Assembly (NCBI GenBank): GCA_049521055.1
Contig: JBEKPE010000004.1
Coordinates: 535 to 64,534, forward strand
Length of the DNA: 64,000 nucleotides
Origin: Candidatus Bathyarchaeia archaeon
Lineage (GTDB): Archaea; Thermoproteota; Bathyarchaeia; 40CM-2-53-6
Reading direction: 5' to 3'
The notes below the pieces were generated by a model. It worked only from the letters and a program-made list of their open reading frames with translations, made no database searches and had not been told where the DNA came from. Made by a program: the position numbers and the translations under genes. Position 1 is the first letter of the stretch, and each line of letters begins with the position of its first letter. Below are positions 1 to 64,000 of the stretch, one piece after another.

Positions 1-226
1 AGCAGATGGGTGCCTGCACTATGAACCCTGCGTCATAGGCCGCTTTCGAGAGGGCCGTTCTCTTAGCTTGGTCCCGAACCACCTTGACTTGGTAGGCTTG
101 CAGGTTTCCTGCAGAAGGAGCCAAGTTGACCACTTCAAAGATACGTTTCAGTTTGCTTTCCTCAACGGGCTGAGGCTTGTAGGAGCGTATGGATCGTCTC
201 TGAGTTAGAACTTCAACGAACTCCAT
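1..226 (-). CDS. nitroreductase family protein, N-terminal part; the gene runs off the left edge
   Basis: Minus-strand translation from the ATG at 224-226 gives MEFVEVLTQRRSIRSYKPQPVEESKLKRIFEVVNLAPSAGNLQ. RRSIRxY and LAPSxxNxQ are classic nitroreductase motifs. This ORF is not in the supplied track because it is truncated by the window. Confidence 0.55.
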   Translation of the reverse strand, partial: MEFVEVLTQRRSIRSYKPQPVEESKLKRIFEVVNLAPSAGNLQAYQVKVVRDQAKRTALSKAAYDAGFIVQAPIC

Positions 227-520
227 AGGGGATCTTCTTTGAAGTTGGGCGAGAATGGATTAAAGGTGAATTCTTGGCAACCACACACGGTTCTGTCACC
301 TCTTTTCATGGATTAATTTCAGTGATCTCACTGCTTAATTCTGGGACCAGCGCCCGCTTTCTTAGTCATCAGTCGATGAAGCCCCGTCTATGGTGGGATG
401 TGGGTTTTCACCCGAATTAGCCGACGGGGCCGATGGTGGGGTAGGGAGTTGCTTGGACCAAGCGTAAAACCCTGACTGGCAACATGGTCTAGCTGATCCG
501 GTGAATGCCGGATGAGAGGG

Positions 521-550
521 CTGCGCTGGATATCCAGCGCTTTATTTTCT
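521..550 (+). terminator. perfect palindrome GCGCTGGATATCCAGCGC followed by TTTATTTTCT (hairpin + U-tract)
   Basis: The palindrome and the U-tract that follows were seen directly in the sequence. Which transcript it would terminate is unknown, since no convincing gene precedes it. Confidence 0.25.
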
Positions 551-919
551 GGTTCGGCCCCGTCGCGTCTGCAGTTGAAGCGATGGTACAGGAACCCCAG
601 ACTGAGGGTAATCCTGAAAGTCGATGCAGACGAGTTAGCAAATCGGCCACTCGCCGACAAGTTAACAGAACCGCAACCACTATTGAATCCCGCGAGACGT
701 GAACTAACACTAAACGCTGGGGCTGGAGATTTCTCTTCATACACGAAAAACAGAATCGAGGTACGGCTGAGTTTTGTTGGTGTTTACATTGGGTTATGGA
801 GAGAATCTGGCTGGTGAGTATGTTTCCAGATCGGGGTTTGTTTGTCCGGACATAATCTGCCCACACCCTAGCCTAGGTCAAGCCCCCACGGGAAACGTTC
901 TATTCGCGCGTCCAGGTTA

Positions 920-1189
920 TTGCAATTAGGGACTGTCTTGGCTAGACGTGAATGGCAGAGGAAACGGGGCAGAATGATTCCCGGAAGGAGAATGGAATCT
1001 GAGAAGAGTTTGGACTTGAATGAAGCTACTAGGCGTGCGGAACTATTCGCTAGAACCGCGTGGCATCAGGCAGCGGTTACCGACAAGTACGAAGATGCGG
1101 AGTTCTATGTTATCAAAGGCGTTTCTCCCAGGGGCGGGTGGACTGTTATGTTTGATAAGAGAAGCGGCAAAAGAGTAATCCCTCCATAA
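920..1189 (+). CDS. small hypothetical protein
   Basis: A single non-overlapped 89-aa ORF. I recognise no motif, and the start is uncertain. Confidence 0.25.
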   Translation: MQLGTVLARREWQRKRGRMIPGRRMESEKSLDLNEATRRAELFARTAWHQAAVTDKYEDAEFYVIKGVSPRGGWTVMFDKRSGKRVIPP

Positions 1190-1389
1190 TACAGGTGGGC
1201 TTAAAGTCGGCTGGTGCGCACACACACAACACCAAAAGAGGACGATGAAAAACCAGATTCTGTTGTGTCTGTGAACAGGCTGGTTAGCACCATCAAGAAA
1301 AAATGGGAATCAAGATTAGTCAAGAAGATCCTCATCACGCATAAGTGTGATATTGCCTCTGTCGGTGACGGCTCGCTCGGTTCTCGCGT

Positions 1390-1938
1390 TTGGTTAGAAA
1401 TCAAGCCACAATAGCCCTAGTCGTAATCATTCTGGTTTTTCTTGATGCTGGAAAGGTATATACCGTCCAAACGATCAAAGTTACCCCCAACACGGTCATT
1501 CAAGGGGATACCTTCCAAGTCTCCGGCGGCGGATACACAATCCAGGCGCCTGATGAAGTTGCGGTTAGGGTCTGGTCGGACAACACCGGAGTCTGTACGG
1601 GGTCCGTTCTAAACAATATTTTTGCAGACAAGGCCTTTGTTGATAATTCGGGTAACATTGGTCCGATAGCAATCTCTACTTCTGGATACCCAATTGGGGT
1701 ACATTGCGTAGAGACGATTCAATTCTCTGACGGGATTACTCTGGCGTCGAGCTTCGTGAATGTCTTGGAGCAGGCGATAACCACCGTCACGAGTACCGCC
1801 ACCGTCGCTCTGACCACTGTTTCCACATGTTTATCCTCAATCGGAGAATACCCATACGGTCTAGCCATCCTAGTGTTTCTAACTGCAATCGCGTACGGAA
1901 TTATCCGACGCAGAACCCATAATCCAAGGCAAGTCTAA
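1390..1938 (+). CDS. secreted protein with a PEF-CTERM-like C-terminal sorting signal (GEYPYG + TM + RRR)
   Basis: There is an N-terminal hydrophobic signal, MVRNQATIALVVIILVFL. The C-terminus reads IGEYPYGLAILVFLTAIAYGIIRRRTH: an E-Y-P motif, then a TM helix, then a basic tail. This tripartite layout is what archaeosortase targets look like. Confidence 0.5.
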   Translation: MVRNQATIALVVIILVFLDAGKVYTVQTIKVTPNTVIQGDTFQVSGGGYTIQAPDEVAVRVWSDNTGVCTGSVLNNIFADKAFVDNSGNIGPIAISTSGYPIGVHCVETIQFSDGITLASSFVNVLEQAITTVTSTATVALTTVSTCLSSIGEYPYGLAILVFLTAIAYGIIRRRTHNPRQV

Positions 1939-2138
1939 CTACGACTCCATCGTTCCACCGTCGATCCCGTTTTCGGTGTGTGTGTGGTATAGCTAGTGCG
2001 AGCACCCGAAATTGAACCGTCAGTCCAGGCGTTTTTTTGTGTGTGTAGGCACAGTGGTGCGGGCATCAGAATTTGAACTTCCGTAAATATCGTGCAGGCA
2101 CGCTGGCCGTCAGCAATCGACGTTAATCCTGTATGGAG

Positions 2139-3099
2139 CTAGCGAAGTAATCTGGCTGGTGAGTATGTTTCTAGATCAGGATTTGTTGGTCCGGTCATGA
2201 TCTGTTCAGCCATCAATTCGCCGATTACTGGGGCGAACATTACTCCTTTACCTGAATCTGCAAAAGCCACCCAGAGATTGTCGTACACACATCTCCCCAC
2301 CACAGGTTCGCAGTCGCGAGTTGTCTCGACCAGTCCCGCCCAAGGTCTAAGCACCTTAACATCCCGCAACGCGGGCATGAAACGGATGAGTTCGGCCGCA
2401 GCCTTCTCAAGGAATTCCAGTGTGGTCGAGTTATCCTTGCGGACTTCCTTCCCCGTTGTGGGGAGTTCGCAGACTATTTCTCCGCGAAGGCTTTGTGTGA
2501 AAGAGATTCCGTCAGGGTATTCTTGGATCATGGGGCCTAGGAAGAATCTTAGGGGTTCGGTTGCAAGCATCTCTTGCTTCACAAGTTCCGTAGGAACGTC
2601 GAGTCCGACGGATCGAAGTATTTCCCTAGACCCTGTACCCGCCGCAACCACATAGGTATCCGCCTCGACGAGGCCGGCCGTCTCCTTTCGAGAAAGTACC
2701 TCCCACAATCGAGGATACATCTAGGAACGGGTAGTGATTTTCAATCTCCTCAGGAGTCAGAACATTCGTGTCAACGCCTAGCGAGCGCTGGAGCTTTGCG
2801 TTGGACTCAAGTTCTCCAAGCTGTTCTTTTCCGGTTGCAACCATAAGGTGCCCGTCGCGACGAAATGGGATGTTGAAGTTGAGTTCGGCGGAAAGCTGAT
2901 TCATCAGCTCCCGGTTCTTCTTGGCAAGCCTGATGTCTGGCTCATTCTTCCATTGCGAGTGGACTGCGCCGATCGCTCTTACGCTCAGCCCACTTCCCGG
3001 GTACTGTTTTTCAAGAACGGTCACGTCGGCGCCCCGCTTGGCCAGGTTGTAAGCAATACTCAAGCCCAGTATTCCTGCGCCAATGACTACGACTTTCAC
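2139..3099 (-). pseudogene. FAD-dependent oxidoreductase (DAO/sarcosine-oxidase-beta/proline-dehydrogenase-beta-like), frameshifted
   Basis: The N-terminal part (2626..3228 frame) carries VVVIGAGILGLSIAYNLAKRGADVTVLEK, a Rossmann GxGxxG. The C-terminal part (2139..2720 frame) carries ADTYVVAAGTGS and continues to a stop. The two parts are in different frames and overlap at 2626-2720. The likely start is the GTG at 3097-3099, which overlaps the upstream TGA. Confidence 0.5.
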
Positions 3100-3365
3100 T
3101 TTTCCTCTCTTCCCGCTAAGACACCGAGCCGAACTGGGTCGAGAAGTGGCCTTTGGGTGGTCAGGTGTTGGTCGGAGGGTTTCAGATGTTTCTGGGTGGC
3201 GAGTAATCTCAATACTTGAAGCATGCATGTTTTGCCTTGGCAGGGGCCTGTGGAGAAGCCGGCGTACCTTTTCAGGCTTTCAATGTCGTCGTAGCCCAGA
3301 TGTATGGCTTCCAGCACGTCCTCCTCGGTCAGATCTTCACAGAAACAGACGAACTTCTTTCCCAT
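3096..3365 (-). CDS. BFD-like [2Fe-2S]-binding small subunit
   Basis: [11 protein letters not shown]...GPCQGKTC matches the Cys pattern of BFD-like [2Fe-2S] domains. These domains occur in opine, proline and HCN dehydrogenase complexes. Confidence 0.5.
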
Positions 3366-3367
3366 CC

Positions 3368-3868
3368 TTACACACCCGCCTTAATCGCCCTAGCCTCGAG
3401 GAGCCATTCGGTTGGAACCTCAATCGTGACCAACGCTGTCCCGTCGTTGCGTTCGGGTGGAAGTACTCGTGCCACCTTACTCGTCCCGAGAACGGTCCCT
3501 TTTCTGTTCAGAGCCGTAACTTGATCTCCGGTTTTCGGAACGGGTAGAAACTCGTAGGGCAACGTAACGTAACCGACCCCGTCTCCTTCCCTCAGAAGAA
3601 AAGCGGCAAGGCCGGGGCATACCATCGCGCAGGCCATGCAACCTGTGCATTTGTCGTAATCGACTCTCGGAATATCGTTGATTCTGGCCATTTGAATGGC
3701 GCCAAGCTTGCATGCGACGACGCAGGAATTGCATGGAATCTCTTGAATACATTCAATCATTGCTACTGGCCGCTTCTCCCTCAGCCTTTCAGTGGGTGGG
3801 ACTAAGTTGAAAGACGCTAGATCCTCTAACCCAACGATGCCGTTGCTAAGATACTGCTTCTGCTCCAA
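3368..3868 (-). CDS. ferredoxin-like subunit (4Fe-4S motif, SoxA/HcnA N-terminal-like)
   Basis: The motifs CNSCVVAC and [12 protein letters not shown] are present. The gene sits in an operon with the FAD subunits. Confidence 0.45.
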
Positions 3869-5453
3869 TCTTCACACCCTCAGTTAGCATGATGCTCTCT
3901 AGCCCTCGGCGAATCTTCTCGCCGAATGGTCCCGACCGATCCTCATCCAGCCTCTTGGTCCAAGCCTCCAATTGTTCTTCGTCTCCCGGAAGCCCGAGTC
4001 CGGATTTGAGTGATGCGTGTACGCCGACGATTTGCCCTTCGAGCATGGCCGTGGTGGCTTCCTCTATCCCCGAAACGTCACCCGCCACGTAGACTCCATC
4101 AGCTACTTCCATGTACTTCGTCCTGCGGGCAACGAACCCTCCAAGTTCTGGAACGAGCTGTAGTTGTGCTCCTGCGTGGGAGGCAAGCTCGTAGGTGGGC
4201 GTGAGGCCAACTGCGATGCAGATGAGGTCACAATCGATCTTCCGTTCTGTTCCAGGAATTGGGTTGAATGACTTGTCAATCTCGGCTATGATGGCCCCCT
4301 GGACCCTATTCCGTCCTATCGCTTTCACGACTGTGTGCGACGTGAGAATCTCAACTCCTTGACGTCGGACTTTGGCTGCGTGAACTAGGTATCCGCCGAT
4401 TTTGGGTAGGGCCTCTACGATGGCAACAACGTTCACTCCCGCTTGGAGCAGTTGATAGGATAGGATGAGGCCAACGTTTCCCGCACCGACAACAAGCGCC
4501 TTCTCGCCTGGTTTGACGGAATAGGTATTCATCAGGGTTTGTACCCCGCCGGCTCCGTAAACTCCCGGCAAATCGTTGTTCTCGAATAGCAGTGTTCTCT
4601 CATATGCTCCGGTGGCTATGATGATCTTCTTGGCGTGAATCTTCAGTAGTCGATTTTCCTGCGCAGCCGCCACAACGTGACCGTTGTAGATGCCGAATAC
4701 GTCGCAGCCGAGGTAGGTTGTAATCTTCTTGTCTTCGCGGATCCTTTCTGTCAACTTCCCCGCTATTCGTATCCCCCTGACGCCTGCGTAGTGTCGTGCG
4801 TCGCCGAAGAATCGATGGGTCTGTTTGACAAGTTGTCCTCCCAACATTCTCTTGTCATCAATCAAGATGACTTTTCCACACCTCTTGGCCGCCTCAAGCG
4901 TAGCCGTTAGGCCGGCGGGGCCTCCTCCGATTACGACGACATCCGCCTCAACCGAAACCTTCGACCCCTCAGCTTTCCCGATTGACCCCTTGGATGGCAG
5001 GTGTCCCAATCCAACGAATCTCGTTAGGATTCTGAGGTAGGTTTCCCTCAGGAAGGAGGGATGAATCATCTTTCGGTGGTAGAACCCCGACGCTAACGAG
5101 AAGTAGAAACTCATCTTGTCCATTACTGATAGGAGGTCGTGGTCGGCGTTGGGGAAACCATTCTGGCGCGAAACGTTCACGCCTTCCTTCACGTTGACCA
5201 TGCATGTACGTACGTTCGGGACGCCGTCGACCGTCATCATGCACGCTGAACAACGTCCTATGGCGCAGAAGAACCCTCTAGGACGATGGTACTTCATGCT
5301 GCGACTAAAAATTCGCAACCCATTTGCGTAAAGTGCAGCCGCCACAGTCTCGTTCGCATACGCTTCGATCGGTCTACCTTCAAAATGGAAGGTAACCTTG
5401 TTTCCGCGATCGAACTTGAGCACGGGGTGTTGTGAAATCCTAGTATCCGTCAA
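3846..5453 (-). CDS. FAD/NAD(P)-binding oxidoreductase large (alpha-like) subunit of a heteromeric proline/opine-dehydrogenase-type complex
   Basis: There are two dinucleotide-binding motifs, VVVIGGGPAGLTA and VVGAGNVGL, and the N-terminus resembles the 2Fe-2S-binding region of SoxA. The neighbours are the FAD-beta, BFD and ferredoxin genes. Confidence 0.55.
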   Translation of the reverse strand: MTDTRISQHPVLKFDRGNKVTFHFEGRPIEAYANETVAAALYANGLRIFSRSMKYHRPRGFFCAIGRCSACMMTVDGVPNVRTCMVNVKEGVNVSRQNGFPNADHDLLSVMDKMSFYFSLASGFYHRKMIHPSFLRETYLRILTRFVGLGHLPSKGSIGKAEGSKVSVEADVVVIGGGPAGLTATLEAAKRCGKVILIDDKRMLGGQLVKQTHRFFGDARHYAGVRGIRIAGKLTERIREDKKITTYLGCDVFGIYNGHVVAAAQENRLLKIHAKKIIIATGAYERTLLFENNDLPGVYGAGGVQTLMNTYSVKPGEKALVVGAGNVGLILSYQLLQAGVNVVAIVEALPKIGGYLVHAAKVRRQGVEILTSHTVVKAIGRNRVQGAIIAEIDKSFNPIPGTERKIDCDLICIAVGLTPTYELASHAGAQLQLVPELGGFVARRTKYMEVADGVYVAGDVSGIEEATTAMLEGQIVGVHASLKSGLGLPGDEEQLEAWTKRLDEDRSGPFGEKIRRGLESIMLTEGVKIGAEAVS

Positions 5454-5477
5454 GATTGTCCCTTCTGCCCCCGATCA

Positions 5478-5909
5478 TCAATGGTCTACTTCCAGAAGGT
5501 ATTCTCGAACATCGAGGTCGTCGTATTCGACATCGATAGCTTGCCTTGGGCAGGCGCCGACGCACTGCCAGCAAAGGAAGCATTCGGGTACGTGGTACCT
5601 AATCGCGAGGTTGACCGGCTTGGGGGACGATATGATGCGTTCATGGAAACTTTCGAGCGCGGGACTGTTCTTCACAAAATCGTCGACTGGCTTGCACCAT
5701 CGTCCGTTCGTGGAGTGTTCAAAGACTGAGCCGGGGCAACTACTGATGCATGCTCCGTCTCCATCGCATTTGCTATAGTCAACCACGAGATAGGGCAATT
5801 CCAACCGCGAAGATGAGATTGAGAGTTCTCTTAAGCATGCGGCATTTACAGCCCGTATTCTATAGAACCCACTAGGAGTTGAACCTCGCAGACAGGGACA
5901 GAGCATCAA
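5478..5909 (-). CDS. 4Fe-4S dicluster ferredoxin
   Basis: The motifs CDGDGACISSCP and CFLCWQCVGACP are present. The true start is probably internal. Confidence 0.5.
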   Translation of the reverse strand: MMLCPCLRGSTPSGFYRIRAVNAACLRELSISSSRLELPYLVVDYSKCDGDGACISSCPGSVFEHSTNGRWCKPVDDFVKNSPALESFHERIISSPKPVNLAIRYHVPECFLCWQCVGACPRQAIDVEYDDLDVREYLLEVDH

Positions 5910-6021
5910 ACAAGAGTGCCCACGGCGAGAACGCCCTTTTTCGTGAATGCGTAAAGGCTCGAATCGAGGCGTTCCAAGCCTAAGAATGGTAAACCAATGT
6001 TTTGTTAGTCGAACCGTGATT

Positions 6022-6037
6022 TGGCGGGCCCGCCGGG
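6022..6037. repeat. 16-nt direct repeat copy (TGGCGGGCCCGCCGGG) identical to the 3' end of the tRNA at 22092-22253
   Basis: This is an exact 16/16 match to 22092-22107 in the same orientation. It corresponds to T-stem 3' half + acceptor 3' strand + discriminator + CCA. It lies in an ORF-free stretch that holds other tRNA-like debris. Confidence 0.5.
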
Positions 6038-6737
6038 TTCCGCATCAAATTTGGTTCTGAAAATGGTACTCTCTTGGGGTCTTTGTTCGGGTTCAAGCCG
6101 TCTAGGGTACGCAACCGGAATTTAGCTTTGTCACAGCTTTGGGATGAAGTGGTGGGATTGGTGGGATTTGAACCCGCGATTCGTAGGACTAATGACGAAT
6201 TTTAGAAGCCCGAAGCCAGAAGGGATTCAAACTCCCTTGACGAGCGAATTCTCCGATTGTCGTCTCACTTTCCGTCAAGTTGTGAATGTTCTGTTGCTCT
6301 AAGCACGTAGATTGACGCTAAGACAAAGACTGCCTCCAGCAGCTTTGCAATGACGCCTCACAAAGAATGGTTGTGAGAGGACACCAGACAGTGTCACCTC
6401 AGCCGCCGACATCGTAATATTTCGTCACCCTCTCCATAGTCCCCATCCGTTTTCGGCATCGGTGCCCGAAATTTCGAGGACACCCGTCGACTAGAAATGA
6501 TAATTGACTAACAACCAATCCACTCATCCTTGTGTGTGTCTCGCGCGCATCTCTTGGGCGCTAGGCCCTGACTGTCGTGAGTTATTACTCGCCTTTAGGT
6601 GCAACTAATATGAGCTGCCTCTGTTTCGGGAATCATTGATTCACGGCGAAAGTCAAAAGACTCGGCAACGAGCACGTTCGGAGCAGCGTCGTAACTGGTG
6701 GGTTAACGGGGTTAGAAAAAGCGCTGAAAATTGCTAA

Positions 6738-6750
6738 TGGATATATACGG
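6738..6750 (+). promoter_or_regulatory. putative TATA box (ATATATA) about 35 nt upstream of the ABC ATPase start
   Basis: ggATATATAcgg sits at 6741-6747 and the ATG is at 6781. The spacing fits an archaeal promoter with a short leader. Confidence 0.3.
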
Positions 6751-6780
6751 AGATTCGAAGTAAGGCAACATCGATAAGCC

Positions 6781-7866
6781 ATGGCCGATGTCAGACTTGA
6801 GGGTTTGACAAAGGTTTTCGGTAGCGTTCGGGCCGTCGATAACGTTGATCTTTACATCAACGACAAAGAATTTCTGACCCTGCTTGGTCCTTCAGGTTGC
6901 GGGAAGACCACGACGATGCGCCTTGTGGCAGGGTTGGAGGACCCGACACAGGGTAAGGTCTACATTGGAGGCAAGTTAGTGAATGATCTTCCTCCCAAGC
7001 TGCGAGATGTTGCGATGGTCTTCCAGAACTATGCGCTTTATCCCCATATGACCGTCTATGACAACATCTCGTTTCCGCTGAGAATGCGTAAGTACCCGAA
7101 AGATAAGATCAAAGAGAAAGTTACAACCACAGCCCAGCTTCTTGAGATCCAAGAGCTTCTAGACCGCAAACCGCGACAGTTGAGCGGTGGCCAACAGCAA
7201 CGCGTTGCCTTAGGCAGAGCGATTGTCCGTGAACCTCAAGTCTTCCTTATGGACGAGCCGCTAAGCAACTTAGACGCTAAACTCAGAATCTACATGCGTG
7301 CTGAGCTAAAACGCCTTCAGAAACGAATTGGGATCACCACGATCTACGTGACACATGATCAGGTGGAGGCGATGACAATGTCCGATCGCATCGCGCTTAT
7401 GAATGCGGGCGCTATTCAACAATTGGCGACGTCGGATCAGATTTACAATCATCCCTCTAACCTTTTCGTGGCTGGATTCGTTGGAAACCCACCTATGAAC
7501 TTCCTACCCTGCGTCCTCCATGAGGAAGATGACAAAACCATATTGGAGGCGGGAGCCTTCAAACTTGACATCACCGACATAAAAGGGACTGATGAATTAG
7601 GCATGACCTCGTCTGAGTTAACATTAGGCATAAGACCTGAGGATATTTCCGTTTCACAACAACGGTCTACTAGCTCCGTGGAAGCCACAGTCTACGTTGT
7701 AGAACCACTTGGATCGGAGGTGCTCGTCAATCTCAAGCTAGGTAATGAGATCGTGAAGGCTAGGGCACCACCAAGCACGATGGTCAAAGTTGAAGACCAA
7801 GTCTATCTCACGTTCAACAAGGATAAGATGCATCTATTCGACAAAACTAAGAAATTGATAATCTGA
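6781..7866 (+). CDS. ABC transporter ATP-binding protein, MalK/UgpC type with a C-terminal TOBE domain
   Basis: Walker A is GPSGCGKTT, the signature is LSGGQQQRVALGRA and Walker B is VFLMDEPLSNLD. Confidence 0.8.
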   Translation: MADVRLEGLTKVFGSVRAVDNVDLYINDKEFLTLLGPSGCGKTTTMRLVAGLEDPTQGKVYIGGKLVNDLPPKLRDVAMVFQNYALYPHMTVYDNISFPLRMRKYPKDKIKEKVTTTAQLLEIQELLDRKPRQLSGGQQQRVALGRAIVREPQVFLMDEPLSNLDAKLRIYMRAELKRLQKRIGITTIYVTHDQVEAMTMSDRIALMNAGAIQQLATSDQIYNHPSNLFVAGFVGNPPMNFLPCVLHEEDDKTILEAGAFKLDITDIKGTDELGMTSSELTLGIRPEDISVSQQRSTSSVEATVYVVEPLGSEVLVNLKLGNEIVKARAPPSTMVKVEDQVYLTFNKDKMHLFDKTKKLII

Positions 7867-8084
7867 ACACATATAACAAAACCTTTTTCCGTCAAGCCCC
7901 AATCAAGCTAGCGTGCAAGCAGCTCCAAGCAATGAATAAGTTTTCTTTGCTATGTCAACTAGCGTCGCCGACCTATGCTTCTAAGCCTCGATCCTTCCGC
8001 ATCTATGCAGCTGGAACGTAGTCCTACACATTTGTCTAAATTAGTTAAAGTCAACTTGACGTTGCCTTTCAACCAGAGCCCTTA

Positions 8085-9083
8085 TTGCTTTGCCTGTCCC
8101 CCCTAAAGCAAGAGAATTTGTCAAATAGGATAAGATTTGGAGTTACTCTTCCAACATGGGATTATGACGTGCCTGATGGAAGTAACCGAGAAGGAGGGAG
8201 GCCCGTAAATTACGATGAAATACTCAATATCGCTTTCGTTTCCGAGAAACTGGGGTACTATTCCATACTTGTAGATGACCATCTGACTCGGGGAAAGGGT
8301 GGCTTCATATACGAAGGTTGGACGATACTCTCAGCGTTATCTGCAATTACCAGCAAAATCCGACTCGGAACGATTGTATTATGTAATTCATTCAGATATC
8401 CTTCGGTGTTGGCTAAGATGGCCTCCACTTTGGACGTTATCTCGAAAGGCAGACTAGAGTTAGCAATGGGGGCCGGATGGATGCAAGAGGAATACGTTCA
8501 GTACGGGATACCATTTCCTGTTGCTAGAGAAAGGATTGGTCGACTGAAGGAAGGTGTGGAGATCATAAGAAGACTTTGGACTGAGGATTCGTTAACTTAC
8601 AGAGGAAAATATTACACACTTGAAAATGCGATCTGTGAGCCAAAACCGGTACAGAAGCCTCACCCACCGATTTGGATAGGTGGAGGGGGAGAACATCTAA
8701 CACTCAGAGTGGTTGCGGAGTCAGCTGATGGATGCAACTTCGGGGGATCATTCGAGGAATACAAGCACAAGCTGGAAGTGCTGAAGAAACACTGTTCGAA
8801 AGCAGGCAAAGATTTTCGTGATTTAGAAAAATCATGGATTGGAAACTTGATAATTTCCTTGGATGAAAGTGATCTGAAGCAGAAAATGAATATAGTGAAG
8901 CCTCAAAACGTGTCCCCTGAAGATTACGCCAACTCAAACATTGTAGGAACTCCCGAGCAATGCATAGATCGAATCAAAGAATATTCAGACTTTGGCATAA
9001 CTTATTTTGTATTCAATGGTTTTTCCATGTTAGGTGTAGATGATCTAAAGTTGTTCGCCGAAGAAGTGATGCATAGTCTGTGA
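8085..9083 (+). CDS. luciferase-like monooxygenase (LLM) family, F420-dependent-type oxidoreductase
   Basis: It has LLM-family spacing of conserved Gly/Trp: LGTIVLCNSFRYP...PHPPIWIGGGG. Confidence 0.55.
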   Translation: MLCLSPLKQENLSNRIRFGVTLPTWDYDVPDGSNREGGRPVNYDEILNIAFVSEKLGYYSILVDDHLTRGKGGFIYEGWTILSALSAITSKIRLGTIVLCNSFRYPSVLAKMASTLDVISKGRLELAMGAGWMQEEYVQYGIPFPVARERIGRLKEGVEIIRRLWTEDSLTYRGKYYTLENAICEPKPVQKPHPPIWIGGGGEHLTLRVVAESADGCNFGGSFEEYKHKLEVLKKHCSKAGKDFRDLEKSWIGNLIISLDESDLKQKMNIVKPQNVSPEDYANSNIVGTPEQCIDRIKEYSDFGITYFVFNGFSMLGVDDLKLFAEEVMHSL

Positions 9084-9123
9084 AAACCCTTGATGACAAT
9101 TGCTGGAGCGAAGTTCGATCAAA

Positions 9124-10101
9124 CTATGCAGCAAGCGGTAGAGGTAGCGTGTAGCTTGGATTCTTTCCTATCCAGTCAACAAATTCCTTAACTCCCTTAT
9201 CCAGGCTGTACCGCGGCCTATAGCCCAGTTCCTCTTGCGCCCTCGTTAGGTCCAGCGTGTTTCTAGGCAGAAACCTTTCCATGGGGGCCCAGATTCCGGG
9301 ATGCACCTTTATTTGCGAACCTGGTATTGTCTTCATAACTGTATCCGCAAGTTCAGACAATGAGTATGATCTGCCACCGCTAATATTGAAAATGTAATGT
9401 TTTATGGGCCTAACTGAATAGGCTAAGAATATACCCTCAGCAATGTCTCGTACATAGGTAAGGTCCAGAGTATTATTGGCTCCAATCATCTCATAGGGCT
9501 CGCGAGCGAGAGCCTTCGATATGAAGAACGGAATAGGCGGAATCGCTACTTGCTGATTCGGTCCGTAGATACATGAACCGCGTATAACTACAGCATCCAA
9601 ATTATGCGCATCATGGTATTTAGTTGTCAACAACTCAAGCATATACTTGTGCACGGCGTAAGTAACAGATGAACCTGAACCCCATGACGAAAATGATTCA
9701 TCCTCTTTTATCGGCTTAAGGTCCGGAGAAAATTTCGCACCGTAGACTGAAGCAGAACTCATGGAAACAACTTTTAGATTTTTTAACCTAGCTGCTTCTA
9801 GAACGGTCGCCGTCCCGTCAACGTCCACCTTAAAGCTCCAATCTGGGAACTGATTCAGATCCTTCAACCAGGCGGCCGTGTGGATTATGCCCTCGACATT
9901 GAACTTTTCTATAAGGTCCAATATCCGGGATAGATCTCTAATGTCTCCAAATTCGAGCCTCACTTTACTAGAGACTTCATTCAGGAAATCAACTTTACGG
10001 GGCGCGATGTCGTAACAAATAACACTGTAACCTTCGTCAACAAACTTTCTTGCTGTACTAGCCCCTACTTCGCCGGTTCCACCTGTCACTAGGACAGACA
10101 T
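9124..10101 (-). CDS. NAD-dependent epimerase/dehydratase (extended SDR)
   Basis: The N-terminus is MSVLVTGGTGEVG, and a YxxxK-type catalytic region is present. Confidence 0.6.
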   Translation of the reverse strand: MSVLVTGGTGEVGASTARKFVDEGYSVICYDIAPRKVDFLNEVSSKVRLEFGDIRDLSRILDLIEKFNVEGIIHTAAWLKDLNQFPDWSFKVDVDGTATVLEAARLKNLKVVSMSSASVYGAKFSPDLKPIKEDESFSSWGSGSSVTYAVHKYMLELLTTKYHDAHNLDAVVIRGSCIYGPNQQVAIPPIPFFISKALAREPYEMIGANNTLDLTYVRDIAEGIFLAYSVRPIKHYIFNISGGRSYSLSELADTVMKTIPGSQIKVHPGIWAPMERFLPRNTLDLTRAQEELGYRPRYSLDKGVKEFVDWIGKNPSYTLPLPLAA

Positions 10102-10134
10102 ATGATCCTCACCACCAATTACCCTACCTATTTG

Positions 10135-11841
10135 TTATTCAAGGAGGCTTGAATACGCTTTTATTTCTTCTCCCTCTTGCCTGATTATAATGCTCTTCAT
10201 TTGGTCTTGGTCATCCCTGCTAGGATAATCATCGCGATAATGACTCCCTCTACTTTCCCGTCTGAGCAAAGCTGCAGTGGTCAAGATTTGCCCCACATCC
10301 AGCATGTTCCGGATCTCTAGTGCATGAACCAGTTCTCCCTCATTTTGTATACAAAGATCAAGTAAATGATGCTTCATGATACGTTCCAATTCCATCTTAC
10401 ATTCATTCAGGCCTCTTTCGTTTCGGACGACCAAAACATTTCTCCACATGACTTCCTGTATCGCTTTTTCTGTTTTTGTGACGTCTATTCCTGCTTTAGC
10501 TTCTCTAATTCTTGCAAGCCGTTCGTATTCTTCGCTACCATCTGCGGTTATCTGATCATTGATGGTCAGTGCTCTCTTTGCAGCAAATTCTCCAGCTCTT
10601 GCCCCAAACACCTGGCAATTTGCTAACATGTTTCCTCCAAGCCTATCAGCTCCATGCATCCCTCCCGTGACTTCGCCTGCCGCGTACAGACCCGGCAACG
10701 TAGTTTCAGCTTTCTCGTTAATCCTAATTCCGCCGTTGAAAGCATGAGCAAAGAGGGCCACCTCGAGCAAATCGGTCATCGGATCAATACCGCGCGTGCG
10801 GAGCCATTCCAGCCACAACTGATGGCGCTCGCGCATTTTAGATTCAGCGATGTTTCTGAGATCCACGTATACGCCTCCATTTCTTGTACCTCGGCCTTCC
10901 TTTATTTCATTAAACATCGCTATGTCAATGTACTTCGATTCGTCACTGGTACTGAACGGCCAATGCAAGGCCCTCAAGCTAAGACACCTATTCAGGTTTA
11001 CATCACGGGGCATATACTTCTCGAGAAAGCTTTCACCATCTACATTATACACACGTGGACGTAATGGCCAAACCTGATTTGTGAATAAAAGTGGGCGAGT
11101 TTCATCGGAGCGAACTATGCCCATTCCTATTTGAAGAAACTCCATGTTTACCAACTCCACACCTGCTCTAAAGGCGATTGCATAACCATCCCCTGTTATG
11201 CTTGGAGGATCAAAATTCAATCGATACAACATTCCAGCCCCACCAGTTGCCAATATAGTCGACTTCGCAATGAAGACGATGAAGTCGCCTTTTTTGCTGA
11301 TTCCCGTCGCCCCAGCACAAGCATTATTTTGAGTCAGAAGGTTCGTTATCATCACATTTTCCATGACTTCGATGTCTCTTCGTTCAATTTCCTTCTTGAG
11401 CACGCTAAGAATAGAGTTTCCGTGATTCTTGGTCTCGCACATCCTAGGACGAGAACTGAAGCATCCCAATCGTTGAGCATATTTACCGTCCGACTTCTCG
11501 AACCTTGCACCCCATTTTTCCAGATCAAGGAGTCTTCTAGGGGCTTCATAGGCTACAATCCTAGCAAGCCTTTTGTCACACATTCCCAATCCCGCTTGCA
11601 CAATGTCGGAGAAGTGCACAGCAGGATTGTCCATTGGGTCCGCATGTCCAAAAGCTGCCTGATATCCCCCAGCGTGAGAAACCGCAAAACTGGTTGCGCT
11701 GCTTTCGCTCCCACCAAAATGTCCTTTGGTGACCATTAACACATGAGCACCTCGTTCGTCTGCCTCTATGGCAGCCCTAGCCCCGGCTCCACCGCCTCCA
11801 ATCACTAAGACATCTGCTTTGATGACGCTTCCACTACTCAT
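10135..11841 (-). CDS. FAD-binding flavoprotein of the succinate dehydrogenase / fumarate reductase / L-aspartate oxidase family
   Basis: VLVIGGGGAGARAA is the FAD-binding site, and RRESRGSHYRDDYP matches the RxxxSRGxHxRxDYP family motif. Confidence 0.7.
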   Translation of the reverse strand: MSSGSVIKADVLVIGGGGAGARAAIEADERGAHVLMVTKGHFGGSESSATSFAVSHAGGYQAAFGHADPMDNPAVHFSDIVQAGLGMCDKRLARIVAYEAPRRLLDLEKWGARFEKSDGKYAQRLGCFSSRPRMCETKNHGNSILSVLKKEIERRDIEVMENVMITNLLTQNNACAGATGISKKGDFIVFIAKSTILATGGAGMLYRLNFDPPSITGDGYAIAFRAGVELVNMEFLQIGMGIVRSDETRPLLFTNQVWPLRPRVYNVDGESFLEKYMPRDVNLNRCLSLRALHWPFSTSDESKYIDIAMFNEIKEGRGTRNGGVYVDLRNIAESKMRERHQLWLEWLRTRGIDPMTDLLEVALFAHAFNGGIRINEKAETTLPGLYAAGEVTGGMHGADRLGGNMLANCQVFGARAGEFAAKRALTINDQITADGSEEYERLARIREAKAGIDVTKTEKAIQEVMWRNVLVVRNERGLNECKMELERIMKHHLLDLCIQNEGELVHALEIRNMLDVGQILTTAALLRRESRGSHYRDDYPSRDDQDQMKSIIIRQEGEEIKAYSSLLE

Positions 11842-11874
11842 TTGCGTGCCCCACAGAGAAGGCTTGAATGAGGA

Positions 11875-12789
11875 CTAGTTTACAAGCGCTAGATGTTTCA
11901 GAGTTCTCCTTACTTGCGCCCTACGAATATCATCAATTCCGATTAGCGGGTTCCTTACTGTGCTAGTTGAAATCACTCCCAACATAACCAGAGCCTCTTT
12001 GCAACATGGAATGTAATTTGGCTCGCAAAGCGCGACGTTGATGAAAGGCAATATCTTATAGAAGACATCCCATGCTTCATCGATCCGCCCTTGCATGAAT
12101 TTTTCGTATAAATCCACAAAATGACCCGGCAGAACCGCCGGTGCTGCCACCGTAAAACCCGCGGCTCCTCTCTCCAAGAACTGCATTGCAAGAACTTCCT
12201 CTCCACAGAAGATCGTTAACTTGTCACCGGCGAGCTTCCGCACATCAGCGACCTTTAGAGGATCTGAAAGACTTATTTTGAGGTATTCCACGTATTTTTC
12301 TTTGAACAATCTCGCTATAGTGGAGGCCTCCAGGGTTACTCCGGTAGCAGTCGGGTTATCGTATAGAATAATCGGTATCTTTACTGACTGCGCAATTTTG
12401 CCAAAGAAACCCAATAATTCTTCCTCTCCCACTCGACTAAATCCACCTTTGAAATAATACGGAGCGCTGATCAACAAGGCAGCTGCTCCCGCTTTCTCTG
12501 CATGAGTAGCAATATCAATCGCCACCTTTGGACTCGTATGACTTGCGCATCCGATCACTGGAACTTTTCCCTTAACACGGTCAATTACAATCTCGAGTCC
12601 TCTTTTTCGCTCTTCGGTACTAAGCGACGGAGACTCACTCGAGCTTCCGCCATACAAGACCCCATGTACACGATTTGTTAGCAGGAAATCCGTATGTTTT
12701 TCCAGGCTTTGCACATCGACTTCTTCAGTGGCGTTGAACGGCGTCAACATAATCGGTATGACGCCGTGAAGTTTTCCTGTTTTGTTCAT
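11875..12789 (-). CDS. DapA/KDG-aldolase family lyase (dihydrodipicolinate synthase-like)
   Basis: The TIM-barrel N-terminus IPIMLTPF and a Schiff-base Lys context, YVEYLKIS, are present. The length is right for this family. Confidence 0.65.
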   Translation of the reverse strand: MNKTGKLHGVIPIMLTPFNATEEVDVQSLEKHTDFLLTNRVHGVLYGGSSSESPSLSTEERKRGLEIVIDRVKGKVPVIGCASHTSPKVAIDIATHAEKAGAAALLISAPYYFKGGFSRVGEEELLGFFGKIAQSVKIPIILYDNPTATGVTLEASTIARLFKEKYVEYLKISLSDPLKVADVRKLAGDKLTIFCGEEVLAMQFLERGAAGFTVAAPAVLPGHFVDLYEKFMQGRIDEAWDVFYKILPFINVALCEPNYIPCCKEALVMLGVISTSTVRNPLIGIDDIRRAQVRRTLKHLALVN

Positions 12790-12845
12790 GTTAACGCCAG
12801 CCCTAACTAATTGGCGAATCTGTTAGTTAACGCGAGTCTTTTTGA

Positions 12846-14204
12846 TCAGGTTTGCGTTGTGGTGGTGGAGGTCGATTCTCCTTCAATTAGTGCTGCGGCG
12901 AATTGGTTAGCCATTTGTTGTGCTGTAATCTGCCCTGCCAGCGCCTCATCAAAGAGGGTTACTCCAGTTGTGCCTGCAATTCCTCCCCATGACGGGTACG
13001 GACTAATGTTGTACGGAACTAGCCCAAGGAATGATGAGGAATAAGCGAACGCGGCCATGTGGAGATCGGCAGAAAACACTGGAAGAGCGGCAACACTCTC
13101 GCGCGGTGGAACCTGAACGATCTTTTGGTTCCATAGACTCATAGCCCAATCCGACGCCATGAATTGAATGAGCTTCCATGCTGCATCCTGGTGCGTACTG
13201 CCGCTCATAAGGCCAAGGAGGTATTCGCCCATGTACGAGACTCTCTTCCCTGTTGGCCCTATGGGAATAGGTGCCGTGCCCCATGTAGGATTAGTCGCGG
13301 TCCCATTACCCGGATTATAGCCATTCTGATCTTGTACCCCGGCGCAATTGTGAATGTACATCGACGTTACCCCTCTGCCAAAGTCTGCGCTCATCTGTGC
13401 CCAACCGTCGCTTGGGGCACTTGGTGGACATACTTTGTACTTAGTGCACAAGTCAACGTACCATTGTAATCCTTGGACTGCTTGCGTGCTGTTGACTACG
13501 ACTTGACCACTCGAATTTACAACATCGCCCCCGAAAGCATACATAAAGGTCGTAGCATACTCGACGGAACCCGCGCCAGAGCCTCTCATTCCGAAACCAT
13601 ATTGTTGCGTCCCGTTCACTACGCGGGTTAAAGCCAACGCGTCCCGTAGGAAGTCATCAGTTGTCCAGTTACCATTTGGCAGCGGAAGTCCAAGCTCCTT
13701 GAATCGATCAATTCTATAGTAAACGCCATCGTTATACATCGTAAATGGGACACCCACTATCTTTCCATCCCTAGTAGCCGGTTCGAGAGCGATATGATTG
13801 AAATCATTGAAAACTGTTATTCGCTGCGTTAAGTCCGATAAGGCACCCATGCCGTAAAGCGTTCCAACTAAGTAATCAGGCATAAAGAATACGTCTGGAA
13901 CAGTACCGGACGTAACAGCTTGTATTATCTTCGTACTTTCGAGGGTCTGAGGATAGGACACTAGGTTTACTTGGATGCCTGGGTTCTGCGCGGTAAAATT
14001 GTTGAATATCTCTTGAAACGTGTTAACCCTTAGCTGATCATAGAGGGTCCAGAAAGTTAGCGTAACAAGCGGTTGTGAAGTACTCTCTGTGACACTAGTT
14101 GTCGGTCCTGATTGTGAAGTGTTCTGTTGGACATACCATGCAACAGCACCCACCATCAGAGCAACGATCACGACTGCGGCGATTATCTTGACTTTATTAT
14201 CCAT
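12846..14204 (-). CDS. ABC transporter substrate-binding protein, family 1 (CUT1 sugar-type), membrane-anchored
   Basis: There is an N-terminal TM/signal anchor. The body has SBP-1-like composition and the gene is in an operon with two MalFG-type permeases. Confidence 0.6.
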   Translation of the reverse strand: MDNKVKIIAAVVIVALMVGAVAWYVQQNTSQSGPTTSVTESTSQPLVTLTFWTLYDQLRVNTFQEIFNNFTAQNPGIQVNLVSYPQTLESTKIIQAVTSGTVPDVFFMPDYLVGTLYGMGALSDLTQRITVFNDFNHIALEPATRDGKIVGVPFTMYNDGVYYRIDRFKELGLPLPNGNWTTDDFLRDALALTRVVNGTQQYGFGMRGSGAGSVEYATTFMYAFGGDVVNSSGQVVVNSTQAVQGLQWYVDLCTKYKVCPPSAPSDGWAQMSADFGRGVTSMYIHNCAGVQDQNGYNPGNGTATNPTWGTAPIPIGPTGKRVSYMGEYLLGLMSGSTHQDAAWKLIQFMASDWAMSLWNQKIVQVPPRESVAALPVFSADLHMAAFAYSSSFLGLVPYNISPYPSWGGIAGTTGVTLFDEALAGQITAQQMANQFAAALIEGESTSTTTTQT

Positions 14205-14429
14205 TAAAAATCGAGCCGTAACCGACTCAAACGTATTTAAACGTGGTTCGTGGATTCACCCTTTGAAAAAGTCCGATGGATACGGCTGAGAAGAGACCTG
14301 GGTAATACCATTGAAGACCAGATGAAATAACTGCTTAATCCACTCCCATCGTTTGCTAATACTGTATTTACGGTGTCGGTAACGGGTCTCAATTTCAACG
14401 ATTTTCATCCTTGGAAGAGTACAGCCATT

Positions 14430-14885
14430 CTAACCTGCAGTTTTCCTAATCTTGGTGACAATTTTGATAATTCCCAGATTTCCATCTACGTAGACGTGAT
14501 CGCCAGTCATTGTTTCCTTAAAGATTTCCGCATCTACGTTATCGACTAGCGGGATCTGCACATTGTAGAATTTCTTAGCGAGAACGGGCCCGGCCACAAG
14601 TACGGGATCAGAGTTCATAGCAACAATTGCAGCGGGGCCTCGTTTGTTTCTCACTGCTTCGAGAAAGATCCCTGATCCTCCAGTAGATCCTCTGAAGTTG
14701 CGAATAATGAGGACTTTGTTGGTTATGTTCATGCCTTTGATTTTTTGTCTTGCATCCTGCACATCTCCTGATATAGGGTCAATGTCACCCACTAATCCCA
14801 AAGCCTGGTCAAACACTAATGCTTCGCCCTCGGCGATACCGCCAATCAATGCTCTTCCCCTAAAGGTCTTGTAAGGCACGCTCAC
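14430..14885 (-). CDS. aconitase X (AcnX) small subunit, DUF126
   Basis: It is about 150 aa and sits immediately downstream of the AcnX large subunit. The Gly-rich GSTGGSG stretch is what this family carries. Confidence 0.55.
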   Translation of the reverse strand: MSVPYKTFRGRALIGGIAEGEALVFDQALGLVGDIDPISGDVQDARQKIKGMNITNKVLIIRNFRGSTGGSGIFLEAVRNKRGPAAIVAMNSDPVLVAGPVLAKKFYNVQIPLVDNVDAEIFKETMTGDHVYVDGNLGIIKIVTKIRKTAG

Positions 14886-14892
14886 AGACCTC

Positions 14893-16128
14893 TTATTCCA
14901 CTCTCCCAGTTATTGCCGCTTTGATGCATTCGCTTGTACTCGCATAAATGACGTTCGTCTTGCATGACATCGGCGAATAATGCGCCATCTTTGCAGAGTT
15001 AGTTACCATGGTTTTGAATCCGCATAGGTACGTAGGAATAGTTAAGCAGCAACTATCAGTCATTATCTTCACACCTGACTCTCTCAGTATGCTGGCATAG
15101 CCCATCTTCTCTGCCAGGGCGTTCACGATCCTATTCGTGCTAACCCAAAATTTCACGCCGTCGTGAACTTTCTCGCCCTTCAATAAAGCAGCCAGTTCAC
15201 CTATTTCACTTATTGTGCTGTGAGGGCAACCTATGTTAACGAAATCTATATCGCATCCTCCTATGATGGTTGAGAGTTTCTCCTTTGTATCTTTCAAATC
15301 CTCTGGCCCCAACTCCAACTTGTCCTCAGGCTCTTCTTCGCCGAAAGCTTCCTGTAAGGTTCTGGCTTCCGGCGTCACTCCGACAACATGGTATAATGCT
15401 GCCGCACCAGAAGAGGCCATTGCAGCGCCGAACGACACCAACTGGCTATTCTTTACACTCTTAGGAATTCCTTGGATGACTGGTATTCCCTTGATTACGT
15501 CTTCTCCGATTCTGTATCCTAACAGCGGATAATCTTCATCAGACAATTGCTTGAACCCTTTAACATTGACCAGCACATTGCCACGTCTATTTTCAGCTAG
15601 ATGAAGGCCAAATTCTGGAACTAGTCCAACGATTGCAGCGCACAAGTCCACATAACTGGCGTATCTATTTGTTCTAGCGCCTATTACTGAGTTCGCATAT
15701 ATTACACAGTTTGACTCGGCCCAAGCAATTTGTTGACCAAACCTTGGAACATTAATGTGATAATAGGGGGTGCAGGTCCATATGGGAATGGCCCCGATCT
15801 TTTCCAACGCTCTCGCCAATCTCAACTGTTTATCTGCCCAACTGTCAGGCACACCAAACTCAGTCCAGTGGTCGAGTGGACTCGCTCCTGTGACTATACT
15901 CGTTGGAATTCTTACGCTCGCGCCCTCTTCTGCAAGTTTTTCACAAATTTCGACTCCTGCATCGTACGTCAAACGATAAGATCCGCATACAATATTGGCA
16001 CTTTCAACCTTAATCATCTTATTCGCATTATAAGCTACTCCAAGATCAACCAGGATCTCCATCGCAAGCCTAGTTGCTTCTCCATACTTCCCCTTTAACA
16101 TCATTTCTTCTTCGTTATTTAGATACAA
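14893..16128 (-). CDS. aconitase X (AcnX) large/catalytic subunit, DUF521: phosphomevalonate dehydratase or cis-3-hydroxy-L-proline dehydratase type
   Basis: The N-terminus MYLNNEEEMMLKGKYGEATRLAMEILVDLG fits the AcnX family's Fe-S dehydratase fold. The substrate cannot be assigned from sequence. Confidence 0.6.
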   Translation of the reverse strand: MYLNNEEEMMLKGKYGEATRLAMEILVDLGVAYNANKMIKVESANIVCGSYRLTYDAGVEICEKLAEEGASVRIPTSIVTGASPLDHWTEFGVPDSWADKQLRLARALEKIGAIPIWTCTPYYHINVPRFGQQIAWAESNCVIYANSVIGARTNRYASYVDLCAAIVGLVPEFGLHLAENRRGNVLVNVKGFKQLSDEDYPLLGYRIGEDVIKGIPVIQGIPKSVKNSQLVSFGAAMASSGAAALYHVVGVTPEARTLQEAFGEEEPEDKLELGPEDLKDTKEKLSTIIGGCDIDFVNIGCPHSTISEIGELAALLKGEKVHDGVKFWVSTNRIVNALAEKMGYASILRESGVKIMTDSCCLTIPTYLCGFKTMVTNSAKMAHYSPMSCKTNVIYASTSECIKAAITGRVE

Positions 16129-16528
16129 AGGATCACTACGAAGAGCAATAATGGTTTCGCGTGAACATCTCTCGACCCATTAATAACTTCTTGTCTGCAC
16201 TTAGCAATCAAAAGATCACGTCCTTAACTTCTTGACGAAGAAAACGAGAGGGCTAACGGTTCAGTAGTTGCTACTCCGCGACACCTTGCCTCAATATTAT
16301 CAGGCGAAAGGGTGGGATCCAGTCAGAAGCATACCGACAAAGGAAAAACTGAGGGAGTTAGGACTGGCTGACATAGCGGAAGAGTTCTCGTCTTAACCAC
16401 CATATTGCTCACCACGTATTGCCCACATCGCTTCTCAAGGTGCAGTTCAATGTCAAAACCATGCGATCCAAGATTGAACTCAATCATGGAGTAATAACTA
16501 GGTAACTCTTACCACATCTGGATTATGC

Positions 16529-17380
16529 CTAATGTTTCACGGCTCCTGTGACTAAACCCGAAATTAGATATTTTTGGAAGAAGGCAAAAAATACTAGGAC
16601 AGGGATAAGGGAAATCATTGTTGCAGCCGTCAGGATATCCCAACGTACCCCAGTTTGCCCAAACATGTAAAGCAATCCTGCCGGTAAAGTCGTCCTGGCT
16701 TTGCTGTTGATGAATGAGACGGCAAAGAGCAATTCGCCCCAACTAGATACGAAAGCATATGCAGCACTAGCAGCTATTCCAGGAGCGGCGAGAGGTAACA
16801 CGATCCTGATTAACGCGTCAAATCTCCCGCAACCATCCACCATCGCACTCTCTTCTATTTCGTATGGAATTGTTTGGAAATATCCCATTAACATCCACAC
16901 CGTAAACGGGACGGTAAAAGTAAGATATGATAATATCAAGACTTGATAAGTGTTAAGCAATCCAAGATAACTCCACTGACTTAAGAGGGGAGTAATCAAC
17001 AATGCGGAGGGAAACATCTGCGTGGTTAGAAGCAAAAGCGCTACAATGCCGCTCCCCGCGAACTTGCCTCTCGCAAGGCTATAGCCGGCGAACATAGAAA
17101 CAAGAATTGTGATGAGAGTAGTTGATAGAGAAACTATAACGCTGTTCATAAGAAATGTGCCAAATGGTGCCGATGGCTCACTCCATGCCTGTACATAATT
17201 GATTAGAGTGGGCTTAATCGGAAGATAAGACGATATAGGATACTCGTAGATTTCAGTATTTGGTTTCAGTGATGTCAAAAATGTCCATATCAAAGGAAAA
17301 GCAAAGAATGCCAGCAGCAATACTAACGTAGGAAGAAGAAGTGCCCATTTGATCGTATTTTCATTGAGGCGTCGTCGCAC
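16529..17380 (-). CDS. ABC transporter permease (MalG-like, CUT1)
   Basis: The EAA loop reads EESAMVDGCGRFDALIRIVLP, and there are six TM segments. Confidence 0.7.
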   Translation of the reverse strand: MRRRLNENTIKWALLLPTLVLLLAFFAFPLIWTFLTSLKPNTEIYEYPISSYLPIKPTLINYVQAWSEPSAPFGTFLMNSVIVSLSTTLITILVSMFAGYSLARGKFAGSGIVALLLLTTQMFPSALLITPLLSQWSYLGLLNTYQVLILSYLTFTVPFTVWMLMGYFQTIPYEIEESAMVDGCGRFDALIRIVLPLAAPGIAASAAYAFVSSWGELLFAVSFINSKARTTLPAGLLYMFGQTGVRWDILTAATMISLIPVLVFFAFFQKYLISGLVTGAVKH

Positions 17381-17384
17381 GAGT

Positions 17385-18272
17385 TCACTCGCCCCCAGGT
17401 TTTACTCCCTTAAGCATTTTGTAGTACACTATGGTGAACCCTAATACTAGGATAAGTGTGAAAACTGACAGGGTGGCTGCATATCCGAAGTTAAAGAGTT
17501 CATAAGCCGTGATCAGTACGTAAGAAGCAAGTATCTGAGTAGAGTTCGCTGGTCCACCGTTTGTCATAATAAATATTAGATCTGGATAATTAAACGTCCA
17601 AATTATACGGATTACAGTTGAAATGATTATTGTGGGCTTAAGCGTAGGAATAGTGATGTGGATGAACCTTCCCCACATAGACGCACCATCCACGCGAGCA
17701 GCTTCATACAATACGTTAGGGATAGCCTGAAGTCCAGCCAACAAGATTATGATAAAGAACGGGGCACCCCTCCATAAATTAGCAAGAATAATTGACAACA
17801 GCGCTGTTGATGTATCACTTAACCACGGAATGGCGTGATGTATCAGTCCCGTTTTCATGAGCAAATCATCTATCAAGCCGAAATTTGGATCGAGAAGCCA
17901 ACCCCATATTATTCCGACAACAGCACCGGGTATCGCCCACGGGAGGATCACTACAGATCTAACAAGTCCTCTCCCTCTGAACTTCTCGTTCAGGACTAAA
18001 GCCCCTATAAATCCCAAGATGAATTGAGAAAATACGGATAGAACCACCCAGATAAGCGTATTCTGCAACGCAACCCAAAAAACCGGATCTGTGAATAACT
18101 GCTGATAATTAGCTAAACCTATGTAATGTACCTCATTGGGTAGATACAATATGTTTTGTTGAAAACTCATATTAATGGCTCTCAAAATCGGTACATAAAC
18201 AGTCGACGCTAAGCAAAGCACGGCAGGCAGTAGATAGAGATAATCGGATATATCCTTCGTTTTATGGGGCAT
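17385..18272 (-). CDS. ABC transporter permease (MalF-like, CUT1)
   Basis: The EAA loop reads YEAARVDGASMWGRFIHITIP, and there are multiple TM helices. Confidence 0.7.
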   Translation of the reverse strand: MPHKTKDISDYLYLLPAVLCLASTVYVPILRAINMSFQQNILYLPNEVHYIGLANYQQLFTDPVFWVALQNTLIWVVLSVFSQFILGFIGALVLNEKFRGRGLVRSVVILPWAIPGAVVGIIWGWLLDPNFGLIDDLLMKTGLIHHAIPWLSDTSTALLSIILANLWRGAPFFIIILLAGLQAIPNVLYEAARVDGASMWGRFIHITIPTLKPTIIISTVIRIIWTFNYPDLIFIMTNGGPANSTQILASYVLITAYELFNFGYAATLSVFTLILVLGFTIVYYKMLKGVKPGGE

Positions 18273-18839
18273 GAATGATCACAAGTTCGAGATATCCCCC
18301 ATTATTACACATAAAATATTTTCTTTAATCAGCCGAGACGCGCCCTACTTCGAACAGAGTCGCTTGCAATACGGCAGACGAAACAGCAACGGCACTTAGC
18401 AATCTTCGAAAACGAAACTGGTGGAGTTTGAGCGCTCTCCCGCCCGAGGTCGCAGGCACAGATCTCGATCATTATGCCTTTGAAGTATGAGGAATTGTCC
18501 GAGAACAACAAGCTGGCACCTCCAGTCAAAGATATTCTAATCTTTGGACCTACAGTATGCGGTAAAAGATGCGCGCGCAATCGCAAAATCCATTAGCGTT
18601 TCCTTCATACACCGGTCTGGAACAGATCGACACACGAAGCTTTCGGTGAAAGCGCGGCACATGCACGTGAGATGTTTCTTGAAGCAGAGAAAAACACTTG
18701 GACACACTAGATACTATAGATGAGAAGTTCAGGTAGTTGGATGTCTTGTTCCAAGGAGCGGTGGGGGACCGCCGCATCAGAGGCCGGAAGCTTTGAAGAT
18801 GTAGTAGTTCAGTATGAATAAACGTAAGAAGCACATTCT

Positions 18840-19874
18840 TTGCGGATAGGTCGTGACTTTATGAACTATGTTAGACTTGGAGACAGCGGACTAAGAGTTT
18901 CTGAGATTTGTCTTGGCACTTGGCATCTTCCGAGGTTGACGGAAACTGATCAGTATGGGATACCGAAAGTGGACGCTGAAGAAACGAGAAGGGTAGTGAA
19001 TCTGGCTTTTGATCATGGCATAAACTTCATTGATACTGCGAACCGATACCATGGAGCGATGGCTCCAGTTGATTTGAATCATTATGGAAACGCTGAGAAG
19101 GTCCTATCAGACATACTCAGAGACCACGAAAGAGAGAGCTTTGTGTTGGCCACGAAGGTGGGGGCCGAAATGGCACCCTGGCCGAATGGACGAGGTCTGT
19201 CAAGGAAACACCTGTTCTGGCAAATAACCGAAAGTTTGAAGCGATTAAAACTGGAATACGTGGACGTATATTTGGCTCATATTCCAGATGAGGAAACGCC
19301 GCATCTGGAAACTTTGCAAGCTCTCAATGACCTAGTCGCAATGGGGAAAGTTCACTACATCGGTTGTTCCAACTTCACGACAGAACAGGTCATTGACTTC
19401 ATGGAGCTTTCCAAAGTGCATGACTTAGTCAGCTTTGTTACACTCCAAGACGCATATAGCCTAGTCAACCGCAGCATTGAATCCAACAAGCTACTTCTAG
19501 CTCACAGGTACAACTTCACAATTATGGCGTATTCTACACTAGCTCAAGGATTACTGTCCGGCAGATATCTAGACGGAGTTCCAGTTGGATCAAGAGCAAC
19601 GTATTCCCAGAGCCTCAAGAAAGCATTATCTGAGAAGAACTTGGACTCCTTAAGAAAATCATCCACCTTAGCCAGCGAGAAGGGTATCTCGCTATCCCAA
19701 CTCGCTATTGCATGGTTGCTTCACAAGCAGAGAAAACTTGGCGTCAGCATAATTCCGATCATCGGAGTATCAAACAGAGAACAACTACTAGAAAATCTTC
19801 AAGCATTAGAAGTTCACCTATCCGAAGGTGACATGTCAAAAGCGGAACAGATTGTGCTCTCAATCCAAGTCTAG
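18840..19874 (+). CDS. aldo/keto reductase
   Basis: The N-terminus YVRLGDSGLRVSEICLGTW is AKR-family, as is the overall length. Confidence 0.7.
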   Translation: MRIGRDFMNYVRLGDSGLRVSEICLGTWHLPRLTETDQYGIPKVDAEETRRVVNLAFDHGINFIDTANRYHGAMAPVDLNHYGNAEKVLSDILRDHERESFVLATKVGAEMAPWPNGRGLSRKHLFWQITESLKRLKLEYVDVYLAHIPDEETPHLETLQALNDLVAMGKVHYIGCSNFTTEQVIDFMELSKVHDLVSFVTLQDAYSLVNRSIESNKLLLAHRYNFTIMAYSTLAQGLLSGRYLDGVPVGSRATYSQSLKKALSEKNLDSLRKSSTLASEKGISLSQLAIAWLLHKQRKLGVSIIPIIGVSNREQLLENLQALEVHLSEGDMSKAEQIVLSIQV

Positions 19875-19887
19875 CTTTCACTAATGC

Positions 19888-20973
19888 ATGTTACAAAACG
19901 CTGTTCAGCACAGGACTGAGACCTTGCAGTGGACATTCTTTGGTGAACTCGATTGCGAGTTGGGCGTGGTGGTGAACGTCCACCATATCATACGCCCTCA
20001 ACTCTTGTATAAAAGGCGGTTTCTATACGATGTTGTCAAGACGACGCTCGTGCGGCCGTGTACGTTCCTCAACAGGTAGCCCAGCCAAGACAGCTGGAGT
20101 CGATCGTGAGCTCCTCTTGGACCTAACATTGTTAATTCGTTCGAAAGCAACATTGTAGAGTTCGTTGTTTAGATGTTGTTGGTGTGAATTCCCCAAATCT
20201 TCAGCCCTTTCGCATTCTCCAGAGAGATCCTCAAGAAAGCAGTAGTAATCGCAGAATCCCGGGGCTTCAAACTAGTTCACGGCATTGTCGACTCCATGTG
20301 GCTAAAGAAACCTCAAGCAACAGGAGAGGAGTACAAGCGAGTTTGCGAGCAAATAGGGGAGGAGCTTGACATTCCTATAAGCTTCGAAGGACGCTACAAG
20401 TGGATTGTTTTCCTCAACTCACGAATCGACACTAGGGTTCCCGTGCTCAACCGATACTATGGGGTCTTTGAGGACGGCACGCTCAAGGTCAGAGGAATCG
20501 ACCTAAGAAGACATGACACTCCGGAAATAGTGAGAAAATGCCAGGCAGAGATGCTATCCATACTGTCCAAAGCGGACAACTCTGACGAGTTCCGAGAGCT
20601 CGTGCCAAGAGCGCTTAGTGATGAAGCATTACGTATCACTTCTGATGAGCGGCAACGTTCCAGTCAAAGAATTAGTGATAGAGAAGCGCCTCAGCAAGAT
20701 GCCCAGCGAGTAGACCAATCTAATTCCCCAGGCAATCGCGGCAAGGCATCCGTCCGTGAAGGAAGCCATGTTCATCCTGGACAGAACATCAGCTTCGTCA
20801 TAAGTCATAATGATTCAGGGATAGCGGACAATCGCGCTTTGCCTGTTGAACTCGCCGACGAGACCACGCCATACGATGCCGCCTCCTATGTCGAGCTCAT
20901 TCTCTCTTCTGCGTTGAACTTGTTCTTGCCCTTTGGGTTTGATCTCAACACGTTAAGAGCGAAAACACAGTAG
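19888..20973 (+). pseudogene. family-B DNA polymerase C-terminal (palm/thumb) remnant with a degenerate catalytic motif and in-frame stops
   Basis: 20296..20973 aligns with the PolB thumb: GIDLRRHDTPEIVRKCQAEMLSIL against Pfu [24 protein letters not shown], and the C-terminus carries ISNRA..EEYDP..YDAxYY-like spacing. Reading the same frame upstream gives KLVHGIVDSMWL where motif C YGDTDS should be, so both Asp are lost. Further upstream the frame gives NIVNSFES, which resembles motif B NSxYG, but stops at 20170 and 20185 break the frame. No exonuclease or N-terminal domain is present. Confidence 0.5.
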
Positions 20974-21273
20974 AATTCGTCAGTATACTTCGCAACCCAG
21001 CTGCGTATCGGAGTGTCGTAATTATCAGGAAGGCATACTCCGATGGATGATCTTGTTCTTGGGACTGTAGATGTAGGCATTCAGGGAAGTTATGGTTGCG
21101 AGTAAAGTGGGCGCCATGCAACTACAAACGCGTCGCCCACATCTGCCAGGTGATAAAAGAGTAACCTACTGGTAGCTTGGGAACGATTCCGGACATCTCA
21201 CCTCCGAGCATTCTTGCAATCGTTTTCAAATCTCTCTCATATTTGGTTCAGAAGAGGATGCTGATGTTCATGG

Positions 21274-22041
21274 CTATCTCATGGCTGGATCAAACTCGCT
21301 GATCTTGTGATGCTGAACAAATCTCGGACGAGTGGAGATGCTGGTAACAGCTTCTCTCCGTGAGCTTCCCGAAAGCGAAGATAGCGTTGAATGCCTATCG
21401 TAAGCTTCTGGGGTGATGAAAGTGACGTATTCTTCTGGTTCTCCTTCGTACACAGTTAGCCTAGCTGCTATCGCTTTTCCATCTCTATCGAGGGACTTCA
21501 AGCCTCTGATCTTCAGATAGTCCCATGCACCGACACGAATTGCGGACGACACCATGACGAGAACTACGACCTCAACTCGCATGTCCGGATAGCGTATCAG
21601 CCTCCTCAGTTCTTCCACTGCCGGAGCTCGGTCAAGTGCATACCGCCTGAAAGAGGGAATCTTCTTGTTGATCTTCTTCCAGTTCAGCGTAACATCGTTC
21701 ATTTCAAGAAATAATTTCACGGGTTTCTTGAAGTTCGGAACCGTGCTCTCTGAGATTTCCTTTTTCCTAACCCTATCCTTCTGAACCATGATGTACTCGA
21801 TTATTTTGGATTCGACCCAGGGCTTGTTGTTTCGTGATTTGTCGAAAAAGCTGTTCGGAGTCTCGCCCAACCAGTCGAGGAATCGCCAGAACCTGCGCTC
21901 ATATTGCAGCCACGTCTCTTCAGCCCTCACAGCCTCTCGGAATATCCTGACTGATTCGCCTTCGAGGTGCGGTATCCTTCTCTTGGTCAAACCTTTCTTC
22001 CATCTTCCAAACCCGACCAGTCCGCAATAGGCTTGGACCAA
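21274..22041 (-). pseudogene. tyrosine recombinase/integrase (archaeal SSV/pNOB8-like), C-terminally truncated
   Basis: The core-binding/box I region LRRLIRYPDMRVEVVVLVMVSSAIRVGAWDYLKI matches R..T.EE..KL..........ALI..L..TGLR..E. A KAIAARLTVY hairpin Lys follows. The ORF stops before the HxxR/Tyr box, and it starts 50 nt from the 3' end of the tRNA. Confidence 0.55.
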
Positions 22042-22091
22042 AGGTCCCAGCCTAACCTGAAAGATTCAGTACCGATTCAAGAACCAAAAAT

Positions 22092-22253
22092 GTGGCGGGC
22101 CCGCCGGGATTTGAACCCGGGACCCCTCCCCAAGCTAGCTTCTAAGCCAAGCTTTTCGGGTGGCTTCCCATGGGTTCGAAACGCCCAGAGGTAAAAGCCT
22201 CACCAACGCCCACACAGCGTCACCGATGCTCTACCTGACTGAGCTACGGGCCC
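22092..22253 (-). tRNA. tRNA gene with intron(s), 162 nt, encoded CCA, identity not assigned
   Basis: On the minus strand: 5' GGGCCCG-TA-GCTCAGTCAGGTAGAGC...CCGGGTTCAAATCCCGG-CGGGCCC-G-CCA 3'. The acceptor stem is perfectly paired and the D and T arms are canonical, with about 85 nt of extra internal sequence. Confidence 0.75.
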
Positions 22254-22574
22254 CAACCCTGAGACTCCCGAACGTTATCAAAAGTATTGTGGGTTCCGTT
22301 AGCTGAACCCGATTGAACGCGAGTCTCGCGATTATGCCTGTGGGGGAGAAATGGGCCACAAGAAAAGATGTCTAGCATATGTTATACAGGTCCAGTGGTT
22401 GGCACCCACAGAAGATGCTCGCTTAGAACCGTCCCGGAAACACAGGTAAGGTGACACGCACGCTTATTCTGCCGCAAGGTGACATGTTGCACCCACAAAC
22501 CACCAATAGCGCTACGTGCCATAGAAAACTAGGGCCCCCACCGCCTCCCCCGCTGAGCGTGCGCGATCCGCGGG

Positions 22575-23525
22575 TTACGCAATGACCTTGCTGGCTTCTT
22601 CTAACCTTACGTGTACTTTGCTACGTTCTCGGTCTCTGCCGATGAGCAGTTCGAGAGTGTCGTCCACCTTCTTTGTTTGGAGTATGTGTTGTAGGTCTTC
22701 CCAACCCTTGAGTGCGGTGCCGTCGGCTTCGAGGATTACGTCTCCCGCCGACACCCCAGCTCTCCGTGCTGGGCTTCCTCGGCCCACCCGCGCAACCAGA
22801 ACGCCTTGTTCGTAGGGTAGGTTGTAGGATTCTGCGATCTCCCGGGTCAGGGTTAATCCGGCTATGCCGACGTAGGGTCGGATCACGCGTCCGTGTTCAA
22901 TGATTTCTTTGGCTATCCTCTTCGCGGCGTTGATGGGTATGGCGAACCCGATGCCTTGCGCGAATGGAATGTTCGCTGTGTTAACTCCAACCACCAGCCC
23001 CGAACTGTCCACGAGCGGGCCGCCGCTGTTGCCGGGGTTGATGGACGCGTCTGTTTGGATCAGATCTTCATACATGCGCTCCTCAACGTGAATATGCCGC
23101 TTCAACGCGCTAATCACGCCAACCGTCGCTGCTGGCCCCGGTAGCATGAAGCCGTAGGGGTTTCCGATGGCGATTGAGATCTGCCCTACCTTCAACTTGT
23201 CCGAGTCGCCAAGCTTGACGGCTGGTAGGTTTTCTCCATCAACTCGCACCACTGCCACATCAGACATCGCATCCGACCCCAACACTTCTCCGTGAAACTT
23301 TTTACCATCCGGGGTAAGCACTTCAACTCTCTCCGCATCTTCAACGATGTGATGGTTGGTGAGGATTCCACCGTTTGAATCGAAGATTATTCCCGACCCC
23401 ATCCCCCGGACCGGGATGGCATCGAACATGCTTTCTTGAATAACCCGCAACGTAGCGACTGAGACAACCGCGGGGCTTACTTTCTCAATGGCGGCTACGA
23501 CATCCGTTTCATTACCTGGAATCAA
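22575..23525 (-). CDS. HtrA/DegP-family trypsin-like serine protease with a PDZ domain
   Basis: The His-region GSGIIFDSNGGILTNHHIV and the Ser-region GNSGGPLVD are present, followed by a C-terminal PDZ-like segment. Confidence 0.75.
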   Translation of the reverse strand: MIPGNETDVVAAIEKVSPAVVSVATLRVIQESMFDAIPVRGMGSGIIFDSNGGILTNHHIVEDAERVEVLTPDGKKFHGEVLGSDAMSDVAVVRVDGENLPAVKLGDSDKLKVGQISIAIGNPYGFMLPGPAATVGVISALKRHIHVEERMYEDLIQTDASINPGNSGGPLVDSSGLVVGVNTANIPFAQGIGFAIPINAAKRIAKEIIEHGRVIRPYVGIAGLTLTREIAESYNLPYEQGVLVARVGRGSPARRAGVSAGDVILEADGTALKGWEDLQHILQTKKVDDTLELLIGRDRERSKVHVRLEEASKVIA

Positions 23526-23602
23526 ATCTAACGCGACCTGCCAAAATATGAAGTAGGGCGTTATTTATTGACTGAGTAATCAAATGTAAAACGGAGATAG
23601 CT

Positions 23603-23743
23603 TTGCAGGAAGTTGCATACTGGAAATGTAGCGGGTGCGGTTACGAATTTCTTTCCAACTCCAAGACGCCGATTTGTCCGCGTTGCAAGAGTGACAAGAT
23701 GGAGAAGAAAGATGTCAAGAAGCTTGGCGGGTTCGATGAGTGA
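23603..23743 (+). CDS. small zinc-ribbon protein (46 aa, TTG start)
   Basis: Translation gives MQEVAYWKCSGCGYEFLSNSKTPICPRCKSDKMEKKDVKKLGGFDE, with CxxC...CxxC. It is missed by the ORF track because it is under 60 aa. Confidence 0.35.
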   Translation: MQEVAYWKCSGCGYEFLSNSKTPICPRCKSDKMEKKDVKKLGGFDE

Positions 23744-23788
23744 TCTATACGCGGGTTGGCGCCCCTCGCCAGGAGAGTTTCACGCTGC

Positions 23789-23861
23789 TCCTTTGGGCGG
23801 GATTCGAACCCGCGTCGACGACGTGACAGGCCGTCATCCTAGACCACTGAACGACCAGGGC
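23789..23861 (-). tRNA. tRNA-Asp(GUC)-like gene with a non-complementary acceptor stem (possible pseudo-tRNA)
   Basis: On the minus strand: GCCCTGG-TC-GTTCAGTGGTCTAGGAT-G-ACGGC-CTGTCAC-GTCGT-CGAC-GCGGGTTCGAATCCCGC-CCAAAGG-A. The T arm is canonical. The anticodon stem ACGGC/GTCGT pairs, and the loop CUGUCAC gives anticodon GUC with U33 and A37. The acceptor 5' GCCCTGG against 3' CCAAAGG has three mismatches. Confidence 0.45.
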
Positions 23862-23983
23862 GTTTGCAACTCACACACCCTGAGGCCAGTTTAAAGCCTT
23901 GCTGAGCAAAGGAAAATCTCATCATAGCGGCATCAGTTAATTGTGATCAAAGAATCACCGAGAGGATAAGCGCATTTTGTTGA

Positions 23984-24469
23984 TTGTGGCAGAGGTCCCA
24001 GATCGTGGTTGACCTCGACGTAGCCTACGTCCCCACTCCCAAGGACATAGTTCGCCAGATGCTTCAACTAGCATCCTTGCGTCGCGGGGAAACTCTATTC
24101 GACCTAGGTGCTGGAGATGGACGGATAATGATCGACGCGGTACGCCGTTTTGGGGCTAAGGCGGTAGGTGTGGAGATCGATCCAGAACGGATTAGTCGAA
24201 CTAGGGAACGATTAGCGGCTACGGTGACGCAAGCTGAGTTGATTGAGGGAGATCTCTTTCAGGTCGACCTGTCATCCGCCGACGTAATCGCCATTTATCT
24301 CTCAGACTCAGCAAACGCTAAGCTCGCGGCAAAATTGAAGGACGAACTGAAGGCGGGGGCACGGGTCGTCTCATTAGACTATAAGCTCCCCGGATGGGCG
24401 GCAGATCGGGAGTTAGAGGTTAACACGAGCGGAATTACACGTAGACTGTACCTGTACAAGATAACCTAA
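23984..24469 (+). CDS. class I SAM-dependent methyltransferase (small)
   Basis: Motif I is LFDLGAGDGRI, followed by an acidic residue after beta2 (VGVEID). Confidence 0.6.
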   Translation: MWQRSQIVVDLDVAYVPTPKDIVRQMLQLASLRRGETLFDLGAGDGRIMIDAVRRFGAKAVGVEIDPERISRTRERLAATVTQAELIEGDLFQVDLSSADVIAIYLSDSANAKLAAKLKDELKAGARVVSLDYKLPGWAADRELEVNTSGITRRLYLYKIT

Positions 24470-24785
24470 GGGTCCGATCGTGGCGGTCGATTCGTGCGAA
24501 GACCGTCAATGTGGTTGACTAGGTGGCTTTAGTGAGTCGCCTTCTGCACTCAGTTCGCTGCCCGCATGCATTCTTGCTCTTACTCTTTTCGTAATCACTT
24601 CGGACGCTTTAGACCCTACCAGGTCTGAGAGAATACTCGCTAGCGCGTCGCAGTGGTCGCACAAATTGTATCCCGGGTTATCGAGCCAACCTGAAAGTCG
24701 CATATATAAGTTGCCGATTTTGGCTTCGGATTTTGTAAATAAATAAAGTCACATCGCGCACCTTTACCGCGCTGGAGGTGAGTCG

Positions 24786-24917
24786 ATGTCAAAGTTTAGG
24801 CTCCTGCTCGCCGCGGTTGTAGTTCTGGCACTGGTTGCCGTAGTCCTGATGACGGGCAATGTCAGCGCCGGAGATCCAAACGGCGGCGGCCACGGCATAA
24901 TAGCAGCACTATTCTAA
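24786..24917 (+). CDS. small secreted/membrane peptide (43 aa)
   Basis: Translation gives MSKFRLLLAAVVVLALVAVVLMTGNVSAGDPNGGGHGIIAALF. GGAGGTGA sits 6 nt upstream (SD-like). The ORF is under 60 aa, so it is absent from the track. Confidence 0.25.
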   Translation: MSKFRLLLAAVVVLALVAVVLMTGNVSAGDPNGGGHGIIAALF

Positions 24918-25019
24918 ACAGCTACCATACGAGCCCCCCTACAAGTTTCCCACGTTTTTTATACGAAAAGTAACAGGTTATATCTTAGCCGCCATGGGCT
25001 GTTTCCAGGAATGTAGGCA

Positions 25020-26141
25020 ATGCTGAAGACCGAGAGAGTGCGGTTAGCCGACTGGCACAAAGGAATCAGAGAGATAATCAAGCAGCTTGATCGAACCAAC
25101 ATAAAGATACTATCCGCCATGTGGAAATATGGCCCTCGTAATTTGTTGGAAGTTTCTAGAAGAACGGGTATACCTTTCACTTCAGTCTATCACCGAGTGG
25201 CTAGACTTGAGGCGAAATCAAAGCGGCTTGTTTCCCTTATTCCACAGGTTTCAAAACTTGGTTTAGTGCGAGTCGTTGTTCTAGTCACGGCTAATTTCGG
25301 CTCTGAAGATAGAGTGACGATGGCGCTGAAGGTTCCAAATTACTGGCGGTCTGTGAACCGTTGCGAAGGGACCTTCACACACTTTTCGGTCCACCTAGTT
25401 CCGTTCAAATTTCTGAAACAGTTCCGAAGCTACATGAAACGACTAGTGGAATTGGGCCTCATCACTCAATCCAGCATAATGCTCACCAGCGACTATATTC
25501 CAAACTTCCCCAACTTCGACTACTACAACCCGGCGACCAATGAATGGGCGTTTCAATGGGGACGCTGGTTAGCCTCGTTCAAGAAGAAACCGTCCCAAAC
25601 CATCGAAGACCCAGCCAGCTACCCCATACTGGCTGACAAGAAGGACATGTTGATTGTGAAAGAGCTCGAGAAGAACGCTCGCAAGAGTTTCGCCGACCTA
25701 GCGCCTTTGCTGGGCATTTCATTGCAAGGGGTAAAGTACCACTACGACAAGAAACTCGTCCCCACAGGCATTGTGAATTACTTCGGTTTCGATGTCTGGC
25801 CGTACCCCGAAACAGTCTCAGCTTACCATGAGATACTACTCAAATTCACAAACTCTCGAGACATGAACAGATTCTACTCATCCATGAACGAATTCTTCTT
25901 CGTTCTTGGCATCTCAAAGGTTCTCCACCAGAACTCCCTCCTTGTCAGGACATACACTCTTCAAACTCAGGTTCCTTTACGAGCTCTTCGACCAAAAACA
26001 AGGTTGGAGTTTCGATCTGAAGCAAAACCTAGCCGAGTTGTCAAAGCTAGCCCGAGTAACAACTGTCCGCAGACGCGTGTGATATTGGTCCCGCGGGCCG
26101 GATTTGAACCAGCGACAGTCCGGTTTCCGTTGTTAGCTTAG
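25020..26141 (+). CDS. transcription regulator with two winged-helix/HTH (Lrp/AsnC- or TrmB-like) domains
   Basis: Two HTH-like segments are present: NIKILSAMWKYGPRNLLEVSRRTGIPFTSVYHRVARL and DMLIVKELEKNARKSFADLAPLLGISLQGVKYHY. The 3' end overlaps the antisense tRNA at 26086-26239, so the true stop may be earlier. Confidence 0.4.
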   Translation: MLKTERVRLADWHKGIREIIKQLDRTNIKILSAMWKYGPRNLLEVSRRTGIPFTSVYHRVARLEAKSKRLVSLIPQVSKLGLVRVVVLVTANFGSEDRVTMALKVPNYWRSVNRCEGTFTHFSVHLVPFKFLKQFRSYMKRLVELGLITQSSIMLTSDYIPNFPNFDYYNPATNEWAFQWGRWLASFKKKPSQTIEDPASYPILADKKDMLIVKELEKNARKSFADLAPLLGISLQGVKYHYDKKLVPTGIVNYFGFDVWPYPETVSAYHEILLKFTNSRDMNRFYSSMNEFFFVLGISKVLHQNSLLVRTYTLQTQVPLRALRPKTRLEFRSEAKPSRVVKASPSNNCPQTRVILVPRAGFEPATVRFPLLA

Positions 26142-26239
26142 TAGGCTGACATGGATGCGCCTTGGGCGCACACCTACAGCGTCTCCGTCACTCCTATGAA
26201 GAGGGACTCGGAAGCTCTACCAAGCTGAGCTACCGCGGG
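26086..26239 (-). tRNA. tRNA gene with intron(s), 154 nt, encoded CCA
   Basis: On the minus strand: CCCGCGG-TA-GCTCAGCTTGGTAGAGC...GCTGGTTCAAATCCGGC-CCGCGGG-A-CCA. The acceptor stem is perfectly paired, with about 78 nt of extra internal sequence. Confidence 0.7.
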
Positions 26240-26364
26240 ACCGAATCAAAGCCTCGAACCCGTATCCTATAAGCATTCACTGAGATTTTGCGCGTTCCTT
26301 GAAGGGTTTTATTCCTAGCTAAGCGGGCGGGTTAAATTCATGAAGCATTTCCCTTCAGCCAAAG

Positions 26365-26781
26365 TTGGTCCGCATGCCATTCAAACGCACCTTTCGCGTT
26401 CATTGGGTTGACACCGACATGGCCGGCGTCATGCACTTCACCAATTACCTCCGATACTTCGAAGCATGCGAAGAAGAATTCTATAGATCAATATCCCTAC
26501 CATTCAACGACGTTCGCGTAAAGTATGGAATCACATTCCCAAGAGTCGAAGCCCACTGTCAGTATAAGGCGGCTTGCCGCTTCGATGATATCTTTGACGT
26601 CCTAATGCGAGTGAGAGAAGTTACTGAAAAAACGATCACGTACGATTTTCAAGCAATCCGACAACCCGATGGTAAACTGGCAGCGGAAGGGTACATCAAG
26701 TGCATCGCAGTAAACTCGGAATGGAAAGCCGTGCAACTGCCAGCTGACCTAGCTAAGACTGTTCGTGAAAAAGGCAACTAA
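26365..26781 (+). CDS. hotdog-fold acyl-CoA thioesterase (4HBT/YbgC-like)
   Basis: WVDTDMAGVMHFTNYLRYFE matches the 4HBT family's N-terminal catalytic region. Confidence 0.6.
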   Translation: MVRMPFKRTFRVHWVDTDMAGVMHFTNYLRYFEACEEEFYRSISLPFNDVRVKYGITFPRVEAHCQYKAACRFDDIFDVLMRVREVTEKTITYDFQAIRQPDGKLAAEGYIKCIAVNSEWKAVQLPADLAKTVREKGN

Positions 26782-26803
26782 GGTTGACCCATTGCAGACG
26801 TGA

Positions 26804-28027
26804 GTGTACGAGATGAGTTTCGGAGAAGTTCCACGAGATACTAGAAACGTAGTTATCGGTGCAGCACCGTTAGCGGCTGGACTAGGGTTCTACCAAGTCG
26901 CGATTGCAGTCTTCCTCCCTCTAGAAGGCATCTCGGTAACGAACCTCGGAGTTCTCTTCACCACACTCGGCCTAACTACCGTCGCCCTCAGCATTCCCTT
27001 CGCAATCCTCTCAGATCGGTACGGACGAAAGGAGATAATGCTCGTAGGCTCAGTTCTCGGTTCGATTGTTATCGTGGTCCCGGGTCTCACTTCGAATTTC
27101 CTACTTCTGGAGGCCTCTGCAGTCATCGGAGGTGCAGGCGAGGCAATGTACCTCGCAACACGAAATGCCTACCTTGCAGACACGACCACGGTAAGCGTTC
27201 GCGCAGAGACATTCAGCCTATCATTCATGACGTTCACTATCGCGTCGGGGATAGGCACGTTTCTCCCAGCATTTTTCCCGCTCTTCAAGATCGACCTCCT
27301 CACCGCGCACAAAATTACCTTCGTAGCGCTTGGTCTTTTCGCGTTGATAACGGCATTCACGGTTCAAAAATGGGCGGTAAAGGCTAGACCTAACGTATCA
27401 CGCGAGGGAATTCTGCCCCGGAAATCCTTTGGGGTCATCATGAAATTCTCCGCTGCGAACCTCCTCATTGGGCTCGGAGCGGGCCTAATTATACCGCTTA
27501 TACCCACATGGTTCTACCTTCGCTTCAACGAGACCGATGTTTTTTCAGGACCTCTCATAGCGTCATCAAACATCATAATGGGGTTAACTGCGGTAGCCGC
27601 TCCCCGCGTCGCGAGGAGTATCGGTTTGGTTAAAGGAATCGTGATGACTCAAGCACTGTCAACGATTTTCCTGCTCGCCATTCCCTTCTGCCCAACGGCG
27701 CTCATTGCTGGGGTATTCTACGTAATTCGCGCTGTTCTCATGAACATGGCAAGCCCGCTCTCAGACACGTTCCTCATGAATATGATCGCCGAAGACGAAC
27801 GTGCAATCGCGTCTTCCTTCAACGTCGTGCTATGGAACTTACCCAATGCCGCAAGCACAGTTGTGGGCGGCTCAATGCTAAGCAGCGGGAACCTAAGTCT
27901 CCCGTTCTACTTGTGTGGGGGCCTATACGTTACGGCTATCGTCGCATTCTATGCTATTTTCAGAAGAACCGAGAAAACAGTTCAGAGCAGCGGAGCGTCA
28001 CCTAGCTCCGTGAACGATTACACTTGA
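26804..28027 (+). CDS. MFS transporter
   Basis: There are about 12 TM helices, and the loop 2-3 motif DRYGRKEIM matches the MFS D-R-x-G-R-[KR] signature. Confidence 0.7.
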   Translation: MYEMSFGEVPRDTRNVVIGAAPLAAGLGFYQVAIAVFLPLEGISVTNLGVLFTTLGLTTVALSIPFAILSDRYGRKEIMLVGSVLGSIVIVVPGLTSNFLLLEASAVIGGAGEAMYLATRNAYLADTTTVSVRAETFSLSFMTFTIASGIGTFLPAFFPLFKIDLLTAHKITFVALGLFALITAFTVQKWAVKARPNVSREGILPRKSFGVIMKFSAANLLIGLGAGLIIPLIPTWFYLRFNETDVFSGPLIASSNIIMGLTAVAAPRVARSIGLVKGIVMTQALSTIFLLAIPFCPTALIAGVFYVIRAVLMNMASPLSDTFLMNMIAEDERAIASSFNVVLWNLPNAASTVVGGSMLSSGNLSLPFYLCGGLYVTAIVAFYAIFRRTEKTVQSSGASPSSVNDYT

Positions 28028-28667
28028 CACAAAACGCACGCGCCTCTTCATTCATTGCCCCGCAGAACTTGCATTTCCAACCCGATTCTACTACGGGGCT
28101 TGGTTTGGATGTCTTCTCTCCTCCCCTCAGTCCCAAATACGAGAGGATTACGCCGATGAGTAGTAGTTCAAAGTCGGCGTATTGAAGCAGGGGATTGAGT
28201 GCTATTACACTTTGGGCTGAACTCAAACTGAAGATTACTGTGCGCGGGCTGTTATCCTGATTATCGAACACGAAGTAGTAGGTACCTGCCACGCTCGGCG
28301 AAAGGGTGAAGTTGTATGAAACCGCGATAGGTTCGGCAAGAACTAGTGCGCTCGGACGCCCCGTCCGCCATAATAAAAAGTTTCCTTCATTCATCACATA
28401 GAATGCTACCTCACGCCCTTCAGCAACCTGAAGCGAACCGATTAGCTGGCTTCCGCTAGACAAATCCTCGGAGACGAAGCTATAATTCGACGCCGGGACA
28501 CTGTATAGCGTGGGAGATAGGATAGCGGTCTCCTGAGTATAGTGCGACGCTTGCCCCGTTATGTCTGCGAGCGGGGTCAATACCTGTGTGCCTTGCTGGA
28601 AAAGTAAGACTCCAGCTAGGATGAGAAATACGCCGACGGTCAAAGTCTTTCTTCGCATGCCAATCAT
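28002..28667 (-). CDS. membrane protein with a C-terminal cytoplasmic zinc ribbon
   Basis: It has an N-terminal TM, an extracytoplasmic domain, a second TM, then CKFCG...CVKC. It overlaps the convergent MFS gene by 26 nt. Confidence 0.45.
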   Translation of the reverse strand: MIGMRRKTLTVGVFLILAGVLLFQQGTQVLTPLADITGQASHYTQETAILSPTLYSVPASNYSFVSEDLSSGSQLIGSLQVAEGREVAFYVMNEGNFLLWRTGRPSALVLAEPIAVSYNFTLSPSVAGTYYFVFDNQDNSPRTVIFSLSSAQSVIALNPLLQYADFELLLIGVILSYLGLRGGEKTSKPSPVVESGWKCKFCGAMNEEARAFCVKCNRSRS

Positions 28668-28747
28668 CTTCTAGCAGGGATGAGTTGGTGAATAAACCTT
28701 GAGTACGACGATTACGAGTTCTGGGCGGACGATTGCTCGCGGAAAAA

Positions 28748-29791
28748 TCACTGGGCTTGGAAGGGCTCGGGCATGTCAGCGAGAAAACGTTTGTTTAAGG
28801 CGTAGTATGCCGTGACCATGAAAATTCCGACGAAGGCGAGCAGCACACCGACGACTGCGAACATGGTAGTCCAAGGAATTTGTACGTAGACGTTCATGAA
28901 CGTTGATGGCTCAAGCCCTGAGTTCCCCAATAGAACCAAGTAGGGATATCTGCCGCCATCATTCATGAATTCCCCGATCATCGCCACCATGATTGCTACT
29001 GGGCCGAGAAGAAGCGTGTACCTCGGCACAACTCCGTATCCTCGCTTAATCTTGCTCCACACCTTGACGGATGCGAGGACTAGGAATGTTATCAGTGATA
29101 GTTTCAACCCGAAGAGTGGGGCTATATCAAATGTTGCCCCCGCTTGACCAAGGATATTGGAATAGAGCAACGGAGCTCTGCTGCTTAGGTTGATTAGATA
29201 AGATGGTCCTAAAACTCCCTGCAACCCTAGGAACAGTACACCGTGCCAGAGTCCCACCCAAGCGAATCTCACGTTCACGTTACCCTTAATCGTGAAGAAT
29301 GATGCGACGAGGAAACCGCCTATCGAAAGGGCGCCAAACCACGTGTGCAATAGCAACCAAGGATATAGTGGGTTGAAGAACACCGCTATCCGTGCAATAT
29401 CTTTCATTCCTTGCATAGCCATTGCTAACGCGTACGGGTAGGTTAGCTCAGCGAAAATATACCTGAAGCCGAAAGGAACACCAAACCCCGACACAGCCAT
29501 CACTAAGCCAACTAGAGTATGCAGTCCCGGCCGTATCTTCCCCCAAGTATACCAGAATAGGGCGATTGTTGGAATCCGAATTAGTATGGAGGATAGGGCG
29601 ATGAGAATGGGTAAGAAGATTATGTCCGTCGCCGTAGCCATGAGCGTAGGAAAGAACCCGGCCAATACCACCGTTATGATCGTGCCCCAGACTCCGCTGA
29701 AAAGCTCGTGGATTATCAGAATCTTGAAGACTTTTCTCGACATGACCTCGAGGTCTGGCTTGTGCTCGAACCAGGCAAGGAATCTTGCCAT
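28748..29791 (-). CDS. cytochrome bd-type oxidase subunit II-like membrane protein
   Basis: It is a polytopic membrane protein of 347 aa that sits immediately downstream of the CydA-like gene. Confidence 0.4.
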   Translation of the reverse strand: MARFLAWFEHKPDLEVMSRKVFKILIIHELFSGVWGTIITVVLAGFFPTLMATATDIIFLPILIALSSILIRIPTIALFWYTWGKIRPGLHTLVGLVMAVSGFGVPFGFRYIFAELTYPYALAMAMQGMKDIARIAVFFNPLYPWLLLHTWFGALSIGGFLVASFFTIKGNVNVRFAWVGLWHGVLFLGLQGVLGPSYLINLSSRAPLLYSNILGQAGATFDIAPLFGLKLSLITFLVLASVKVWSKIKRGYGVVPRYTLLLGPVAIMVAMIGEFMNDGGRYPYLVLLGNSGLEPSTFMNVYVQIPWTTMFAVVGVLLAFVGIFMVTAYYALNKRFLADMPEPFQAQ

Positions 29792-29894
29792 GGCGGAGAT
29801 CCAACCCGTTCCAAGGGTGATGTTGACGAGTATGATGTGGACTATGATAGCTACCCCGAGGATCGCGAAGCCCAGTATCTCGGCGCTCGCCAGC

Positions 29895-31466
29895 CTAGTC
29901 CACTCCTGCTCCTTTCTTCAAGAGCTCGATGAACTTCAATCGCCTTGTTGAGACAATGTAGATACCGTAGATTCCTACTATTGCGACGGCCACAAAGAGT
30001 AGAGCAAAGGCCACGAAGACAAGTGGGTTTATGGTAACAGATGTTATGACTTCTTCCGGGTAAATCAACCCATACACAGTCCAAGGCTTTCGCCCATCCT
30101 CACGTACGAACCAACCCAGACCACTCGCGAAAATCGACGCCAAGACAACAAGCAGTGAAAGCAGGAACACAGACCTCTGTTCACCGAAACGATTGAGGAT
30201 ACGCCTCGTTAACCTTGACAGGGGGCCGAGGTTGAAGTTCAGAGCAAACAGCCCCACAATGGCTACCAAATCCAAGATTCCGAACGCTATCTTCGCATAG
30301 TACAGTGAATAGATCATTAGCAGCTGTGACTCGGACTTGGCCAAGTCTGAGAGACAAACAGACTTTAGGGTCACCGAGGAAGCGGACCCCAATGTGATGT
30401 TCGGGGCAGCAGAAGTCGCGAGGTTTCCGAGAGTCGTCTGCCCCAGCGAATCACATTGGCTTCTTAGCGAATCGAACCCAACTATTGCGTGTTGCGGATT
30501 ACCGTAAGCTAGGAAAGCTATGAGCGGATTTTTGGTTGTGTTGGCGACGCCTTCCATCAGGGCGAATTTCGTAGGTTGCTGATCAGCAACGGCCTTACCC
30601 ATCACGTCGCCGAACACTGTTGGTTGAAGTATCAGGAGGAGGAGAAGTATGGGCAGGAAAGCCTTCACAATTTTCACATACTTGGCCCGCCCAGTTTTCA
30701 AAAACCTGTAGGCGTACCCGATTAGGGCGAAGGACATTCCAACGATTATTCCCGCGTTCACGGCGTGGAGTGCGCTTGCAAATGCGTAAGGAGAGGAAAA
30801 GGCGACAAATGGGTCGTTCAGCGTCAATCCGACGGCCTTTGCAAGGTCAGGGTTTTGTAAAACCTGGGATGCGGTTCCAGTAGCGAGTAGATTCTTAATG
30901 AGCTCCAGCTTCAGCTTGACGAGGGCGGATGGGTCAGCTGCGCTCGGACCGTATTGTGGTAGAAACGGGTACAGGTTTGACGCTAGACTGCCAGTTCCCC
31001 AGGGGACGCCCAGCCAACTGTTCACCGTCATTATCAGGGCGCCGGATAGAATGGCCATGGCACCATAGAACACCATGATACCTAAACTTGCAAGGGTCCG
31101 AATCTTGCCCAGTGTAACAACAAACAACACAAGCAGCGCGATTTCTCCAGTAAACGCTATCAGTTCAAACGTTAGAGGCATAAGGCCGAAAGTTGCGATT
31201 ACGAAGATTGTGCCAGGCCAAGCCTGAACAAGCCCAAATTCAACTAGGGTTCCCGTTATGGCGCCAAGCGCAAAATTCAGGCCGAGGACGGCAGTAGCAT
31301 TCCGTGCAGCTTCGTAGTAATCCTGATCTTTAGTTCTCCACCATTGGAAAAGTAATCCTCCTATCACCCATGGAAAGCCCAGGGAAATCGTGAGGAAAAA
31401 CGCGTGAATGAAAATCCCTAGAGCGCTGATTGGGAGCAACATTGAAGTTGCGACCACGACCGTCAA
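29895..31466 (-). CDS. cytochrome bd ubiquinol oxidase subunit I (CydA)-like
   Basis: It aligns to CydA landmarks: His in TM1 (IFIHAFFL), LNFALGAITGTLVEF against INFALGVATGLTMEF, FELIAFTGE (Glu99 region), and the Q-loop-end EDGRKPWTVYG against EYGRQPWAIG. Confidence 0.6.
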   Translation of the reverse strand: MTVVVATSMLLPISALGIFIHAFFLTISLGFPWVIGGLLFQWWRTKDQDYYEAARNATAVLGLNFALGAITGTLVEFGLVQAWPGTIFVIATFGLMPLTFELIAFTGEIALLVLFVVTLGKIRTLASLGIMVFYGAMAILSGALIMTVNSWLGVPWGTGSLASNLYPFLPQYGPSAADPSALVKLKLELIKNLLATGTASQVLQNPDLAKAVGLTLNDPFVAFSSPYAFASALHAVNAGIIVGMSFALIGYAYRFLKTGRAKYVKIVKAFLPILLLLLILQPTVFGDVMGKAVADQQPTKFALMEGVANTTKNPLIAFLAYGNPQHAIVGFDSLRSQCDSLGQTTLGNLATSAAPNITLGSASSVTLKSVCLSDLAKSESQLLMIYSLYYAKIAFGILDLVAIVGLFALNFNLGPLSRLTRRILNRFGEQRSVFLLSLLVVLASIFASGLGWFVREDGRKPWTVYGLIYPEEVITSVTINPLVFVAFALLFVAVAIVGIYGIYIVSTRRLKFIELLKKGAGVD

Positions 31467-31685
31467 GCCTCGAGTACTGAAATACTAGCCAAGAGCCTAG
31501 CGCGCTGAATTTTAGGGAACGGTATATAGGGAAATACTGGCTGCGGTCAAAGACGATTGAAAGTGTTGATTCTCTCCTCGACTCGAATGTCGACACTAAG
31601 CCTAACCATCAAGGAACTCGTCCAAAGAAATCCTGACTGAGGGAATACAGCAAGCCGTGAATTCCCGGGCATCACTCAAGTAAAT

Positions 31686-31800
31686 TGGCGGGCCCGCGGG
31701 GATTCGAACCCCGGATCCCAGGCTTTCTTTGTCGAAACTCCGAAGGCTTGCATGACCTTGTCGGGTCTCTGTGTCTTAATCCTAGCTCGACTACGGGCCC
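31686..31800 (-). tRNA. tRNA gene with an intron, 115 nt, encoded CCA
   Basis: On the minus strand: GGGCCCG-TA-GTCGAGCTAGGATTAAGAC...CCGGGGTTCGAATCCCCG-CGGGCCC-G-CCA. The acceptor stem is identical to those at 22092 and 41430. Confidence 0.7.
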
Positions 31801-31925
31801 AGCTTTTCTTAGAAGGATACCCTCTAAAAGATACCCCTACTCCTCCACAATCTGCTTCCGCTGAAGTAAGAGACAAGAATACGGGATTCGGCCGGTTGCT
31901 TCCTTTCAAATCGCTGGGAGTATCC

Positions 31926-32345
31926 TCACGCGTGATCTGTTTCTGCCTCAGAGTTCTCAGAATCAGGAAGAATCTCATGTGGAATTCTGTCGCCGTGGCT
32001 GTTGAACGCTCCGATATCATTGTAAGATTGAAACGGATAGGCTACGATCACCATGATCCTCCCGTAAAAGTGGTTCAGGTCTTGAATTGATGGCCTCAGA
32101 GTCCCCGAGGGATGAGAGTGTGAGATGCCAATCACACTTAGGTCCATTGGAAGCATGAAGCTTGAGAAACCTGAGAAACCTCGGCCATGCGTAGCAAGAG
32201 GAGGAATCAATACGTCCGTAATCAGAACCCCATCCTTCCCCTTCTTGCCGCGCAAGAGTAGTATCCCCTCTTTCGGGTACGCGTGGATAGAATAGCTGAG
32301 AATGCTATCTGCAACAATTTTTTTGAATCGAATAACGCTCAACAT
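31926..32345 (-). CDS. JAMM/MPN+ metalloprotease (JAB1/Mov34 family)
   Basis: HSHPSGTLRPSIQD gives an exact JAMM motif H-x-H-x7-S-x2-D, and there is an upstream Glu. Confidence 0.6.
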   Translation of the reverse strand: MLSVIRFKKIVADSILSYSIHAYPKEGILLLRGKKGKDGVLITDVLIPPLATHGRGFSGFSSFMLPMDLSVIGISHSHPSGTLRPSIQDLNHFYGRIMVIVAYPFQSYNDIGAFNSHGDRIPHEILPDSENSEAETDHA

Positions 32346-32632
32346 AGTGAAAGCACCCTAAATCGGCGTCTAGCACGACGCGCCTTTCCGGAAATTACCT
32401 CAACCTACGTGATAAGTCGATACGGCGCTGCGGGTATTGCGTAGCTACGTACCTGAAGGAAAACTAGGGGTGTCAGACACCCACTCCGGCGGGATATGGC
32501 TCCATGCAATTACCAGCGTGACACGGATCAAATCCGGAACAAAGGCTTGTACAAACTAGGTAAGGTAAGCCTCCTCTACGCATCTCTTCAAGAGGTATTA
32601 ACTAGAGATGAGTCAAGTCCCCGTGGAACTAA

Positions 32633-33067
32633 TTGACGGTATTGTCGGACGTGGAGATTGAGAAGTGCCTCAAGGACGGTTCGCTGGTTATCGCGCCGTT
32701 CGAAGATTCTTGCCTGAACGGCGCGGGTTACGATCTTCGTTTAGATAGAGAATTGGCATTGCAGCCACGTGAGCACAGGCTTGTGGCTACGCTGGAGAAG
32801 GTTGAGATAGGTGAGAACCTCACAGGAACGTTGCATATTCGATCAACGCTTGCTCGTTCGGGCATTATCGCGAGTTTGGCTTTAGTTGATCCAGGATTTC
32901 GCGGCCAACTAACTGTTTCACTCTTCAACGCATCGGCGACACCATTCAGAATGACGAAGAATGACAAGTTCTTGCAACTCGTCTTGCACCACCTTGGCAC
33001 CAAGACGCAACGTCCCTACGCGGGCAAGTACCAAGATAGTCAAGGAATTGTAAATACCCGCCAATAG
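32633..33067 (+). CDS. dcd: dCTP deaminase (Dcd/dUTPase fold), TTG start
   Basis: The N-terminus MTVLSDVEIEKCLKDGSLVIAPF...GYDLRL is Dcd-family. Confidence 0.6.
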   Translation: MTVLSDVEIEKCLKDGSLVIAPFEDSCLNGAGYDLRLDRELALQPREHRLVATLEKVEIGENLTGTLHIRSTLARSGIIASLALVDPGFRGQLTVSLFNASATPFRMTKNDKFLQLVLHHLGTKTQRPYAGKYQDSQGIVNTRQ

Positions 33068-33169
33068 GCACTCTACTCTTTCTGTCAATTCATGTCGAAA
33101 CTGTTATTACCACTCAGCATGGGCATGTGCATATCCTAACGTGTCAAAGCAATTAGAGAAGGCAATGTC

Positions 33170-33919
33170 TTGAGAGCAGGTTCCCGTATATCCGACCTAA
33201 AGTACAAGCTGATGACGATCGAACTCCTCAACCTAGCTAAGAATTATTACACTTACAGAGAATTGGCCCAGATCATCGGCCTCCCTGAGACGGTGCTCAG
33301 CAGGTATGTCAAGGGCCACGTTCTACCAACCATCGACAGGGCACAGAACATCAACCGAACCCTCCAAAAAATAATGCGCCTTGAAGGCGAGATTCAGCAA
33401 CGGATACGCTTTGACGAAGCGGGATACTTCGATAACACTAAGCTGATCTCCGATACGCTTCTTCTCGAACGAGCGGTTCAACATGCCGTGAACGCGTTTG
33501 CCGGCATGCGCATAACGAAAATTTTGGCAGCAGCGGTCGACGGTATTCCACTTGCAGCTCTGCTTGCGCACAGGCTAGGCGTTGGCCTAATCATTGCAAA
33601 GAAAAGCCGAGAGGTGGGAGTGCGGGAATTCATTGAGGAAATCTACATACCAGCCAAAACTGCGATGATGGTCAGCCTCTATGTCCCGAGGGACGCGCTA
33701 AAGAAAGGAGATTGCGTGCTCATCGTTGACGACGTCATCGACAGCGGCGAGACACAAATCGCACTGACTCGAATCGTGCAGAAAGCGAAGGGAGAAGTTA
33801 CGGGCATGTACGCTTTGATAAGCATGGGATCGGAGTGGAAGAGCCGAATCGAATCGGTCACCCACTGCCCTGTAGAAATCGTATTACAAGTAGGCAAGAA
33901 ACCTCTTCAAGAAGCCTAA
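33170..33919 (+). CDS. HTH-fused phosphoribosyltransferase-type regulator (GfcR/PyrE-like)
   Basis: The N-terminal HTH is YTYRELAQIIGLPETVLSRYVKG. The PRPP-binding loop is VLIVDDVIDSGET. Confidence 0.5.
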   Translation: MRAGSRISDLKYKLMTIELLNLAKNYYTYRELAQIIGLPETVLSRYVKGHVLPTIDRAQNINRTLQKIMRLEGEIQQRIRFDEAGYFDNTKLISDTLLLERAVQHAVNAFAGMRITKILAAAVDGIPLAALLAHRLGVGLIIAKKSREVGVREFIEEIYIPAKTAMMVSLYVPRDALKKGDCVLIVDDVIDSGETQIALTRIVQKAKGEVTGMYALISMGSEWKSRIESVTHCPVEIVLQVGKKPLQEA

Positions 33920-33929
33920 CCCAAACTTC

Positions 33930-34973
33930 TCAGGCCTGAAGCAACGAAGCGTCAGCCCCAAGCCTATCTGGGGCTATCACCCCTTTCTCCGTTATGAATC
34001 CCCGTACTAATTCCACGGGCGTTAGATCAAACGCAGGGTTGTAGACCGGCACACCTACTGGCGGAATTCGCTTTCCAAGAATATGCGTGATCTCCCGTGC
34101 ACTTCTCTCCTCGATCTTCACCTCTGACCCTTCGCCTTGTAGGTCAAAGGTGGAACTCGGGGCAGCGACGTAGAATGGAATGTGGTTTGCTTGGGCGGCT
34201 AGCGCGATTAGGTAGGTTCCCACCTTGTTGGCTACGAATTTCCTTGTAATCCGGTCAGCTCCAACTATTGCCTTCTGCACCATGCCTTGCCTCATAACGT
34301 AACCAACGGCTCCGTCCACAATCAGCGTCACTGGAATCTTGTCGCTGAGCAGCTCGTAGGTTGTCAGCTTTGCTCCCTGCAGACGTGGTCGGGTTTCAGT
34401 TGCGATTACCCTCACCTTCTTTCCTTGTCGAACGGAGGACCGAATCGGGGCTAGCGCCGTCCCATAGCTAACCGTAGCGAGTGTACCCGTGTTGCAGTGT
34501 GTGAGAACCTGATCACCATCGTCAATCAAATGCGCTCCATATTCACCTATTTTCAGATTCGCTTGGACATCTTCCTCAGCCATTTCCCGGGCCTCCATCA
34601 CTACAGCCGCTGCCACTTCACTAGCGTCACCCACAGTCGTTTCAGCGCACCGAAGAACCCTGTCAATACTCCAGAAGAGATTTCGCGCAGTCGGGCGACT
34701 CCTTCTGAGCGTTTCGGCTGCCTCCTCAAGTTCGGCCATGAGTCGTTCCCTGTTCTTGGTCCGGTTTGCGTTTGCTGCCAGTGCCATCCCCATGGCGGCT
34801 GCTACGCCAATAGCCGGTGCTCCACGAACATTCATGTCTCGAATGGCCTTGGCTACCTCACGGTAATTCTTCAACTGAACATGGACGAATTTGTAGGGTA
34901 ATCTAGTTTGATCAATCATCCTAACGTGGCCATTAACCCACTCAACCGTCCTAACTTCCGACATAGGGCGCAA
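33930..34973 (-). CDS. eIF-2B alpha/beta/delta-family isomerase (MtnA / ribose-1,5-bisphosphate isomerase-like)
   Basis: VRMIDQTRLPYKF...VRGAPAIGVAAAMG is the family signature. Confidence 0.6.
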   Translation of the reverse strand: MRPMSEVRTVEWVNGHVRMIDQTRLPYKFVHVQLKNYREVAKAIRDMNVRGAPAIGVAAAMGMALAANANRTKNRERLMAELEEAAETLRRSRPTARNLFWSIDRVLRCAETTVGDASEVAAAVVMEAREMAEEDVQANLKIGEYGAHLIDDGDQVLTHCNTGTLATVSYGTALAPIRSSVRQGKKVRVIATETRPRLQGAKLTTYELLSDKIPVTLIVDGAVGYVMRQGMVQKAIVGADRITRKFVANKVGTYLIALAAQANHIPFYVAAPSSTFDLQGEGSEVKIEERSAREITHILGKRIPPVGVPVYNPAFDLTPVELVRGFITEKGVIAPDRLGADASLLQA

Positions 34974-35097
34974 TGCGGATCACTCCAACACCGGCACTCA
35001 CATCTAGAATTAGCTTTCCTCGCAAGCCCGCGCCATGTCGATTCGGCGCAAAAGCATTAATTGAGCGGTACCCCTGCGGGTCACCAAGTGGAAAAGG

Positions 35098-35664
35098 ATG
35101 GAGAACACTGCTAACGAACCCGCAACAGCGACCCCAGTGCAAGCTGAGGAAAAACCTCAGTTCACCCCGTGGAACACAATAGCGGACGCAAAGCGCGTCT
35201 ACATACCCTACAAGGCTGAACTAATGGAGCTCAGGGATCGGGGGTTCGGAGATCTTAGAGGAGACAAGCTCCTGTTCACCGCGTACGAGTCATTCTACCT
35301 GATCGAGAAGCAGAAGATACGGGTTTTTGACAAACGCAGCGAGCGCGAACTAGAGCTGAGAGACCTGGTTCGCAAGTTTTCAGTTGGTAAACCGGAGATT
35401 TGGATTAAGTATTTGGTTTACCGAGACCTGCGGGACAGAGGATACATTGTTCGTGAATCGACGAAGGCCTTCGACTTCGACATTTATGGAAAGGGCCCTC
35501 TGCGGCGACTAATCTCTATCGTCTACGAAGGGGGAGAAGCTAGCTTGAGGAAGCTGGGAAAACTTCTCAAGTACTCGGATAAGGAAAAGAAAGAGCTGAT
35601 ACTTGCGGTCGTGGATCGCCGAACGGATATCGTATACTATACTCTGAGTTCCCTGAAAGTCTAG
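35098..35664 (+). CDS. endA: tRNA-splicing endonuclease subunit (EndA)
   Basis: LLFTAYESFYLIEKQKI and the catalytic-domain-like C-terminus fit EndA. The genome carries intron-containing tRNAs. Confidence 0.5.
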   Translation: MENTANEPATATPVQAEEKPQFTPWNTIADAKRVYIPYKAELMELRDRGFGDLRGDKLLFTAYESFYLIEKQKIRVFDKRSERELELRDLVRKFSVGKPEIWIKYLVYRDLRDRGYIVRESTKAFDFDIYGKGPLRRLISIVYEGGEASLRKLGKLLKYSDKEKKELILAVVDRRTDIVYYTLSSLKV

Positions 35665-35684
35665 ATTGCGCCCGACTCTGGCGG

Positions 35685-36206
35685 CTACTGAGGCTGCCGT
35701 GCGTTACACTGCGGGCAAAGCACCGCGCCAGGTGGTAGTTGTGCACCGCACTGAACACAGTACCTAGCCTGAGATACGACTCCTGGCGTTACTTGTGCAG
35801 GGGGCATAATCGGTTCAAGGGGCGGGTGACGAATCGCTCCGATCAAGGTTGCGCCAATCACTCCCGCAACCAGATCTATTCCTAGGATTATGATGACAGC
35901 CGTCTGCAATTCGGACATAGGGGGCGTTGGACCTGAAGGGGTCGGTATTACGCCGAAGATGAATAGGATTTCAGAAACTCCAAGGTAGAATGGGGTTCCA
36001 AGGATGCCCGACAGGGCGCCGGCTGCTGTAGCTTGCCCTACCTTTCCGTACAGGACATATGCTGCTATTGCTCCTCCGACGAAAGCCCCAGCCGCATCTG
36101 AATAAGGTGGTGTTAGGTTGGCTGCTTCCAGAAAAGCGGTGAGTAGACCGGTAACAACAGTGCCTGCCAGTACTGCGGTCCAAAGATCTCGGCTTTTGAC
36201 GGGCAT
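35685..36206 (-). CDS. membrane protein with a C-terminal zinc ribbon
   Basis: There are four predicted TM helices, then CVQCGAQLPPGAVLCPQCNARQPQ. Confidence 0.4.
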   Translation of the reverse strand: MPVKSRDLWTAVLAGTVVTGLLTAFLEAANLTPPYSDAAGAFVGGAIAAYVLYGKVGQATAAGALSGILGTPFYLGVSEILFIFGVIPTPSGPTPPMSELQTAVIIILGIDLVAGVIGATLIGAIRHPPLEPIMPPAQVTPGVVSQARYCVQCGAQLPPGAVLCPQCNARQPQ

Positions 36207-36323
36207 TAGGATTCGAGGTGGGATAATCTACACTTCACTATAAGCGTTGCATAATCCCAGCCACGTTTCAACTTACAACATTATAGGATGGGTTTCACAG
36301 AAGTCACGCAGATGTGAGACGAA

Positions 36324-37637
36324 TTGTCCTCAGACGCCTTCACTTTGCCTCGAGGAATGCGGGATATCGAACCTGAAGAGATGGCTCGCAGGTTATGGCT
36401 GTATGATAGGATTCGTGAGGTTGTCTCTCGATATGGATTCCGGATGGTGGAGCCTACAACGATTGAGAGCTTGAAGACACTTGAAGCCAAGAGTGGTGAA
36501 GGAATCCGTGACGAAATCTACTGGTTCAAGGACAAGGCTGGACGAAGCCTCGGCCTAAGGTTCGATCTGACGGTTGGCCTCGCTCGCATGATCGCGAACC
36601 GTTCCGATCTGCCTGCGCCAATAAAATTCGCCACAATTGGAGGCAACTGGCGATACGACGAACCGCAATTTGCCAGATACCGATATTTCACTCAATGGGA
36701 CGTAGAGATTTTCGGTTCCGAGAGCCCCCTCGCGGATGCTGAGGTGATCTGTGTCGGTGCCGATGTATTAGTTAACGCCGGGTTGAAAGATTTCCTCGTG
36801 CGAATTAGCAACCGAAAATTAGCTGAATCATATCTCAAACAGTTGGGAATCCAGTCCGGCGAGCAACTTGAACAATGCCTGAGAATTATAGACAAAATGC
36901 GGAAGGAAAGCCGCGAGCGATTGATCAAAGATTTCACGGCCCTCAACATCAAAGAGAGCACTGTGGAAGAGATTTTCGCGTACACCTCAATCAACGGATC
37001 CCCCAGAGCTGCCCTTGGCAAGCTTGTCGGTTTCAACTTCACAGAACCCGAGGCGAAGAGGGGCTTAGAAGAGTTAGAAACACTTTCAGACGCGCTCGCT
37101 GCATACGGGCGGTTGGATCGTTGTGTCTATGACATGAGCATCGTACGTGGCATTGGGTACTATGATGGAATCGTGTTCGAAGGCTTCGACAAGGAAGGCG
37201 AAGATGTTGGATCGATCTTCGGAGGAGGACGGTATGACAAGCTTTGCAAGATCTACGGGAAACGCGACATACCTGCCACCGGAGTCGCAGGAGGAATCGA
37301 ACGTCTGATGATATCCCTAGACCGCGCCAATCTCTATCCCAAGACCCAACTCGGTTCAAAGGTGTTTGTCGCAACAGTGAGAGAAGAATCGAGGCTGGAA
37401 ACAGTTCGAGTTGCAGAGAATCTTCGCGATAACGGAATTGCAGCGGAATTTGACCTGATGGGAAGATCTCTGAGTAAACAGCTTGAATACGCGAACGCAG
37501 CAAAGATCCGGTACCTAATAGTCTTGGGACCTCAAGAAATCCAGTCCAAAATGGTCAAGGTGAAAGAGATGGCCACGGGGACGGAAACTGAAGTGCGTCT
37601 CGACGGGCTAGTTCAGAAACTTAGGGAAATGAATTAG
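36324..37637 (+). CDS. hisS: histidine--tRNA ligase
   Basis: Class II aaRS motifs are present, with HisRS-specific GIRDEIYWFKDKAGRSLGLRFDLTV and GGGRYD. Confidence 0.8.
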   Translation: MSSDAFTLPRGMRDIEPEEMARRLWLYDRIREVVSRYGFRMVEPTTIESLKTLEAKSGEGIRDEIYWFKDKAGRSLGLRFDLTVGLARMIANRSDLPAPIKFATIGGNWRYDEPQFARYRYFTQWDVEIFGSESPLADAEVICVGADVLVNAGLKDFLVRISNRKLAESYLKQLGIQSGEQLEQCLRIIDKMRKESRERLIKDFTALNIKESTVEEIFAYTSINGSPRAALGKLVGFNFTEPEAKRGLEELETLSDALAAYGRLDRCVYDMSIVRGIGYYDGIVFEGFDKEGEDVGSIFGGGRYDKLCKIYGKRDIPATGVAGGIERLMISLDRANLYPKTQLGSKVFVATVREESRLETVRVAENLRDNGIAAEFDLMGRSLSKQLEYANAAKIRYLIVLGPQEIQSKMVKVKEMATGTETEVRLDGLVQKLREMN

Positions 37638-38062
37638 TCTCCTCCGTGGAAAACCTCTTTCTCATTGGATTGGAGGATCGCGGTAAGGGTACCACGCTCT
37701 CCCACAAGATCTCTCATCGAAACAACTCCTATGGGTTTTCCTTTGTCGTCGACCACGACAACATGCCTGATCCTATTCTTGTTCATGGCTTTCGCCGCTT
37801 CCGCCACATCGGAGCTTCCTTGCACCGTGACGACTTGTTTCGTGCACACGTCGTCGACCGGTACGCTAAGGACTCCACCCGAAGCAACCGTCTTTATGAT
37901 GTCCCTTTCAGAAATGACTCCAACTAGCTTGGTGCTCTCAAGGCCTTGAACTATTACTAGCAGACCAATGTTCTTCTCAACCATTAATTTCGCCGCATCC
38001 AATACTGTGCTACCTACGGCGATCGTGATCAAGGGTCGAGTTACTATGTGGCTTACTCTCAT
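37634..38062 (-). CDS. CBS-domain pair protein
   Basis: There are two CBS repeats and the length is about 140 aa. Confidence 0.55.
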   Translation of the reverse strand: MRVSHIVTRPLITIAVGSTVLDAAKLMVEKNIGLLVIVQGLESTKLVGVISERDIIKTVASGGVLSVPVDDVCTKQVVTVQGSSDVAEAAKAMNKNRIRHVVVVDDKGKPIGVVSMRDLVGERGTLTAILQSNEKEVFHGGD

Positions 38063-38068
38063 TCTTGC

Positions 38069-39244
38069 CTACTCCTTCTCTTCCTCCGCCCTTCCGCTTC
38101 TCGACTCCAAGGGTAGGTATGGGACACCGATCTTTCCGACGTACAGAGCTTTTGGCCTAATCAAGCGATTGGCCTGAAGGTATTCGATCGAATGGGCTGT
38201 CCATCCTGCAATCCTACTAATTGCGAAGATCGGCGTGAATAGATCTGTCTGAATCCCGAGGATATGAAATAATACGCCTGAGTAAGAGTCGACATTCGGG
38301 AAGATCGTAGTCCCTTCCAGATGTTTTCGTGCACTCATCTCAATCGCGACCGCCGTGTCGAACAGCTTGGTTTGCCCCTTCTTGACGGCAAGCTCTCCGC
38401 CGAGTTTCTTAATGATCAAATATCTGGGATCCCAGCTCTTGTATACTCTGTGGCCAAACCCCATGATCTTCTTCTTCTGCGCGAGAGCGTCAACCACGTA
38501 ACTCTCAGCCCGGCCTGCGTCCCCAACTTCCAGAACGGTCCGTAGTGCAACTTCATTTGCGCCACCGTGGAGCGGTCCACGTAGTGTTCCGATTCCAGAG
38601 GTTATGATGGAGTACATGTCGGCTAAGGTGGATGCAGTTACGGTGCATGCGAAAGTGGAGGCATTCATCTCGTGTTCGGCGTGCAGGATCAGGCCCACAT
38701 CCATTGCATGAGCATCGGACTCGTCGGGTTCAGTCCCGGTTAGCATGTAGAGAAAATCAGCCGCGTGGCCCAATCCTGGTTTAGGGGAGACTGGTTCCTT
38801 GCGGTTTCGGAGCCGGTCAAACGCGGTAATGATTGTCGGAACCTTGGCTAAAATTCTTAGCCCCTTGTCTAATCTCACTTCAATGTCATCGGACATTGGT
38901 TGTGGATCATAAAGTCCTAACGCGGAGACCGCGGTACGTAGCACGTCCATTGGATCGCTGTGGGTGGGAAAACTTCGGATGAACCGTAAGACGTCTGGAT
39001 CGAGAGGGCGGTAGGATTCCAGCTGATGTCTAAATTTCTCAAGTTGGCTACTCGTGGGTAGCCAGCCAAAGATGAGTAGATAGGCGGTTTCCTCAAATGT
39101 GGAATGGGCTGCGAGGTCTTCTATACTGTAGCCTCGGTAGAATAGTTTGCTCGCCTCGCCGTCAATGAAACAGATCCTACTCTCTTTTACGTAGACGTTG
39201 TCCAGTCCCTTATGGATGACGACGGGTTCTTTGAAGGCGCACAA
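38069..39244 (-). CDS. citrate synthase / 2-methylcitrate synthase
   Basis: GHRVYKSWDPR and the catalytic His/Asp context are present. The length of 391 aa fits the archaeal dimeric type. Confidence 0.75.
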   Translation of the reverse strand: MCAFKEPVVIHKGLDNVYVKESRICFIDGEASKLFYRGYSIEDLAAHSTFEETAYLLIFGWLPTSSQLEKFRHQLESYRPLDPDVLRFIRSFPTHSDPMDVLRTAVSALGLYDPQPMSDDIEVRLDKGLRILAKVPTIITAFDRLRNRKEPVSPKPGLGHAADFLYMLTGTEPDESDAHAMDVGLILHAEHEMNASTFACTVTASTLADMYSIITSGIGTLRGPLHGGANEVALRTVLEVGDAGRAESYVVDALAQKKKIMGFGHRVYKSWDPRYLIIKKLGGELAVKKGQTKLFDTAVAIEMSARKHLEGTTIFPNVDSYSGVLFHILGIQTDLFTPIFAISRIAGWTAHSIEYLQANRLIRPKALYVGKIGVPYLPLESRSGRAEEEKE

Positions 39245-39344
39245 AATAAATCCGGTTAGGGTTTAATTTGATTGGCAAGCTATTTACCAATTGCCTAATA
39301 CAAAAAAAGGTGTGATCCCGGAACTGTCCCTGGGTTGAGGGTGT

Positions 39345-40121
39345 CTACGTTATTGTCAGTGTGCCGTCGCCCTGATACCAGAAGGGCGGCGTATAGCTTG
39401 AGTCGAGTGGGTCTTCGTTGTTTGTATTCTGGACGAAAGGTGACACGACCCCGTAGACTGCGTTGTATATGGTCTGTCCCATCGATAGGCTGGCGAAGAC
39501 TTGGTTTGCTAGGTCGTCCATTTGGCCGTATGTAAGAGAGATTGGTCCGTTGCAGAAGAGGACTGTAGAAGCGCCCGCTGTAAGCATGAAGCCAGCGATA
39601 GACTCCGAGTCAGATGAGATAAGCATCATCAACTTCACGTTGGTTAGCATGCCTGAGGTGTAGTGGTTGCTGAAGAAATTGAGGCTTATCCCAACTATGC
39701 CTGCGTTACCGTTCATATATCCTTGAGCGAAATCGTTTTGGTATTTTGTTTCTATTCCGGAACTGGCTAGTTCTCCGACGTACCAGTATTCGATGTGTTT
39801 CCAGGTGTAAGTGTTGGTTCTCCAGATCACGATGTTGTAGTTGTTTAGTTGGGTGAGTAAGAAGTCTACTGTGACCTGAGTGTTCTTTAGTGTCGTCACT
39901 TGGTATCCGGCGTGCTGTAGATAGTAGGTTATCATGTGATCATATTGCCCCATTGGGGCGACCTGGTCCAAGGACGAGAGTATTACCGCTGATTTTTGTG
40001 ACGCAGCATGTAGAGGGGGAGCAACCATTGAGGTGGATGCGAACACGGGGGTGATGCTTGCTATTGGTACAGTTACCAGGATCATAAGGAGTGCAGCAAA
40101 GATTTTCCGCAAATTTTTCAA
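39345..40121 (-). CDS. secreted hypothetical protein
   Basis: There is an N-terminal signal or anchor, MKNLRKIFAALLMILVTVPIA. I recognise no motif. Confidence 0.35.
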   Translation of the reverse strand: MKNLRKIFAALLMILVTVPIASITPVFASTSMVAPPLHAASQKSAVILSSLDQVAPMGQYDHMITYYLQHAGYQVTTLKNTQVTVDFLLTQLNNYNIVIWRTNTYTWKHIEYWYVGELASSGIETKYQNDFAQGYMNGNAGIVGISLNFFSNHYTSGMLTNVKLMMLISSDSESIAGFMLTAGASTVLFCNGPISLTYGQMDDLANQVFASLSMGQTIYNAVYGVVSPFVQNTNNEDPLDSSYTPPFWYQGDGTLTIT

Positions 40122-40645
40122 ACCTTCGAGGCCGCTAAGGCGTCTAGGAAATAAAGAATATCCTAGAGCAGTGACAAGCGCGAGTGAAAACTAAAGGAAT
40201 AATTTCTCAGAAATTGAGGTAAGAATACCACGCGCCCATGGACGCGCACACTACAATATGTATGGGCCCTTGCTCACCCTCTGACCATTTTTTGATACAG
40301 ACCCGTTAACGCATCGCGGAAGACGATTGAAGAGTTCATGTGCGGGAGGTCATTTGCTGAAGCGAATTAGTAGCAAACCGATGATAACGAGGAGACTCCT
40401 CGGACGATTGTGTCCCATGCTAGGTTTAGTGGGCCGAAGCGCCAGTATGATGCACCGTACGCGTTGCCTAGGTAAACTCCTCCGAACGTGCAAACCAAAC
40501 CGCCAATGTACTTGATTCGCTTGCGCATCGTTGCCAAGATAATCATCCATAAGCTAGATGTGTCCATGCGAGTTGGGTTGTCTGGTCACAGCGCTTTGAA
40601 ACGTTAATATACCGATTATGGTACATCGATGTTTCGGCGCCCGAC

Positions 40646-41413
40646 ATGTCCTTCAAAGCACCATCGAACAACGACGACAGCGAAACCTCGTCGGCAGCAC
40701 CAATTCTCATGCAACTCCCCCGCCCATTGCTCGACTACCGAATCATCATCGCCGTCGTCAAAGGAGACGTCGGCGCAGTAAACATACTCAAAGACGCGTT
40801 AACCGTCTCCAGAGACCTCAAACTAACCAACCCACTACTGGCCCTCGGACCAACAACACCGCTTTCTCTTCAACTCCCACCAGCCTCAAGAATTCTGTGG
40901 GCCACATTCACCGACAACTTCAACTCAACAAACGGTCAACGCCTGACGATTGTCCAACCAAACCACCTAACAGACCTCAGCCTAGGCCTCGAAAGACTCT
41001 CCAAAACCCGAAACGGCCGCGTCCCATTAATCATCGGAGACTTCCTCGACAACGTCCTATCAGTCTCCACAGCCCCAGCAGGCCTCTATTCATTCTTATG
41101 CAGACTCTTCACGAGGATTAGAACGAACGAACAGACCGCCTTCCTCCTAGCCACAGAAGACATGCATGATTCAAAGCAAACAGCAATACTCAAACGGTTC
41201 GCCGACATCATCATCGAGTACAGCGCCACAGAGGATATTGCCGGCCACAGAATCGAAGCCCGCATCCTAGACCATCTACAAAACCAATACGCGTACTGGG
41301 ACAGCTCAATTCCCAAGTTAGACGGAAAATACTACATGCCCCCAAACAGGACCCAAAAATTCGGGCGCCCACAACCTTTCCTGCTCGAGAAACCCGTTAG
41401 AATCCATTACTAG
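40646..41413 (+). CDS. RecA-superfamily (KaiC-like) ATPase-fold protein, possibly degenerate (no clear Walker A)
   Basis: The KaiC-like core and Walker-B-like stretch read LIIGDFLDNVL...TAFLLATEDMHDS...FADIIIEY. No GxxxxGK[ST] is seen. Confidence 0.3.
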   Translation: MSFKAPSNNDDSETSSAAPILMQLPRPLLDYRIIIAVVKGDVGAVNILKDALTVSRDLKLTNPLLALGPTTPLSLQLPPASRILWATFTDNFNSTNGQRLTIVQPNHLTDLSLGLERLSKTRNGRVPLIIGDFLDNVLSVSTAPAGLYSFLCRLFTRIRTNEQTAFLLATEDMHDSKQTAILKRFADIIIEYSATEDIAGHRIEARILDHLQNQYAYWDSSIPKLDGKYYMPPNRTQKFGRPQPFLLEKPVRIHY

Positions 41414-41429
41414 ATTCCCCCAGAATTTT

Positions 41430-41563
41430 TGGCGGGCCCGCGGGGATTTGAACCCCGGACTTCTGCACCCAGTTCGGCCGATTGGGTTCTACAGCTTTAT
41501 CCGGTGTTCCTTAGGGGGTTCGGCAACCGTTCTGCCGCTCTATCCAACCTGAGCTACGGGCCC
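41430..41563 (-). tRNA. tRNA gene with intron(s), 134 nt, encoded CCA
   Basis: On the minus strand: GGGCCCG-TA-GCTCAGGTTGGATAGAGC...CCGGGGTTCAAATCCCCG-CGGGCCC-G-CCA. Confidence 0.7.
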
Positions 41564-41655
41564 GGTAGAAACGTGGCTGCGGCCAAACTAAAAGGATTAA
41601 GGACTGACGGCTGGAAGAAGCTTAATCAATTGAACCATCTTTGTCTCGTCCTTGT

Positions 41656-41810
41656 GCGGGGATACCCGAGCCAGGTCAAAGGGGCAGGACCGCGAAAGTT
41701 GCGGTGTTAAACTTAAGATCGAAGAGTTGACTTGGATAAGGGATCCTGTAGCGTAGAGCCCGCACAGGGCACGTAGGCTTTCAGGGGTTCGAATCCCCTT
41801 CCCCGCACCA
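41656..41810 (+). tRNA. tRNA gene (long variable arm, Leu/Ser-like) with an intron, 155 nt, encoded CCA
   Basis: GCGGGGA-TA-CCCGAGCCAGGTCAAAGGGG...variable stem GCCC/GGGC...CAGGGGTTCGAATCCCCTT-TCCCCGC-A-CCA. The acceptor stem is perfectly paired. Confidence 0.65.
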
Positions 41811-41831
41811 TCCTGCTTAGCTTAGTTTTGA

Positions 41832-42710
41832 TTAGAGTGGGAGTTTGTCGACTAGGTCAACTATGGTTTTTCCGCATCTTCCATCCTTATCGAGAATTGA
41901 ATTATACGCAGTCAAGTTGAACGCCCGCAACTTACCCGTCTTACTAAGCGCCGCTACCACCGTGTTGACGTCATCTGGAGCCAGCCCGTCTTTGCATGGG
42001 TAGTTGACTGCGGGCATGATCGCAGGATCGAGAGCGTCTACGTCAAAATGGCAGATAATCCAGTCAGATTGCTTAGCTAGGGATTCAGCGATTTCCACGC
42101 CCAGCTTGTTAGGGTTCTCTTTGAATTCTGAAGTAGAATAGAGTTTCACTCTACTTGATCTTAGCGCCTCTGATTCCAAGGGATCGAAATCTCTTCCTCC
42201 CAGATGCACAACGGCGTTCTATTCAATGATGGGTTGCTGGTTCTTGATCTGTTGGCTGAATTGGGGGCATCGGCCGCACACGGATGCTAAAGGCATGCCG
42301 CCGACGAATCCTGATGGAGAGGTTTCTGGAGTGTTGAAGTCTCCATGCGCATCAATCCACAGTAACCCCGGTTTGCCATGGAGATGCTGTTTGAGGCTTG
42401 CGGCGCTGCCGACCACTAGGCCGCATTCTCCTCCAAGATAGAAGCTCACACCTTCTTCGCGGATTCCATTTGACGCGTCGAAGATCGCGTCTGTGCATTT
42501 GAGGAAATATTCACTGTTTCTAATATTGGGTGGGCCGCTGTCGCTAGTAAGTGGCGGGAGCGCTACGTCTCCACAGTCCCTGAACTCCACACATCGCTCT
42601 CTCAACGCCCGATCTATTCCCAGGTTGCGAAGAGTCTGAACTGCTAAGCCCATTCCGCTGTACTTGGTCAGAGTGTAAAGAGGTACGCCGATTAGTGATA
42701 TGCTCCGCAT
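41832..42710 (-). pseudogene. arginase/agmatinase/formiminoglutamase-family gene interrupted by a single in-frame TAG (42219-42221)
   Basis: The N-terminal ORF has a GGECGL (GGDHS-like) stretch and DAHGDFNT. The C-terminal ORF has HFDVDALDP (the SxDxDxxDP motif). Both parts are in the same frame and are separated only by TAG-AAC-GCC-GTT-GTG. Confidence 0.5.
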
Positions 42711-42946
42711 GAGTTATTTCCCCTAGTTGTTTTCATTTCAGCAACCCATCTGTTCTTCCACAAACCCCAATTCCACTCGGGCTGAATGGTTTACCTCCCC
42801 ATTGCCTTGTCATTAAACCAAACGGGTGGGCTTCGTGCAAGAACGATTACCGGTTCGTTGCATGAGACGTGCTCGCATAGTACTCTCGTGATCCGGTGAA
42901 CAACAAAAGAGAGAAAGGGGACAGGCCTTTGTGGGCGGTCGAACGT

Positions 42947-45900
42947 CTACTTGCGTCTTCGTTTTAGTAGGTATAGTGATGTTGCGAGGGCTGAGAAGGC
43001 GACAAACGTTACTGCACTGAATTCTGGGACTGGGATGTTGCTTTGCTCCAGGTACACGTTCTGTCCTGAACCGCTCTGGCCTGGTGAGACCGAGACGGAC
43101 CAAGTTTGAGGCGCGTATCCTGGTTGGCTTAAGGTGAACTTGTAGTTGCCCGTGGGTAGGAAGGCCTGGTACACGCCGTCGTACGTGTAGAAGTTCCACG
43201 TCGCGCCGCTAGCGCCAGTTACAGAGATTGTGCCCCAGCTGAGTGTGCGGAACTCGTTGCTCCACGTGAAAGCGAGAACATTCCCACTCACGAACCCGTT
43301 CAGGTCTACTTCGAATATGGCGCTTGCTTCACCGGAGTTGTGCGCGCCGGCAATCTGCCAAACACCCTGTTGCGAGTATGGGCCTAGGTGGTTCGGGGCC
43401 ATTGTGTGGCCGACGAAGTTACTGCTCAAAGCCATGTCCTCCGTCCAGCTGATGCCTGACGGAGCGGTCGTGCCTGGGATTATGTGGTAAGACTCACCCA
43501 TCAGCAGACCGTTAACTGGTGGGTAGTATTGCGCGAACGTGCTGCCTTGCGTTGGTGCTTGTCCACCGCCGCTCGCAGCCTCCATCGTGCTCGTGTTGTT
43601 CGCGTACCATGGGACGAAGTCGGCTTCAGCTGTCCATCCACCTAGGTAGTCGGGTGCACCCGCGATTCCCGTGTAGGGGAACGGATACTGCCCGTACGGG
43701 GCGGGGTAGCAGCTGAGGTCGAAGTCACAAGCCCCAAGCAGATACTTGAGGGGTGAGGGTTTCACTCGTTCTAGTGCTCCGCTCATTAGTGGGTCGGCGA
43801 AGTACGAACCCAGCAAAGCGCTGTTTCCGAGCGGTGCCTGCTGCGGGAGGCCGGCTAGGAGGACATGGAGGAGTGTTGTTCCGCCGGGGAGGAAGTTGTA
43901 AGTGTTCAAGCCGGACGCCGGCGTCTGGTAGTAACCGGAATACGGCAAGGCGCCATCTATGAATGGGTAAAGCGGATTGACACCGTCACCGACCGCGTCC
44001 GTTCCACCCGATGCGGGCAGTACGCCATTCGCCGCGATAGCGTGACCCGTTCTGTCTACGTATGTGCCTTCGCTCGACAGCCATTCAGCCACCAACTGTC
44101 CTTTATCGTTGAATAAACGGACTCGTGCGGACATGTTCATGGCGGTTGGGGTTATGATGCTCTCTTTCTTGAAGAGAATATCCAACGTCACGTTCACCCC
44201 GATGATCAGGTTGATCTTCATATCCGCAACCTGCCCATTCTGAACATAGGCTGAGAAGTCCTTGTCTTGGATGTAGCCGTAAGTGTAGGCGGCTAGGTTG
44301 TATTCGCCCTGGTTGAAGTGAAGCGGCCACGTAAGCGTCGGAGTCGTAAACATACGATCAGTAAGTAGTTTTGGAGCGAGAAGGAAGCCGAAGTAGCCTG
44401 ATCCCGATGTGTAACCGCCCACAAAAGCGTACTCCGCGGATTGGCCGTAGTAGACATCATGCGAATTAGAAAATCCTTGAAGGATATTACGTCCACCTCC
44501 ATCCATCTCAGCGCAATTGAAGGAAGGCGACGTGCCCGTAAGGCAGTCGATTCCCCCAGGACCCTGGAAAAGGCCACCAAAATCTGTGCCGAGGAAGTTT
44601 CCGACGCTTACGGGTAGTTCGGAGGGTTCGAAGCCAAAGTAGTCTGACAGGGTACCAGCCGTACCATTTGTCACGGGATAGAAGCCAACGTCAATCTCGG
44701 AACCAAGGCAAGCGAGGTTCGAGTAGAAGGCGAAGGCGTCAATGTCCGCTCCGGTTTGGCATCCGGACCAGACCCAGTTCCTGCTGACGCGTGGTCGTTC
44801 CCAGTCAATGCTATACACTGATACGTTGAAGCCTGGGCCGAGGAAGAGATGGTCACTTATGGCGGTCGGATTACCGCTCAAGGTGACTGATACCTGTTCG
44901 AGCGGGGTTGGGCTGTAGTAGCCGTTAGCGGCGACGTTCGGAGTGTACGTACCCGAGGGGATACCGTAATTCTCACCACCCCAAGTATCGTTCAAACCCC
45001 AGAACTGAATCGCCGCACGACCCGAAGCAATAGAATCTCTGTTCAACGCCGCCTTGTCCAAGGCACTGCCGTTAGGACAGGGTTGGCTGGGGGCACCGGT
45101 TTCGCCAGATCCCAAGAAGCCATTGTAGCTGTTGAACGTATCAAAATTATCCGCAACAGCTGCGAAAGCATACTGCTCGTATGAATTGCAGCCGGAGCTG
45201 TAGTAGTAGCGGCTGCGATATCCCAACCCTGTTACATTGTATGAGTACACATGCCCATCAGCCCCAACCAAGTCGCCCCAAAGGTATCCCGAGACAGTGT
45301 GGATTGGGCTGGTTACGATTGTGTTGGGTGTGTCGTGGAAATAAACGGTCTTGTTAACCCAGCTTGAGAGACGTATGTCGATTGGTAGTGTGACATCGCC
45401 CGCCCACTCGTTCGGAGTCACATCGAAGTAATATTCCTGGAAAGTTGAACCGTCCAATGCGGTTTGGACATAGCGGAAAGTCCAGGCTCGAACATAGTAT
45501 CGGCCTGCTGTGAGGCCGTTGATCCAAGTAGCGTAAACCTGCGGCACTTCACCGCTGAGGTCCTTGGGAGCACCGTACTCACCCTTCAAACCAAACTCAA
45601 AGTGGAACGGGGTCGTGGTGCCACCCGCAACAAACCAATGCTGCGGAGGACCCACACCCTCAGGATCAGACGCCAAGAGGTTGTTGACGCCGAGTGTGGA
45701 TCCACCGCTACCCGTTGGGAAACTGCAAACGCCAAATACGACACTGAAAGCACTGCAGGGGCCTATGGCGACATCACGCGTGTAACCATTTGTTGTACCG
45801 GTGAAGGGGTTTGGAACGTTGTTGTACGCCGCGCCGTTAACCGTGCTGTACTCATGCCATGGAAACGCAATCTGGCTTCCATCGTGTGGGTCGCCGCAGA

Positions 45901-47464
45901 ACCCGGCAGCACCGTAACCGAGGTAAGCTTCCTGTCCTCCTGCGGTGCACGGTAGCGGGGACCATGAGACTGGTACGCCAGCGCTCTGGTCAACTTGGTT
46001 GTTGAGAGTTGCGTTACTGTAAAGTTCAATCTTGATGTACTGACCGCCGTCCGTCGAGTTTGGCCATGGTTCGTCACCGAACTGATGCTTCGTGAACACG
46101 TTCCCATGAATCACGGGCCCTGGCTGCAGGAAACAATCGAAGTGTAATGATTGGCCCTTGAGAACAGTTACACCACTCTCACACAACACCTGCGGGTAAC
46201 CAGCGGCTTCAGCGTAGATGTCGTAAACGCCTGGTGCGAGGCCTTCTAGTTCATAGTGGCCGTTCGCCGTAGCGTTCACGTACGCTTGAGCGTCGATCGT
46301 GCCTAGGTCCGGTCTGTTCTGACCCGTGTACGGGTCAATGCGCATAGTCATGTGCGCCCAAACTTTACCAGCCTCCGCGATCGGTTGCTGATAGAGGGTT
46401 GAGTTGTAGCCCGCATACCGGAGAGTTCCGGTTATGATGGCTGGATCAGTCTCACCCTTAACCAACACAACAGGCCAGTTATGAGGTGGAACCCAAACGA
46501 ACCCATTCAAAGCCGCGGTGAAGGGTGCGGGCCCGGATAGGGTTGGGCCGACGCCGAAATAGTTCTCGGATGTGCCGCTGGGCGAGAAGGGAGAGGGAAT
46601 GGCGGGATAGCGGATGAAGATCATACTGGAGAGGGCCATCTTGAAAAAGTATCGCCCTGCGGTGGATGGAGCCGTTACGCCATTGATTCTAGCGTAATAC
46701 CATTCCCCCGATCTTGTGAATTGGATGCTTTGGTGATCGTAGTACCTTACACCTGTAAAACAGTCGGGAGGAAAACAGGTAAAATCAACTGCGTGGTCCA
46801 CGGTTATCGCGACCAGGGTCCAGTTCGGCGCATACCTGTCGTAGGGGCTGAGCTTGGCGACGTATACGTGGTCGTAACTGTTCGTTAGGGTTGAGACGAT
46901 TTGTGAGCTGTCAAATGTTGCCGCGCCGGGTACGGTGAATTCAGGCGGTATCAGGATCATCCAGGTGGCCCAATAGCCGCTGTCGCTGAGCGGAGTCTGG
47001 ATTTCCGACTTGGTTACCCCGTTGCTGGGACGGGTACCGCCCTGTGTCGCGCAACCGACGGGATCGTTCCAAAAGCCGGGGGTGCAGGTGGCGTTCAGGG
47101 CGAAGATCAAGTCACCCGTCGAGTTCGTCAGTACGGCGCCGAACGGGGCGTAAGTGTCCCCTTGGAGCTGATACCAAGAATTGCTTGGTGCCCCAGGTGG
47201 GTTGCCGTTCGGGTAGGGTGACTGGTATCCAGGTGAGCAGTTGCTGTTTGCTTGGTTCGGAATTCCCTGGTAAGCACACTGACCGCTACCCGGCCAAACA
47301 TAACCCACCGGCCCAGCGACGTGCGGATCAAAATTGTTAATGTCATACGGGTTGGTTCCCGAGAGGTTGCCCAAGGTGAAGTGTGCTTGCGTTGGGATCA
47401 TGAATGCGAAGGTGCTGATTAGGAAGATGGCGATTGTTAGGGTTGCAGTTAGTTTCTTACTCAA
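42947..47464 (-). CDS. giant secreted surface protein (1505 aa) with a PEF-CTERM sorting signal
   Basis: It has a signal peptide MSKKLTATLTIAIFLISTFAFMIPTQA and a Gly/Tyr/Trp/Asn-rich body with many N-x-[ST] sequons. The C-terminus reads PVPEFSAVTFVAFSALATSLYLLKRRRK. Confidence 0.65.
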   Translation of the reverse strand: MSKKLTATLTIAIFLISTFAFMIPTQAHFTLGNLSGTNPYDINNFDPHVAGPVGYVWPGSGQCAYQGIPNQANSNCSPGYQSPYPNGNPPGAPSNSWYQLQGDTYAPFGAVLTNSTGDLIFALNATCTPGFWNDPVGCATQGGTRPSNGVTKSEIQTPLSDSGYWATWMILIPPEFTVPGAATFDSSQIVSTLTNSYDHVYVAKLSPYDRYAPNWTLVAITVDHAVDFTCFPPDCFTGVRYYDHQSIQFTRSGEWYYARINGVTAPSTAGRYFFKMALSSMIFIRYPAIPSPFSPSGTSENYFGVGPTLSGPAPFTAALNGFVWVPPHNWPVVLVKGETDPAIITGTLRYAGYNSTLYQQPIAEAGKVWAHMTMRIDPYTGQNRPDLGTIDAQAYVNATANGHYELEGLAPGVYDIYAEAAGYPQVLCESGVTVLKGQSLHFDCFLQPGPVIHGNVFTKHQFGDEPWPNSTDGGQYIKIELYSNATLNNQVDQSAGVPVSWSPLPCTAGGQEAYLGYGAAGFCGDPHDGSQIAFPWHEYSTVNGAAYNNVPNPFTGTTNGYTRDVAIGPCSAFSVVFGVCSFPTGSGGSTLGVNNLLASDPEGVGPPQHWFVAGGTTTPFHFEFGLKGEYGAPKDLSGEVPQVYATWINGLTAGRYYVRAWTFRYVQTALDGSTFQEYYFDVTPNEWAGDVTLPIDIRLSSWVNKTVYFHDTPNTIVTSPIHTVSGYLWGDLVGADGHVYSYNVTGLGYRSRYYYSSGCNSYEQYAFAAVADNFDTFNSYNGFLGSGETGAPSQPCPNGSALDKAALNRDSIASGRAAIQFWGLNDTWGGENYGIPSGTYTPNVAANGYYSPTPLEQVSVTLSGNPTAISDHLFLGPGFNVSVYSIDWERPRVSRNWVWSGCQTGADIDAFAFYSNLACLGSEIDVGFYPVTNGTAGTLSDYFGFEPSELPVSVGNFLGTDFGGLFQGPGGIDCLTGTSPSFNCAEMDGGGRNILQGFSNSHDVYYGQSAEYAFVGGYTSGSGYFGFLLAPKLLTDRMFTTPTLTWPLHFNQGEYNLAAYTYGYIQDKDFSAYVQNGQVADMKINLIIGVNVTLDILFKKESIITPTAMNMSARVRLFNDKGQLVAEWLSSEGTYVDRTGHAIAANGVLPASGGTDAVGDGVNPLYPFIDGALPYSGYYQTPASGLNTYNFLPGGTTLLHVLLAGLPQQAPLGNSALLGSYFADPLMSGALERVKPSPLKYLLGACDFDLSCYPAPYGQYPFPYTGIAGAPDYLGGWTAEADFVPWYANNTSTMEAASGGGQAPTQGSTFAQYYPPVNGLLMGESYHIIPGTTAPSGISWTEDMALSSNFVGHTMAPNHLGPYSQQGVWQIAGAHNSGEASAIFEVDLNGFVSGNVLAFTWSNEFRTLSWGTISVTGASGATWNFYTYDGVYQAFLPTGNYKFTLSQPGYAPQTWSVSVSPGQSGSGQNVYLEQSNIPVPEFSAVTFVAFSALATSLYLLKRRRK

Positions 47465-47700
47465 TTATAATTGCCCCACAATTTGGAAACAGAATCCTAG
47501 ATGGCTGCTCGGTTCGCCCGATCAGGTATAAAACACCTAGTCGAAACCCGATACGTCGACGAGGATGCTGATTTCGCGATTAAGCTGCATAAAAACTCCA
47601 GCCAACTCAAACACGCTTCAATTTCATTTCGCCCATGAAGCTTAAGGCCTCAATGTTGAGAGAGTTAGAAGTTTTAGCATAGTGAATCAGATACTTCCGC

Positions 47701-49104
47701 ATGATAGGTCGAATGACATTGCCCGCGCCCCGAATTGATCGTAGGGAAGTGTTGGTTCGTAACGGAGGTTCGTCGGTGAACTGCAGGGCGAGGCGATTCT
47801 GCCTTGAAGCGTTTGAGGCGGCGTTGCGAGCGACCGATCCGGCGAAGGCCGTAGAAAGGTGGCTTCGCATGGAGCGAGGGAGAGTTCAGATTGGCAACGT
47901 CCTGACGCCGACTAATTCTAAGATTCGAGTGATCGCGGTTGGGAAAGCAAGCGCCCCGATGCTCACAGCAGTGTTAAACATTCTAGGGAAACGTCTTGTT
48001 TCTGGCATTCTAGTGGCTCCCAGAAATTCAAGCTTGAAGATCACCGACAAGCGAATCGCAACATTCCACCCAAACCATCCCACCCCCGACCAAGAAGGAG
48101 TTAGAGCCTCCAGGCGCGTCTTAGCAACGATCGAAGCCATGAGAGCAAATGAAGTGTTGCTGTGTTTGATCTCCGGCGGCGCTTCGGCTATGCTGCCGGC
48201 ACCAGCGGCGGGCATTACGCTCAAGGACAAGCGAATGGTTACACAGCAATTGATTTACAGCCGAGCGTCCATTCACAAAATCAACACAGTGCGGAGGCAT
48301 TTGTCAGAACTCAAAGGGGGAAGACTCGTAGAGCGTTCCAAAGCAGGAACTATAATCTCGCTAATCATCTCCGACGTCTCAGGTAATGTTCCCTCAGACA
48401 TTGCATCCGGGATGACCGCAGCCGATCCTACGACCTTCCGAGACGCTGTTAGCGTGTTGGAGGAGTTTAATTTGTGGACCTCAGCCCCACAAAGGGTTAG
48501 GAACCACTTAATGCAAGGGTTAAGGGGAAAAATCCCTGAAACTCCGAAGCCGCGTAATAGCATTTTCAGGAAAGTACACAACTTCGTAGTAGCTGACAAT
48601 CGGACTGCGTGCGAAGCCGCGAGAATGGTTCTACAGAAAAATCATGTTCCAGCTACGATCGTGACATCTTCAGTGGATATGGAGGCGAGAAGCCTAGGAA
48701 AATTGCTCGCATCTGTCGCGAGGGATAGTGAGCAGTTTGGCGGACCCGTCAAGGTCCCCGGGGCGCTAGTTTTCGGCGGCGAGACAACGGTTGAGGTCAA
48801 AGGAAACGGCAAAGGGGGCAGGAACCAGGAGGTGGCTCTCTCATCGGTGGAGCGAATCGGCGGTTTGAATGGAGTCGCCGTAGCCGCTTTGGGAACGGAT
48901 GGAGTAGATGGAAACAGCCCAGCCGCAGGCGCAATCGCAGACCCCCAAACTATTGTACGCGCGAAACGACGGGGCCTCCGTGTTCACGACTTCGCAGAAA
49001 GAAACGATTCCTACAACTTCTTCAGAAAACTAAACGACAACATCCGCACCGGACCAACTGGAACCAACGTTGGAGATCTTTACATTCTAATCCGAACAAG
49101 ATAA
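47701..49104 (+). CDS. glycerate 2-kinase (MOFRL family)
   Basis: The MOFRL N- and C-domains are present, with VIAVGKASAPM and GGETTVEVKGNGKGGRNQE. Confidence 0.6.
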   Translation: MIGRMTLPAPRIDRREVLVRNGGSSVNCRARRFCLEAFEAALRATDPAKAVERWLRMERGRVQIGNVLTPTNSKIRVIAVGKASAPMLTAVLNILGKRLVSGILVAPRNSSLKITDKRIATFHPNHPTPDQEGVRASRRVLATIEAMRANEVLLCLISGGASAMLPAPAAGITLKDKRMVTQQLIYSRASIHKINTVRRHLSELKGGRLVERSKAGTIISLIISDVSGNVPSDIASGMTAADPTTFRDAVSVLEEFNLWTSAPQRVRNHLMQGLRGKIPETPKPRNSIFRKVHNFVVADNRTACEAARMVLQKNHVPATIVTSSVDMEARSLGKLLASVARDSEQFGGPVKVPGALVFGGETTVEVKGNGKGGRNQEVALSSVERIGGLNGVAVAALGTDGVDGNSPAAGAIADPQTIVRAKRRGLRVHDFAERNDSYNFFRKLNDNIRTGPTGTNVGDLYILIRTR

Positions 49105-49170
49105 TATTTTGCGAGCCCCAATTCAGAAAACTAGATTATCTGATGTGCACATTCATGAAGCTGAAGATCG

Positions 49171-49770
49171 TTGGTAGACTCGAGTGTTTTGGATTTTCTG
49201 TTGAGTATTAGGTCGCTTATGACCGTTGGTCGCTTTAGCGTGTACAAGTGCCATTTTCGCGAGGATGTTGCGCAGCATTCCTACTACACCGCCCTGTACG
49301 CCATGATCCTCGCCGATCTGGAACGCAGGCAGGGTGGGGTGGTTGATTGTGAACGGTTGTTGAGGATGGCGCTGCTACACGATGCTGAGGAAGCGACGAC
49401 GGGTGATATTCATCATAGGTTCAAACATGAGGATAGAGCCTTCGCTGAGACACTGGATTCCCGAGGGTTGGAGTGGTTCGGTAAACTGCTCGGAGGATTG
49501 CCGCAAAGTTTGGTTGGGGAATATATGGGACTGCGGAAGGCGGTCAGGGAGACGGGTTCCATGGAGGCGACTATACTGAAGGCGTCGGATAAGATCGAGG
49601 CACTCCTCTGGGCTTATGAGGAATACCTGTTAGGAAACGTGCAGGTGCGCGAGGCGTTGATAGTGGAGGATATTCTCCAGAAACTCGACCAAATCCAACT
49701 AACCACAGTCAAAGCGCTGGTGGCGGAAATACGTGCAAGACTAGAGACGAACAGACCCGTAACCGTTTAA
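49171..49770 (+). CDS. HD-domain phosphohydrolase (YfbR-like 5'-deoxynucleotidase)
   Basis: The metal ligands are H..HSYYTALYA...LLHDAEEATTGDI. Confidence 0.55.
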   Translation: MVDSSVLDFLLSIRSLMTVGRFSVYKCHFREDVAQHSYYTALYAMILADLERRQGGVVDCERLLRMALLHDAEEATTGDIHHRFKHEDRAFAETLDSRGLEWFGKLLGGLPQSLVGEYMGLRKAVRETGSMEATILKASDKIEALLWAYEEYLLGNVQVREALIVEDILQKLDQIQLTTVKALVAEIRARLETNRPVTV

Positions 49771-49817
49771 GCGACTTCTTCAAGACTCGTTTTCTTCGGA
49801 ATAGTTGTAACACGACT

Positions 49818-50261
49818 GTGGACTGGCTTAGAATTTATCTGGGGTTAGGGAATCCTATTTTAGACCCCGAGGCCACTGTCAGTTCTATGGGATTTCATTA
49901 TGAGCGTGCGCCGGACGTTTCTGAACTTCTACTGAAGATTGTTGACAAGTTAGAGTTCACGCATGTTCCGAGGAATAGGGTTTATTGTTACCGAAGCTAC
50001 GGTTCGAAGGCCAGCAACACCATAGCCCGCGTCCACTCCCTACCCAAGATTTGGCAGCAGGCCCTGAGCGAGCCGGCGTATTATGCGGTTGAGGTTTTGT
50101 CTGAGCAGTATGATCGCCTCCCCTACGATGAGAAGGAGAAAACTTTGATCCATGAACTCTTACACATACCGAAGAGTTTTGGCGGCGGCTTTAGGCACCA
50201 TAGAGACTGGGTCACCAGACGACGCGTAGAGGAACTTCACAGAGCCTTCAGGAAAACCTAG
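49818..50261 (+). CDS. HEXXH zinc-metallopeptidase-like small protein (SprT/WLM- or YgjP-like)
   Basis: A HELLH motif is followed by FRHHRDW, in a 147-aa protein. Confidence 0.35.
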   Translation: MDWLRIYLGLGNPILDPEATVSSMGFHYERAPDVSELLLKIVDKLEFTHVPRNRVYCYRSYGSKASNTIARVHSLPKIWQQALSEPAYYAVEVLSEQYDRLPYDEKEKTLIHELLHIPKSFGGGFRHHRDWVTRRRVEELHRAFRKT

Positions 50262-51028
50262 CTCGCACGTTTCTTGTGGCTGACTCGCCATGCCAGCCAT
50301 GCGGCTAGAAGGACTATCGCGCCGAAGACAGCTACATTAATGTAGGTGAAGGTTGCGACGATCGCCTCCCAAGACGACCCCAGCAACCAACCCAAGTAGA
50401 CTAGGGCAATGTTCCAAGGCAAACACCCGACCAGTGTGCAGAGGAGAAATTTCCATTTATTCATGCGGTAGGCTCCCGCGGGAAAGGAAATCAACACTCG
50501 CGCCCCCGGAACGACGCGGAGACCCGCAACCGCCACCGGCCCATAAATGTCAAACCACTTCTGCACTCTCTGAAGATACAGAGTTCGGAGGTAGGGAATT
50601 TTGATCTGGCCGGTGATTAGTGGGCTTCCGAGCTTCAACCCGACATAGTAGTCGATGAATGAGCCGATGAGCGCCGCTACGGTGCTATAGAGGATCACGG
50701 GCCAGAACTGTAACACTCCACGTGAGACGAGGTAACCCGCCAGGGGGAGAATGATTTCGCTTGGGACCGGAAACGCCGCCGCTTCAAGCAGCATTAGGGA
50801 GAAGATTCCCAGGTAACCCGCGGATGAGGCGAGTTGGATCATGTGGGTTGGGAGGTTGGTGAGTAGAGGGATGAGACCCTCCAACGCATACGGTTGCCTG
50901 CCGGTTTCCCTGAGGTCTTCAAGGTAATTCGTGAGGATGAAAACGACCGGAAAAACCACCACCAACACGACCAGGAGGTTGCGAACCCAGCGTTGCATCG
51001 AGTAAACCACGCATCGACCGGAATGCAA
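50258..51028 (-). CDS. DedA/SNARE-associated family membrane protein
   Basis: DedA-like re-entrant loop regions are present, for example GYLGIFSLMLLEAA and FPAGAYRMN. The protein has about 6 TM helices. Confidence 0.5.
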   Translation of the reverse strand: MHSGRCVVYSMQRWVRNLLVVLVVVFPVVFILTNYLEDLRETGRQPYALEGLIPLLTNLPTHMIQLASSAGYLGIFSLMLLEAAAFPVPSEIILPLAGYLVSRGVLQFWPVILYSTVAALIGSFIDYYVGLKLGSPLITGQIKIPYLRTLYLQRVQKWFDIYGPVAVAGLRVVPGARVLISFPAGAYRMNKWKFLLCTLVGCLPWNIALVYLGWLLGSSWEAIVATFTYINVAVFGAIVLLAAWLAWRVSHKKRAS

Positions 51029-51053
51029 TCTTTGACCGAGAAAAAGGGTGCGG

Positions 51054-53021
51054 CTAATTGTTAGTCGTCTGAAAACATTGTGCGCGTCTTTGGGATAGGA
51101 CTTTTCGGCGTACAGATGTGGCTAATGCGAAGGCGGCTACGAGTGCAACCCACATCAGGAGTTGGGGTTGCGGAAATTCCGGGATTGGAGTCATGTTGGA
51201 GGTTTGCAGGATGGTTCCTTGGCTTCCGGGGGCGGCGGGTGCGCCGACGACGAAACCAAACCCGTTGCTCGTGGTGTAGATTGCGTTTAGGTTCGGGTTA
51301 CCCGAGAGCGGGGGGGCTGGAGTGAATTGGTTCCAGCTGAACCCGGTCCATTGGAGGATTGTGGCGGAGTCGCCGACAGCCCAAGCCAGCTGACTGGTAA
51401 CCTGAACGACGCCGTTTAGGTTAGATGCGACCGGGCCGGCGACACTTAACCAGATCGACCCATCGAAATGTAAAATCGTTCCACCCGCGCCCACCGCCCA
51501 ACCGTGCGACGGGTCGAGGAGGGAGATGGAGTTTAGTTGGCTGGTAGTGGGGCTGGGGTAACTAATCCACTGCCCATTCACACCCTGATAACGAAGTATC
51601 GTTCCCGCATCACCCACCGCCCAACCATCCGAACCCCCAACCATGAAGATGCTACGCAAAGTATCCGAAGTCGGCGAGGCTATCACACCCCACGCGCCGC
51701 CAGAATAGTGAAGGATTGCTCCGTGGTCTCCAACGGCCCAACCGTTCCCGGAATCAATCATGAACACTGACCTGAGAACTCCGCCGATTGGCGGCGCGGA
51801 AACCTGAACCCAACTTCCGCCAGTGAAGTGTAGGATTACGGGTGTGGTGCCGATTCCGCCCACAGCCCAACCCTCAGACCCACTCAGCATGTAGACTGAG
51901 AAGAGGTCGGAGGTTATGGCGGAGGAGGTTCCGCGCGTGAACGAATTTCCATTCCAATGAACGAGTACTGGTTCACCCGCCCCAGACCCGCAACCCCCTG
52001 TCGAGCAACCAACAATCCAACCGTCCCCCGAGCCGGAGAGGTATACTGACGTGAAGGTTGCGGACGGTAAGCCCTGTGGCGTTTGACCGGTTAGCGAGAT
52101 GAGTGTCCCAGCGTTTCCCACGGCCCAACCACTCGATCCGGAGAATGATAGGGAATTCAAATCTTGGGTTGTTCCTGAGAGGTTTTGCAGAAGCGTCCAC
52201 ACGCCCGCGGAATAATGGAGGATTGTACCAGCGGCGCCAACCGCCCACCCTTCTCCCGCGCTGATCATGAAGACCGAGTTTAGGTTCTGGTTGGTTGGGG
52301 CGGGGGATATCGGTCCGGTCCACGTGCCGGACACGTAATGGTAGAGAACCCCACCCGTTCCCACAGCCCAACCTTCGTTTTGGTTGACGAAGAAGACGGA
52401 GTTGAGAGTCTGAGCGACACTGGTATACAGACTCCAAGCGCCGCCATTGTAATGGTAGATTACGCCGCCCGAACCAACCGCCCAACCATCCGTCGCCCCC
52501 GTCATGAAAACAGAGTTCATTCCCGCAGCCGCGGACCCAACCATATTCCAGCCCCCACCCAAACCCGCCTGACCCGACCAATGCAAGAACCCGCCCGTAA
52601 CCCCATCCACAGCCCACGCATCCGTAGAACTTAACGCGGAAACTGACGACAGCCTCTGAGCACCAGACAGCCCGCTAGTAATCTGAAACCACGACACGCC
52701 ACCCCAGTAGAGCGCAACCGCGGTCCCGCCGCTTCCACCAACCGCAAACCCCGCGCCCGGGTTAGGATTTGTTGGTGGACCGAAGGATACTGAGTAGAGG
52801 TCTGAGGTTGTACCCGATGCGATCAGAGTCCAAGAGAAACCGTCAAAATGTTGAATCGTCCCCGCCGCCCCAACCGCCCAACCCTCACTCCCACTCACCA
52901 ACGCAACCCCGTTCAGATTATCCGTCGTCGACGCAAACGGCGCAACCGCATGAGCCGAGCTGAAGAGGAGCATGGCGATGAGAAGACTGAGCACGATGAA
53001 GACTGGTAGGGTACGCCGCAT
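51054..53021 (-). CDS. secreted double beta-propeller repeat protein (Ycf48/BNR-like GWAVG repeats) with a PEF-CTERM sorting signal
   Basis: There is a signal peptide, then at least 12 repeats of the type G[WF]AVGxxGTILHY. The C-terminus reads PIPEFPQPQLLMWVALVAAFALATSVRRK. Confidence 0.6.
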   Translation of the reverse strand: MRRTLPVFIVLSLLIAMLLFSSAHAVAPFASTTDNLNGVALVSGSEGWAVGAAGTIQHFDGFSWTLIASGTTSDLYSVSFGPPTNPNPGAGFAVGGSGGTAVALYWGGVSWFQITSGLSGAQRLSSVSALSSTDAWAVDGVTGGFLHWSGQAGLGGGWNMVGSAAAGMNSVFMTGATDGWAVGSGGVIYHYNGGAWSLYTSVAQTLNSVFFVNQNEGWAVGTGGVLYHYVSGTWTGPISPAPTNQNLNSVFMISAGEGWAVGAAGTILHYSAGVWTLLQNLSGTTQDLNSLSFSGSSGWAVGNAGTLISLTGQTPQGLPSATFTSVYLSGSGDGWIVGCSTGGCGSGAGEPVLVHWNGNSFTRGTSSAITSDLFSVYMLSGSEGWAVGGIGTTPVILHFTGGSWVQVSAPPIGGVLRSVFMIDSGNGWAVGDHGAILHYSGGAWGVIASPTSDTLRSIFMVGGSDGWAVGDAGTILRYQGVNGQWISYPSPTTSQLNSISLLDPSHGWAVGAGGTILHFDGSIWLSVAGPVASNLNGVVQVTSQLAWAVGDSATILQWTGFSWNQFTPAPPLSGNPNLNAIYTTSNGFGFVVGAPAAPGSQGTILQTSNMTPIPEFPQPQLLMWVALVAAFALATSVRRKVLSQRRAQCFQTTNN

Positions 53022-53540
53022 CTTCGAACCCGCACCCTACCCCTCCACCACTCGAACATATACCCTTTAGCAGTTTCCCAAACTGAACCAATTCATTTGA
53101 GCGCCTCAAAATCTACAGAGAGAAGATCTCGAACGCAGTCACTATGGACGAAGAGATGGATCCATTGTTGAGGAAGGTGGTAAAGGTGGAAATGGATGAA
53201 TCATCCTCAAACCATTATTTCCACAATACGAAATGCGAATGATGGTCGAAGCCGAATGCCAAACCTCCACCACACTCTTGATACGGCATTTGATTGGCTA
53301 ATTGAGAACGTTAGGCCGTACAGTTACTTGCTCCCAGACACCCTCGAACTCGCCCTCTACCTATGCCTCATCGCCTACTTTGCAATTCAACTTGGACAAC
53401 AAACTGCGTGATTGATGAAAGCTCCATTCCGCGAACACAATAACGGTCGAACTCATTCGCTCACTCTGGGATGGCACAATGCGACGGGACGATGTTCGAT
53501 TTGCGAGGACGCGAGTGGGTTAGGTTAGTTGTAGGAATGG

Positions 53541-54566
53541 TTGCCGTTCATTATGCGCTGTTTAGCTGCTGTTTTATATAGCGATGGGCACCGGTGTAAT
53601 TTGGTTGAGGGTGTTTTGCGAACTGCGGGCCGAAGCGTTGTTCTCGCTCTACTCATTATGAGCATAGCTTTACTCTATCTGCTTCCGCCCGAACCCGTCA
53701 GGGCGACTTCGCCAATTACCCTCGACTGGTCAGCCAGCGCAATCTGCGCTTACCCTTCATGTGAGCTAACCACTCCCACGAAGCTTACATGGTCTCACAC
53801 GGTTGGGTCCGGGAGTAATAGGATTCTCCTCGTCGGCATCTCGTACGTTTTCTACACTGGACCCGCGAGCGTGGCCAGCGTCACATATGGCACGCCTTGT
53901 CCCGGCCCGTCATGTCTCTCCTTGACCCTTATCCCGGGGGCAACGCATGTACAGCCCACCGACGACGTCCACGCGGAGTTGTGGGCGCTTCAAAACCCTC
54001 CAACCGGAACGGCGACGATCACGGTAACGTTCGGTGGCGGTACCTTTCCGAATGATCTTCTGTTTGCCGTTGCCGGCTCTGTATCTTACTTTAACGTGGC
54101 TAGCACGGGTACACCGGTCGGCAGCGATGGTCGCACTTTTACCACGGGACTATCGGCTACGGAATCTGTGGCCACTGGCCCGAATGATGTTGTTGTGGAT
54201 ACAATCGCTTTTTGTGATTGTACGGGTTCCGCTTCACCACCTACTACGGTTACGGCGAGCGGATTAGGGCAAACGCAGCACTGGAACGCAGGTTCGCTGA
54301 ATGACGCCTCCGGCGAGACCTTTGCGGGTGGTGGTAGCGATCAGCCCGCTTCCGGCTCATCGGTAACCATGTCTTGGTCCCTCGTAACACAGGAGCCTAC
54401 GCTCAGCTCGTGGTCGTTGATTGCTGTCCCGCTCACACCAACCGTAACCACAACAACTACAACTTCTCCACCAATCCCAGAGTACCCACTTGGACTACCA
54501 ATCCTAGCACTCCTCATGATAATCGGATACGGGGTAATCAGACGCAAAGGAGAACACGAAGCCTAA
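53541..54566 (+). CDS. secreted protein with a Thr-rich linker and a PEY-CTERM-like sorting signal
   Basis: A signal/TM is followed by a PTVTTTTTTSPP linker. The C-terminus reads PIPEYPLGLPILALLMIIGYGVIRRKGEHEA. Confidence 0.5.
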   Translation: MPFIMRCLAAVLYSDGHRCNLVEGVLRTAGRSVVLALLIMSIALLYLLPPEPVRATSPITLDWSASAICAYPSCELTTPTKLTWSHTVGSGSNRILLVGISYVFYTGPASVASVTYGTPCPGPSCLSLTLIPGATHVQPTDDVHAELWALQNPPTGTATITVTFGGGTFPNDLLFAVAGSVSYFNVASTGTPVGSDGRTFTTGLSATESVATGPNDVVVDTIAFCDCTGSASPPTTVTASGLGQTQHWNAGSLNDASGETFAGGGSDQPASGSSVTMSWSLVTQEPTLSSWSLIAVPLTPTVTTTTTTSPPIPEYPLGLPILALLMIIGYGVIRRKGEHEA

Positions 54567-54973
54567 CCATAACATTCGACTGAACGCTAACATCAAGAGC
54601 CTGAGCAATGCTCTGGGCTCATCGTCTGCTTTCCATCAGACTGGAATCTTGAGGACCGATCCGTTAGCCGTATCGGCTCATTTTGAGGCTTCTCAAGTAT
54701 AAGCCGGCCTCTCTGAAAACTAGGGTTGAAACCCTCTCTCAGGCGTTCTACGTCTTATATGGTCCGAGTGTTCCGCCCCGTATTCGGCTTGATTTAAGCG
54801 GAAATACGCTTCTCTAAGCGGTTAATCAACGCTCAAACATGTGAAATTCAGACCCACTCCGCCCTCAGGGTGGGCATGTGCTAGTGTCCAATCGAAAAAT
54901 CAACTCCAGCCCGCGTGAGGGTAACGAAGCCTTACACGGAAAACGTGTTGGCTCCGCATTTAGGTCGCTTTGA

Positions 54974-55240
54974 TTGCGTGGAGGTGATTTGATGGCTAGA
55001 GAGAGTATGCTTACACAGAAGTCGATTATGGCAGACGACACGCTCTCGTTGCTCACCGGTCAACCAAAAGGAGCTCTACTGAGCTACACCGAACTCACTA
55101 AGAGTATGCACCAATACATCCGAAGCAAACAGCTTCGACTAAAGGCATGTCCAAACTGCAAGACACAAGTCCCCGGATACGCGACCTTCTGTGATAAATG
55201 TGGCAAAGACATAGCGCCCGTACCCGCAGTAGCAAAGTAA
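54974..55240 (+). CDS. small protein with a C-terminal zinc ribbon (CPNC...CDKC); the N-terminus weakly resembles a SWIB-like helix
   Basis: CPNCKTQVPGYATFCDKCG is the ribbon. LSYTELTKSMHQYIRSKQL loosely resembles the SWIB/MDM2 KLWxYIKxxNL helix. The start is probably the internal M. Confidence 0.3.
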   Translation: MRGGDLMARESMLTQKSIMADDTLSLLTGQPKGALLSYTELTKSMHQYIRSKQLRLKACPNCKTQVPGYATFCDKCGKDIAPVPAVAK

Positions 55241-55325
55241 CCACCAAAGTAAGACCGCCACATTATCCTTTTTTCCTCTATTTACCGAAACTTCTTCGCA
55301 AACCGTCCGAATTGAAGCAGGTTCC

Positions 55326-57851
55326 TCAGCCGTGTAGCGTTGTGAGGGTTTTCAGGGGAATGGCCTCGATTTTTCGGTAGACCTTCTCAGGTTCGTTGGT
55401 CTGGGAGCCGGTTCTCAGCACGTCCTCGATCTTAACGCCGAATAATTCTTGATTTTCTAAGAGGTAGGGGAGGATTAGTTGCCAGTCATCTTGATTCATT
55501 TTTCCCAGTTGCCCTCCGTTGAGTTGATCAACGCCTACCTTGCCAGCGGGATCGCGAATGTAGACCGCGCCTCCGGATGCTAGGGAGAAGAGGTTGCCCC
55601 CTGGATATGGCACCTCGAGTTCGCGAATCCGACCACCATCAAACCCTATTCCGTTAACCACAACGAACCCGCCCCCGTTCAATGGGTCACCGGCCATGAA
55701 AGATTCGGCTAGGTAGTCTAGGCAGGTGCCGTTGATGACAACTCGAGGCCGACCGACGGCGTTGATGAGCGGGCGACCCGCGGCGTTGCCGAGCACATAG
55801 ACCTCGCCGCCCTTCGCGGCGTACATGAACGTCTGCCCCACATCCCCGTAAATGACAAGTTTCCCACTCTTCATTATCTGAGCTACTTGATCTTGGGCGG
55901 CGGAATGAACATAGATTTCGGCGCCATCAAGCCCAGACCCCAAGTAGTCCCCAGGATTTCCGAACACATCCAACCTGAACCCTTCGCTCTGCGCACCCAA
56001 CCCAGCACCACAAAACCGTTGCCCACGCCAATCAAACGAAACTACACGTTTCCACCCCAGTTTGTAGGACGCAACAACCGCGGAGGACGCTGAGTCATCA
56101 CCTTCTGCAGCGAAATTCGAAACATCTAACAACAATACCTCCTCTCCGGACTTGGGTGCTCTAAACTCAGCCCTCGTCGCGTAATTCGTCAATACCCAAC
56201 ATGAACCATCTGCGGCAGAAAGCGGGGGGAATCCACGAAGTATCCGGAAAAGACTTGACTCAATCTTCGCCCGGATCCAACCCTGCTGGCCATTTGGAAT
56301 TCGGTGTAGACTGTCGAGTAACCAAGTCAAATACCGAAACGATTCTACCTTGTCAGCCTCGCTGTCCCTCGACTTGTTCTCCAAGTTGTCCAATAATCTC
56401 TCAAGCGAACCTGCGTTCAACTCATTTGAACTCAATTTTCCTGAGAGAGTCTGCGGCGTCAACATCTTAACGCGATCCAGAAAGTTGCCGTTGGAATCCC
56501 TTGTAACTGAGACTTCTCGGCCAAACTTGTCGAAACAATTGACGTTCGGCCTCCCGGATGTACGGTCTACGGTGAAACGAAAAGCGCCGCCGTCAGTATA
56601 ACTGCCACCGCGCGCGTTCCAGTAAAGATCCGCCTTACCCGCAAACCGAGAATCTTCCGCCGCCAAGCTTCTTAGGCAAGCGTCGATTGCCTGGCGCTCA
56701 GACGCTATCAACCCGATCTTCACCTCACCGTCCTGGAGAGCGAAGACTTGAGGCCGCAGCATTGACGTGTCAGTTATGCCTAGCAGGTGAAGTTGGTCGC
56801 CTCCGTTTTCGCTTCGACCAACTATGAAAAACCACGGCCCGTCAGGGGATCCGTGGATGTGAGTGGTTTGTATCTCACGATAAATTCGCCTCTTCTCTTC
56901 GGGGAGCATGTAGAAGTCTCGTTCGGTCGTTGGCGCCATGGCCTCGATCAAATATTCCATCGGGTACCCGTAGACTCTCCTCCATAGGTCGAAAAGATAG
57001 ACGGCGACTTCCGTGTCGGTTAGAAAGAGGGGGTAGATGTTTCGCTGCGCCAGGTACTCGGTGATTGAGTGGTAGTTTGAGAAGTCTCCATTGTGAACCA
57101 AGGCCTCGTGCAGACCTACGAATGGGTGAGCACCACCAGGATGCCACACCTTTCCCTTGGTAGGGTAACGGTGATGCCCTATCCACACGTGTGCCTCGAA
57201 ATCTTCCAGTTTATAGTAGCGTATGACCTGGTCGCCCCACCCCACGATCTTCAGCACGAACATGTCCTTCCCGTGTGAAAGAACGAACGCTTTCTTCTCG
57301 CCAAGAGAAGCGTAGTACTTTTTGTTGAGGGCGTAACTGTTTTGATAAATGAATTCGTCCTCTGCTACGGTTCGGTCAGTTATCCCGGAACTCTGCATGA
57401 ACCGCCCAAGAACATCTTCCTTAACTCTGCATAAGTATCGACGCACTTCCGGTGGCTTGACCTCTAACCGCGGAATCGTCCTATAGTCCTCAACCGTTTC
57501 AAGCCACTCAGCTGAGTCCACGTTAAGGTTGGGGTAGATGAACTCGTCTTCCACTGCTTTGCTCGCTGACTCGTCTAGGTAGGCAATCTGGATTAAGTAA
57601 TCTTGTTGCAGAATTTCTTTGGAGACTCCGAGTCGTTCGGGGGAAAGCCCGAGTACCGCTATTCCTCCACCCTTGCCGTTACCACGGTTCTTCATTTGCA
57701 GAAGTGCGGTTAGGAAATGTTTTCCAGCGATTGGAACGGAGCAGGCAGCGCCGACGACGCCGCAACCTCCCTCCGCCTCCAATTTGCGGGCAAGGGTTAG
57801 ACCTTCTACCATGTGTTTTCTAGAAGCTACGATTTTTGATGCCATGTCCAA
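55326..57851 (-). CDS. glutamate synthase-like fusion: N-terminal class II glutamine amidotransferase (Ntn-Cys) domain + C-terminal GXGXG domain
   Basis: The N-terminus has GGCGVVG...HHRYPTKG...ALVHNGDFSN (GATase II). The C-terminus has GNPGDYLGSGLDGAEIYVHSAAQDQVAQIMKSGKLVIYGDVGQTFMYAAKGGEVYVLGNAAGRP, the GXGXG beta-helix of GltB. Confidence 0.65.
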   Translation of the reverse strand: MDMASKIVASRKHMVEGLTLARKLEAEGGCGVVGAACSVPIAGKHFLTALLQMKNRGNGKGGGIAVLGLSPERLGVSKEILQQDYLIQIAYLDESASKAVEDEFIYPNLNVDSAEWLETVEDYRTIPRLEVKPPEVRRYLCRVKEDVLGRFMQSSGITDRTVAEDEFIYQNSYALNKKYYASLGEKKAFVLSHGKDMFVLKIVGWGDQVIRYYKLEDFEAHVWIGHHRYPTKGKVWHPGGAHPFVGLHEALVHNGDFSNYHSITEYLAQRNIYPLFLTDTEVAVYLFDLWRRVYGYPMEYLIEAMAPTTERDFYMLPEEKRRIYREIQTTHIHGSPDGPWFFIVGRSENGGDQLHLLGITDTSMLRPQVFALQDGEVKIGLIASERQAIDACLRSLAAEDSRFAGKADLYWNARGGSYTDGGAFRFTVDRTSGRPNVNCFDKFGREVSVTRDSNGNFLDRVKMLTPQTLSGKLSSNELNAGSLERLLDNLENKSRDSEADKVESFRYLTWLLDSLHRIPNGQQGWIRAKIESSLFRILRGFPPLSAADGSCWVLTNYATRAEFRAPKSGEEVLLLDVSNFAAEGDDSASSAVVASYKLGWKRVVSFDWRGQRFCGAGLGAQSEGFRLDVFGNPGDYLGSGLDGAEIYVHSAAQDQVAQIMKSGKLVIYGDVGQTFMYAAKGGEVYVLGNAAGRPLINAVGRPRVVINGTCLDYLAESFMAGDPLNGGGFVVVNGIGFDGGRIRELEVPYPGGNLFSLASGGAVYIRDPAGKVGVDQLNGGQLGKMNQDDWQLILPYLLENQELFGVKIEDVLRTGSQTNEPEKVYRKIEAIPLKTLTTLHG

Positions 57852-57857
57852 GCCGTA

Positions 57858-59189
57858 TCACCCGTAGACCAGGAGGTCGGTTCGTCCCTTGAGCTCTTTG
57901 ATTGAACGTAGCCCGAGGCTTGCGAGAATCGTCCTCCATTGTTTAGTCCAGGAAGAGTACATGTTGATGATCCTCTGTGCGCCCCATTCGACGGTTATGA
58001 GTTGGCTGAGTTCAGGGTCGGTGGTGGTGATTCCAACCTGGCATCCCCTCCCGCGCTCACAGTTTCCACATTGAGTGCAACCCACAGCCACAGCCTCAGC
58101 TGATCCAATGACGCAGCCATCCGCCCCAAGCGCGATAGCCTTTGCCACATCGTACGCGGTTCGTATTCCTCCGCTCGCCATAACCACAATTTCATCCCTA
58201 ACCCCTTCTCCGACAAGGTAGCGGTGAACTTTCGGGATCGCATATTCGATCGGCATCGCAATGTTCTTCTTCGCGATCTCAGGCGCCGCCCCGGTGCCTC
58301 CATATCCCCCGTCAACGTGTAGAATGTTCGCGTTTGCGTAGTAACTCCCGATGGCAACCATGTCGACGTCAACTGGGGTCGAGACCTTGACTGAGACTAA
58401 GCAGCCGGGGTTTACGGCCCGAATCCAATCCACATGCTTCCTGTGGTCCTCAACAGAGTAGACACTGTGGAACGGGAAAGGGGAGTAGAGTGAGGTGAAG
58501 GGTAACGACTCCCTCATATTCGCCACTTCGGATGTCACTTTGTCAGCTAGCAAGTGTCCGCCCAACCCAGGTTTCGCGCCCTGAGCATACTTGAACTCCA
58601 CAATCTTCGCGGCCTGAATCGTATCTTCGCGTACACCAAACATCCCCGTCGCGACCTGCGTGATCACATTATCTTTGTACTCCAAGAGTGGAGGGGGGTA
58701 GCCACCTTCACCGGTGCAAGTGAAGGTACCAAGGCGTTTCGCCGCCATGGCTCGAGAGAGCATGAAATTGAGGCTGATGGAACCGAAAGACATTCCAGCC
58801 CCGTAGATCGGGATGGGGATGGAAACCTTAGGACCGGAATCTCGACGGTTCAGATCGATCGAGAGATCAAATTCCTCGTCAGGGAGTCTGTTGTCGGGGT
58901 GAATGTTCTTGAAGTCGAGTCGGTCGAAGCCGCCCCCTGAGTCCCCTACCTTATACTCAAGTGATTCCGGCGGTTTCCCCGTTGTTGCCTGTTCGTATGT
59001 TGCGAAGATTAGTTCCGGTGTCCAACGTTTGTTTCCGAAGGCTCCAGGCATCCCATATTTGAGGGTGGGTAGAAGCTGGAGGCCGCGGTGGATTAGCTTC
59101 GTGTGTTTGTCGATGGTTTCAGTTTCTGCGTGCGATATCTCCGAACGCCTCCTTCTCAAGTTCTTCGTTGAACATTGCCCTGCCGACAT
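57858..59189 (-). CDS. glutamate synthase FMN-binding domain protein (GltB2-like)
   Basis: GAKPGLGGHLL and SLYSPFPFHSVYSVED parallel the ISPPPHHDIYSIEDL region. The C-terminal Cys cluster is CTQCGNCERGRGC. Confidence 0.65.
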   Translation of the reverse strand: MSAGQCSTKNLRRRRSEISHAETETIDKHTKLIHRGLQLLPTLKYGMPGAFGNKRWTPELIFATYEQATTGKPPESLEYKVGDSGGGFDRLDFKNIHPDNRLPDEEFDLSIDLNRRDSGPKVSIPIPIYGAGMSFGSISLNFMLSRAMAAKRLGTFTCTGEGGYPPPLLEYKDNVITQVATGMFGVREDTIQAAKIVEFKYAQGAKPGLGGHLLADKVTSEVANMRESLPFTSLYSPFPFHSVYSVEDHRKHVDWIRAVNPGCLVSVKVSTPVDVDMVAIGSYYANANILHVDGGYGGTGAAPEIAKKNIAMPIEYAIPKVHRYLVGEGVRDEIVVMASGGIRTAYDVAKAIALGADGCVIGSAEAVAVGCTQCGNCERGRGCQVGITTTDPELSQLITVEWGAQRIINMYSSWTKQWRTILASLGLRSIKELKGRTDLLVYG

Positions 59190-60660
59190 CCCCGCGTAGC
59201 CTTCTCACATCGCGTATCCCCATTGCGCTGAGTATCTCGATGAGTTGATCGTGCCACGAAGAGAGCAGGTTAACGAGTCGCTGCTCACCCCATTTCGAAT
59301 CAAACTTCTCAGCGGAGATGCGCCCTGATTCAGCCGAGACGCATTCACCAAGAAATCTTGACTGCAACGCTACGAGAACTGTTGTATCAATGGCTACAAG
59401 GTCGGCCCCGCAGATAATTGCTTTCGGAACATGCTCGGCCCTAGTGATCCCACCACTCGCGATGAGAGTAACATCATCCCTGAGCGATTCAGTAACGAGT
59501 GTCGTGTGGACCTTTCGAATCATGTCCTTGGCATGTGACGGTTCGTCTTTGTCCCATGATTGTCCGTGGTAGTTAGCTACCAGATGTATGATATCGATTC
59601 CGTTTCGAACCAAATCGGCTGCCGTTTTGGCAGAGTCAACAGTCAACGGTAAGCGAACTGAGATTGGAGCGGTGGAGTTGACGCTTCGAACCTTCTCAAC
59701 CGTTGACGAATCGTAGCTTGCCAGTTCAATCAAGCGTGCATCACGCAGCCACCCGGCAGCTTCACCCGCTTCATCGCTGGAAATTAGTGGGGCGAGTTGA
59801 TCATGATCGCTTGCATGCAGTTGGTTTGCTTGAGCTGGTGTTGCTATGTAGATCGTACCAGTTCGAAGGGACGCCCCCGCAACTGATTCCAATATGCTAT
59901 GACTGTTGAGGTTGGGTGGTAGATAGTCGAATATTATCGGTAAGGATACTTCAGTAGTTTTGGAAAGGGGGTCATCCTCATGGTTGAATTGGACGCATTT
60001 CCTCTTGCTGCCGACATCTACTAGTGTTGAGATGAATTCTCTACCATAGACCCCATCCCGCGTCGGCCTCACAATTTCAGACATGTCAGTCCAGATCGAA
60101 TCCCAACCTGGACCGGAGAATGGCCCCTTGTATCCCATCCCTTTGATCGGAATCTTCCCTGTCTCGGCCTCATACAGAACTGTGGCAACAGGTGAACCGT
60201 TTGTTGTAGCAGCCCCCTCTGAAGACCAGTAAGAGTCAGCGAACCGGTAGAATTCTGGATTACGGTCGACAGAGCAAATGCCAGGGTATTCTTGGACGCA
60301 CCTCATGCACCCTGTACATTTTTCTTTAATGGGGTGGAATCCGCCGAACGGGCCACTGAACGTTCCGTAAATGCATGGCCTACTCACAAGAGCACGTCTG
60401 TACTCTTTCCCGCGTAGCTTCAATCCATATCCGAGTGTTTCCTTCAAGAGAATTCTTGCAAGCCCTACCTTGCTTACTCGTGGATCGAATGGTGGTGGAA
60501 GTTTTTTCCGCGGTAGAGCAGGCTTGGCAACGATCTTGTAGCGCTGATAGGAGGTGCCACGTGCCGGATCAATGATACTATTTTGGCGGGTTGCTTCGAG
60601 GTCGTCTAGCAAACTTAGTGTTCCAACCCCGCCATCTGTAATGAAACCGCACGAATACAC
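59119..60660 (-). CDS. glutamate-synthase-related FMN-domain paralog with an inserted 4Fe-4S ferredoxin motif
   Basis: CTGCMRCVQEYPGICSV is a ferredoxin-like Cys cluster inside a GltS-FMN-like TIM barrel (ASGGITRAEH..GADLVAI). The annotated 3' end overlaps the next gene by 71 nt. Confidence 0.5.
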   Translation of the reverse strand: MYSCGFITDGGVGTLSLLDDLEATRQNSIIDPARGTSYQRYKIVAKPALPRKKLPPPFDPRVSKVGLARILLKETLGYGLKLRGKEYRRALVSRPCIYGTFSGPFGGFHPIKEKCTGCMRCVQEYPGICSVDRNPEFYRFADSYWSSEGAATTNGSPVATVLYEAETGKIPIKGMGYKGPFSGPGWDSIWTDMSEIVRPTRDGVYGREFISTLVDVGSKRKCVQFNHEDDPLSKTTEVSLPIIFDYLPPNLNSHSILESVAGASLRTGTIYIATPAQANQLHASDHDQLAPLISSDEAGEAAGWLRDARLIELASYDSSTVEKVRSVNSTAPISVRLPLTVDSAKTAADLVRNGIDIIHLVANYHGQSWDKDEPSHAKDMIRKVHTTLVTESLRDDVTLIASGGITRAEHVPKAIICGADLVAIDTTVLVALQSRFLGECVSAESGRISAEKFDSKWGEQRLVNLLSSWHDQLIEILSAMGIRDVRRLRGDVGRAMFNEELEKEAFGDIARRN

Positions 60661-60720
60661 CTGAACAAATATAACTATTCTGGGTAATCTACTGGACGTT
60701 CGTATCTTGTAATCTTATAT

Positions 60721-61215
60721 TTGTGGATGAACGTTCAGAAAAGAGGCTCAATCTTGGCGGTAATTGGACGATTGGACATAGACGAAGTCGATAGAAAGAT
60801 ACTGAATGAACTTCTTCGTGACTGCCGCAGATCCTATCGATCCATAGCACGCCGATCAGGAGTTTCGGTAGGAACCGTCCTAACCCGAATCCGTAGACTC
60901 GAGAAGTCTGGTGTAATCAAGGGTTACTCGGCCGTCCTTGATCACGATAAGCTTGGTTACCAATTGACTGTCCTAGCCGAGATCACAGTCTCTAAAGGTA
61001 AGTTGCTCGAAATGGAGGAAGCGATCGGAAAGCTACCGAACACTTGCGCCGTCTACGATGTAACTGGCCTGACTGACGCCGTTGTTCTCGCCAAATTCCG
61101 GAGCCGTGAGGAACTAAGCAAGTTCACCAAGAGCCTCCTCAGCATGCCGTTTGTCGACCGAAGCAACACACACGTGGTACTGACGACCGTTAAGGAAGAC
61201 CTACGGCTCCTCTAG
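60721..61215 (+). CDS. Lrp/AsnC family transcription regulator
   Basis: The HTH is RSYRSIARRSGVSVGTVLTRIRRLEKSGVI. An RAM/ACT-like C-domain follows. Confidence 0.7.
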   Translation: MWMNVQKRGSILAVIGRLDIDEVDRKILNELLRDCRRSYRSIARRSGVSVGTVLTRIRRLEKSGVIKGYSAVLDHDKLGYQLTVLAEITVSKGKLLEMEEAIGKLPNTCAVYDVTGLTDAVVLAKFRSREELSKFTKSLLSMPFVDRSNTHVVLTTVKEDLRLL

Positions 61216-61232
61216 TCCAAGGAGAGGATTAG

Positions 61233-62246
61233 TTGGCTTATGCTTCCCGCCAATCAAGCTATCTAATCGCGAGCTTCGGCGCCGTCCTTCAAGTCTTGAC
61301 GGGATGGTGGGACGTATTCTCACATCTTCTGTTCGGAAACGTAGACCCATGGTGGAACCCAGCACACCTGACACTCTATGCAGCAATTGCGATAACGATA
61401 ATCGGAGTTTGGCGAGGCCTCCGATACTCCCCGAAACAACCTCCCGTTTCGGTCAGCCCGATTCGATTTGCGAACATCGCGGGGCTGAAGCTCGCGGGAT
61501 TTGGTTGCTTAATCGAGATTATGGCGGGCATTTGGAATGAAATTGTTCATCGCGTCTTCCTGAGAGAACCTAGGATCGCTCCTGCCCATGCTCTCCTCAC
61601 GGTTGGAATGTTAACCGTGAACCTTGGCATGGTGATCGGGTTGGTGATTGAGTATGGGATGATTAACCATGGGCTCGTCATTGCGTCGGCTGCAAGGCGA
61701 CGGACAGTTGCTCTATTCGTTTTGTTAAGTTTCTCCGCGATATGGCTTGCCGCTTCTGGCTCTTTCATTTATCTCGGAGGAATATTCCGCTCATTCCCTG
61801 TGAACTGGTTGGTCGCACTTTTTCTGGCATTTATGGCGACATTCGTGCTCGTCCCAGTGAAGAGAGTAATGCCGAGGTTCGGATCAGGCATCGCGATAGG
61901 GCTTGTTTTCAACGGCTTAACTTACTTCCTACTTGTAGCATATGTAGGATCTCCTCGCTACATACCTTGGGGACTTCTTCCCATCGCTTTGTTTGAGTTG
62001 ATCTTGTACGCGTTGACTCCGATCATCCTGCTCCGGCGGGCGATTATTCTTTCATCGCTAATCGTGGGCGCATTTTTCTGGGCGACCTACTACCCTTTCA
62101 CGGTTTACTTGTTCCCCTGGTCGTTTGGGTTCCAGTTCCCAGCTTTTGTTTTGGTTCTGGGAAGTTTGGCGGGAGCCTTGTTGGGGGATAAGGTTTACAC
62201 TAGCCTCTCCTCAGTAGTCCTAAGCGGCGCCGGTGCTTCCGTGTGA
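61233..62246 (+). CDS. polytopic membrane protein of unknown function
   Basis: There are about 9-10 predicted TM helices and a single Cys. I recognise no motif. Confidence 0.4.
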   Translation: MAYASRQSSYLIASFGAVLQVLTGWWDVFSHLLFGNVDPWWNPAHLTLYAAIAITIIGVWRGLRYSPKQPPVSVSPIRFANIAGLKLAGFGCLIEIMAGIWNEIVHRVFLREPRIAPAHALLTVGMLTVNLGMVIGLVIEYGMINHGLVIASAARRRTVALFVLLSFSAIWLAASGSFIYLGGIFRSFPVNWLVALFLAFMATFVLVPVKRVMPRFGSGIAIGLVFNGLTYFLLVAYVGSPRYIPWGLLPIALFELILYALTPIILLRRAIILSSLIVGAFFWATYYPFTVYLFPWSFGFQFPAFVLVLGSLAGALLGDKVYTSLSSVVLSGAGASV

Positions 62247-62253
62247 GTTTTGT

Positions 62254-62925
62254 CTACTTTTCCTTAGTCACGAAAATGCCGGAAGCGACGTCTAGACTGA
62301 GTGGATAGGAATTGTCTCCCACTTTCACCATCATTGGCCCTTCAAATGGCGCCTTCTCTTCAACCGCGATCTTCACGCCCGGGAACATTCCCAGGGTGGC
62401 GAGGTAGCGGAGGAGCTCGCTGCTTTCGTCGGGAATCTGTGTTACCACCGCATTTTCGCCAGTTCGGAGATTTGAGAGGGCTTCGCTCTTGAGGGGAATT
62501 ATGGAGCCTTTCTCGTCAGGGATTGGGTTGCCGTGAGGGCATGTTTGCGGATCCCCAAGGGTCTTTTGGATTGAGTTGGCGAGCTGTTCGCTTATAGAAT
62601 GCTCTAACCTGCATGCCTCATCATGCGACTCGGTCCAACCCAGATGCAGTACATCGATGAGCAATCGCTCAGCCAGTCTATGTCGCCTGAATACGGACAG
62701 CGCCATCTTCCGTCCCTCCTCAGTCAGCTTGACGCCCTTGTATGGTTCCCTTGCCACCAGGCCTTTGCCTTCGAGAACTTCTAGAGTGTTTGTCACGCTG
62801 CCTGGTGTTATCTTGAGAACCTTGGCGATGTCTCCAGTTCGTGCCGATCCGGTCTTGGTTTCTAGGTTGTAGATTGTCTTTAGGTACATTTCGGGTGCGG
62901 TGAAAAATTCGTGGCTCAAAGTCAA
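62254..62925 (-). CDS. DtxR/IdeR-family metal-dependent repressor with a C-terminal FeoA/SH3-like domain
   Basis: The N-terminus has an HTH and the metal-site residues RRHRLAERLL...HLGWTESHDEACRLEHSIS. Confidence 0.7.
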   Translation of the reverse strand: MTLSHEFFTAPEMYLKTIYNLETKTGSARTGDIAKVLKITPGSVTNTLEVLEGKGLVAREPYKGVKLTEEGRKMALSVFRRHRLAERLLIDVLHLGWTESHDEACRLEHSISEQLANSIQKTLGDPQTCPHGNPIPDEKGSIIPLKSEALSNLRTGENAVVTQIPDESSELLRYLATLGMFPGVKIAVEEKAPFEGPMMVKVGDNSYPLSLDVASGIFVTKEK

Positions 62926-63052
62926 ACCCTTTCTCGACTTTTATCTGTCGTATACCGGAATGAGCCTATTCGCAGAAAGATTCTTGGCATGTATTATAAT
63001 TGCTCTATAGGCGAAGTACTTCAGGCTACATATTCAGTGTGAGGTTAGACGC

Positions 63053-63691
63053 GTGGCAGGAAGGAAGCCGGAAAAGAAGCCATTCGGACGTGACGGCCCC
63101 CCGGCCGGTTATCCAAAGGACCAGTCATTGTACGCCGATCCAGAGAATTGGCGATACCCACTACATACTTCTTGGCATGCGCGGGCAGCGCGCCGCTATT
63201 TCGATGACCTCTCTAACCGGAACAAGTACTCATCCGAAGAACAGCAGTATATTGATTCACGAATCGATCAAGCTCTACAGAAACTAGGCGCCAAAGCCGG
63301 GACCGCGGGACGACGCAAACGCCCCTCCCCCGCCGCGTCAGCCGGGAATGAGGAGCGCTCATTGGAACAGCTCTTGAGATTATTCTTAGGGGCCCCTAGG
63401 CTTCAACGTGCCAGGGAGATCGACGATTCGCTCGTCACCATATCCCAAGAGAGCTCGGAGATAATTGAGGGCAAGGTTAAGGATTACTCAGTTCGGATCG
63501 ACGTCGCGAACCACACAATTTTCCACGACTGCGAAGACTGGCGCAACAACGTAGACTCCAAGAACATGTGCAAACATCTAGGAAAGTTTCTGCTAACATT
63601 GGATCAGGGAAGGGCAACAGAGATCCTCAAAGAGATACTCAAGGGCATAGATCATTGGTCGTTCGTTGCGCCGAACGCGCCGGCCAATTAA
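63053..63691 (+). CDS. hypothetical protein (basic N-terminus, C-terminal Cys/His-containing region)
   Basis: It is a single clean 212-aa ORF. I recognise no motif. Confidence 0.35.
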   Translation: MAGRKPEKKPFGRDGPPAGYPKDQSLYADPENWRYPLHTSWHARAARRYFDDLSNRNKYSSEEQQYIDSRIDQALQKLGAKAGTAGRRKRPSPAASAGNEERSLEQLLRLFLGAPRLQRAREIDDSLVTISQESSEIIEGKVKDYSVRIDVANHTIFHDCEDWRNNVDSKNMCKHLGKFLLTLDQGRATEILKEILKGIDHWSFVAPNAPAN

Positions 63692-64000
63692 GCGTTTGAT
63701 GTTGCCAACTTCCAGAGTATTCTCATGATCTCGTATCCATGCTTTATCGTCCCGATTTCTCCCTTCCTAGCATAGGCCTCAGTGAATCGCATCGATCCAT
63801 CGCTACGAACCCCCGGCCCGGAGATGAGTAGTGGGACCGGGTCATCTGTGTGGCCTTTCGCAAGGCAGGGAGTTGAATGATCTGCAGTTACGCAAAGAAA
63901 ACTTGAACTTAGATCTCCAAGTCTCGAAAAGAAAGCCGCATCAATGTCTTCAATAGCTTTCTTTTTCCCTTCAAAGTCCCCGTCATGGCCAGGTTCGTCT
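63690..64000 (-). CDS. apgM: 2,3-bisphosphoglycerate-independent phosphoglycerate mutase, archaeal type (ApgM), C-terminal part; the gene continues past the right edge
   Basis: Minus-strand translation gives DEPGHDGDFEGKKKAIEDIDAAFFSRLGDL...VTADHSTPCLAKGHTDDPVPLLISGPG. These are aPGAM metal-site motifs. The stop overlaps the convergent 63053..63691 stop. Confidence 0.6.

Follow-up and report, generated by a model that had tools for sequence, protein, structure and literature searches.

We analyzed a window of 64,000 nt of contig JBEKPE010000004.1 (GCA_049521055.1; positions 535–64,534, forward strand) from a Candidatus Bathyarchaeia archaeon, a mesophilic soil member of the class, and compared it with 1.26 Mb of related DNA, including some 40 related Bathyarchaeia loci (L-numbers). 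The features of the left part of the window are collected in Table 1. Two identical copies of the 16-mer TGGCGGGCCCGCCGGG lie there on the same strand; the first-pass annotation had the left copy right and the other one base off, at 22092–22107.

Table 1. Features at the tRNA-Lys site, in window coordinates.
Feature	Position	Strand	Basis or content
attR-to-ferredoxin-gene stretch, proposed displaced native tRNA trailer	5884–6021		Trailer comparison
att core, distal copy (attR)	6022–6037		Lone tRNA-Lys 3' end, outside any tRNA
ORF-free distal island end, proposed P arm	6038–6780		Holds tRNA-like 3' fragment
MalK-like ABC ATPase	6781–7866	+	PF00005, TOBE_2, OB_MalK
F420-dependent luciferase-like oxidoreductase (LLM)	8085–9083	+	PF00296; TIGR03560, 237.6 bits, above cutoff
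NAD-dependent epimerase/dehydratase	9124–10101	-	PF01370
SdhA/TfrA-like FAD flavoprotein	10135–11841	-	PF00890, PF02910
DapA/DHDPS-family aldolase or dehydratase	11875–12789	-	PF00701, E 1e-53
Extracellular solute-binding protein	12846–14204	-	PF01547, PF13416
AcnX small subunit	14430–14885	-	PF01989
AcnX large subunit	14893–16128	-	PF04412, E 1.4e-141
Two ABC permease genes, CUT1-type	16529–17380 and 17385–18272	-	PF00528; GC 0.42–0.44
Aldo/keto reductase (AKR)	18840–19874	+	PF00248, E 2.5e-66; GC3 0.47
Orphan C-terminal gene, split family-B DNA polymerase	20227–20973	+	ORF 20296–20973, 225 aa; NCBIfam NF004416
Spacer, integrase breakpoint to PolB C-part gene; rearrangement scar	20974–21305		No similarity found
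Integrase pseudogene, codons 1–228/385 of tyrosine recombinase	21306–21990	-	tblastn with P0128, nt identity to L074
Element-side junction (P' arm), directly 3' of CCA	22042–22092		Kept across element family
att core, proximal copy (attL)	22093–22108		Last 16 nt of tRNA-Lys gene
tRNA gene, probably tRNA-Lys(UUU), three introns; attB target	22093–22253	-	Rfam, orthologue alignment, ARAGORN

The tRNA gene was matched by Rfam at 22096–22253 (43.7 bits), and at 22093–22253 once the CCA is added. Across 21 aligned orthologues CTTTTA and the exon blocks are invariant and the hairpins between the blocks vary; the inferred spliced form was folded by ARAGORN as tRNA-Lys(ttt), and the gene probably encodes tRNA-Lys(UUU). 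The single-intron call of ARAGORN, 'Leu(tag)', was rejected because it would place the anticodon within a variable hairpin. As had been annotated, the proximal repeat spans the 3' half of the T-stem, the 3' strand of the acceptor stem, the discriminator and the CCA of this intact gene; it holds the 12-nt palindrome GGCGGGCCCGCC.

By chance, 0.05 matches to the 16-mer would be expected even when up to two mismatches are allowed. Such a search added just two copies in the window (31686 and 41430), each the 3' end of another tRNA gene and each already noticed in the first-pass annotation, and the extension with mismatches that it had proposed gave 19 nt at 95% identity (6019–6037 vs 22090–22108). 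The 16-mer, GC-rich and partly palindromic, was also uncommon in the 1.26 Mb of related loci: 24 of the 27 exact copies lie within tRNA-Lys T-arm contexts, and the three lone ones comprise one site in L047 and the distal site of the window itself, which recurs in L045 and L062, independent metagenome assemblies that both reproduce the distal junction at 100% identity. Since lone copies are so rare, the sequence is not a generic GC-rich repeat. A length of 16 bp is short for an att, which counts against integration; att sites of 8–16 bp within intron-bearing tRNA genes are on record for archaeal integrated elements (PMC8371274). The stretch between the two copies (6038–22092) holds neither a third att nor another integrase, a transposase or IS-like terminal repeats.

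The mechanical ORF at 21274–22041 (minus strand), beside the tRNA, had been read as a truncated tyrosine-integrase gene, and this holds: it retains the N-terminal 60%, and intact versions adjoin the same tRNA in L074 (contig Ga0455671_0000147, a related Bathyarchaeia) and L007. In tblastn searches of the window with P0128, the undivided 385-aa integrase of L074 in the same HtrA–tRNA-Lys context, residues 1–198 aligned at 90% identity and residues 199–228 in a different frame. A frameshift lies near 21396, homology stops abruptly at 21305/21306, and the remnant lacks the catalytic HxxR, His and Tyr. The match of the remnant to XerA is weak (E 2.4e-5), and the integrase is divergent, failing the gathering threshold of PF00589. 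The family invariants are R152, H276, R279, H301, Y309 and Y310 (R...HxxR...H...Y), and the AF2 model of P0128 (pLDDT 85.8), which matches XerA, Cre, XerH and lambda Int, predicts a tyrosine-recombinase fold. The integrase is of the classical (lambda-like) type and belongs to a large Bathyarchaeia/Nitrososphaerota family, with members annotated from Thaumarchaeota, Nitrososphaerota and Nitrosotalea. To the L074 integrase the remnant shows 91.6% nt identity across 932 nt, against just 83–85% for the host backbone, which argues that the element is younger than the split of the hosts.

The P' arm (CATTTTTGGTTCTTGAATCGGTAC...) is nearly identical in L074, and its pattern CATTnTTG...GAAnCGGTACC is recognizable in L001, L007, L011, L071 and L072. 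At this tRNA in other loci the element is intact (L074), intact-like (L007), a shorter remnant (L011) or a P' arm of ~40 nt only (L001), a decay series at one attB. This family occurs in soil and peat Bathyarchaeia. The core genes of its intact members encode a HerA/DUF87/TrwB-like ATPase of 700–800 aa, wHTH regulators and small ORFs; these elements run past the 10-kb flanks of the compared loci, and over their first ~10 kb the genes are solely those typical of mobile elements, with no metabolic operon among them. The spacer behind the integrase breakpoint resembles neither the L074 element nor any compared locus.

A degenerate family-B polymerase fragment had been annotated at 19888–20973. 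PolB homology is real (NF004416, E 2.9e-33) and confined to 20227–20970, with no detectable PolB similarity in 19888–20226; the gene is no fragment but looks intact, encoding the C-terminal part of a split PolB. Its homologues are free-standing proteins of 224–436 aa (nearly all 224–310; best non-self homologue 69% identical), and in both contexts examined (L075 and L076) a gene for a 466-aa PolB N-part precedes the homologue; the window has no trace of such an N-part anywhere.

The cargo annotations of the first pass were borne out by Pfam. These genes have no close relatives: the best non-self homologue of AcnX is 56% identical, the neighborhoods of the nearest AcnX homologues show no synteny with the window, and outside contigs of the same population the exact SdhA-like protein (NCBI MGA3108099.1) did not turn up. 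For HtrA, in contrast, homologues of 71–96% identity are numerous. As had been anticipated, the island departs from its flanks in GC (0.464 vs 0.521), GC3 (0.43–0.49 in the cargo vs 0.53–0.61) and tetranucleotide use, the distance being highest over 8–22 kb. The low-GC block (8085–19874) is bordered on either side by host-like GC3, such as the 0.55 of the MalK-like ATPase gene.

At the distal end, the repeat copy was indeed found in an ORF-free stretch with tRNA-end debris, as first described: 6038–6780 has no ORF of at least 70 aa, and a weak tRNA-like match at 6149–6188 (GGGTTCAAATCCCACCAATCCCACCA on the minus strand) aligns with the tRNA-Lys end over 31 nt (77%). The same layout, this fragment followed after ~115–125 nt by the core, recurs at the lone att copy of L047 (13656–13811), and another local match of the distal arm, to L072, is spaced correspondingly from the core. 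We propose that 6038–6220 is the element's end, on modest similarities (z about 4–6) because the attR/P arm of the intact elements lies beyond the 10-kb flanks. Outside attR, 5884–6021 begins AATCACGG in tRNA orientation, matching at 7/8 nt the trailers that follow tRNA-Lys elsewhere (TATCACGG in L008, TATCACGA in L009, CAATCCCCG in L047), and may be the displaced native trailer.

In the closest relatives, L047 (94–95% nt) and L002 (~87% nt), both flanks are kept, nothing from window positions 5922–22091 is present, and in place of the 16 kb stand unrelated genes, over 2.36 kb in L047 (a response regulator and a histidine kinase) and 2.76 kb in L002 (PNPOx, Zn-ADH and DUF5818). No island gene occurs in the ~40 related loci. 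The comparison suggested in the first pass thus bears out the absence of the segment and not the expected empty site: L047 and L002 each have an unrelated filler of their own where the tRNA would adjoin the window's left flank, and the exact-junction pattern was not found in metagenome contigs.

We conclude, with a probability of roughly 0.8, that 6022–22108 is a tRNA-linked genomic island, made by recombination between the attP of an L074-type element and the 3' end of tRNA-Lys(UUU). It is the relic of an inserted mobile element, and genomic islands of this kind are well known. The att copies, the integrase remnant with intact homologues at the same site, the deviant composition of the segment and the fact that close relatives lack it carry this reading. 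We infer the strand-exchange step and the order of decay as follows. A non-suicidal lambda-like integrase would have exchanged strands inside the 16–19 bp of identity that include the palindrome, leaving the tRNA intact, with the P' arm and int behind it (attL), and moving the old tRNA end 16,071 bp away, beside the element's P arm (attR). Int would then have taken the frameshift and lost codons 229–385 along with the element's core genes, so that between the ends there remained, besides the orphan gene for the PolB C-part, a compact set of low-GC operons (CUT1 ABC importer, AcnX, DapA-like, SdhA-like flavoprotein, epimerase, F420-LLM and AKR). The island can no longer excise by itself.

The first-pass annotation had seen a decayed element carrying a horizontally acquired metabolic island, and relatives, composition, repeat rarity and integrase all support that core reading. 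It had also taken everything in between as cargo of one element. The gene identities stand and the single origin is unproven; since int and polB are both truncated and the low-GC block is bordered by host-like GC3, a mosaic history is suggested instead. Odds are roughly even that the cargo was aboard at integration or that it later replaced the element's interior.

An unlikely, though not negligible, alternative is a composite origin: the 3' flank of tRNA-Lys would be a recurrent hotspot of integration and recombination, at which the remnant of int, the piece of PolB, the distal att and the low-GC cargo arrived through several separate events. Illegitimate or homologous recombination would have brought in the cargo, by insertion or exchange, and the distal att may be the attR of an element older than the one behind the int remnant. 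Three close relatives have three different fillers (the window's 16 kb and those of L047 and L002), in L001 a P' arm of the L007/L011 subtype is followed by a different catabolic cluster, and in L047 the genes between the tRNA and the lone att, 12 kb away, are all of cellular type and include the window's left flank; the two scars left where int lost its 3' end and polB its 5' part point the same way, as does the GC mosaic. Against it, each side of the segment has exactly one element-type end, and 6038–22092 lacks any additional att or mobility feature of the kinds sought above. The two explanations differ chiefly in timing, both describing relics of site-specific integration.

That the region is ancestral and was lost in the relatives, the distal 16-mer having arisen, without any integration, by chance or through recombination between tRNA-derived sequences (the latter being the alternative raised in the first pass), is very improbable and already largely refuted: the GC-rich, partly palindromic repeat, the similar ends of two other tRNAs and the unrecovered perfect empty site would fit it, but the 0.05 expected matches, the lack of lone copies beyond the analogous L047 site, the absence of island genes from related loci, the deviant composition, the cargo without close homologues and an integrase remnant closer to L074 than the backbone is all disfavor it.

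In SSV-type ('suicidal', class I) elements attP lies within int, and integration splits the gene to both element ends. The integrase described here shares with theirs the tyrosine-recombinase type and the tRNA target; unlike theirs, its gene starts ~100 nt from att and is in one piece in L074, and the distal end holds no C-terminal part of int. The layout is that of class II ('classical', pNOB8-type or lambda-paradigm) archaeal elements (She et al., 2002/2004; reviewed in PMC8371274): integration into a tRNA gene 3' end, direct repeats of the tRNA end as borders, and int adjoining attL and staying whole on integration, as in L074; the large DUF87/HerA/TrwB-like ATPase of the intact relatives also recalls conjugative Sulfolobus plasmids. 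The label pNOB8-type therefore suits the arrangement and not the sequence. No sequence relationship to pNOB8 or SSV integrases was found (for pNOB8, no tblastn match and an hhalign probability <1%), the active-site box is HxxR rather than YxxR, att measures 16–19 rather than 40–50 bp, a BLAST comparison of the ATPase with a single DUF87 protein of pNOB8 (630 aa) showed no similarity, and the host is a mesophilic soil Bathyarchaeia.

Integrated elements of Thaumarchaeota, with att down to 8 bp (Krupovic et al., 2019, as cited in PMC8371274), are described there as also having short att, intron-containing tRNA targets and cryptic forms, and proteins annotated from that group fall in the integrase family; the host class differs, and the element here is a decayed relic. 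Bacterial islands with P4-type integrases likewise combine a tRNA target, a flanking direct repeat, an integrase beside the tRNA, deviant GC, strain-specific catabolic or transport cargo and decayed mobility genes, but here the host is archaeal, the tRNA has several introns and the integrase is divergent, below the PF00589 threshold. The cargo consists of genes for the uptake and breakdown of sugars or organic acids (we infer the substrate), a capacity that the nearest relatives lack.

The 16-kb island between the two copies of a tRNA end is most probably (roughly 80%, as judged from sequence) the relic of a site-specific integration into a tRNA-Lys gene. The window derives from a MAG of an uncultured soil or peat member of the Bathyarchaeia, and the NCBI proteins MGA3108099.1 and MGA3108107.1 (locus tag ABSD99_01400) come from it. 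The main support for the argument lies in related loci collected with two queries: the HtrA-like protease encoded next to the tRNA retrieved approximately 20 Bathyarchaeia loci (71–96% amino acid identity), and a flavoprotein of the left flank retrieved 16 further close relatives from metagenomes. Feature coordinates are collected in the table.

Features of the window and of two loci (L075, L076) that carry a split PolB gene pair
Feature	Location	Strand	Sequence or remark
Island	6022–22108		
Core, distal copy (attR)	6022–6037		TGGCGGGCCCGCCGGG
Core, tRNA copy (attL)	22093–22108		TGGCGGGCCCGCCGGG
Inverted repeat, distal half	6051–6067		GGTTCTGAAAATGGTAC
Inverted repeat, tRNA-side half	22069–22085		GTACCGATTCAAGAACC
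tRNA-like 3' fragment	6149–6188		GGGTTCAAATCCCACCAATCCCACCA
Split DAO-family gene	2139–2720 and 2626–3228	−	
PolB homology	20227–20970		
PolB C-part gene	20227–20973		
Integrase remnant ORF	21274–22041	−	
tRNA gene	22093–22253		
tRNA gene	26086–26239		
tRNA gene	31686–31800		
tRNA gene	41430–41563		
tRNA gene	41656–41810		
Cytochrome bd subunit-I-like genes	28748–29791 and 29895–31466		within 28709–31684
Split PolB pair	L075:6434–8675		
Split PolB pair	L076:6501–8747		

The repeat proved to be exact and in the same orientation, as the first-pass annotation had it, with the right-hand copy placed one base too low. Its reading as the 3' half of the T-stem, the acceptor 3' strand, the discriminator and CCA was also correct. 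The match between the copies can be widened to 19 nt (95% identity). Allowing a maximum of two mismatches added just two more copies (0.05 expected), at 31686 and 41430, where other intron-containing tRNA genes have their 3' ends. Within 1.26 Mb of related DNA the exact 16-mer occurred 27 times, 24 of these within tRNA-Lys genes; the three lone copies represent the distal site of the window in two independent assemblies and one site in L047, a close relative sharing both flanks. The 16-mer is therefore specific, and not the generic GC-rich palindrome that would have counted against the first-pass reading. Second copies in L003 and L022 were rejected as att relics, as they belong to complete tandem tRNA-Lys genes. 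Strand crossover would fall within GGCGGGCCCGCC of the core, and the rebuilt circular attP junction would read GATGCGGAA, core, CATTTTTGG. By eye, an imperfect inverted repeat (13 of 17 positions matching) adjoins the att copies, and its halves would flank the core in the rebuilt attP. The GGTAC piece of this repeat is kept in most arms of the family on the element side of CCA (P' arms), and reads GATAC in L001 and GGTAT in L072.

The target gene was recognized by Rfam (22096–22253, minus strand) with long insertions; ARAGORN at default settings reported only a tRNA-Asp in the window. In an alignment of 21 orthologues the exon blocks are invariant, including CTTTTA between the stem halves that pair UCGGG with CCCGA, and the hairpins between the blocks differ, with compensatory changes. 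We infer from this alignment that three introns are spliced out to give a canonical tRNA-Lys(UUU). The single-intron "Leu(tag)" solution of ARAGORN was rejected because its anticodon falls in a variable hairpin, CTTTTA being invariant in the 21 orthologues. A fourth intron (D-loop, about 20–29 nt) is present in 12 of the aligned orthologues, the window gene having three, and is thus gained or lost inside the clade. Introns occur in five of the window's six tRNA genes. At 31686–31800, the tRNA end carries a one-mismatch att variant, and its 3' end adjoins the pair of cytochrome bd subunit-I-like genes, a presence/absence difference between relatives (present in L002, absent in L001).

The ORF next to the tRNA on the element side gave no match in Pfam and a weak match to XerA (E 2.4e-5), and its identity was settled by the related loci. 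In L007 an integrase gene lies straight after the same tRNA, and in L074 the order HtrA, tRNA-Lys, integrase includes an intact protein of 385 aa (P0128). Window positions 21306–22236 are 91.6% identical to L074 at the DNA level over 932 nt, compared to 83–85% for the adjoining host genes. Residues 1–198 of P0128 match the window at 90% identity, residues 199–228 do so in another frame, and the similarity ends sharply at 21305/21306. Residues R152, H276, R279, H301, Y309, and Y310 are invariant in an alignment of 30 family members; of the catalytic residues the window copy, cut at codon 228, keeps R152 only. By this truncation it is a non-functional pseudogene with the first catalytic arginine alone.

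A profile of the family gave only a marginal match to XerA among PDB sequences, so that a fold search was needed to settle its affiliation. The AF2 model of P0128 (pLDDT 85.8) matches XerA (5hxy), Cre, XerH, lambda Int, and Tn1549 Int (E 2e-7 to 1e-4, probability 1.00). The predicted two-domain Cre/XerA/lambda Int fold places the family in the tyrosine recombinase superfamily, and the aligned sequences of the family and of its intact copies indicate the catalytic residues R...HxxR...H/W...Y. It is a divergent member: the L007 integrase (21.4 bits) and P0140 (25.0 bits) stay below the gathering score of PF00589 (27.1) and P0128 gives no match, and some family members carry precomputed PF00589 matches. 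At E ≤ 1e-5 we found 3,708 homologues, those with a name coming from Bathyarchaeia, Thaumarchaeota, Nitrososphaerota, and Nitrosotalea. BLAST searches with the integrase showed no similarity in any record of PLSDB and INPHARED (pNOB8 and SSV1 included). In IMG/VR, pattern searches for attR and attL and a single-protein integrase search found none, and the family profile recovered only relatives of 25–26% identity.

The arm behind the tRNA recurs at other loci. After CCA the window reads CATTTTTGGTTCTTGAATCGGTAC, nearly identical in L074, and this arm is recognizably conserved in L001, L007, L011, L071, and L072. The loci form a decay series, from an intact integrase with mobile-element genes (L074, L007), through 60% of the integrase gene (window) and a shorter remnant (L011), to an arm of approximately 40 nt alone (L001). 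The window arm is of the L074 type and that of L001, a close relative, of the L007/L011 type, so the site has been hit independently. In L071 a family member lies at a tRNA ending in CCCCGCGGGCCCGCCA, the variant found at 31686 and 41430 of the window. The first ~10 kb of the intact elements encode a 700–800-aa ATPase, wHTH regulators and many small ORFs, and no metabolic operon. Their far ends reach past the fetched 10-kb flanks, within which no second core copy (attR) was found for L007, L071, L072, and L074. In L072 (9650–10010) a P-arm-like sequence, the core GGGTCCCTCCGGACCCGCCA, the P' arm and the integrase gene are contiguous, with no detectable tRNA at the core, and a second integrase element (431-aa integrase) lies immediately upstream of them, an order that represents a tandem array or else resembles an attP.

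At the opposite end, no ORFs were found in 6038–6780, where a tRNA-like 3' fragment is located. L047 carries a lone 18-nt att copy (L047:13796) at 12 kb from its tRNA-Lys (site L047:13656–13811), with a homologous fragment 125 nt upstream of att, versus 113 nt in the window; the local alignment of the two fragments scores 30, and shuffled sequences reached at most 28. Another short stretch resembles L072 and is spaced correspondingly from the core (score 27, maximum 26). With moderate confidence, these similarities suggest that 6038 to about 6220 represents the distal (P) arm of the element. The lone copy of L047 would map ~2.8 kb to the left of window position 1. It bounds a stretch containing the proline-dehydrogenase-like/ferredoxin cluster of which the left flank of the window consists, so this flank may itself sit within an older att-bounded island.

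Both nearest relatives that share the flanks lack the 16 kb. In L047 (94–95% nucleotide identity) the tRNA ends at L047:1808 and the left flank of the window (from 5883) resumes at L047:4171, with 2.36 kb in between encoding a response regulator and a histidine kinase; in L002 (~87%) the filler measures 2.76 kb and contains genes for PNPOx, Zn-ADH, and DUF5818. The proposed comparison to an empty site thus held as far as the absence of the 16 kb is concerned, and no perfect empty site was obtained, as L047 and L002 have fillers of their own. The island is absent from L047, L002, and L001, nothing of 5922–22091 was found in any related locus, and the exact cargo proteins were found on contigs of the same population only. 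An empty-site junction would read TTCAAATCCCGGCGGGCCCGCCA directly followed by AATCACGG; the exact pattern (T-loop, core, and window trailer) was absent from the metagenome contigs. In the window, the lone 16-mer is followed by AATCACGG; native tRNA-Lys trailers read TATCACGG (L008), TATCACGA (L009), and CAATCCCCG (L047). This sequence might be the displaced original tRNA end, a reading toward which the trailers point weakly. L045 and L062, which are independent assemblies, contain the left junction at 100% identity, so it is not an assembly chimera.

The composition of the island differs from its flanks in every respect that had been put forward for comparison, with the 64-kb window as the only reference: its GC content is 0.464 versus 0.521 elsewhere in the window, GC3 is 0.43–0.49 in cargo genes versus 0.53–0.61 in flanking genes, and the tetranucleotide distance peaks over 8–22 kb. 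The cargo reported before (CUT1 ABC transporter, AcnX, DapA-like, SdhA-like, epimerase, LLM, and AKR genes) was confirmed. A search of 5.8 billion proteins gave no non-self homologue of the AcnX large subunit with more than 56% identity, versus many at 71–96% for HtrA. Around the nearest AcnX homologues no synteny was found beyond the large and small AcnX subunits, and the best NCBIfam match of AcnX, cis-3-hydroxy-L-proline dehydratase, is far below the cutoff.

The left flank (1–6000) carries a proline/opine-dehydrogenase-like set with a DAO-family subunit, 4Fe-4S ferredoxins and a 535-aa Fer2_4 + Pyr_redox_2 protein; by gene content, a functional link between this set and the AcnX of the island is possible. 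The DAO-family gene is split in the window: at 2675/2676, 134–135 nt are absent compared to L045, an independent JGI assembly that is otherwise 100% identical. The stretch is present in L002, L047, and L048 (all that were checked), and L047 and L002 have a single ORF of 364 aa. The gap reflects a genuine deletion with frameshift in the MAG, or else an error of the assembly.

What had been described as a polymerase fragment does have PolB homology, over a shorter span, but corresponds to the C-terminal part of a split PolB. Homologues of this part are free-standing proteins of 224–436 aa (nearly all 224–310 aa), the best non-self match being 69% identical, and in both contexts examined (L075 and L076) the homologue follows a gene for a 466-aa N-terminal part, which identifies a split PolB. 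HGIVDS replaces DTDS in the window and in the C-part of L076, the sole inspected homologue that covers the motif. There is no trace of the N-part in the window, and the ORF reads as an orphan half-gene. Genes for several paralogues of RadA/Rad51, for DUF8156 proteins and for a further PolB (681 aa) form a cluster with the pair in L075. A casposon- or pipolin-like replication gene was rejected, as the piece is half of a split PolB with no neighboring integrase in the two contexts, and nothing was found that links it to integrase elements.

Casposons encode a complete PolB and Cas1, and pipolins a piPolB; in contrast, the window has only the C-part of a split PolB, no N-part, and no Cas1 among its ORFs. 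Integrative conjugative elements are marked by VirB4/VirD4-type ATPases and mating-pair genes, neither of which was found in the window. The intact relatives encode one 700–800-aa ATPase with weak matches to DUF87, HerA_C, and TrwB_AAD_bind, and without similarity to one pNOB8 DUF87 protein. In SSV-type (class I, suicidal) integration attP lies inside the integrase gene, leaving its N- and C-terminal parts at opposite ends of the element. Here, no C-terminal piece was found near 6022 and the L074 integrase is intact; the element is not SSV-type. SSV1 Int showed no similarity, and the profile comparison was insignificant.

The pNOB8-type assignment stood in layout and not in kinship. As in class II elements, the integrase gene is unpartitioned with att outside it, the L074 gene starting ~100 nt past the tRNA CCA and the window remnant at the same place. 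The motif given for the pNOB8 subfamily is R...YxxR...Y (She et al., 2004, as cited in PMC8371274), whereas the present family has H276-x-x-R279 (HGFRKFF). An integrase family has been delimited by 30% identity over 60% of the protein (PMC8371274). P0128 gave nothing at E ≤ 1e-3 in a tblastn search of PLSDB, in which pNOB8 (NC_006493) is present, and hhalign of the family profile to pNOB8 Int gave a probability of 0.84%. The att sites of pNOB8-type elements are 40–50 bp (PMC8371274), versus 16 nt exact, or 19 nt at 95%, in the window. The element is thus class II (classical, lambda-paradigm) in layout and outside the pNOB8 integrase family. According to PMC8371274, elements of Thaumarchaeota are already known to use short att sites and to target tRNA genes with introns. 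All hallmarks of a tRNA-linked island were found (a tRNA 3' end as insertion site, a flanking direct repeat, an adjoining integrase remnant, absence from close relatives, and composition unlike the flanks), and the biology of such islands is itself well established.

Under the integration reading, the most likely history is that an L074-type element first integrated into tRNA-Lys, creating attL and attR, and that a frameshift and deletions then removed the 3' end of the integrase gene and the core genes. How the cargo came to lie between the att copies divides into two accounts at roughly even odds. The cargo may have replaced the interior of the element later, as suggested by the two truncation scars, by the low GC of the 8.1–19.9-kb block with host-like GC3 at both ends, and by the existence of a close relative for the integrase and none for the cargo. 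Alternatively, it was carried in by the element, an account favored by the presence of exactly one element end per side, by the lack of any other att site, integrase or IS inside the island, and by the recurrence of cellular-type genes behind the same arm in L001 and in the att-bounded 12 kb of L047. In L001 (11240–20948; HtrA 96% identical at the amino acid level) the ~40-nt arm behind tRNA-Lys is followed by a different catabolic cluster, with a GFO/IDH/MocA oxidoreductase, an amino-acid permease, DUF4380, an MR/MLE enolase, an LLM oxidoreductase, an SMP-30 gluconolactonase and a xylose-isomerase-like TIM barrel.

It is a tentative and rather unlikely extension of the integration reading that the 3' end of tRNA-Lys(UUU) is a hotspot of cassette exchange in soil and peat Bathyarchaeia, served by this very large, essentially uncharacterized family of classical integrases. 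If so, elements would ferry strain-specific catabolic operons, or nucleate their capture, and sister strains would differ in substrate range at one locus, as exemplified by the AcnX/CUT1 island of the window, the MR-MLE/GFO/gluconolactonase sugar-acid island of L001, and the two-component system of L047. The conserved tRNA-like fragment about 115–125 nt from the core would then be a functional part of the attP arm.

The locus offers an integrase family whose target, a multi-intron tRNA-Lys, is defined, together with a decay series and a strain-specific island. The attB/attP pair and the intact integrase P0128 provide testable material from a large archaeal family overlooked by standard Pfam annotation. 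In Bathyarchaeia, which are abundant but uncultured degraders of carbon compounds, gene-tree conflicts are the main basis for inferring the gain and loss of catabolic traits; a concrete, datable example of such gain and loss is available here.

Follow-up and report, generated by a model that had tools for sequence, protein, structure and literature searches.

An AcnX hydro-lyase and a fumarate-reductase-like flavoprotein in a probably horizontally acquired catabolic island of a Candidatus Bathyarchaeia archaeon

What does a two-subunit AcnX enzyme do when its genes lie among those of a sugar-type transporter, a Schiff-base lyase and a flavoprotein? Here we address this question for a 64-kb stretch of a Candidatus Bathyarchaeia MAG, hereafter the window. 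Type I AcnX, located in hydroxyproline clusters, has been proven to dehydrate C3LHyp. PMDh (phosphomevalonate dehydratase), another AcnX, releases its product as a stable 2-enoate. AcnX in the PMDh role is near-universal among archaea (PMC11052028). Subclasses IIc-IIf are of unknown function (Watanabe et al., 2021).

Profile matches recovered all eight minus-strand ORFs of a preliminary description of this locus, with the domains given there. ABC permease 1 (MalF/GlcT-like, CUT1; 17385..18272; PF00528 E=6.1e-19; top NCBIfam models archaeal GlcT, MalF and UgpA) is followed after 4 nt by permease 2 (MalG/GlcU-like, CUT1; 16529..17380; PF00528 E=2.8e-16; GlcU, MalG and UgpE), and then by the AcnX large subunit (AcnX-L; 14893..16128; 411 aa, TTG start; PF04412 E=1.4e-141, full length), the small, or swivel, subunit (AcnX-S; 14430..14885; 151 aa; PF01989 E=2.3e-20), a family-1 (CUT1) solute-binding protein (SBP; 12846..14204; PF01547 E=9.6e-35, PF13416), a DapA-like Schiff-base lyase of the DHDPS family (11875..12789; PF00701 E=1.1e-53), an SdhA/FrdA/NadB-like flavoprotein (10135..11841; FAD_binding_2 E=8.4e-58, Succ_DH_flav_C E=8.6e-24) and an extended SDR of the dehydrogenase/epimerase family (9124..10101; PF01370 E=8e-34, below every NCBIfam equivalog). 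The span first assigned to them, 10135-18272, holds seven of the genes, the SDR gene falling just outside. Three plus-strand genes had been overlooked: an F420-type LLM oxidoreductase convergent to the SDR gene (8085..9083; TIGR03560 237.6 bits, cut-off 231.4), a MalK-type ABC ATPase (6781..7866; ABC_tran, OB_MalK, TOBE_2 and TOBE domains) that is the probable energiser of the importer, and an aldo-keto reductase (AKR) divergent to permease 1 (18840..19874; PF00248 E=2.5e-66). The carbohydrate-type (CUT1) assignment of the transporter holds for both permease family and SBP matches; the SBP begins with a membrane anchor and ends in a Thr-rich region, and its PDB relatives are all sugar or polyol binders (MalE3, CbpB, sorbitol-binding protein, GacH), each at 79 bits or less. 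DapA itself was rejected as the identity of the DHDPS-family protein, in which residues matching E. coli Lys161 and Tyr133 are kept and Ala stands for Arg138, and which scores 195.3 bits against TIGR00674, under the cut-off of 206.15.

The genes described as a single eight-gene operon are present, but two gaps of 400 and 225 nt, together with a TATA-like box of the SBP gene's own, speak against a single compact operon. The longer gap, between permease 2 and AcnX-L, contains on the opposite strand a C-terminal relic of a gene for aldehyde:ferredoxin oxidoreductase (AFOR) (16274..16387, plus strand; tblastn to residues 586-623 of 626 of a Hodarchaeota AFOR, 47% identity, E=6e-6). In the shorter gap, 5' of the SBP gene, a T5 run (14266-14270) is followed by the TATA-like box TTTAAATA (14234..14241, minus strand), read from the sequence 29 nt 5' of the SBP ATG, which suggests a separate promoter for the SBP, DapA-like, flavoprotein and SDR genes. 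The string probably forms three transcription units rather than one, and co-transcription across its interruptions is at most presumptive. GC3 is 0.43-0.49 for genes at 8.1-19.9 kb and 0.54-0.63 for those of the flanks, and this low-GC3 block was probably acquired horizontally. The AKR gene (0.47) is in line with the island, and the MalK-type ATPase gene (0.55) is nearer the native genes. Compositionally native as well (0.60) is a proline-dehydrogenase-like complex lying 4 kb away (2139-5909). It comprises a PH1363/SoxA-like alpha subunit, a ferredoxin-like protein, a small protein resembling SO_alpha_A3/BFD, and a SoxB/DAO beta subunit, the DAO gene being broken in two by a frameshift.

The catalytic core of AcnX is kept, namely the three Cys ligands of the Fe-S cluster (Cys119, Cys301 and Cys360 of AcnX-L), the Ser base (Ser67 of AcnX-S, aligned to Tk Ser62 and At Ser70) and the Glu, Ser, Lys and Tyr for the carboxylate and 3-OH (Glu138, Ser139, Lys380, Tyr384). 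The landmark positions of AcnX-L read N45, V47, C48, G49, L53 and V79. In TkAcnX-L, a PMDh and the top-scoring solved relative (7cnr_A; 254 bits, 39% identity), the phosphate-binding residues are Asn53 and Asn79, here Leu and Val, and the Q45/G48-V49-S50 signature common to all sampled archaeal PMDh-type sequences is missing. PMDh-type AcnX bearing the full signature is encoded separately by further genomes of Bathyarchaeota (L074) and of Hodarchaeota (L089) and shares only 37-38% identity with the window AcnX; on these grounds PMDh was rejected as the function of the latter. So was C3LHyp dehydratase, since all four C3LHyp-binding landmarks of AtAcnX are absent: Trp35, Thr72, Asp203 and Ile206 are replaced by Val, Gly, Val and Ser, the first two being Val32 and Gly69 of AcnX-S. 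The window AcnX falls into a small clade (P0001, 2, 3, 7, 9, 17, 19) apart from both PMDh-type and Asp47-type sequences; neither a second AcnX nor mevalonate genes were found within the 64-kb window. The preliminary description had argued against a housekeeping mevalonate enzyme and had suggested that the substrate might be neither hydroxyproline nor phosphomevalonate; the residues agree with both views and point to a third and so far undescribed AcnX activity, besides PMDh and C3LHyp dehydratase.

The neighbourhood is conserved in another archaeon, a Hodarchaeota MAG sharing the SBP (45% identity) and six proteins at 67-79%: AcnX-L, AcnX-S, the DapA-like protein, the flavoprotein, the extended SDR (79%) and the F420-type LLM (71%, in the identical convergent position). 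Recurring in this second MAG, the gene set is, by sequence comparison, a real functional unit. Gene order is unlike between the two clusters; in the orthologous one an intact AFOR gene follows AcnX-S, and a DgaE-family ammonia-lyase is present. AFOR genes are found at L093 and L095, and as the relic in the window. As the preliminary description had supposed, no account of AcnX combined with such a transporter, DapA-like enzyme and flavoprotein was found in the searchable literature, in which subclasses IIc-IIf had already been noted (Watanabe et al., 2021).

The flavoprotein, correctly identified at the outset, had been given too little weight, being the most conserved partner of AcnX. It is the steadiest AcnX neighbour, in five independent contexts: the window, L093 (AcnX-L 73% and flavoprotein 71% identical to the window), L097 = L006 (56% and 57%), L009-11 (51% and 45%) and L096, where a distant AcnX (30%) lies beside a 49% flavoprotein. 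Identities of the two proteins drop in parallel over the first four. The DapA-like gene is near AcnX only in the two closest clusters. At two sister-clade loci (L002-4, L012) the flavoprotein is absent within 10 kb of AcnX, and at L094 and L095 AcnX is absent beside the flavoprotein. The window, L093, L009 and L095 each have an alcohol dehydrogenase gene directly beside that of the flavoprotein, these enzymes being mutually non-orthologous (24-37% identity). As chemical precedent, TcuA and aconitase form a flavoprotein/aconitase pair, and FRD-family flavoproteins have diversified toward other enoates, acrylate, methacrylate and urocanate among them. Compared with FrdA, the window flavoprotein has Gly for His232, Trp for Arg287 and Phe for the covalent-FAD His, and keeps His355 and Arg390. 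Across its subfamily alignment (n=64), position 232 is Gly in 60 members, His355 is kept in 55, and in all 64 Arg287 is Trp, Leu or Phe and Arg390 is retained. These active-site changes mark what is, as far as the alignment tells, a divergent subfamily; the score against the TfrA model is 430 bits (cut-off 718), and the island encodes no Fe-S or other electron-transfer partner.

We propose that a horizontally acquired catabolic island brings together an AcnX of third specificity and a flavoprotein that would work on a common acid, a reading on which our judgement is evenly balanced. It builds on directly observed gene content, active-site residues, synteny, repeated AcnX-flavoprotein pairing and island composition; the model goes beyond these in inferring in what order the steps run, that an enoate is the intermediate, which way the flux goes and what kind of substrate is used. 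AcnX, as a two-subunit [4Fe-4S]-type hydro-lyase, would take a carboxylate with a C3 hydroxyl, Ser67 removing the C2 proton and the Fe-S cluster taking up the departing OH, a mechanism shared with both known AcnX enzymes. The proposed obligate partner of AcnX, the fumarate-reductase-like flavoprotein, keeps the site for FAD and a single His/Arg pair for binding a carboxylate, and has lost the catalytic Arg and the residues for fumarate's second carboxylate. It would act in sequence with AcnX on one imported or derived acid other than a C4-dicarboxylate, along a 3-hydroxy-acid/2-enoate/saturated acid series that resembles malate/fumarate/succinate but has another skeleton. An NAD(P)-dependent alcohol dehydrogenase may act before or after the pair (the extended SDR here, Zn-ADH in sister loci). 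In the upper branch, the CUT1 importer, the F420-type LLM and the DapA-like lyase would convert an imported carbohydrate-type compound to pyruvate and an aldehyde or acid, any aldehyde going to the AKR in the window and to AFOR in the orthologous cluster. Against this model, the DapA-like lyase is left without a necessary role in the enoate scheme. Furthermore, since the customary proton-donor Arg is missing from the flavoprotein, its chemistry may be different, NadB-like oxidation of 2-hydroxy-acids or amines being one example. In favour of the model, a carbohydrate flavour is seen in the CUT1 importer with its MalK-type ATPase, in the sugar genes of the sister clade and in the DgaE-family ammonia-lyase.

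It is possible, though in our view unlikely, that the genes instead encode classical non-phosphorylative sugar oxidation along Entner-Doudoroff, Dahms or LRA lines, in which AcnX replaces the usual aldonate dehydratase. An imported aldose would be oxidised to the aldonate by the SDR or LLM, AcnX would dehydrate the 2,3-dihydroxy acid to a 2-keto-3-deoxy acid, and its cleavage by the DapA-like enzyme would yield pyruvate and an aldehyde destined for the AKR or AFOR; the flavoprotein would be peripheral, perhaps serving to oxidise the 2-hydroxy-acid that results. Such a route suits the CUT1-type importer, the lack of any enolase-superfamily, IlvD/EDD or GD_AH dehydratase in the island or the whole window, and a DapA-like enzyme with the Schiff-base Lys and without the DHDPS Arg138. 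The AKR gene and AFOR relic adjoin, a glycerate 2-kinase is encoded at 47701-49104, and the orthologous cluster adds an intact AFOR and a lyase of the DgaE family, which makes a 2-keto-3-deoxy sugar acid out of a 2-amino sugar acid. Sister-clade AcnX genes are likewise surrounded by sugar and uronate genes, with Gfo/Idh/MocA, Zn-ADH, MR_MLE, AP_endonuc_2, GD_AH, GH2 and RGL11 as neighbours; at L002, however, these include conventional sugar-acid dehydratases (MR_MLE, GD_AH), so that AcnX is not a simple dehydratase replacement there. Nor does the route give a reason why the flavoprotein, rather than the DapA-like gene, is the conserved AcnX partner. No lactonase is encoded, and the AcnX positions that face the far end of the substrate carry hydrophobic residues (Leu53, Val79, Val47, small-subunit Val32), where a polyol chain might weakly suggest more polar residues.

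A pathway of the hydroxyproline (hydroxy-imino-acid) type, like that of the bacterial L-hydroxyproline clusters, is improbable. AcnX would dehydrate a 3-hydroxy cyclic amino acid, as type I AcnX does in such clusters, with the DapA-like protein as a Pyr4H2C-deaminase analogue, the 2139-5909 complex oxidising a D-/L-imino acid and the LLM reducing pyrroline-2-carboxylate. The complex does lie nearby, and bacterial AcnX genes at L014 and L031 adjoin homologues of it (45-49% identity), L031 additionally with DHDPS-family genes, but these AcnX are of the Asp47/Asn79 type and the window AcnX is not, all four C3LHyp landmarks being missing from it. The complex, moreover, is native by GC3 where the island is not, has a frameshifted DAO gene and was not found in what is visible of the orthologous contig from Hodarchaeota, and the importer is of carbohydrate type.

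That seven proteins stay together in two MAGs of different assigned phyla despite rearrangement, that every island ORF is intact with its catalytic residues kept, and that more distant contexts repeat the AcnX-flavoprotein adjacency make it very improbable that these are chance neighbours left by horizontal transfer and decay with no single pathway, even with the AFOR relic, the frameshifted DAO gene, two long intergenic gaps and differing gene orders as signs of such a history. Least credible of all is a housekeeping PMDh that fell by chance among catabolic genes: for all the near-universality of that role in archaea (PMC11052028) and the top score of TkAcnX, the phosphate-binding side chains and PMDh signature are gone, PMDh-type enzymes exist in other genomes of both lineages, and the gene lies inside a low-GC3 catabolic island common to another phylum.

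Structure-guided alignment indicates that the AcnX encoded in the window lacks the tested hallmarks of either characterised AcnX enzyme, phosphomevalonate dehydratase (PMDh) or cis-3-hydroxy-L-proline (C3LHyp) dehydratase. The large subunit (AcnX-L; 14893-16128, minus strand) matches PF04412 over its full length (E=1.4e-141, residues 1-403 of 411), and the PF01989 swivel domain (E=2.3e-20) forms a separate small subunit (AcnX-S; 14430-14885, minus strand), placing the pair within the family. The landmark residues were those that Watanabe et al. 2021 defined crystallographically, and their equivalents in the window were located by alignment to 7cnr and 7cnp. Every position of the catalytic core is retained: the small-subunit Ser67 aligns with the Ser base of Thermococcus kodakarensis AcnX (TkAcnX, a PMDh; Ser62) and of the Type-I C3LHyp dehydratase AtAcnX (Ser70), while Glu138, Ser139, Lys380 and Tyr384 are the equivalents of Tk Glu129, Ser130, Lys361 and Tyr365, which serve the carboxylate and the 3-OH. 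Since Cys119, Cys301 and Cys360 of AcnX-L occupy the [4Fe-4S]-type positions of Tk Cys110, Cys283 and Cys342, the enzyme probably carries a [4Fe-4S] cluster; it is functional-looking as an Fe-S hydro-lyase that would bind a carboxylate with a 3-hydroxyl group.

The residues that set specificity differ from those of both known enzymes. The Type-IIb PMDh (T. kodakarensis TK1248/1249, 7cnr/7cns; Aeropyrum pernix) also has two separate subunits, and the site for the C2 substituent is non-polar both in the window (Val47/Gly69) and in TkAcnX (Ala47/Val64), to which the window AcnX is 39% identical (254 bits). However, the phosphate-binding Asn53 and Asn79 of the Tk large subunit are Leu53 and Val79 in the window (Pro53 and Val79 in a Hodarchaeota orthologue), and the PMDh signature Q45-x-G48-V49-S50 ... 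N79 gives way to N45-V47-C48-G49-S50 ... V79, so that a PMDh identity is very improbable. The window AcnX further differs from TkAcnX in an insertion of ~9 residues around Trp88 and in a context that is catabolic, not isoprenoid. AtAcnX shares the fold, the catalytic Ser/Glu/Lys/Tyr, the Trp88 insertion and Asn140 at 33% identity, and both it and the window enzyme can lie near DHDPS-family and DAO/SoxA-type dehydrogenase genes. Its subunits are fused, however, and its binding landmarks Trp35, Thr72, Asp203 and Ile206 are all replaced in the window (Val32 and Gly69 of the small subunit, Val47 and Ser50), which makes C3LHyp dehydratase an improbable identity. Its [2Fe-2S] ligand set (Cys273, Cys508, Cys510; Ser at 449) is likewise missing, the window having the [4Fe-4S]-type set with Cys301 at the 449-equivalent and Leu at the 510-equivalent. 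These differences bear out the suggestion of the preliminary description that the substrate may be neither phosphomevalonate nor hydroxyproline.

A phylogeny, as had been proposed, built here from the top 120 database matches, puts AcnX-L in a small clade of seven sequences (P0001, 2, 3, 7, 9, 17 and 19) separate from PMDh-type and Asp47-type sequences. The best non-self match in a search of 5.8 billion proteins is 56% identical, metagenome scans with a degenerate version of the motif ESANIVCGSY found nothing, and after those scans the N45-type clade was found only in the window and in one Hodarchaeota metagenome-assembled genome (MAG). The AcnX-L of that MAG, 73% identical to that of the window, is itself missing from the 5.8-billion-protein search, so other orthologues as close may lie beyond the sequences indexed. 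Among the 80 genomic loci listed, those with the PMDh-type signature (Q45, G48-V49-S50, N79) come from Methanobrevibacter, Thermoplasmata and Thor-, Loki-, Hod- and Bathyarchaeota and are 37-42% identical to the window AcnX; these lineages thus possess a distinct PMDh-type enzyme. Sequence diversity within the family is high: clustering at 50% identity leaves 2,684 matching clusters at E<=0.001, or 675 when the limit is E<=1e-30. Among the 148 closest full-length representatives, 13 look PMDh-like, 24 C3LHyp-like and 111 like neither, the landmarks of either known activity thus occurring in only 37 of the 148 most similar clusters sampled. The window AcnX fits the published description of Types IIc to IIf, which are of unknown function and lack the landmark residues of either known activity (PMC8184944); those types are assigned to bacteria in Fig. 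1d of the same paper, whereas members of the window clade come from archaea (Bathyarchaeia, Hodarchaeota and metagenomic relatives). What is new beyond that 2021 paper is the archaeal occurrence, the conserved partner and the pathway context (PMC8184944). In the literature on aconitase X we found neither a third function nor an account of this gene combination, which agrees with the earlier impression that it matches no described pathway.

ORF listing and Pfam/NCBIfam scans recovered every gene that the preliminary description had named. On the minus strand, two MalF/MalG-type permeases (17385-18272 and 16529-17380) are followed by AcnX-L and AcnX-S, a family-1 solute-binding protein (SBP; 12846-14204), a DHDPS-family protein (11875-12789), a flavoprotein (10135-11841) and an extended SDR (9124-10101). 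Three plus-strand genes can be added to that inventory: a MalK-type ATPase (6781-7866), an F420-type luciferase-like (LLM) oxidoreductase convergent with the SDR (8085-9083) and a divergent aldo-keto reductase (AKR; 18840-19874). The eight minus-strand genes had been taken for one operon, and here the gene content held but the single unit did not. Five junctions are tight (4, 7, 56, 33 and 33 nt) and two are long. One is a 400-nt gap between the second permease and AcnX-L, and the other a 225-nt gap before the SBP that contains a T5 run and then the TATA-like box TTTAAATA 29 nt upstream of the ATG. Because these gaps interrupt the tight junctions, three transcription units are more likely than one. 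In the 400-nt spacer upstream of AcnX-L lies the relic of an aldehyde:ferredoxin oxidoreductase gene (AFOR; 16274-16387, plus strand), of which 38 C-terminal residues are left.

The neighbourhood proved to be conserved in another archaeon, as the preliminary description had proposed to check. Orthologues of seven of the proteins lie on one contig of the Candidatus Hodarchaeota MAG, at identities of 73% for AcnX-L, 67% for AcnX-S, 75% for the DapA-like protein, 71% for the flavoprotein, 79% for the SDR, 71% for the LLM oxidoreductase and 45% for the SBP. Gene order is shuffled relative to the window, with a DapA-flavoprotein-SDR block retained opposite the LLM gene, and the contig has additional genes for a DgaE-family PLP ammonia-lyase (315 bits), a D-glutamate-cyclase-like protein, a family-III CoA-transferase and, immediately downstream of AcnX-S, an intact AFOR. 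Set against this intact copy, the AFOR relic in the window suggests that the island was rearranged and lost genes once it had been transferred. The module looks like a horizontally acquired island, since GC3 is 0.43-0.49 for the genes from 8085 to 19874 and 0.54-0.63 for flanking and housekeeping genes, and the Hodarchaeota contig has an overall GC of 43%; the phylum label of either MAG could also be due to mis-binning. A few kb to the right of the island, tRNA genes at 22096-22253 and 23789-23861 could mark an integration region.

The flavoprotein has the domain pair FAD_binding_2 (E=8.4e-58) and Succ_DH_flav_C (E=8.6e-24) found in the flavoproteins of fumarate reductase (FRD), succinate dehydrogenase (SDH) and L-aspartate oxidase. 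Aligned with E. coli FrdA and a mycobacterial SdhA, it has Gly239 in place of His232, Trp258 in place of the catalytic Arg287 and Phe in place of the covalent-FAD His, while FrdA His355 and Arg390 have conserved counterparts in His366 and Arg400. It is thus predicted to retain one carboxylate site without the dicarboxylate-specific or usual proton-donor residues. These substitutions are general among its 64 aligned archaeal and bacterial relatives, of which 60 have Gly at the His232 position and every one has Trp, Leu or Phe at the Arg287 position. No NCBIfam equivalog cut-off is reached (best TfrA, 430 vs 718), and no Fe-S subunit gene of the SdhB/FrdB/TfrB kind adjoins it in the island. A true fumarate reductase, SDH or NadB was rejected on the missing His232 and Arg287 and the lack of encoded partner subunits. 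Instead, the relatives form a coherent subfamily, to which annotation sources wrongly give TfrA or SdhA names ('fumarate reductase (CoM/CoB) subunit A', 'succinate dehydrogenase flavoprotein').

An AcnX gene adjoins a flavoprotein of this subfamily in five contexts. Beside the window and the Hodarchaeota contig (L093; 73% for AcnX-L and 71% for the flavoprotein), these are locus L097 (the same as L006; 56% and 57%), loci L009-11 (51% and 45%) and L096, where a very different AcnX-L (30%) accompanies a flavoprotein of 49% identity. Over the first four contexts the identities fall in parallel, which suggests that AcnX and flavoprotein are co-inherited. Loci L002-4 and L012 have AcnX without the flavoprotein, and L094 and L095 the flavoprotein without AcnX. 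Alcohol dehydrogenase genes abut the flavoprotein gene in the window, L093, L009 and L095; these are only 24-37% identical among themselves, which does not support the idea of one conserved orthologue. AFOR recurs in L093 and L095 (copies 43% identical to each other), and a CoA-transferase, with or without a MaoC hydratase, in L093, L096 and L094. More broadly, the subfamily (L094, L095, L096) is widespread in bacteria and archaea and recurs with AFOR, ferredoxin, Zn-ADH, CoA-transferases and MaoC hydratase, in one case beside a TRAP transporter and a LacI regulator.

The remaining genes supply an importer and candidate upstream enzymes. The family-1 SBP, the two MalF/MalG-type permeases and the MalK-type ATPase with its TOBE/OB domains together make a CUT1 transporter, as had been thought, and the PDB relatives of the SBP all bind sugars or polyols, though as weak matches of which none exceeds 79 bits. 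The DapA-like protein belongs to the DHDPS family (PF00701). In alignment with the E. coli sequence, the Schiff-base Lys and the catalytic Tyr (Lys161 and Tyr133 of DapA) are both conserved, while Arg138, which binds aspartate semialdehyde in DapA, is Ala. With this substitution and a TIGR00674 score of 195.3 bits against a cut-off of 206.15, a true DapA was rejected, and the protein is best classed, by these features, as a putative DHDPS-family lyase other than DapA proper. The LLM oxidoreductase passes TIGR03560 (237.6 vs 231.4 bits), consistent with a predicted F420-dependent enzyme. No conventional sugar-acid dehydratase or lactonase is encoded in the window. In the sister clade, AcnX has as neighbours oxidoreductases of the carbohydrate type and enzymes of sugar-acid metabolism (IolG-like Gfo/Idh/MocA, Zn-ADH, MR_MLE, AP_endonuc_2, 2-Hacid_dh, GD_AH, GH2 and RGL11).

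Pairs of an Fe-S hydro-lyase and an FAD_binding_2-family flavoprotein acting on one acid through an enoate are familiar from fumarase with fumarate reductase/SDH and from aconitase with the tricarballylate dehydrogenase TcuA, and FRD-family enzymes reduce enoates. The window pair differs in that its flavoprotein is without FrdA His232, Arg287, the covalent-FAD His and Fe-S or membrane subunits, and its hydro-lyase is AcnX, with a substrate that is probably no C4-dicarboxylate. As PMDh releases a 2-enoate (PMC8184944) and enoates are what FRD-family enzymes reduce, we infer that AcnX and the flavoprotein could process one acid in successive steps, with a 2-enoate between them. A triad like that of malate, fumarate and succinate would be completed by an NAD(P)-dependent dehydrogenase, and the importer, LLM oxidoreductase and DapA-like lyase would form an upstream branch from an imported compound to pyruvate and an aldehyde or acid. 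We give this overall scheme an even chance, and its details less. More tentatively, and with the odds against it, AcnX and the His232/Arg287-less flavoprotein may constitute an unrecognised CoA-independent module interconverting hydroxy-acid, enoate and saturated acid, with which anaerobic archaea (Bathyarchaeia, Asgard) and some bacteria would oxidise a carbohydrate-derived acid or dump electrons on it. Such a module would be the free-acid counterpart of the fumarase-fumarate reductase step or of beta-oxidation, and would amount to a third AcnX function and a new substrate class for SdhA-like flavoproteins. Candidate substrates, none preferred, are 6-deoxy-hexonates, uronates/aldarates, glucosaminate, 3-hydroxypropionate/acrylate and citramalate/mesaconate.

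The main rival, which we hold to be rather unlikely, assumes a conventional non-phosphorylative sugar pathway, with AcnX standing in for the aldonate dehydratase and passing its product on to the DapA-like aldolase. This reading accounts well for the DapA-like gene, the AKR/AFOR and the DgaE-like neighbour, and the island shares with the KD(P)G aldolase branch, L-rhamnose LRA1-4 and the Sulfolobus L-fucose pathway an importer, an SDR-type dehydrogenase, a dehydratase, a DHDPS-family lyase and an aldehyde-handling enzyme. The dehydratase of those routes, however, is of the enolase superfamily or IlvD/EDD rather than AcnX, and they need neither an FRD-like flavoprotein nor an F420-type LLM, whereas the window has both and no lactonase; the conserved flavoprotein would be left unexplained. 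A hydroxyproline-type route, prompted by the proline-dehydrogenase-like complex at 2.1-5.9 kb, is improbable and was largely rejected: that complex is compositionally native, missing from the visible part of the orthologous contig and frameshifted in its catalytic subunit, and bacterial loci with AcnX beside such a complex carry the Asp47 type. That the island is a non-functional jumble of genes is very improbable, and a housekeeping PMDh, already doubted in the preliminary description, is the hardest reading to credit, with its landmarks absent. Neither a second AcnX nor any mevalonate gene is encoded in the 64-kb window.

To our knowledge, no branch of the aconitase superfamily is less well understood than AcnX, for which only two activities are known. 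The island is a good experimental lead rather than a categorical surprise, and a good entry to a third activity because it combines an intact two-subunit enzyme, a conserved partner flavoprotein, an SBP suited to ligand fishing and, for comparison, a matching gene set from a different phylum. Surveys that take any AcnX as evidence of the modified mevalonate pathway can be misled by such paralogues, and the landmark residues offer a simple filter against mis-annotation in archaeal genome surveys. The flavoprotein subfamily, too, goes under labels that do not suit it, as it lacks residues needed for fumarate.

Several features outside the island may merit attention. An archaeal four-subunit proline/sarcosine-type dehydrogenase-like gene set (2139-5909, minus strand; GC3 0.60 and native, unlike the AcnX island) encodes a ferredoxin (5478-5909), a SoxA/PH1363-like alpha subunit with Fer2_4 and Pyr_redox_2 domains (3846-5453), a 166-aa ferredoxin-like protein (3368-3868), an 89-aa SO_alpha_A3/BFD-like protein (3096-3365) and a SoxB/DAO beta subunit split by a frameshift (2626-3228 and 2139-2720), which is therefore either a pseudogene or an assembly error. 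Two tRNA genes (22096-22253 and 26089-26239, minus strand), both missed by ARAGORN, bear introns, since the full Rfam tRNA model matches over ~150 nt, and a tRNA-intron endonuclease gene lies at 35098-35664; both features identify the source as archaeal. Adjacent cytochrome bd oxidase subunit I-like genes (28748-31466, minus strand) encode proteins of 523 aa (E=2e-54) and 347 aa (a weak match); the lineage is usually described as anaerobic, and an oxygen-reducing oxidase is unexpected there. A citrate synthase gene lies at 38069-39244 (minus strand). A glycerate 2-kinase (47701-49104, plus strand; DUF4147 and MOFRL, 273 bits to a Thermoproteota model) would fit a non-phosphorylative sugar-acid branch, though it is 28 kb from the island. 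Three consecutive genes at 55326-60660 (minus strand) carry glutamate synthase pieces (GXGXG with GATase_6, Glu_synthase, and Glu_synthase/FMN_dh) and resemble a split GOGAT of the archaeal type or some enzyme related to it. Finally, an ORF of 1,505 aa (42947-47464, minus strand), whose only domain match is a C-terminal CarboxypepD_reg, probably encodes a large surface protein.
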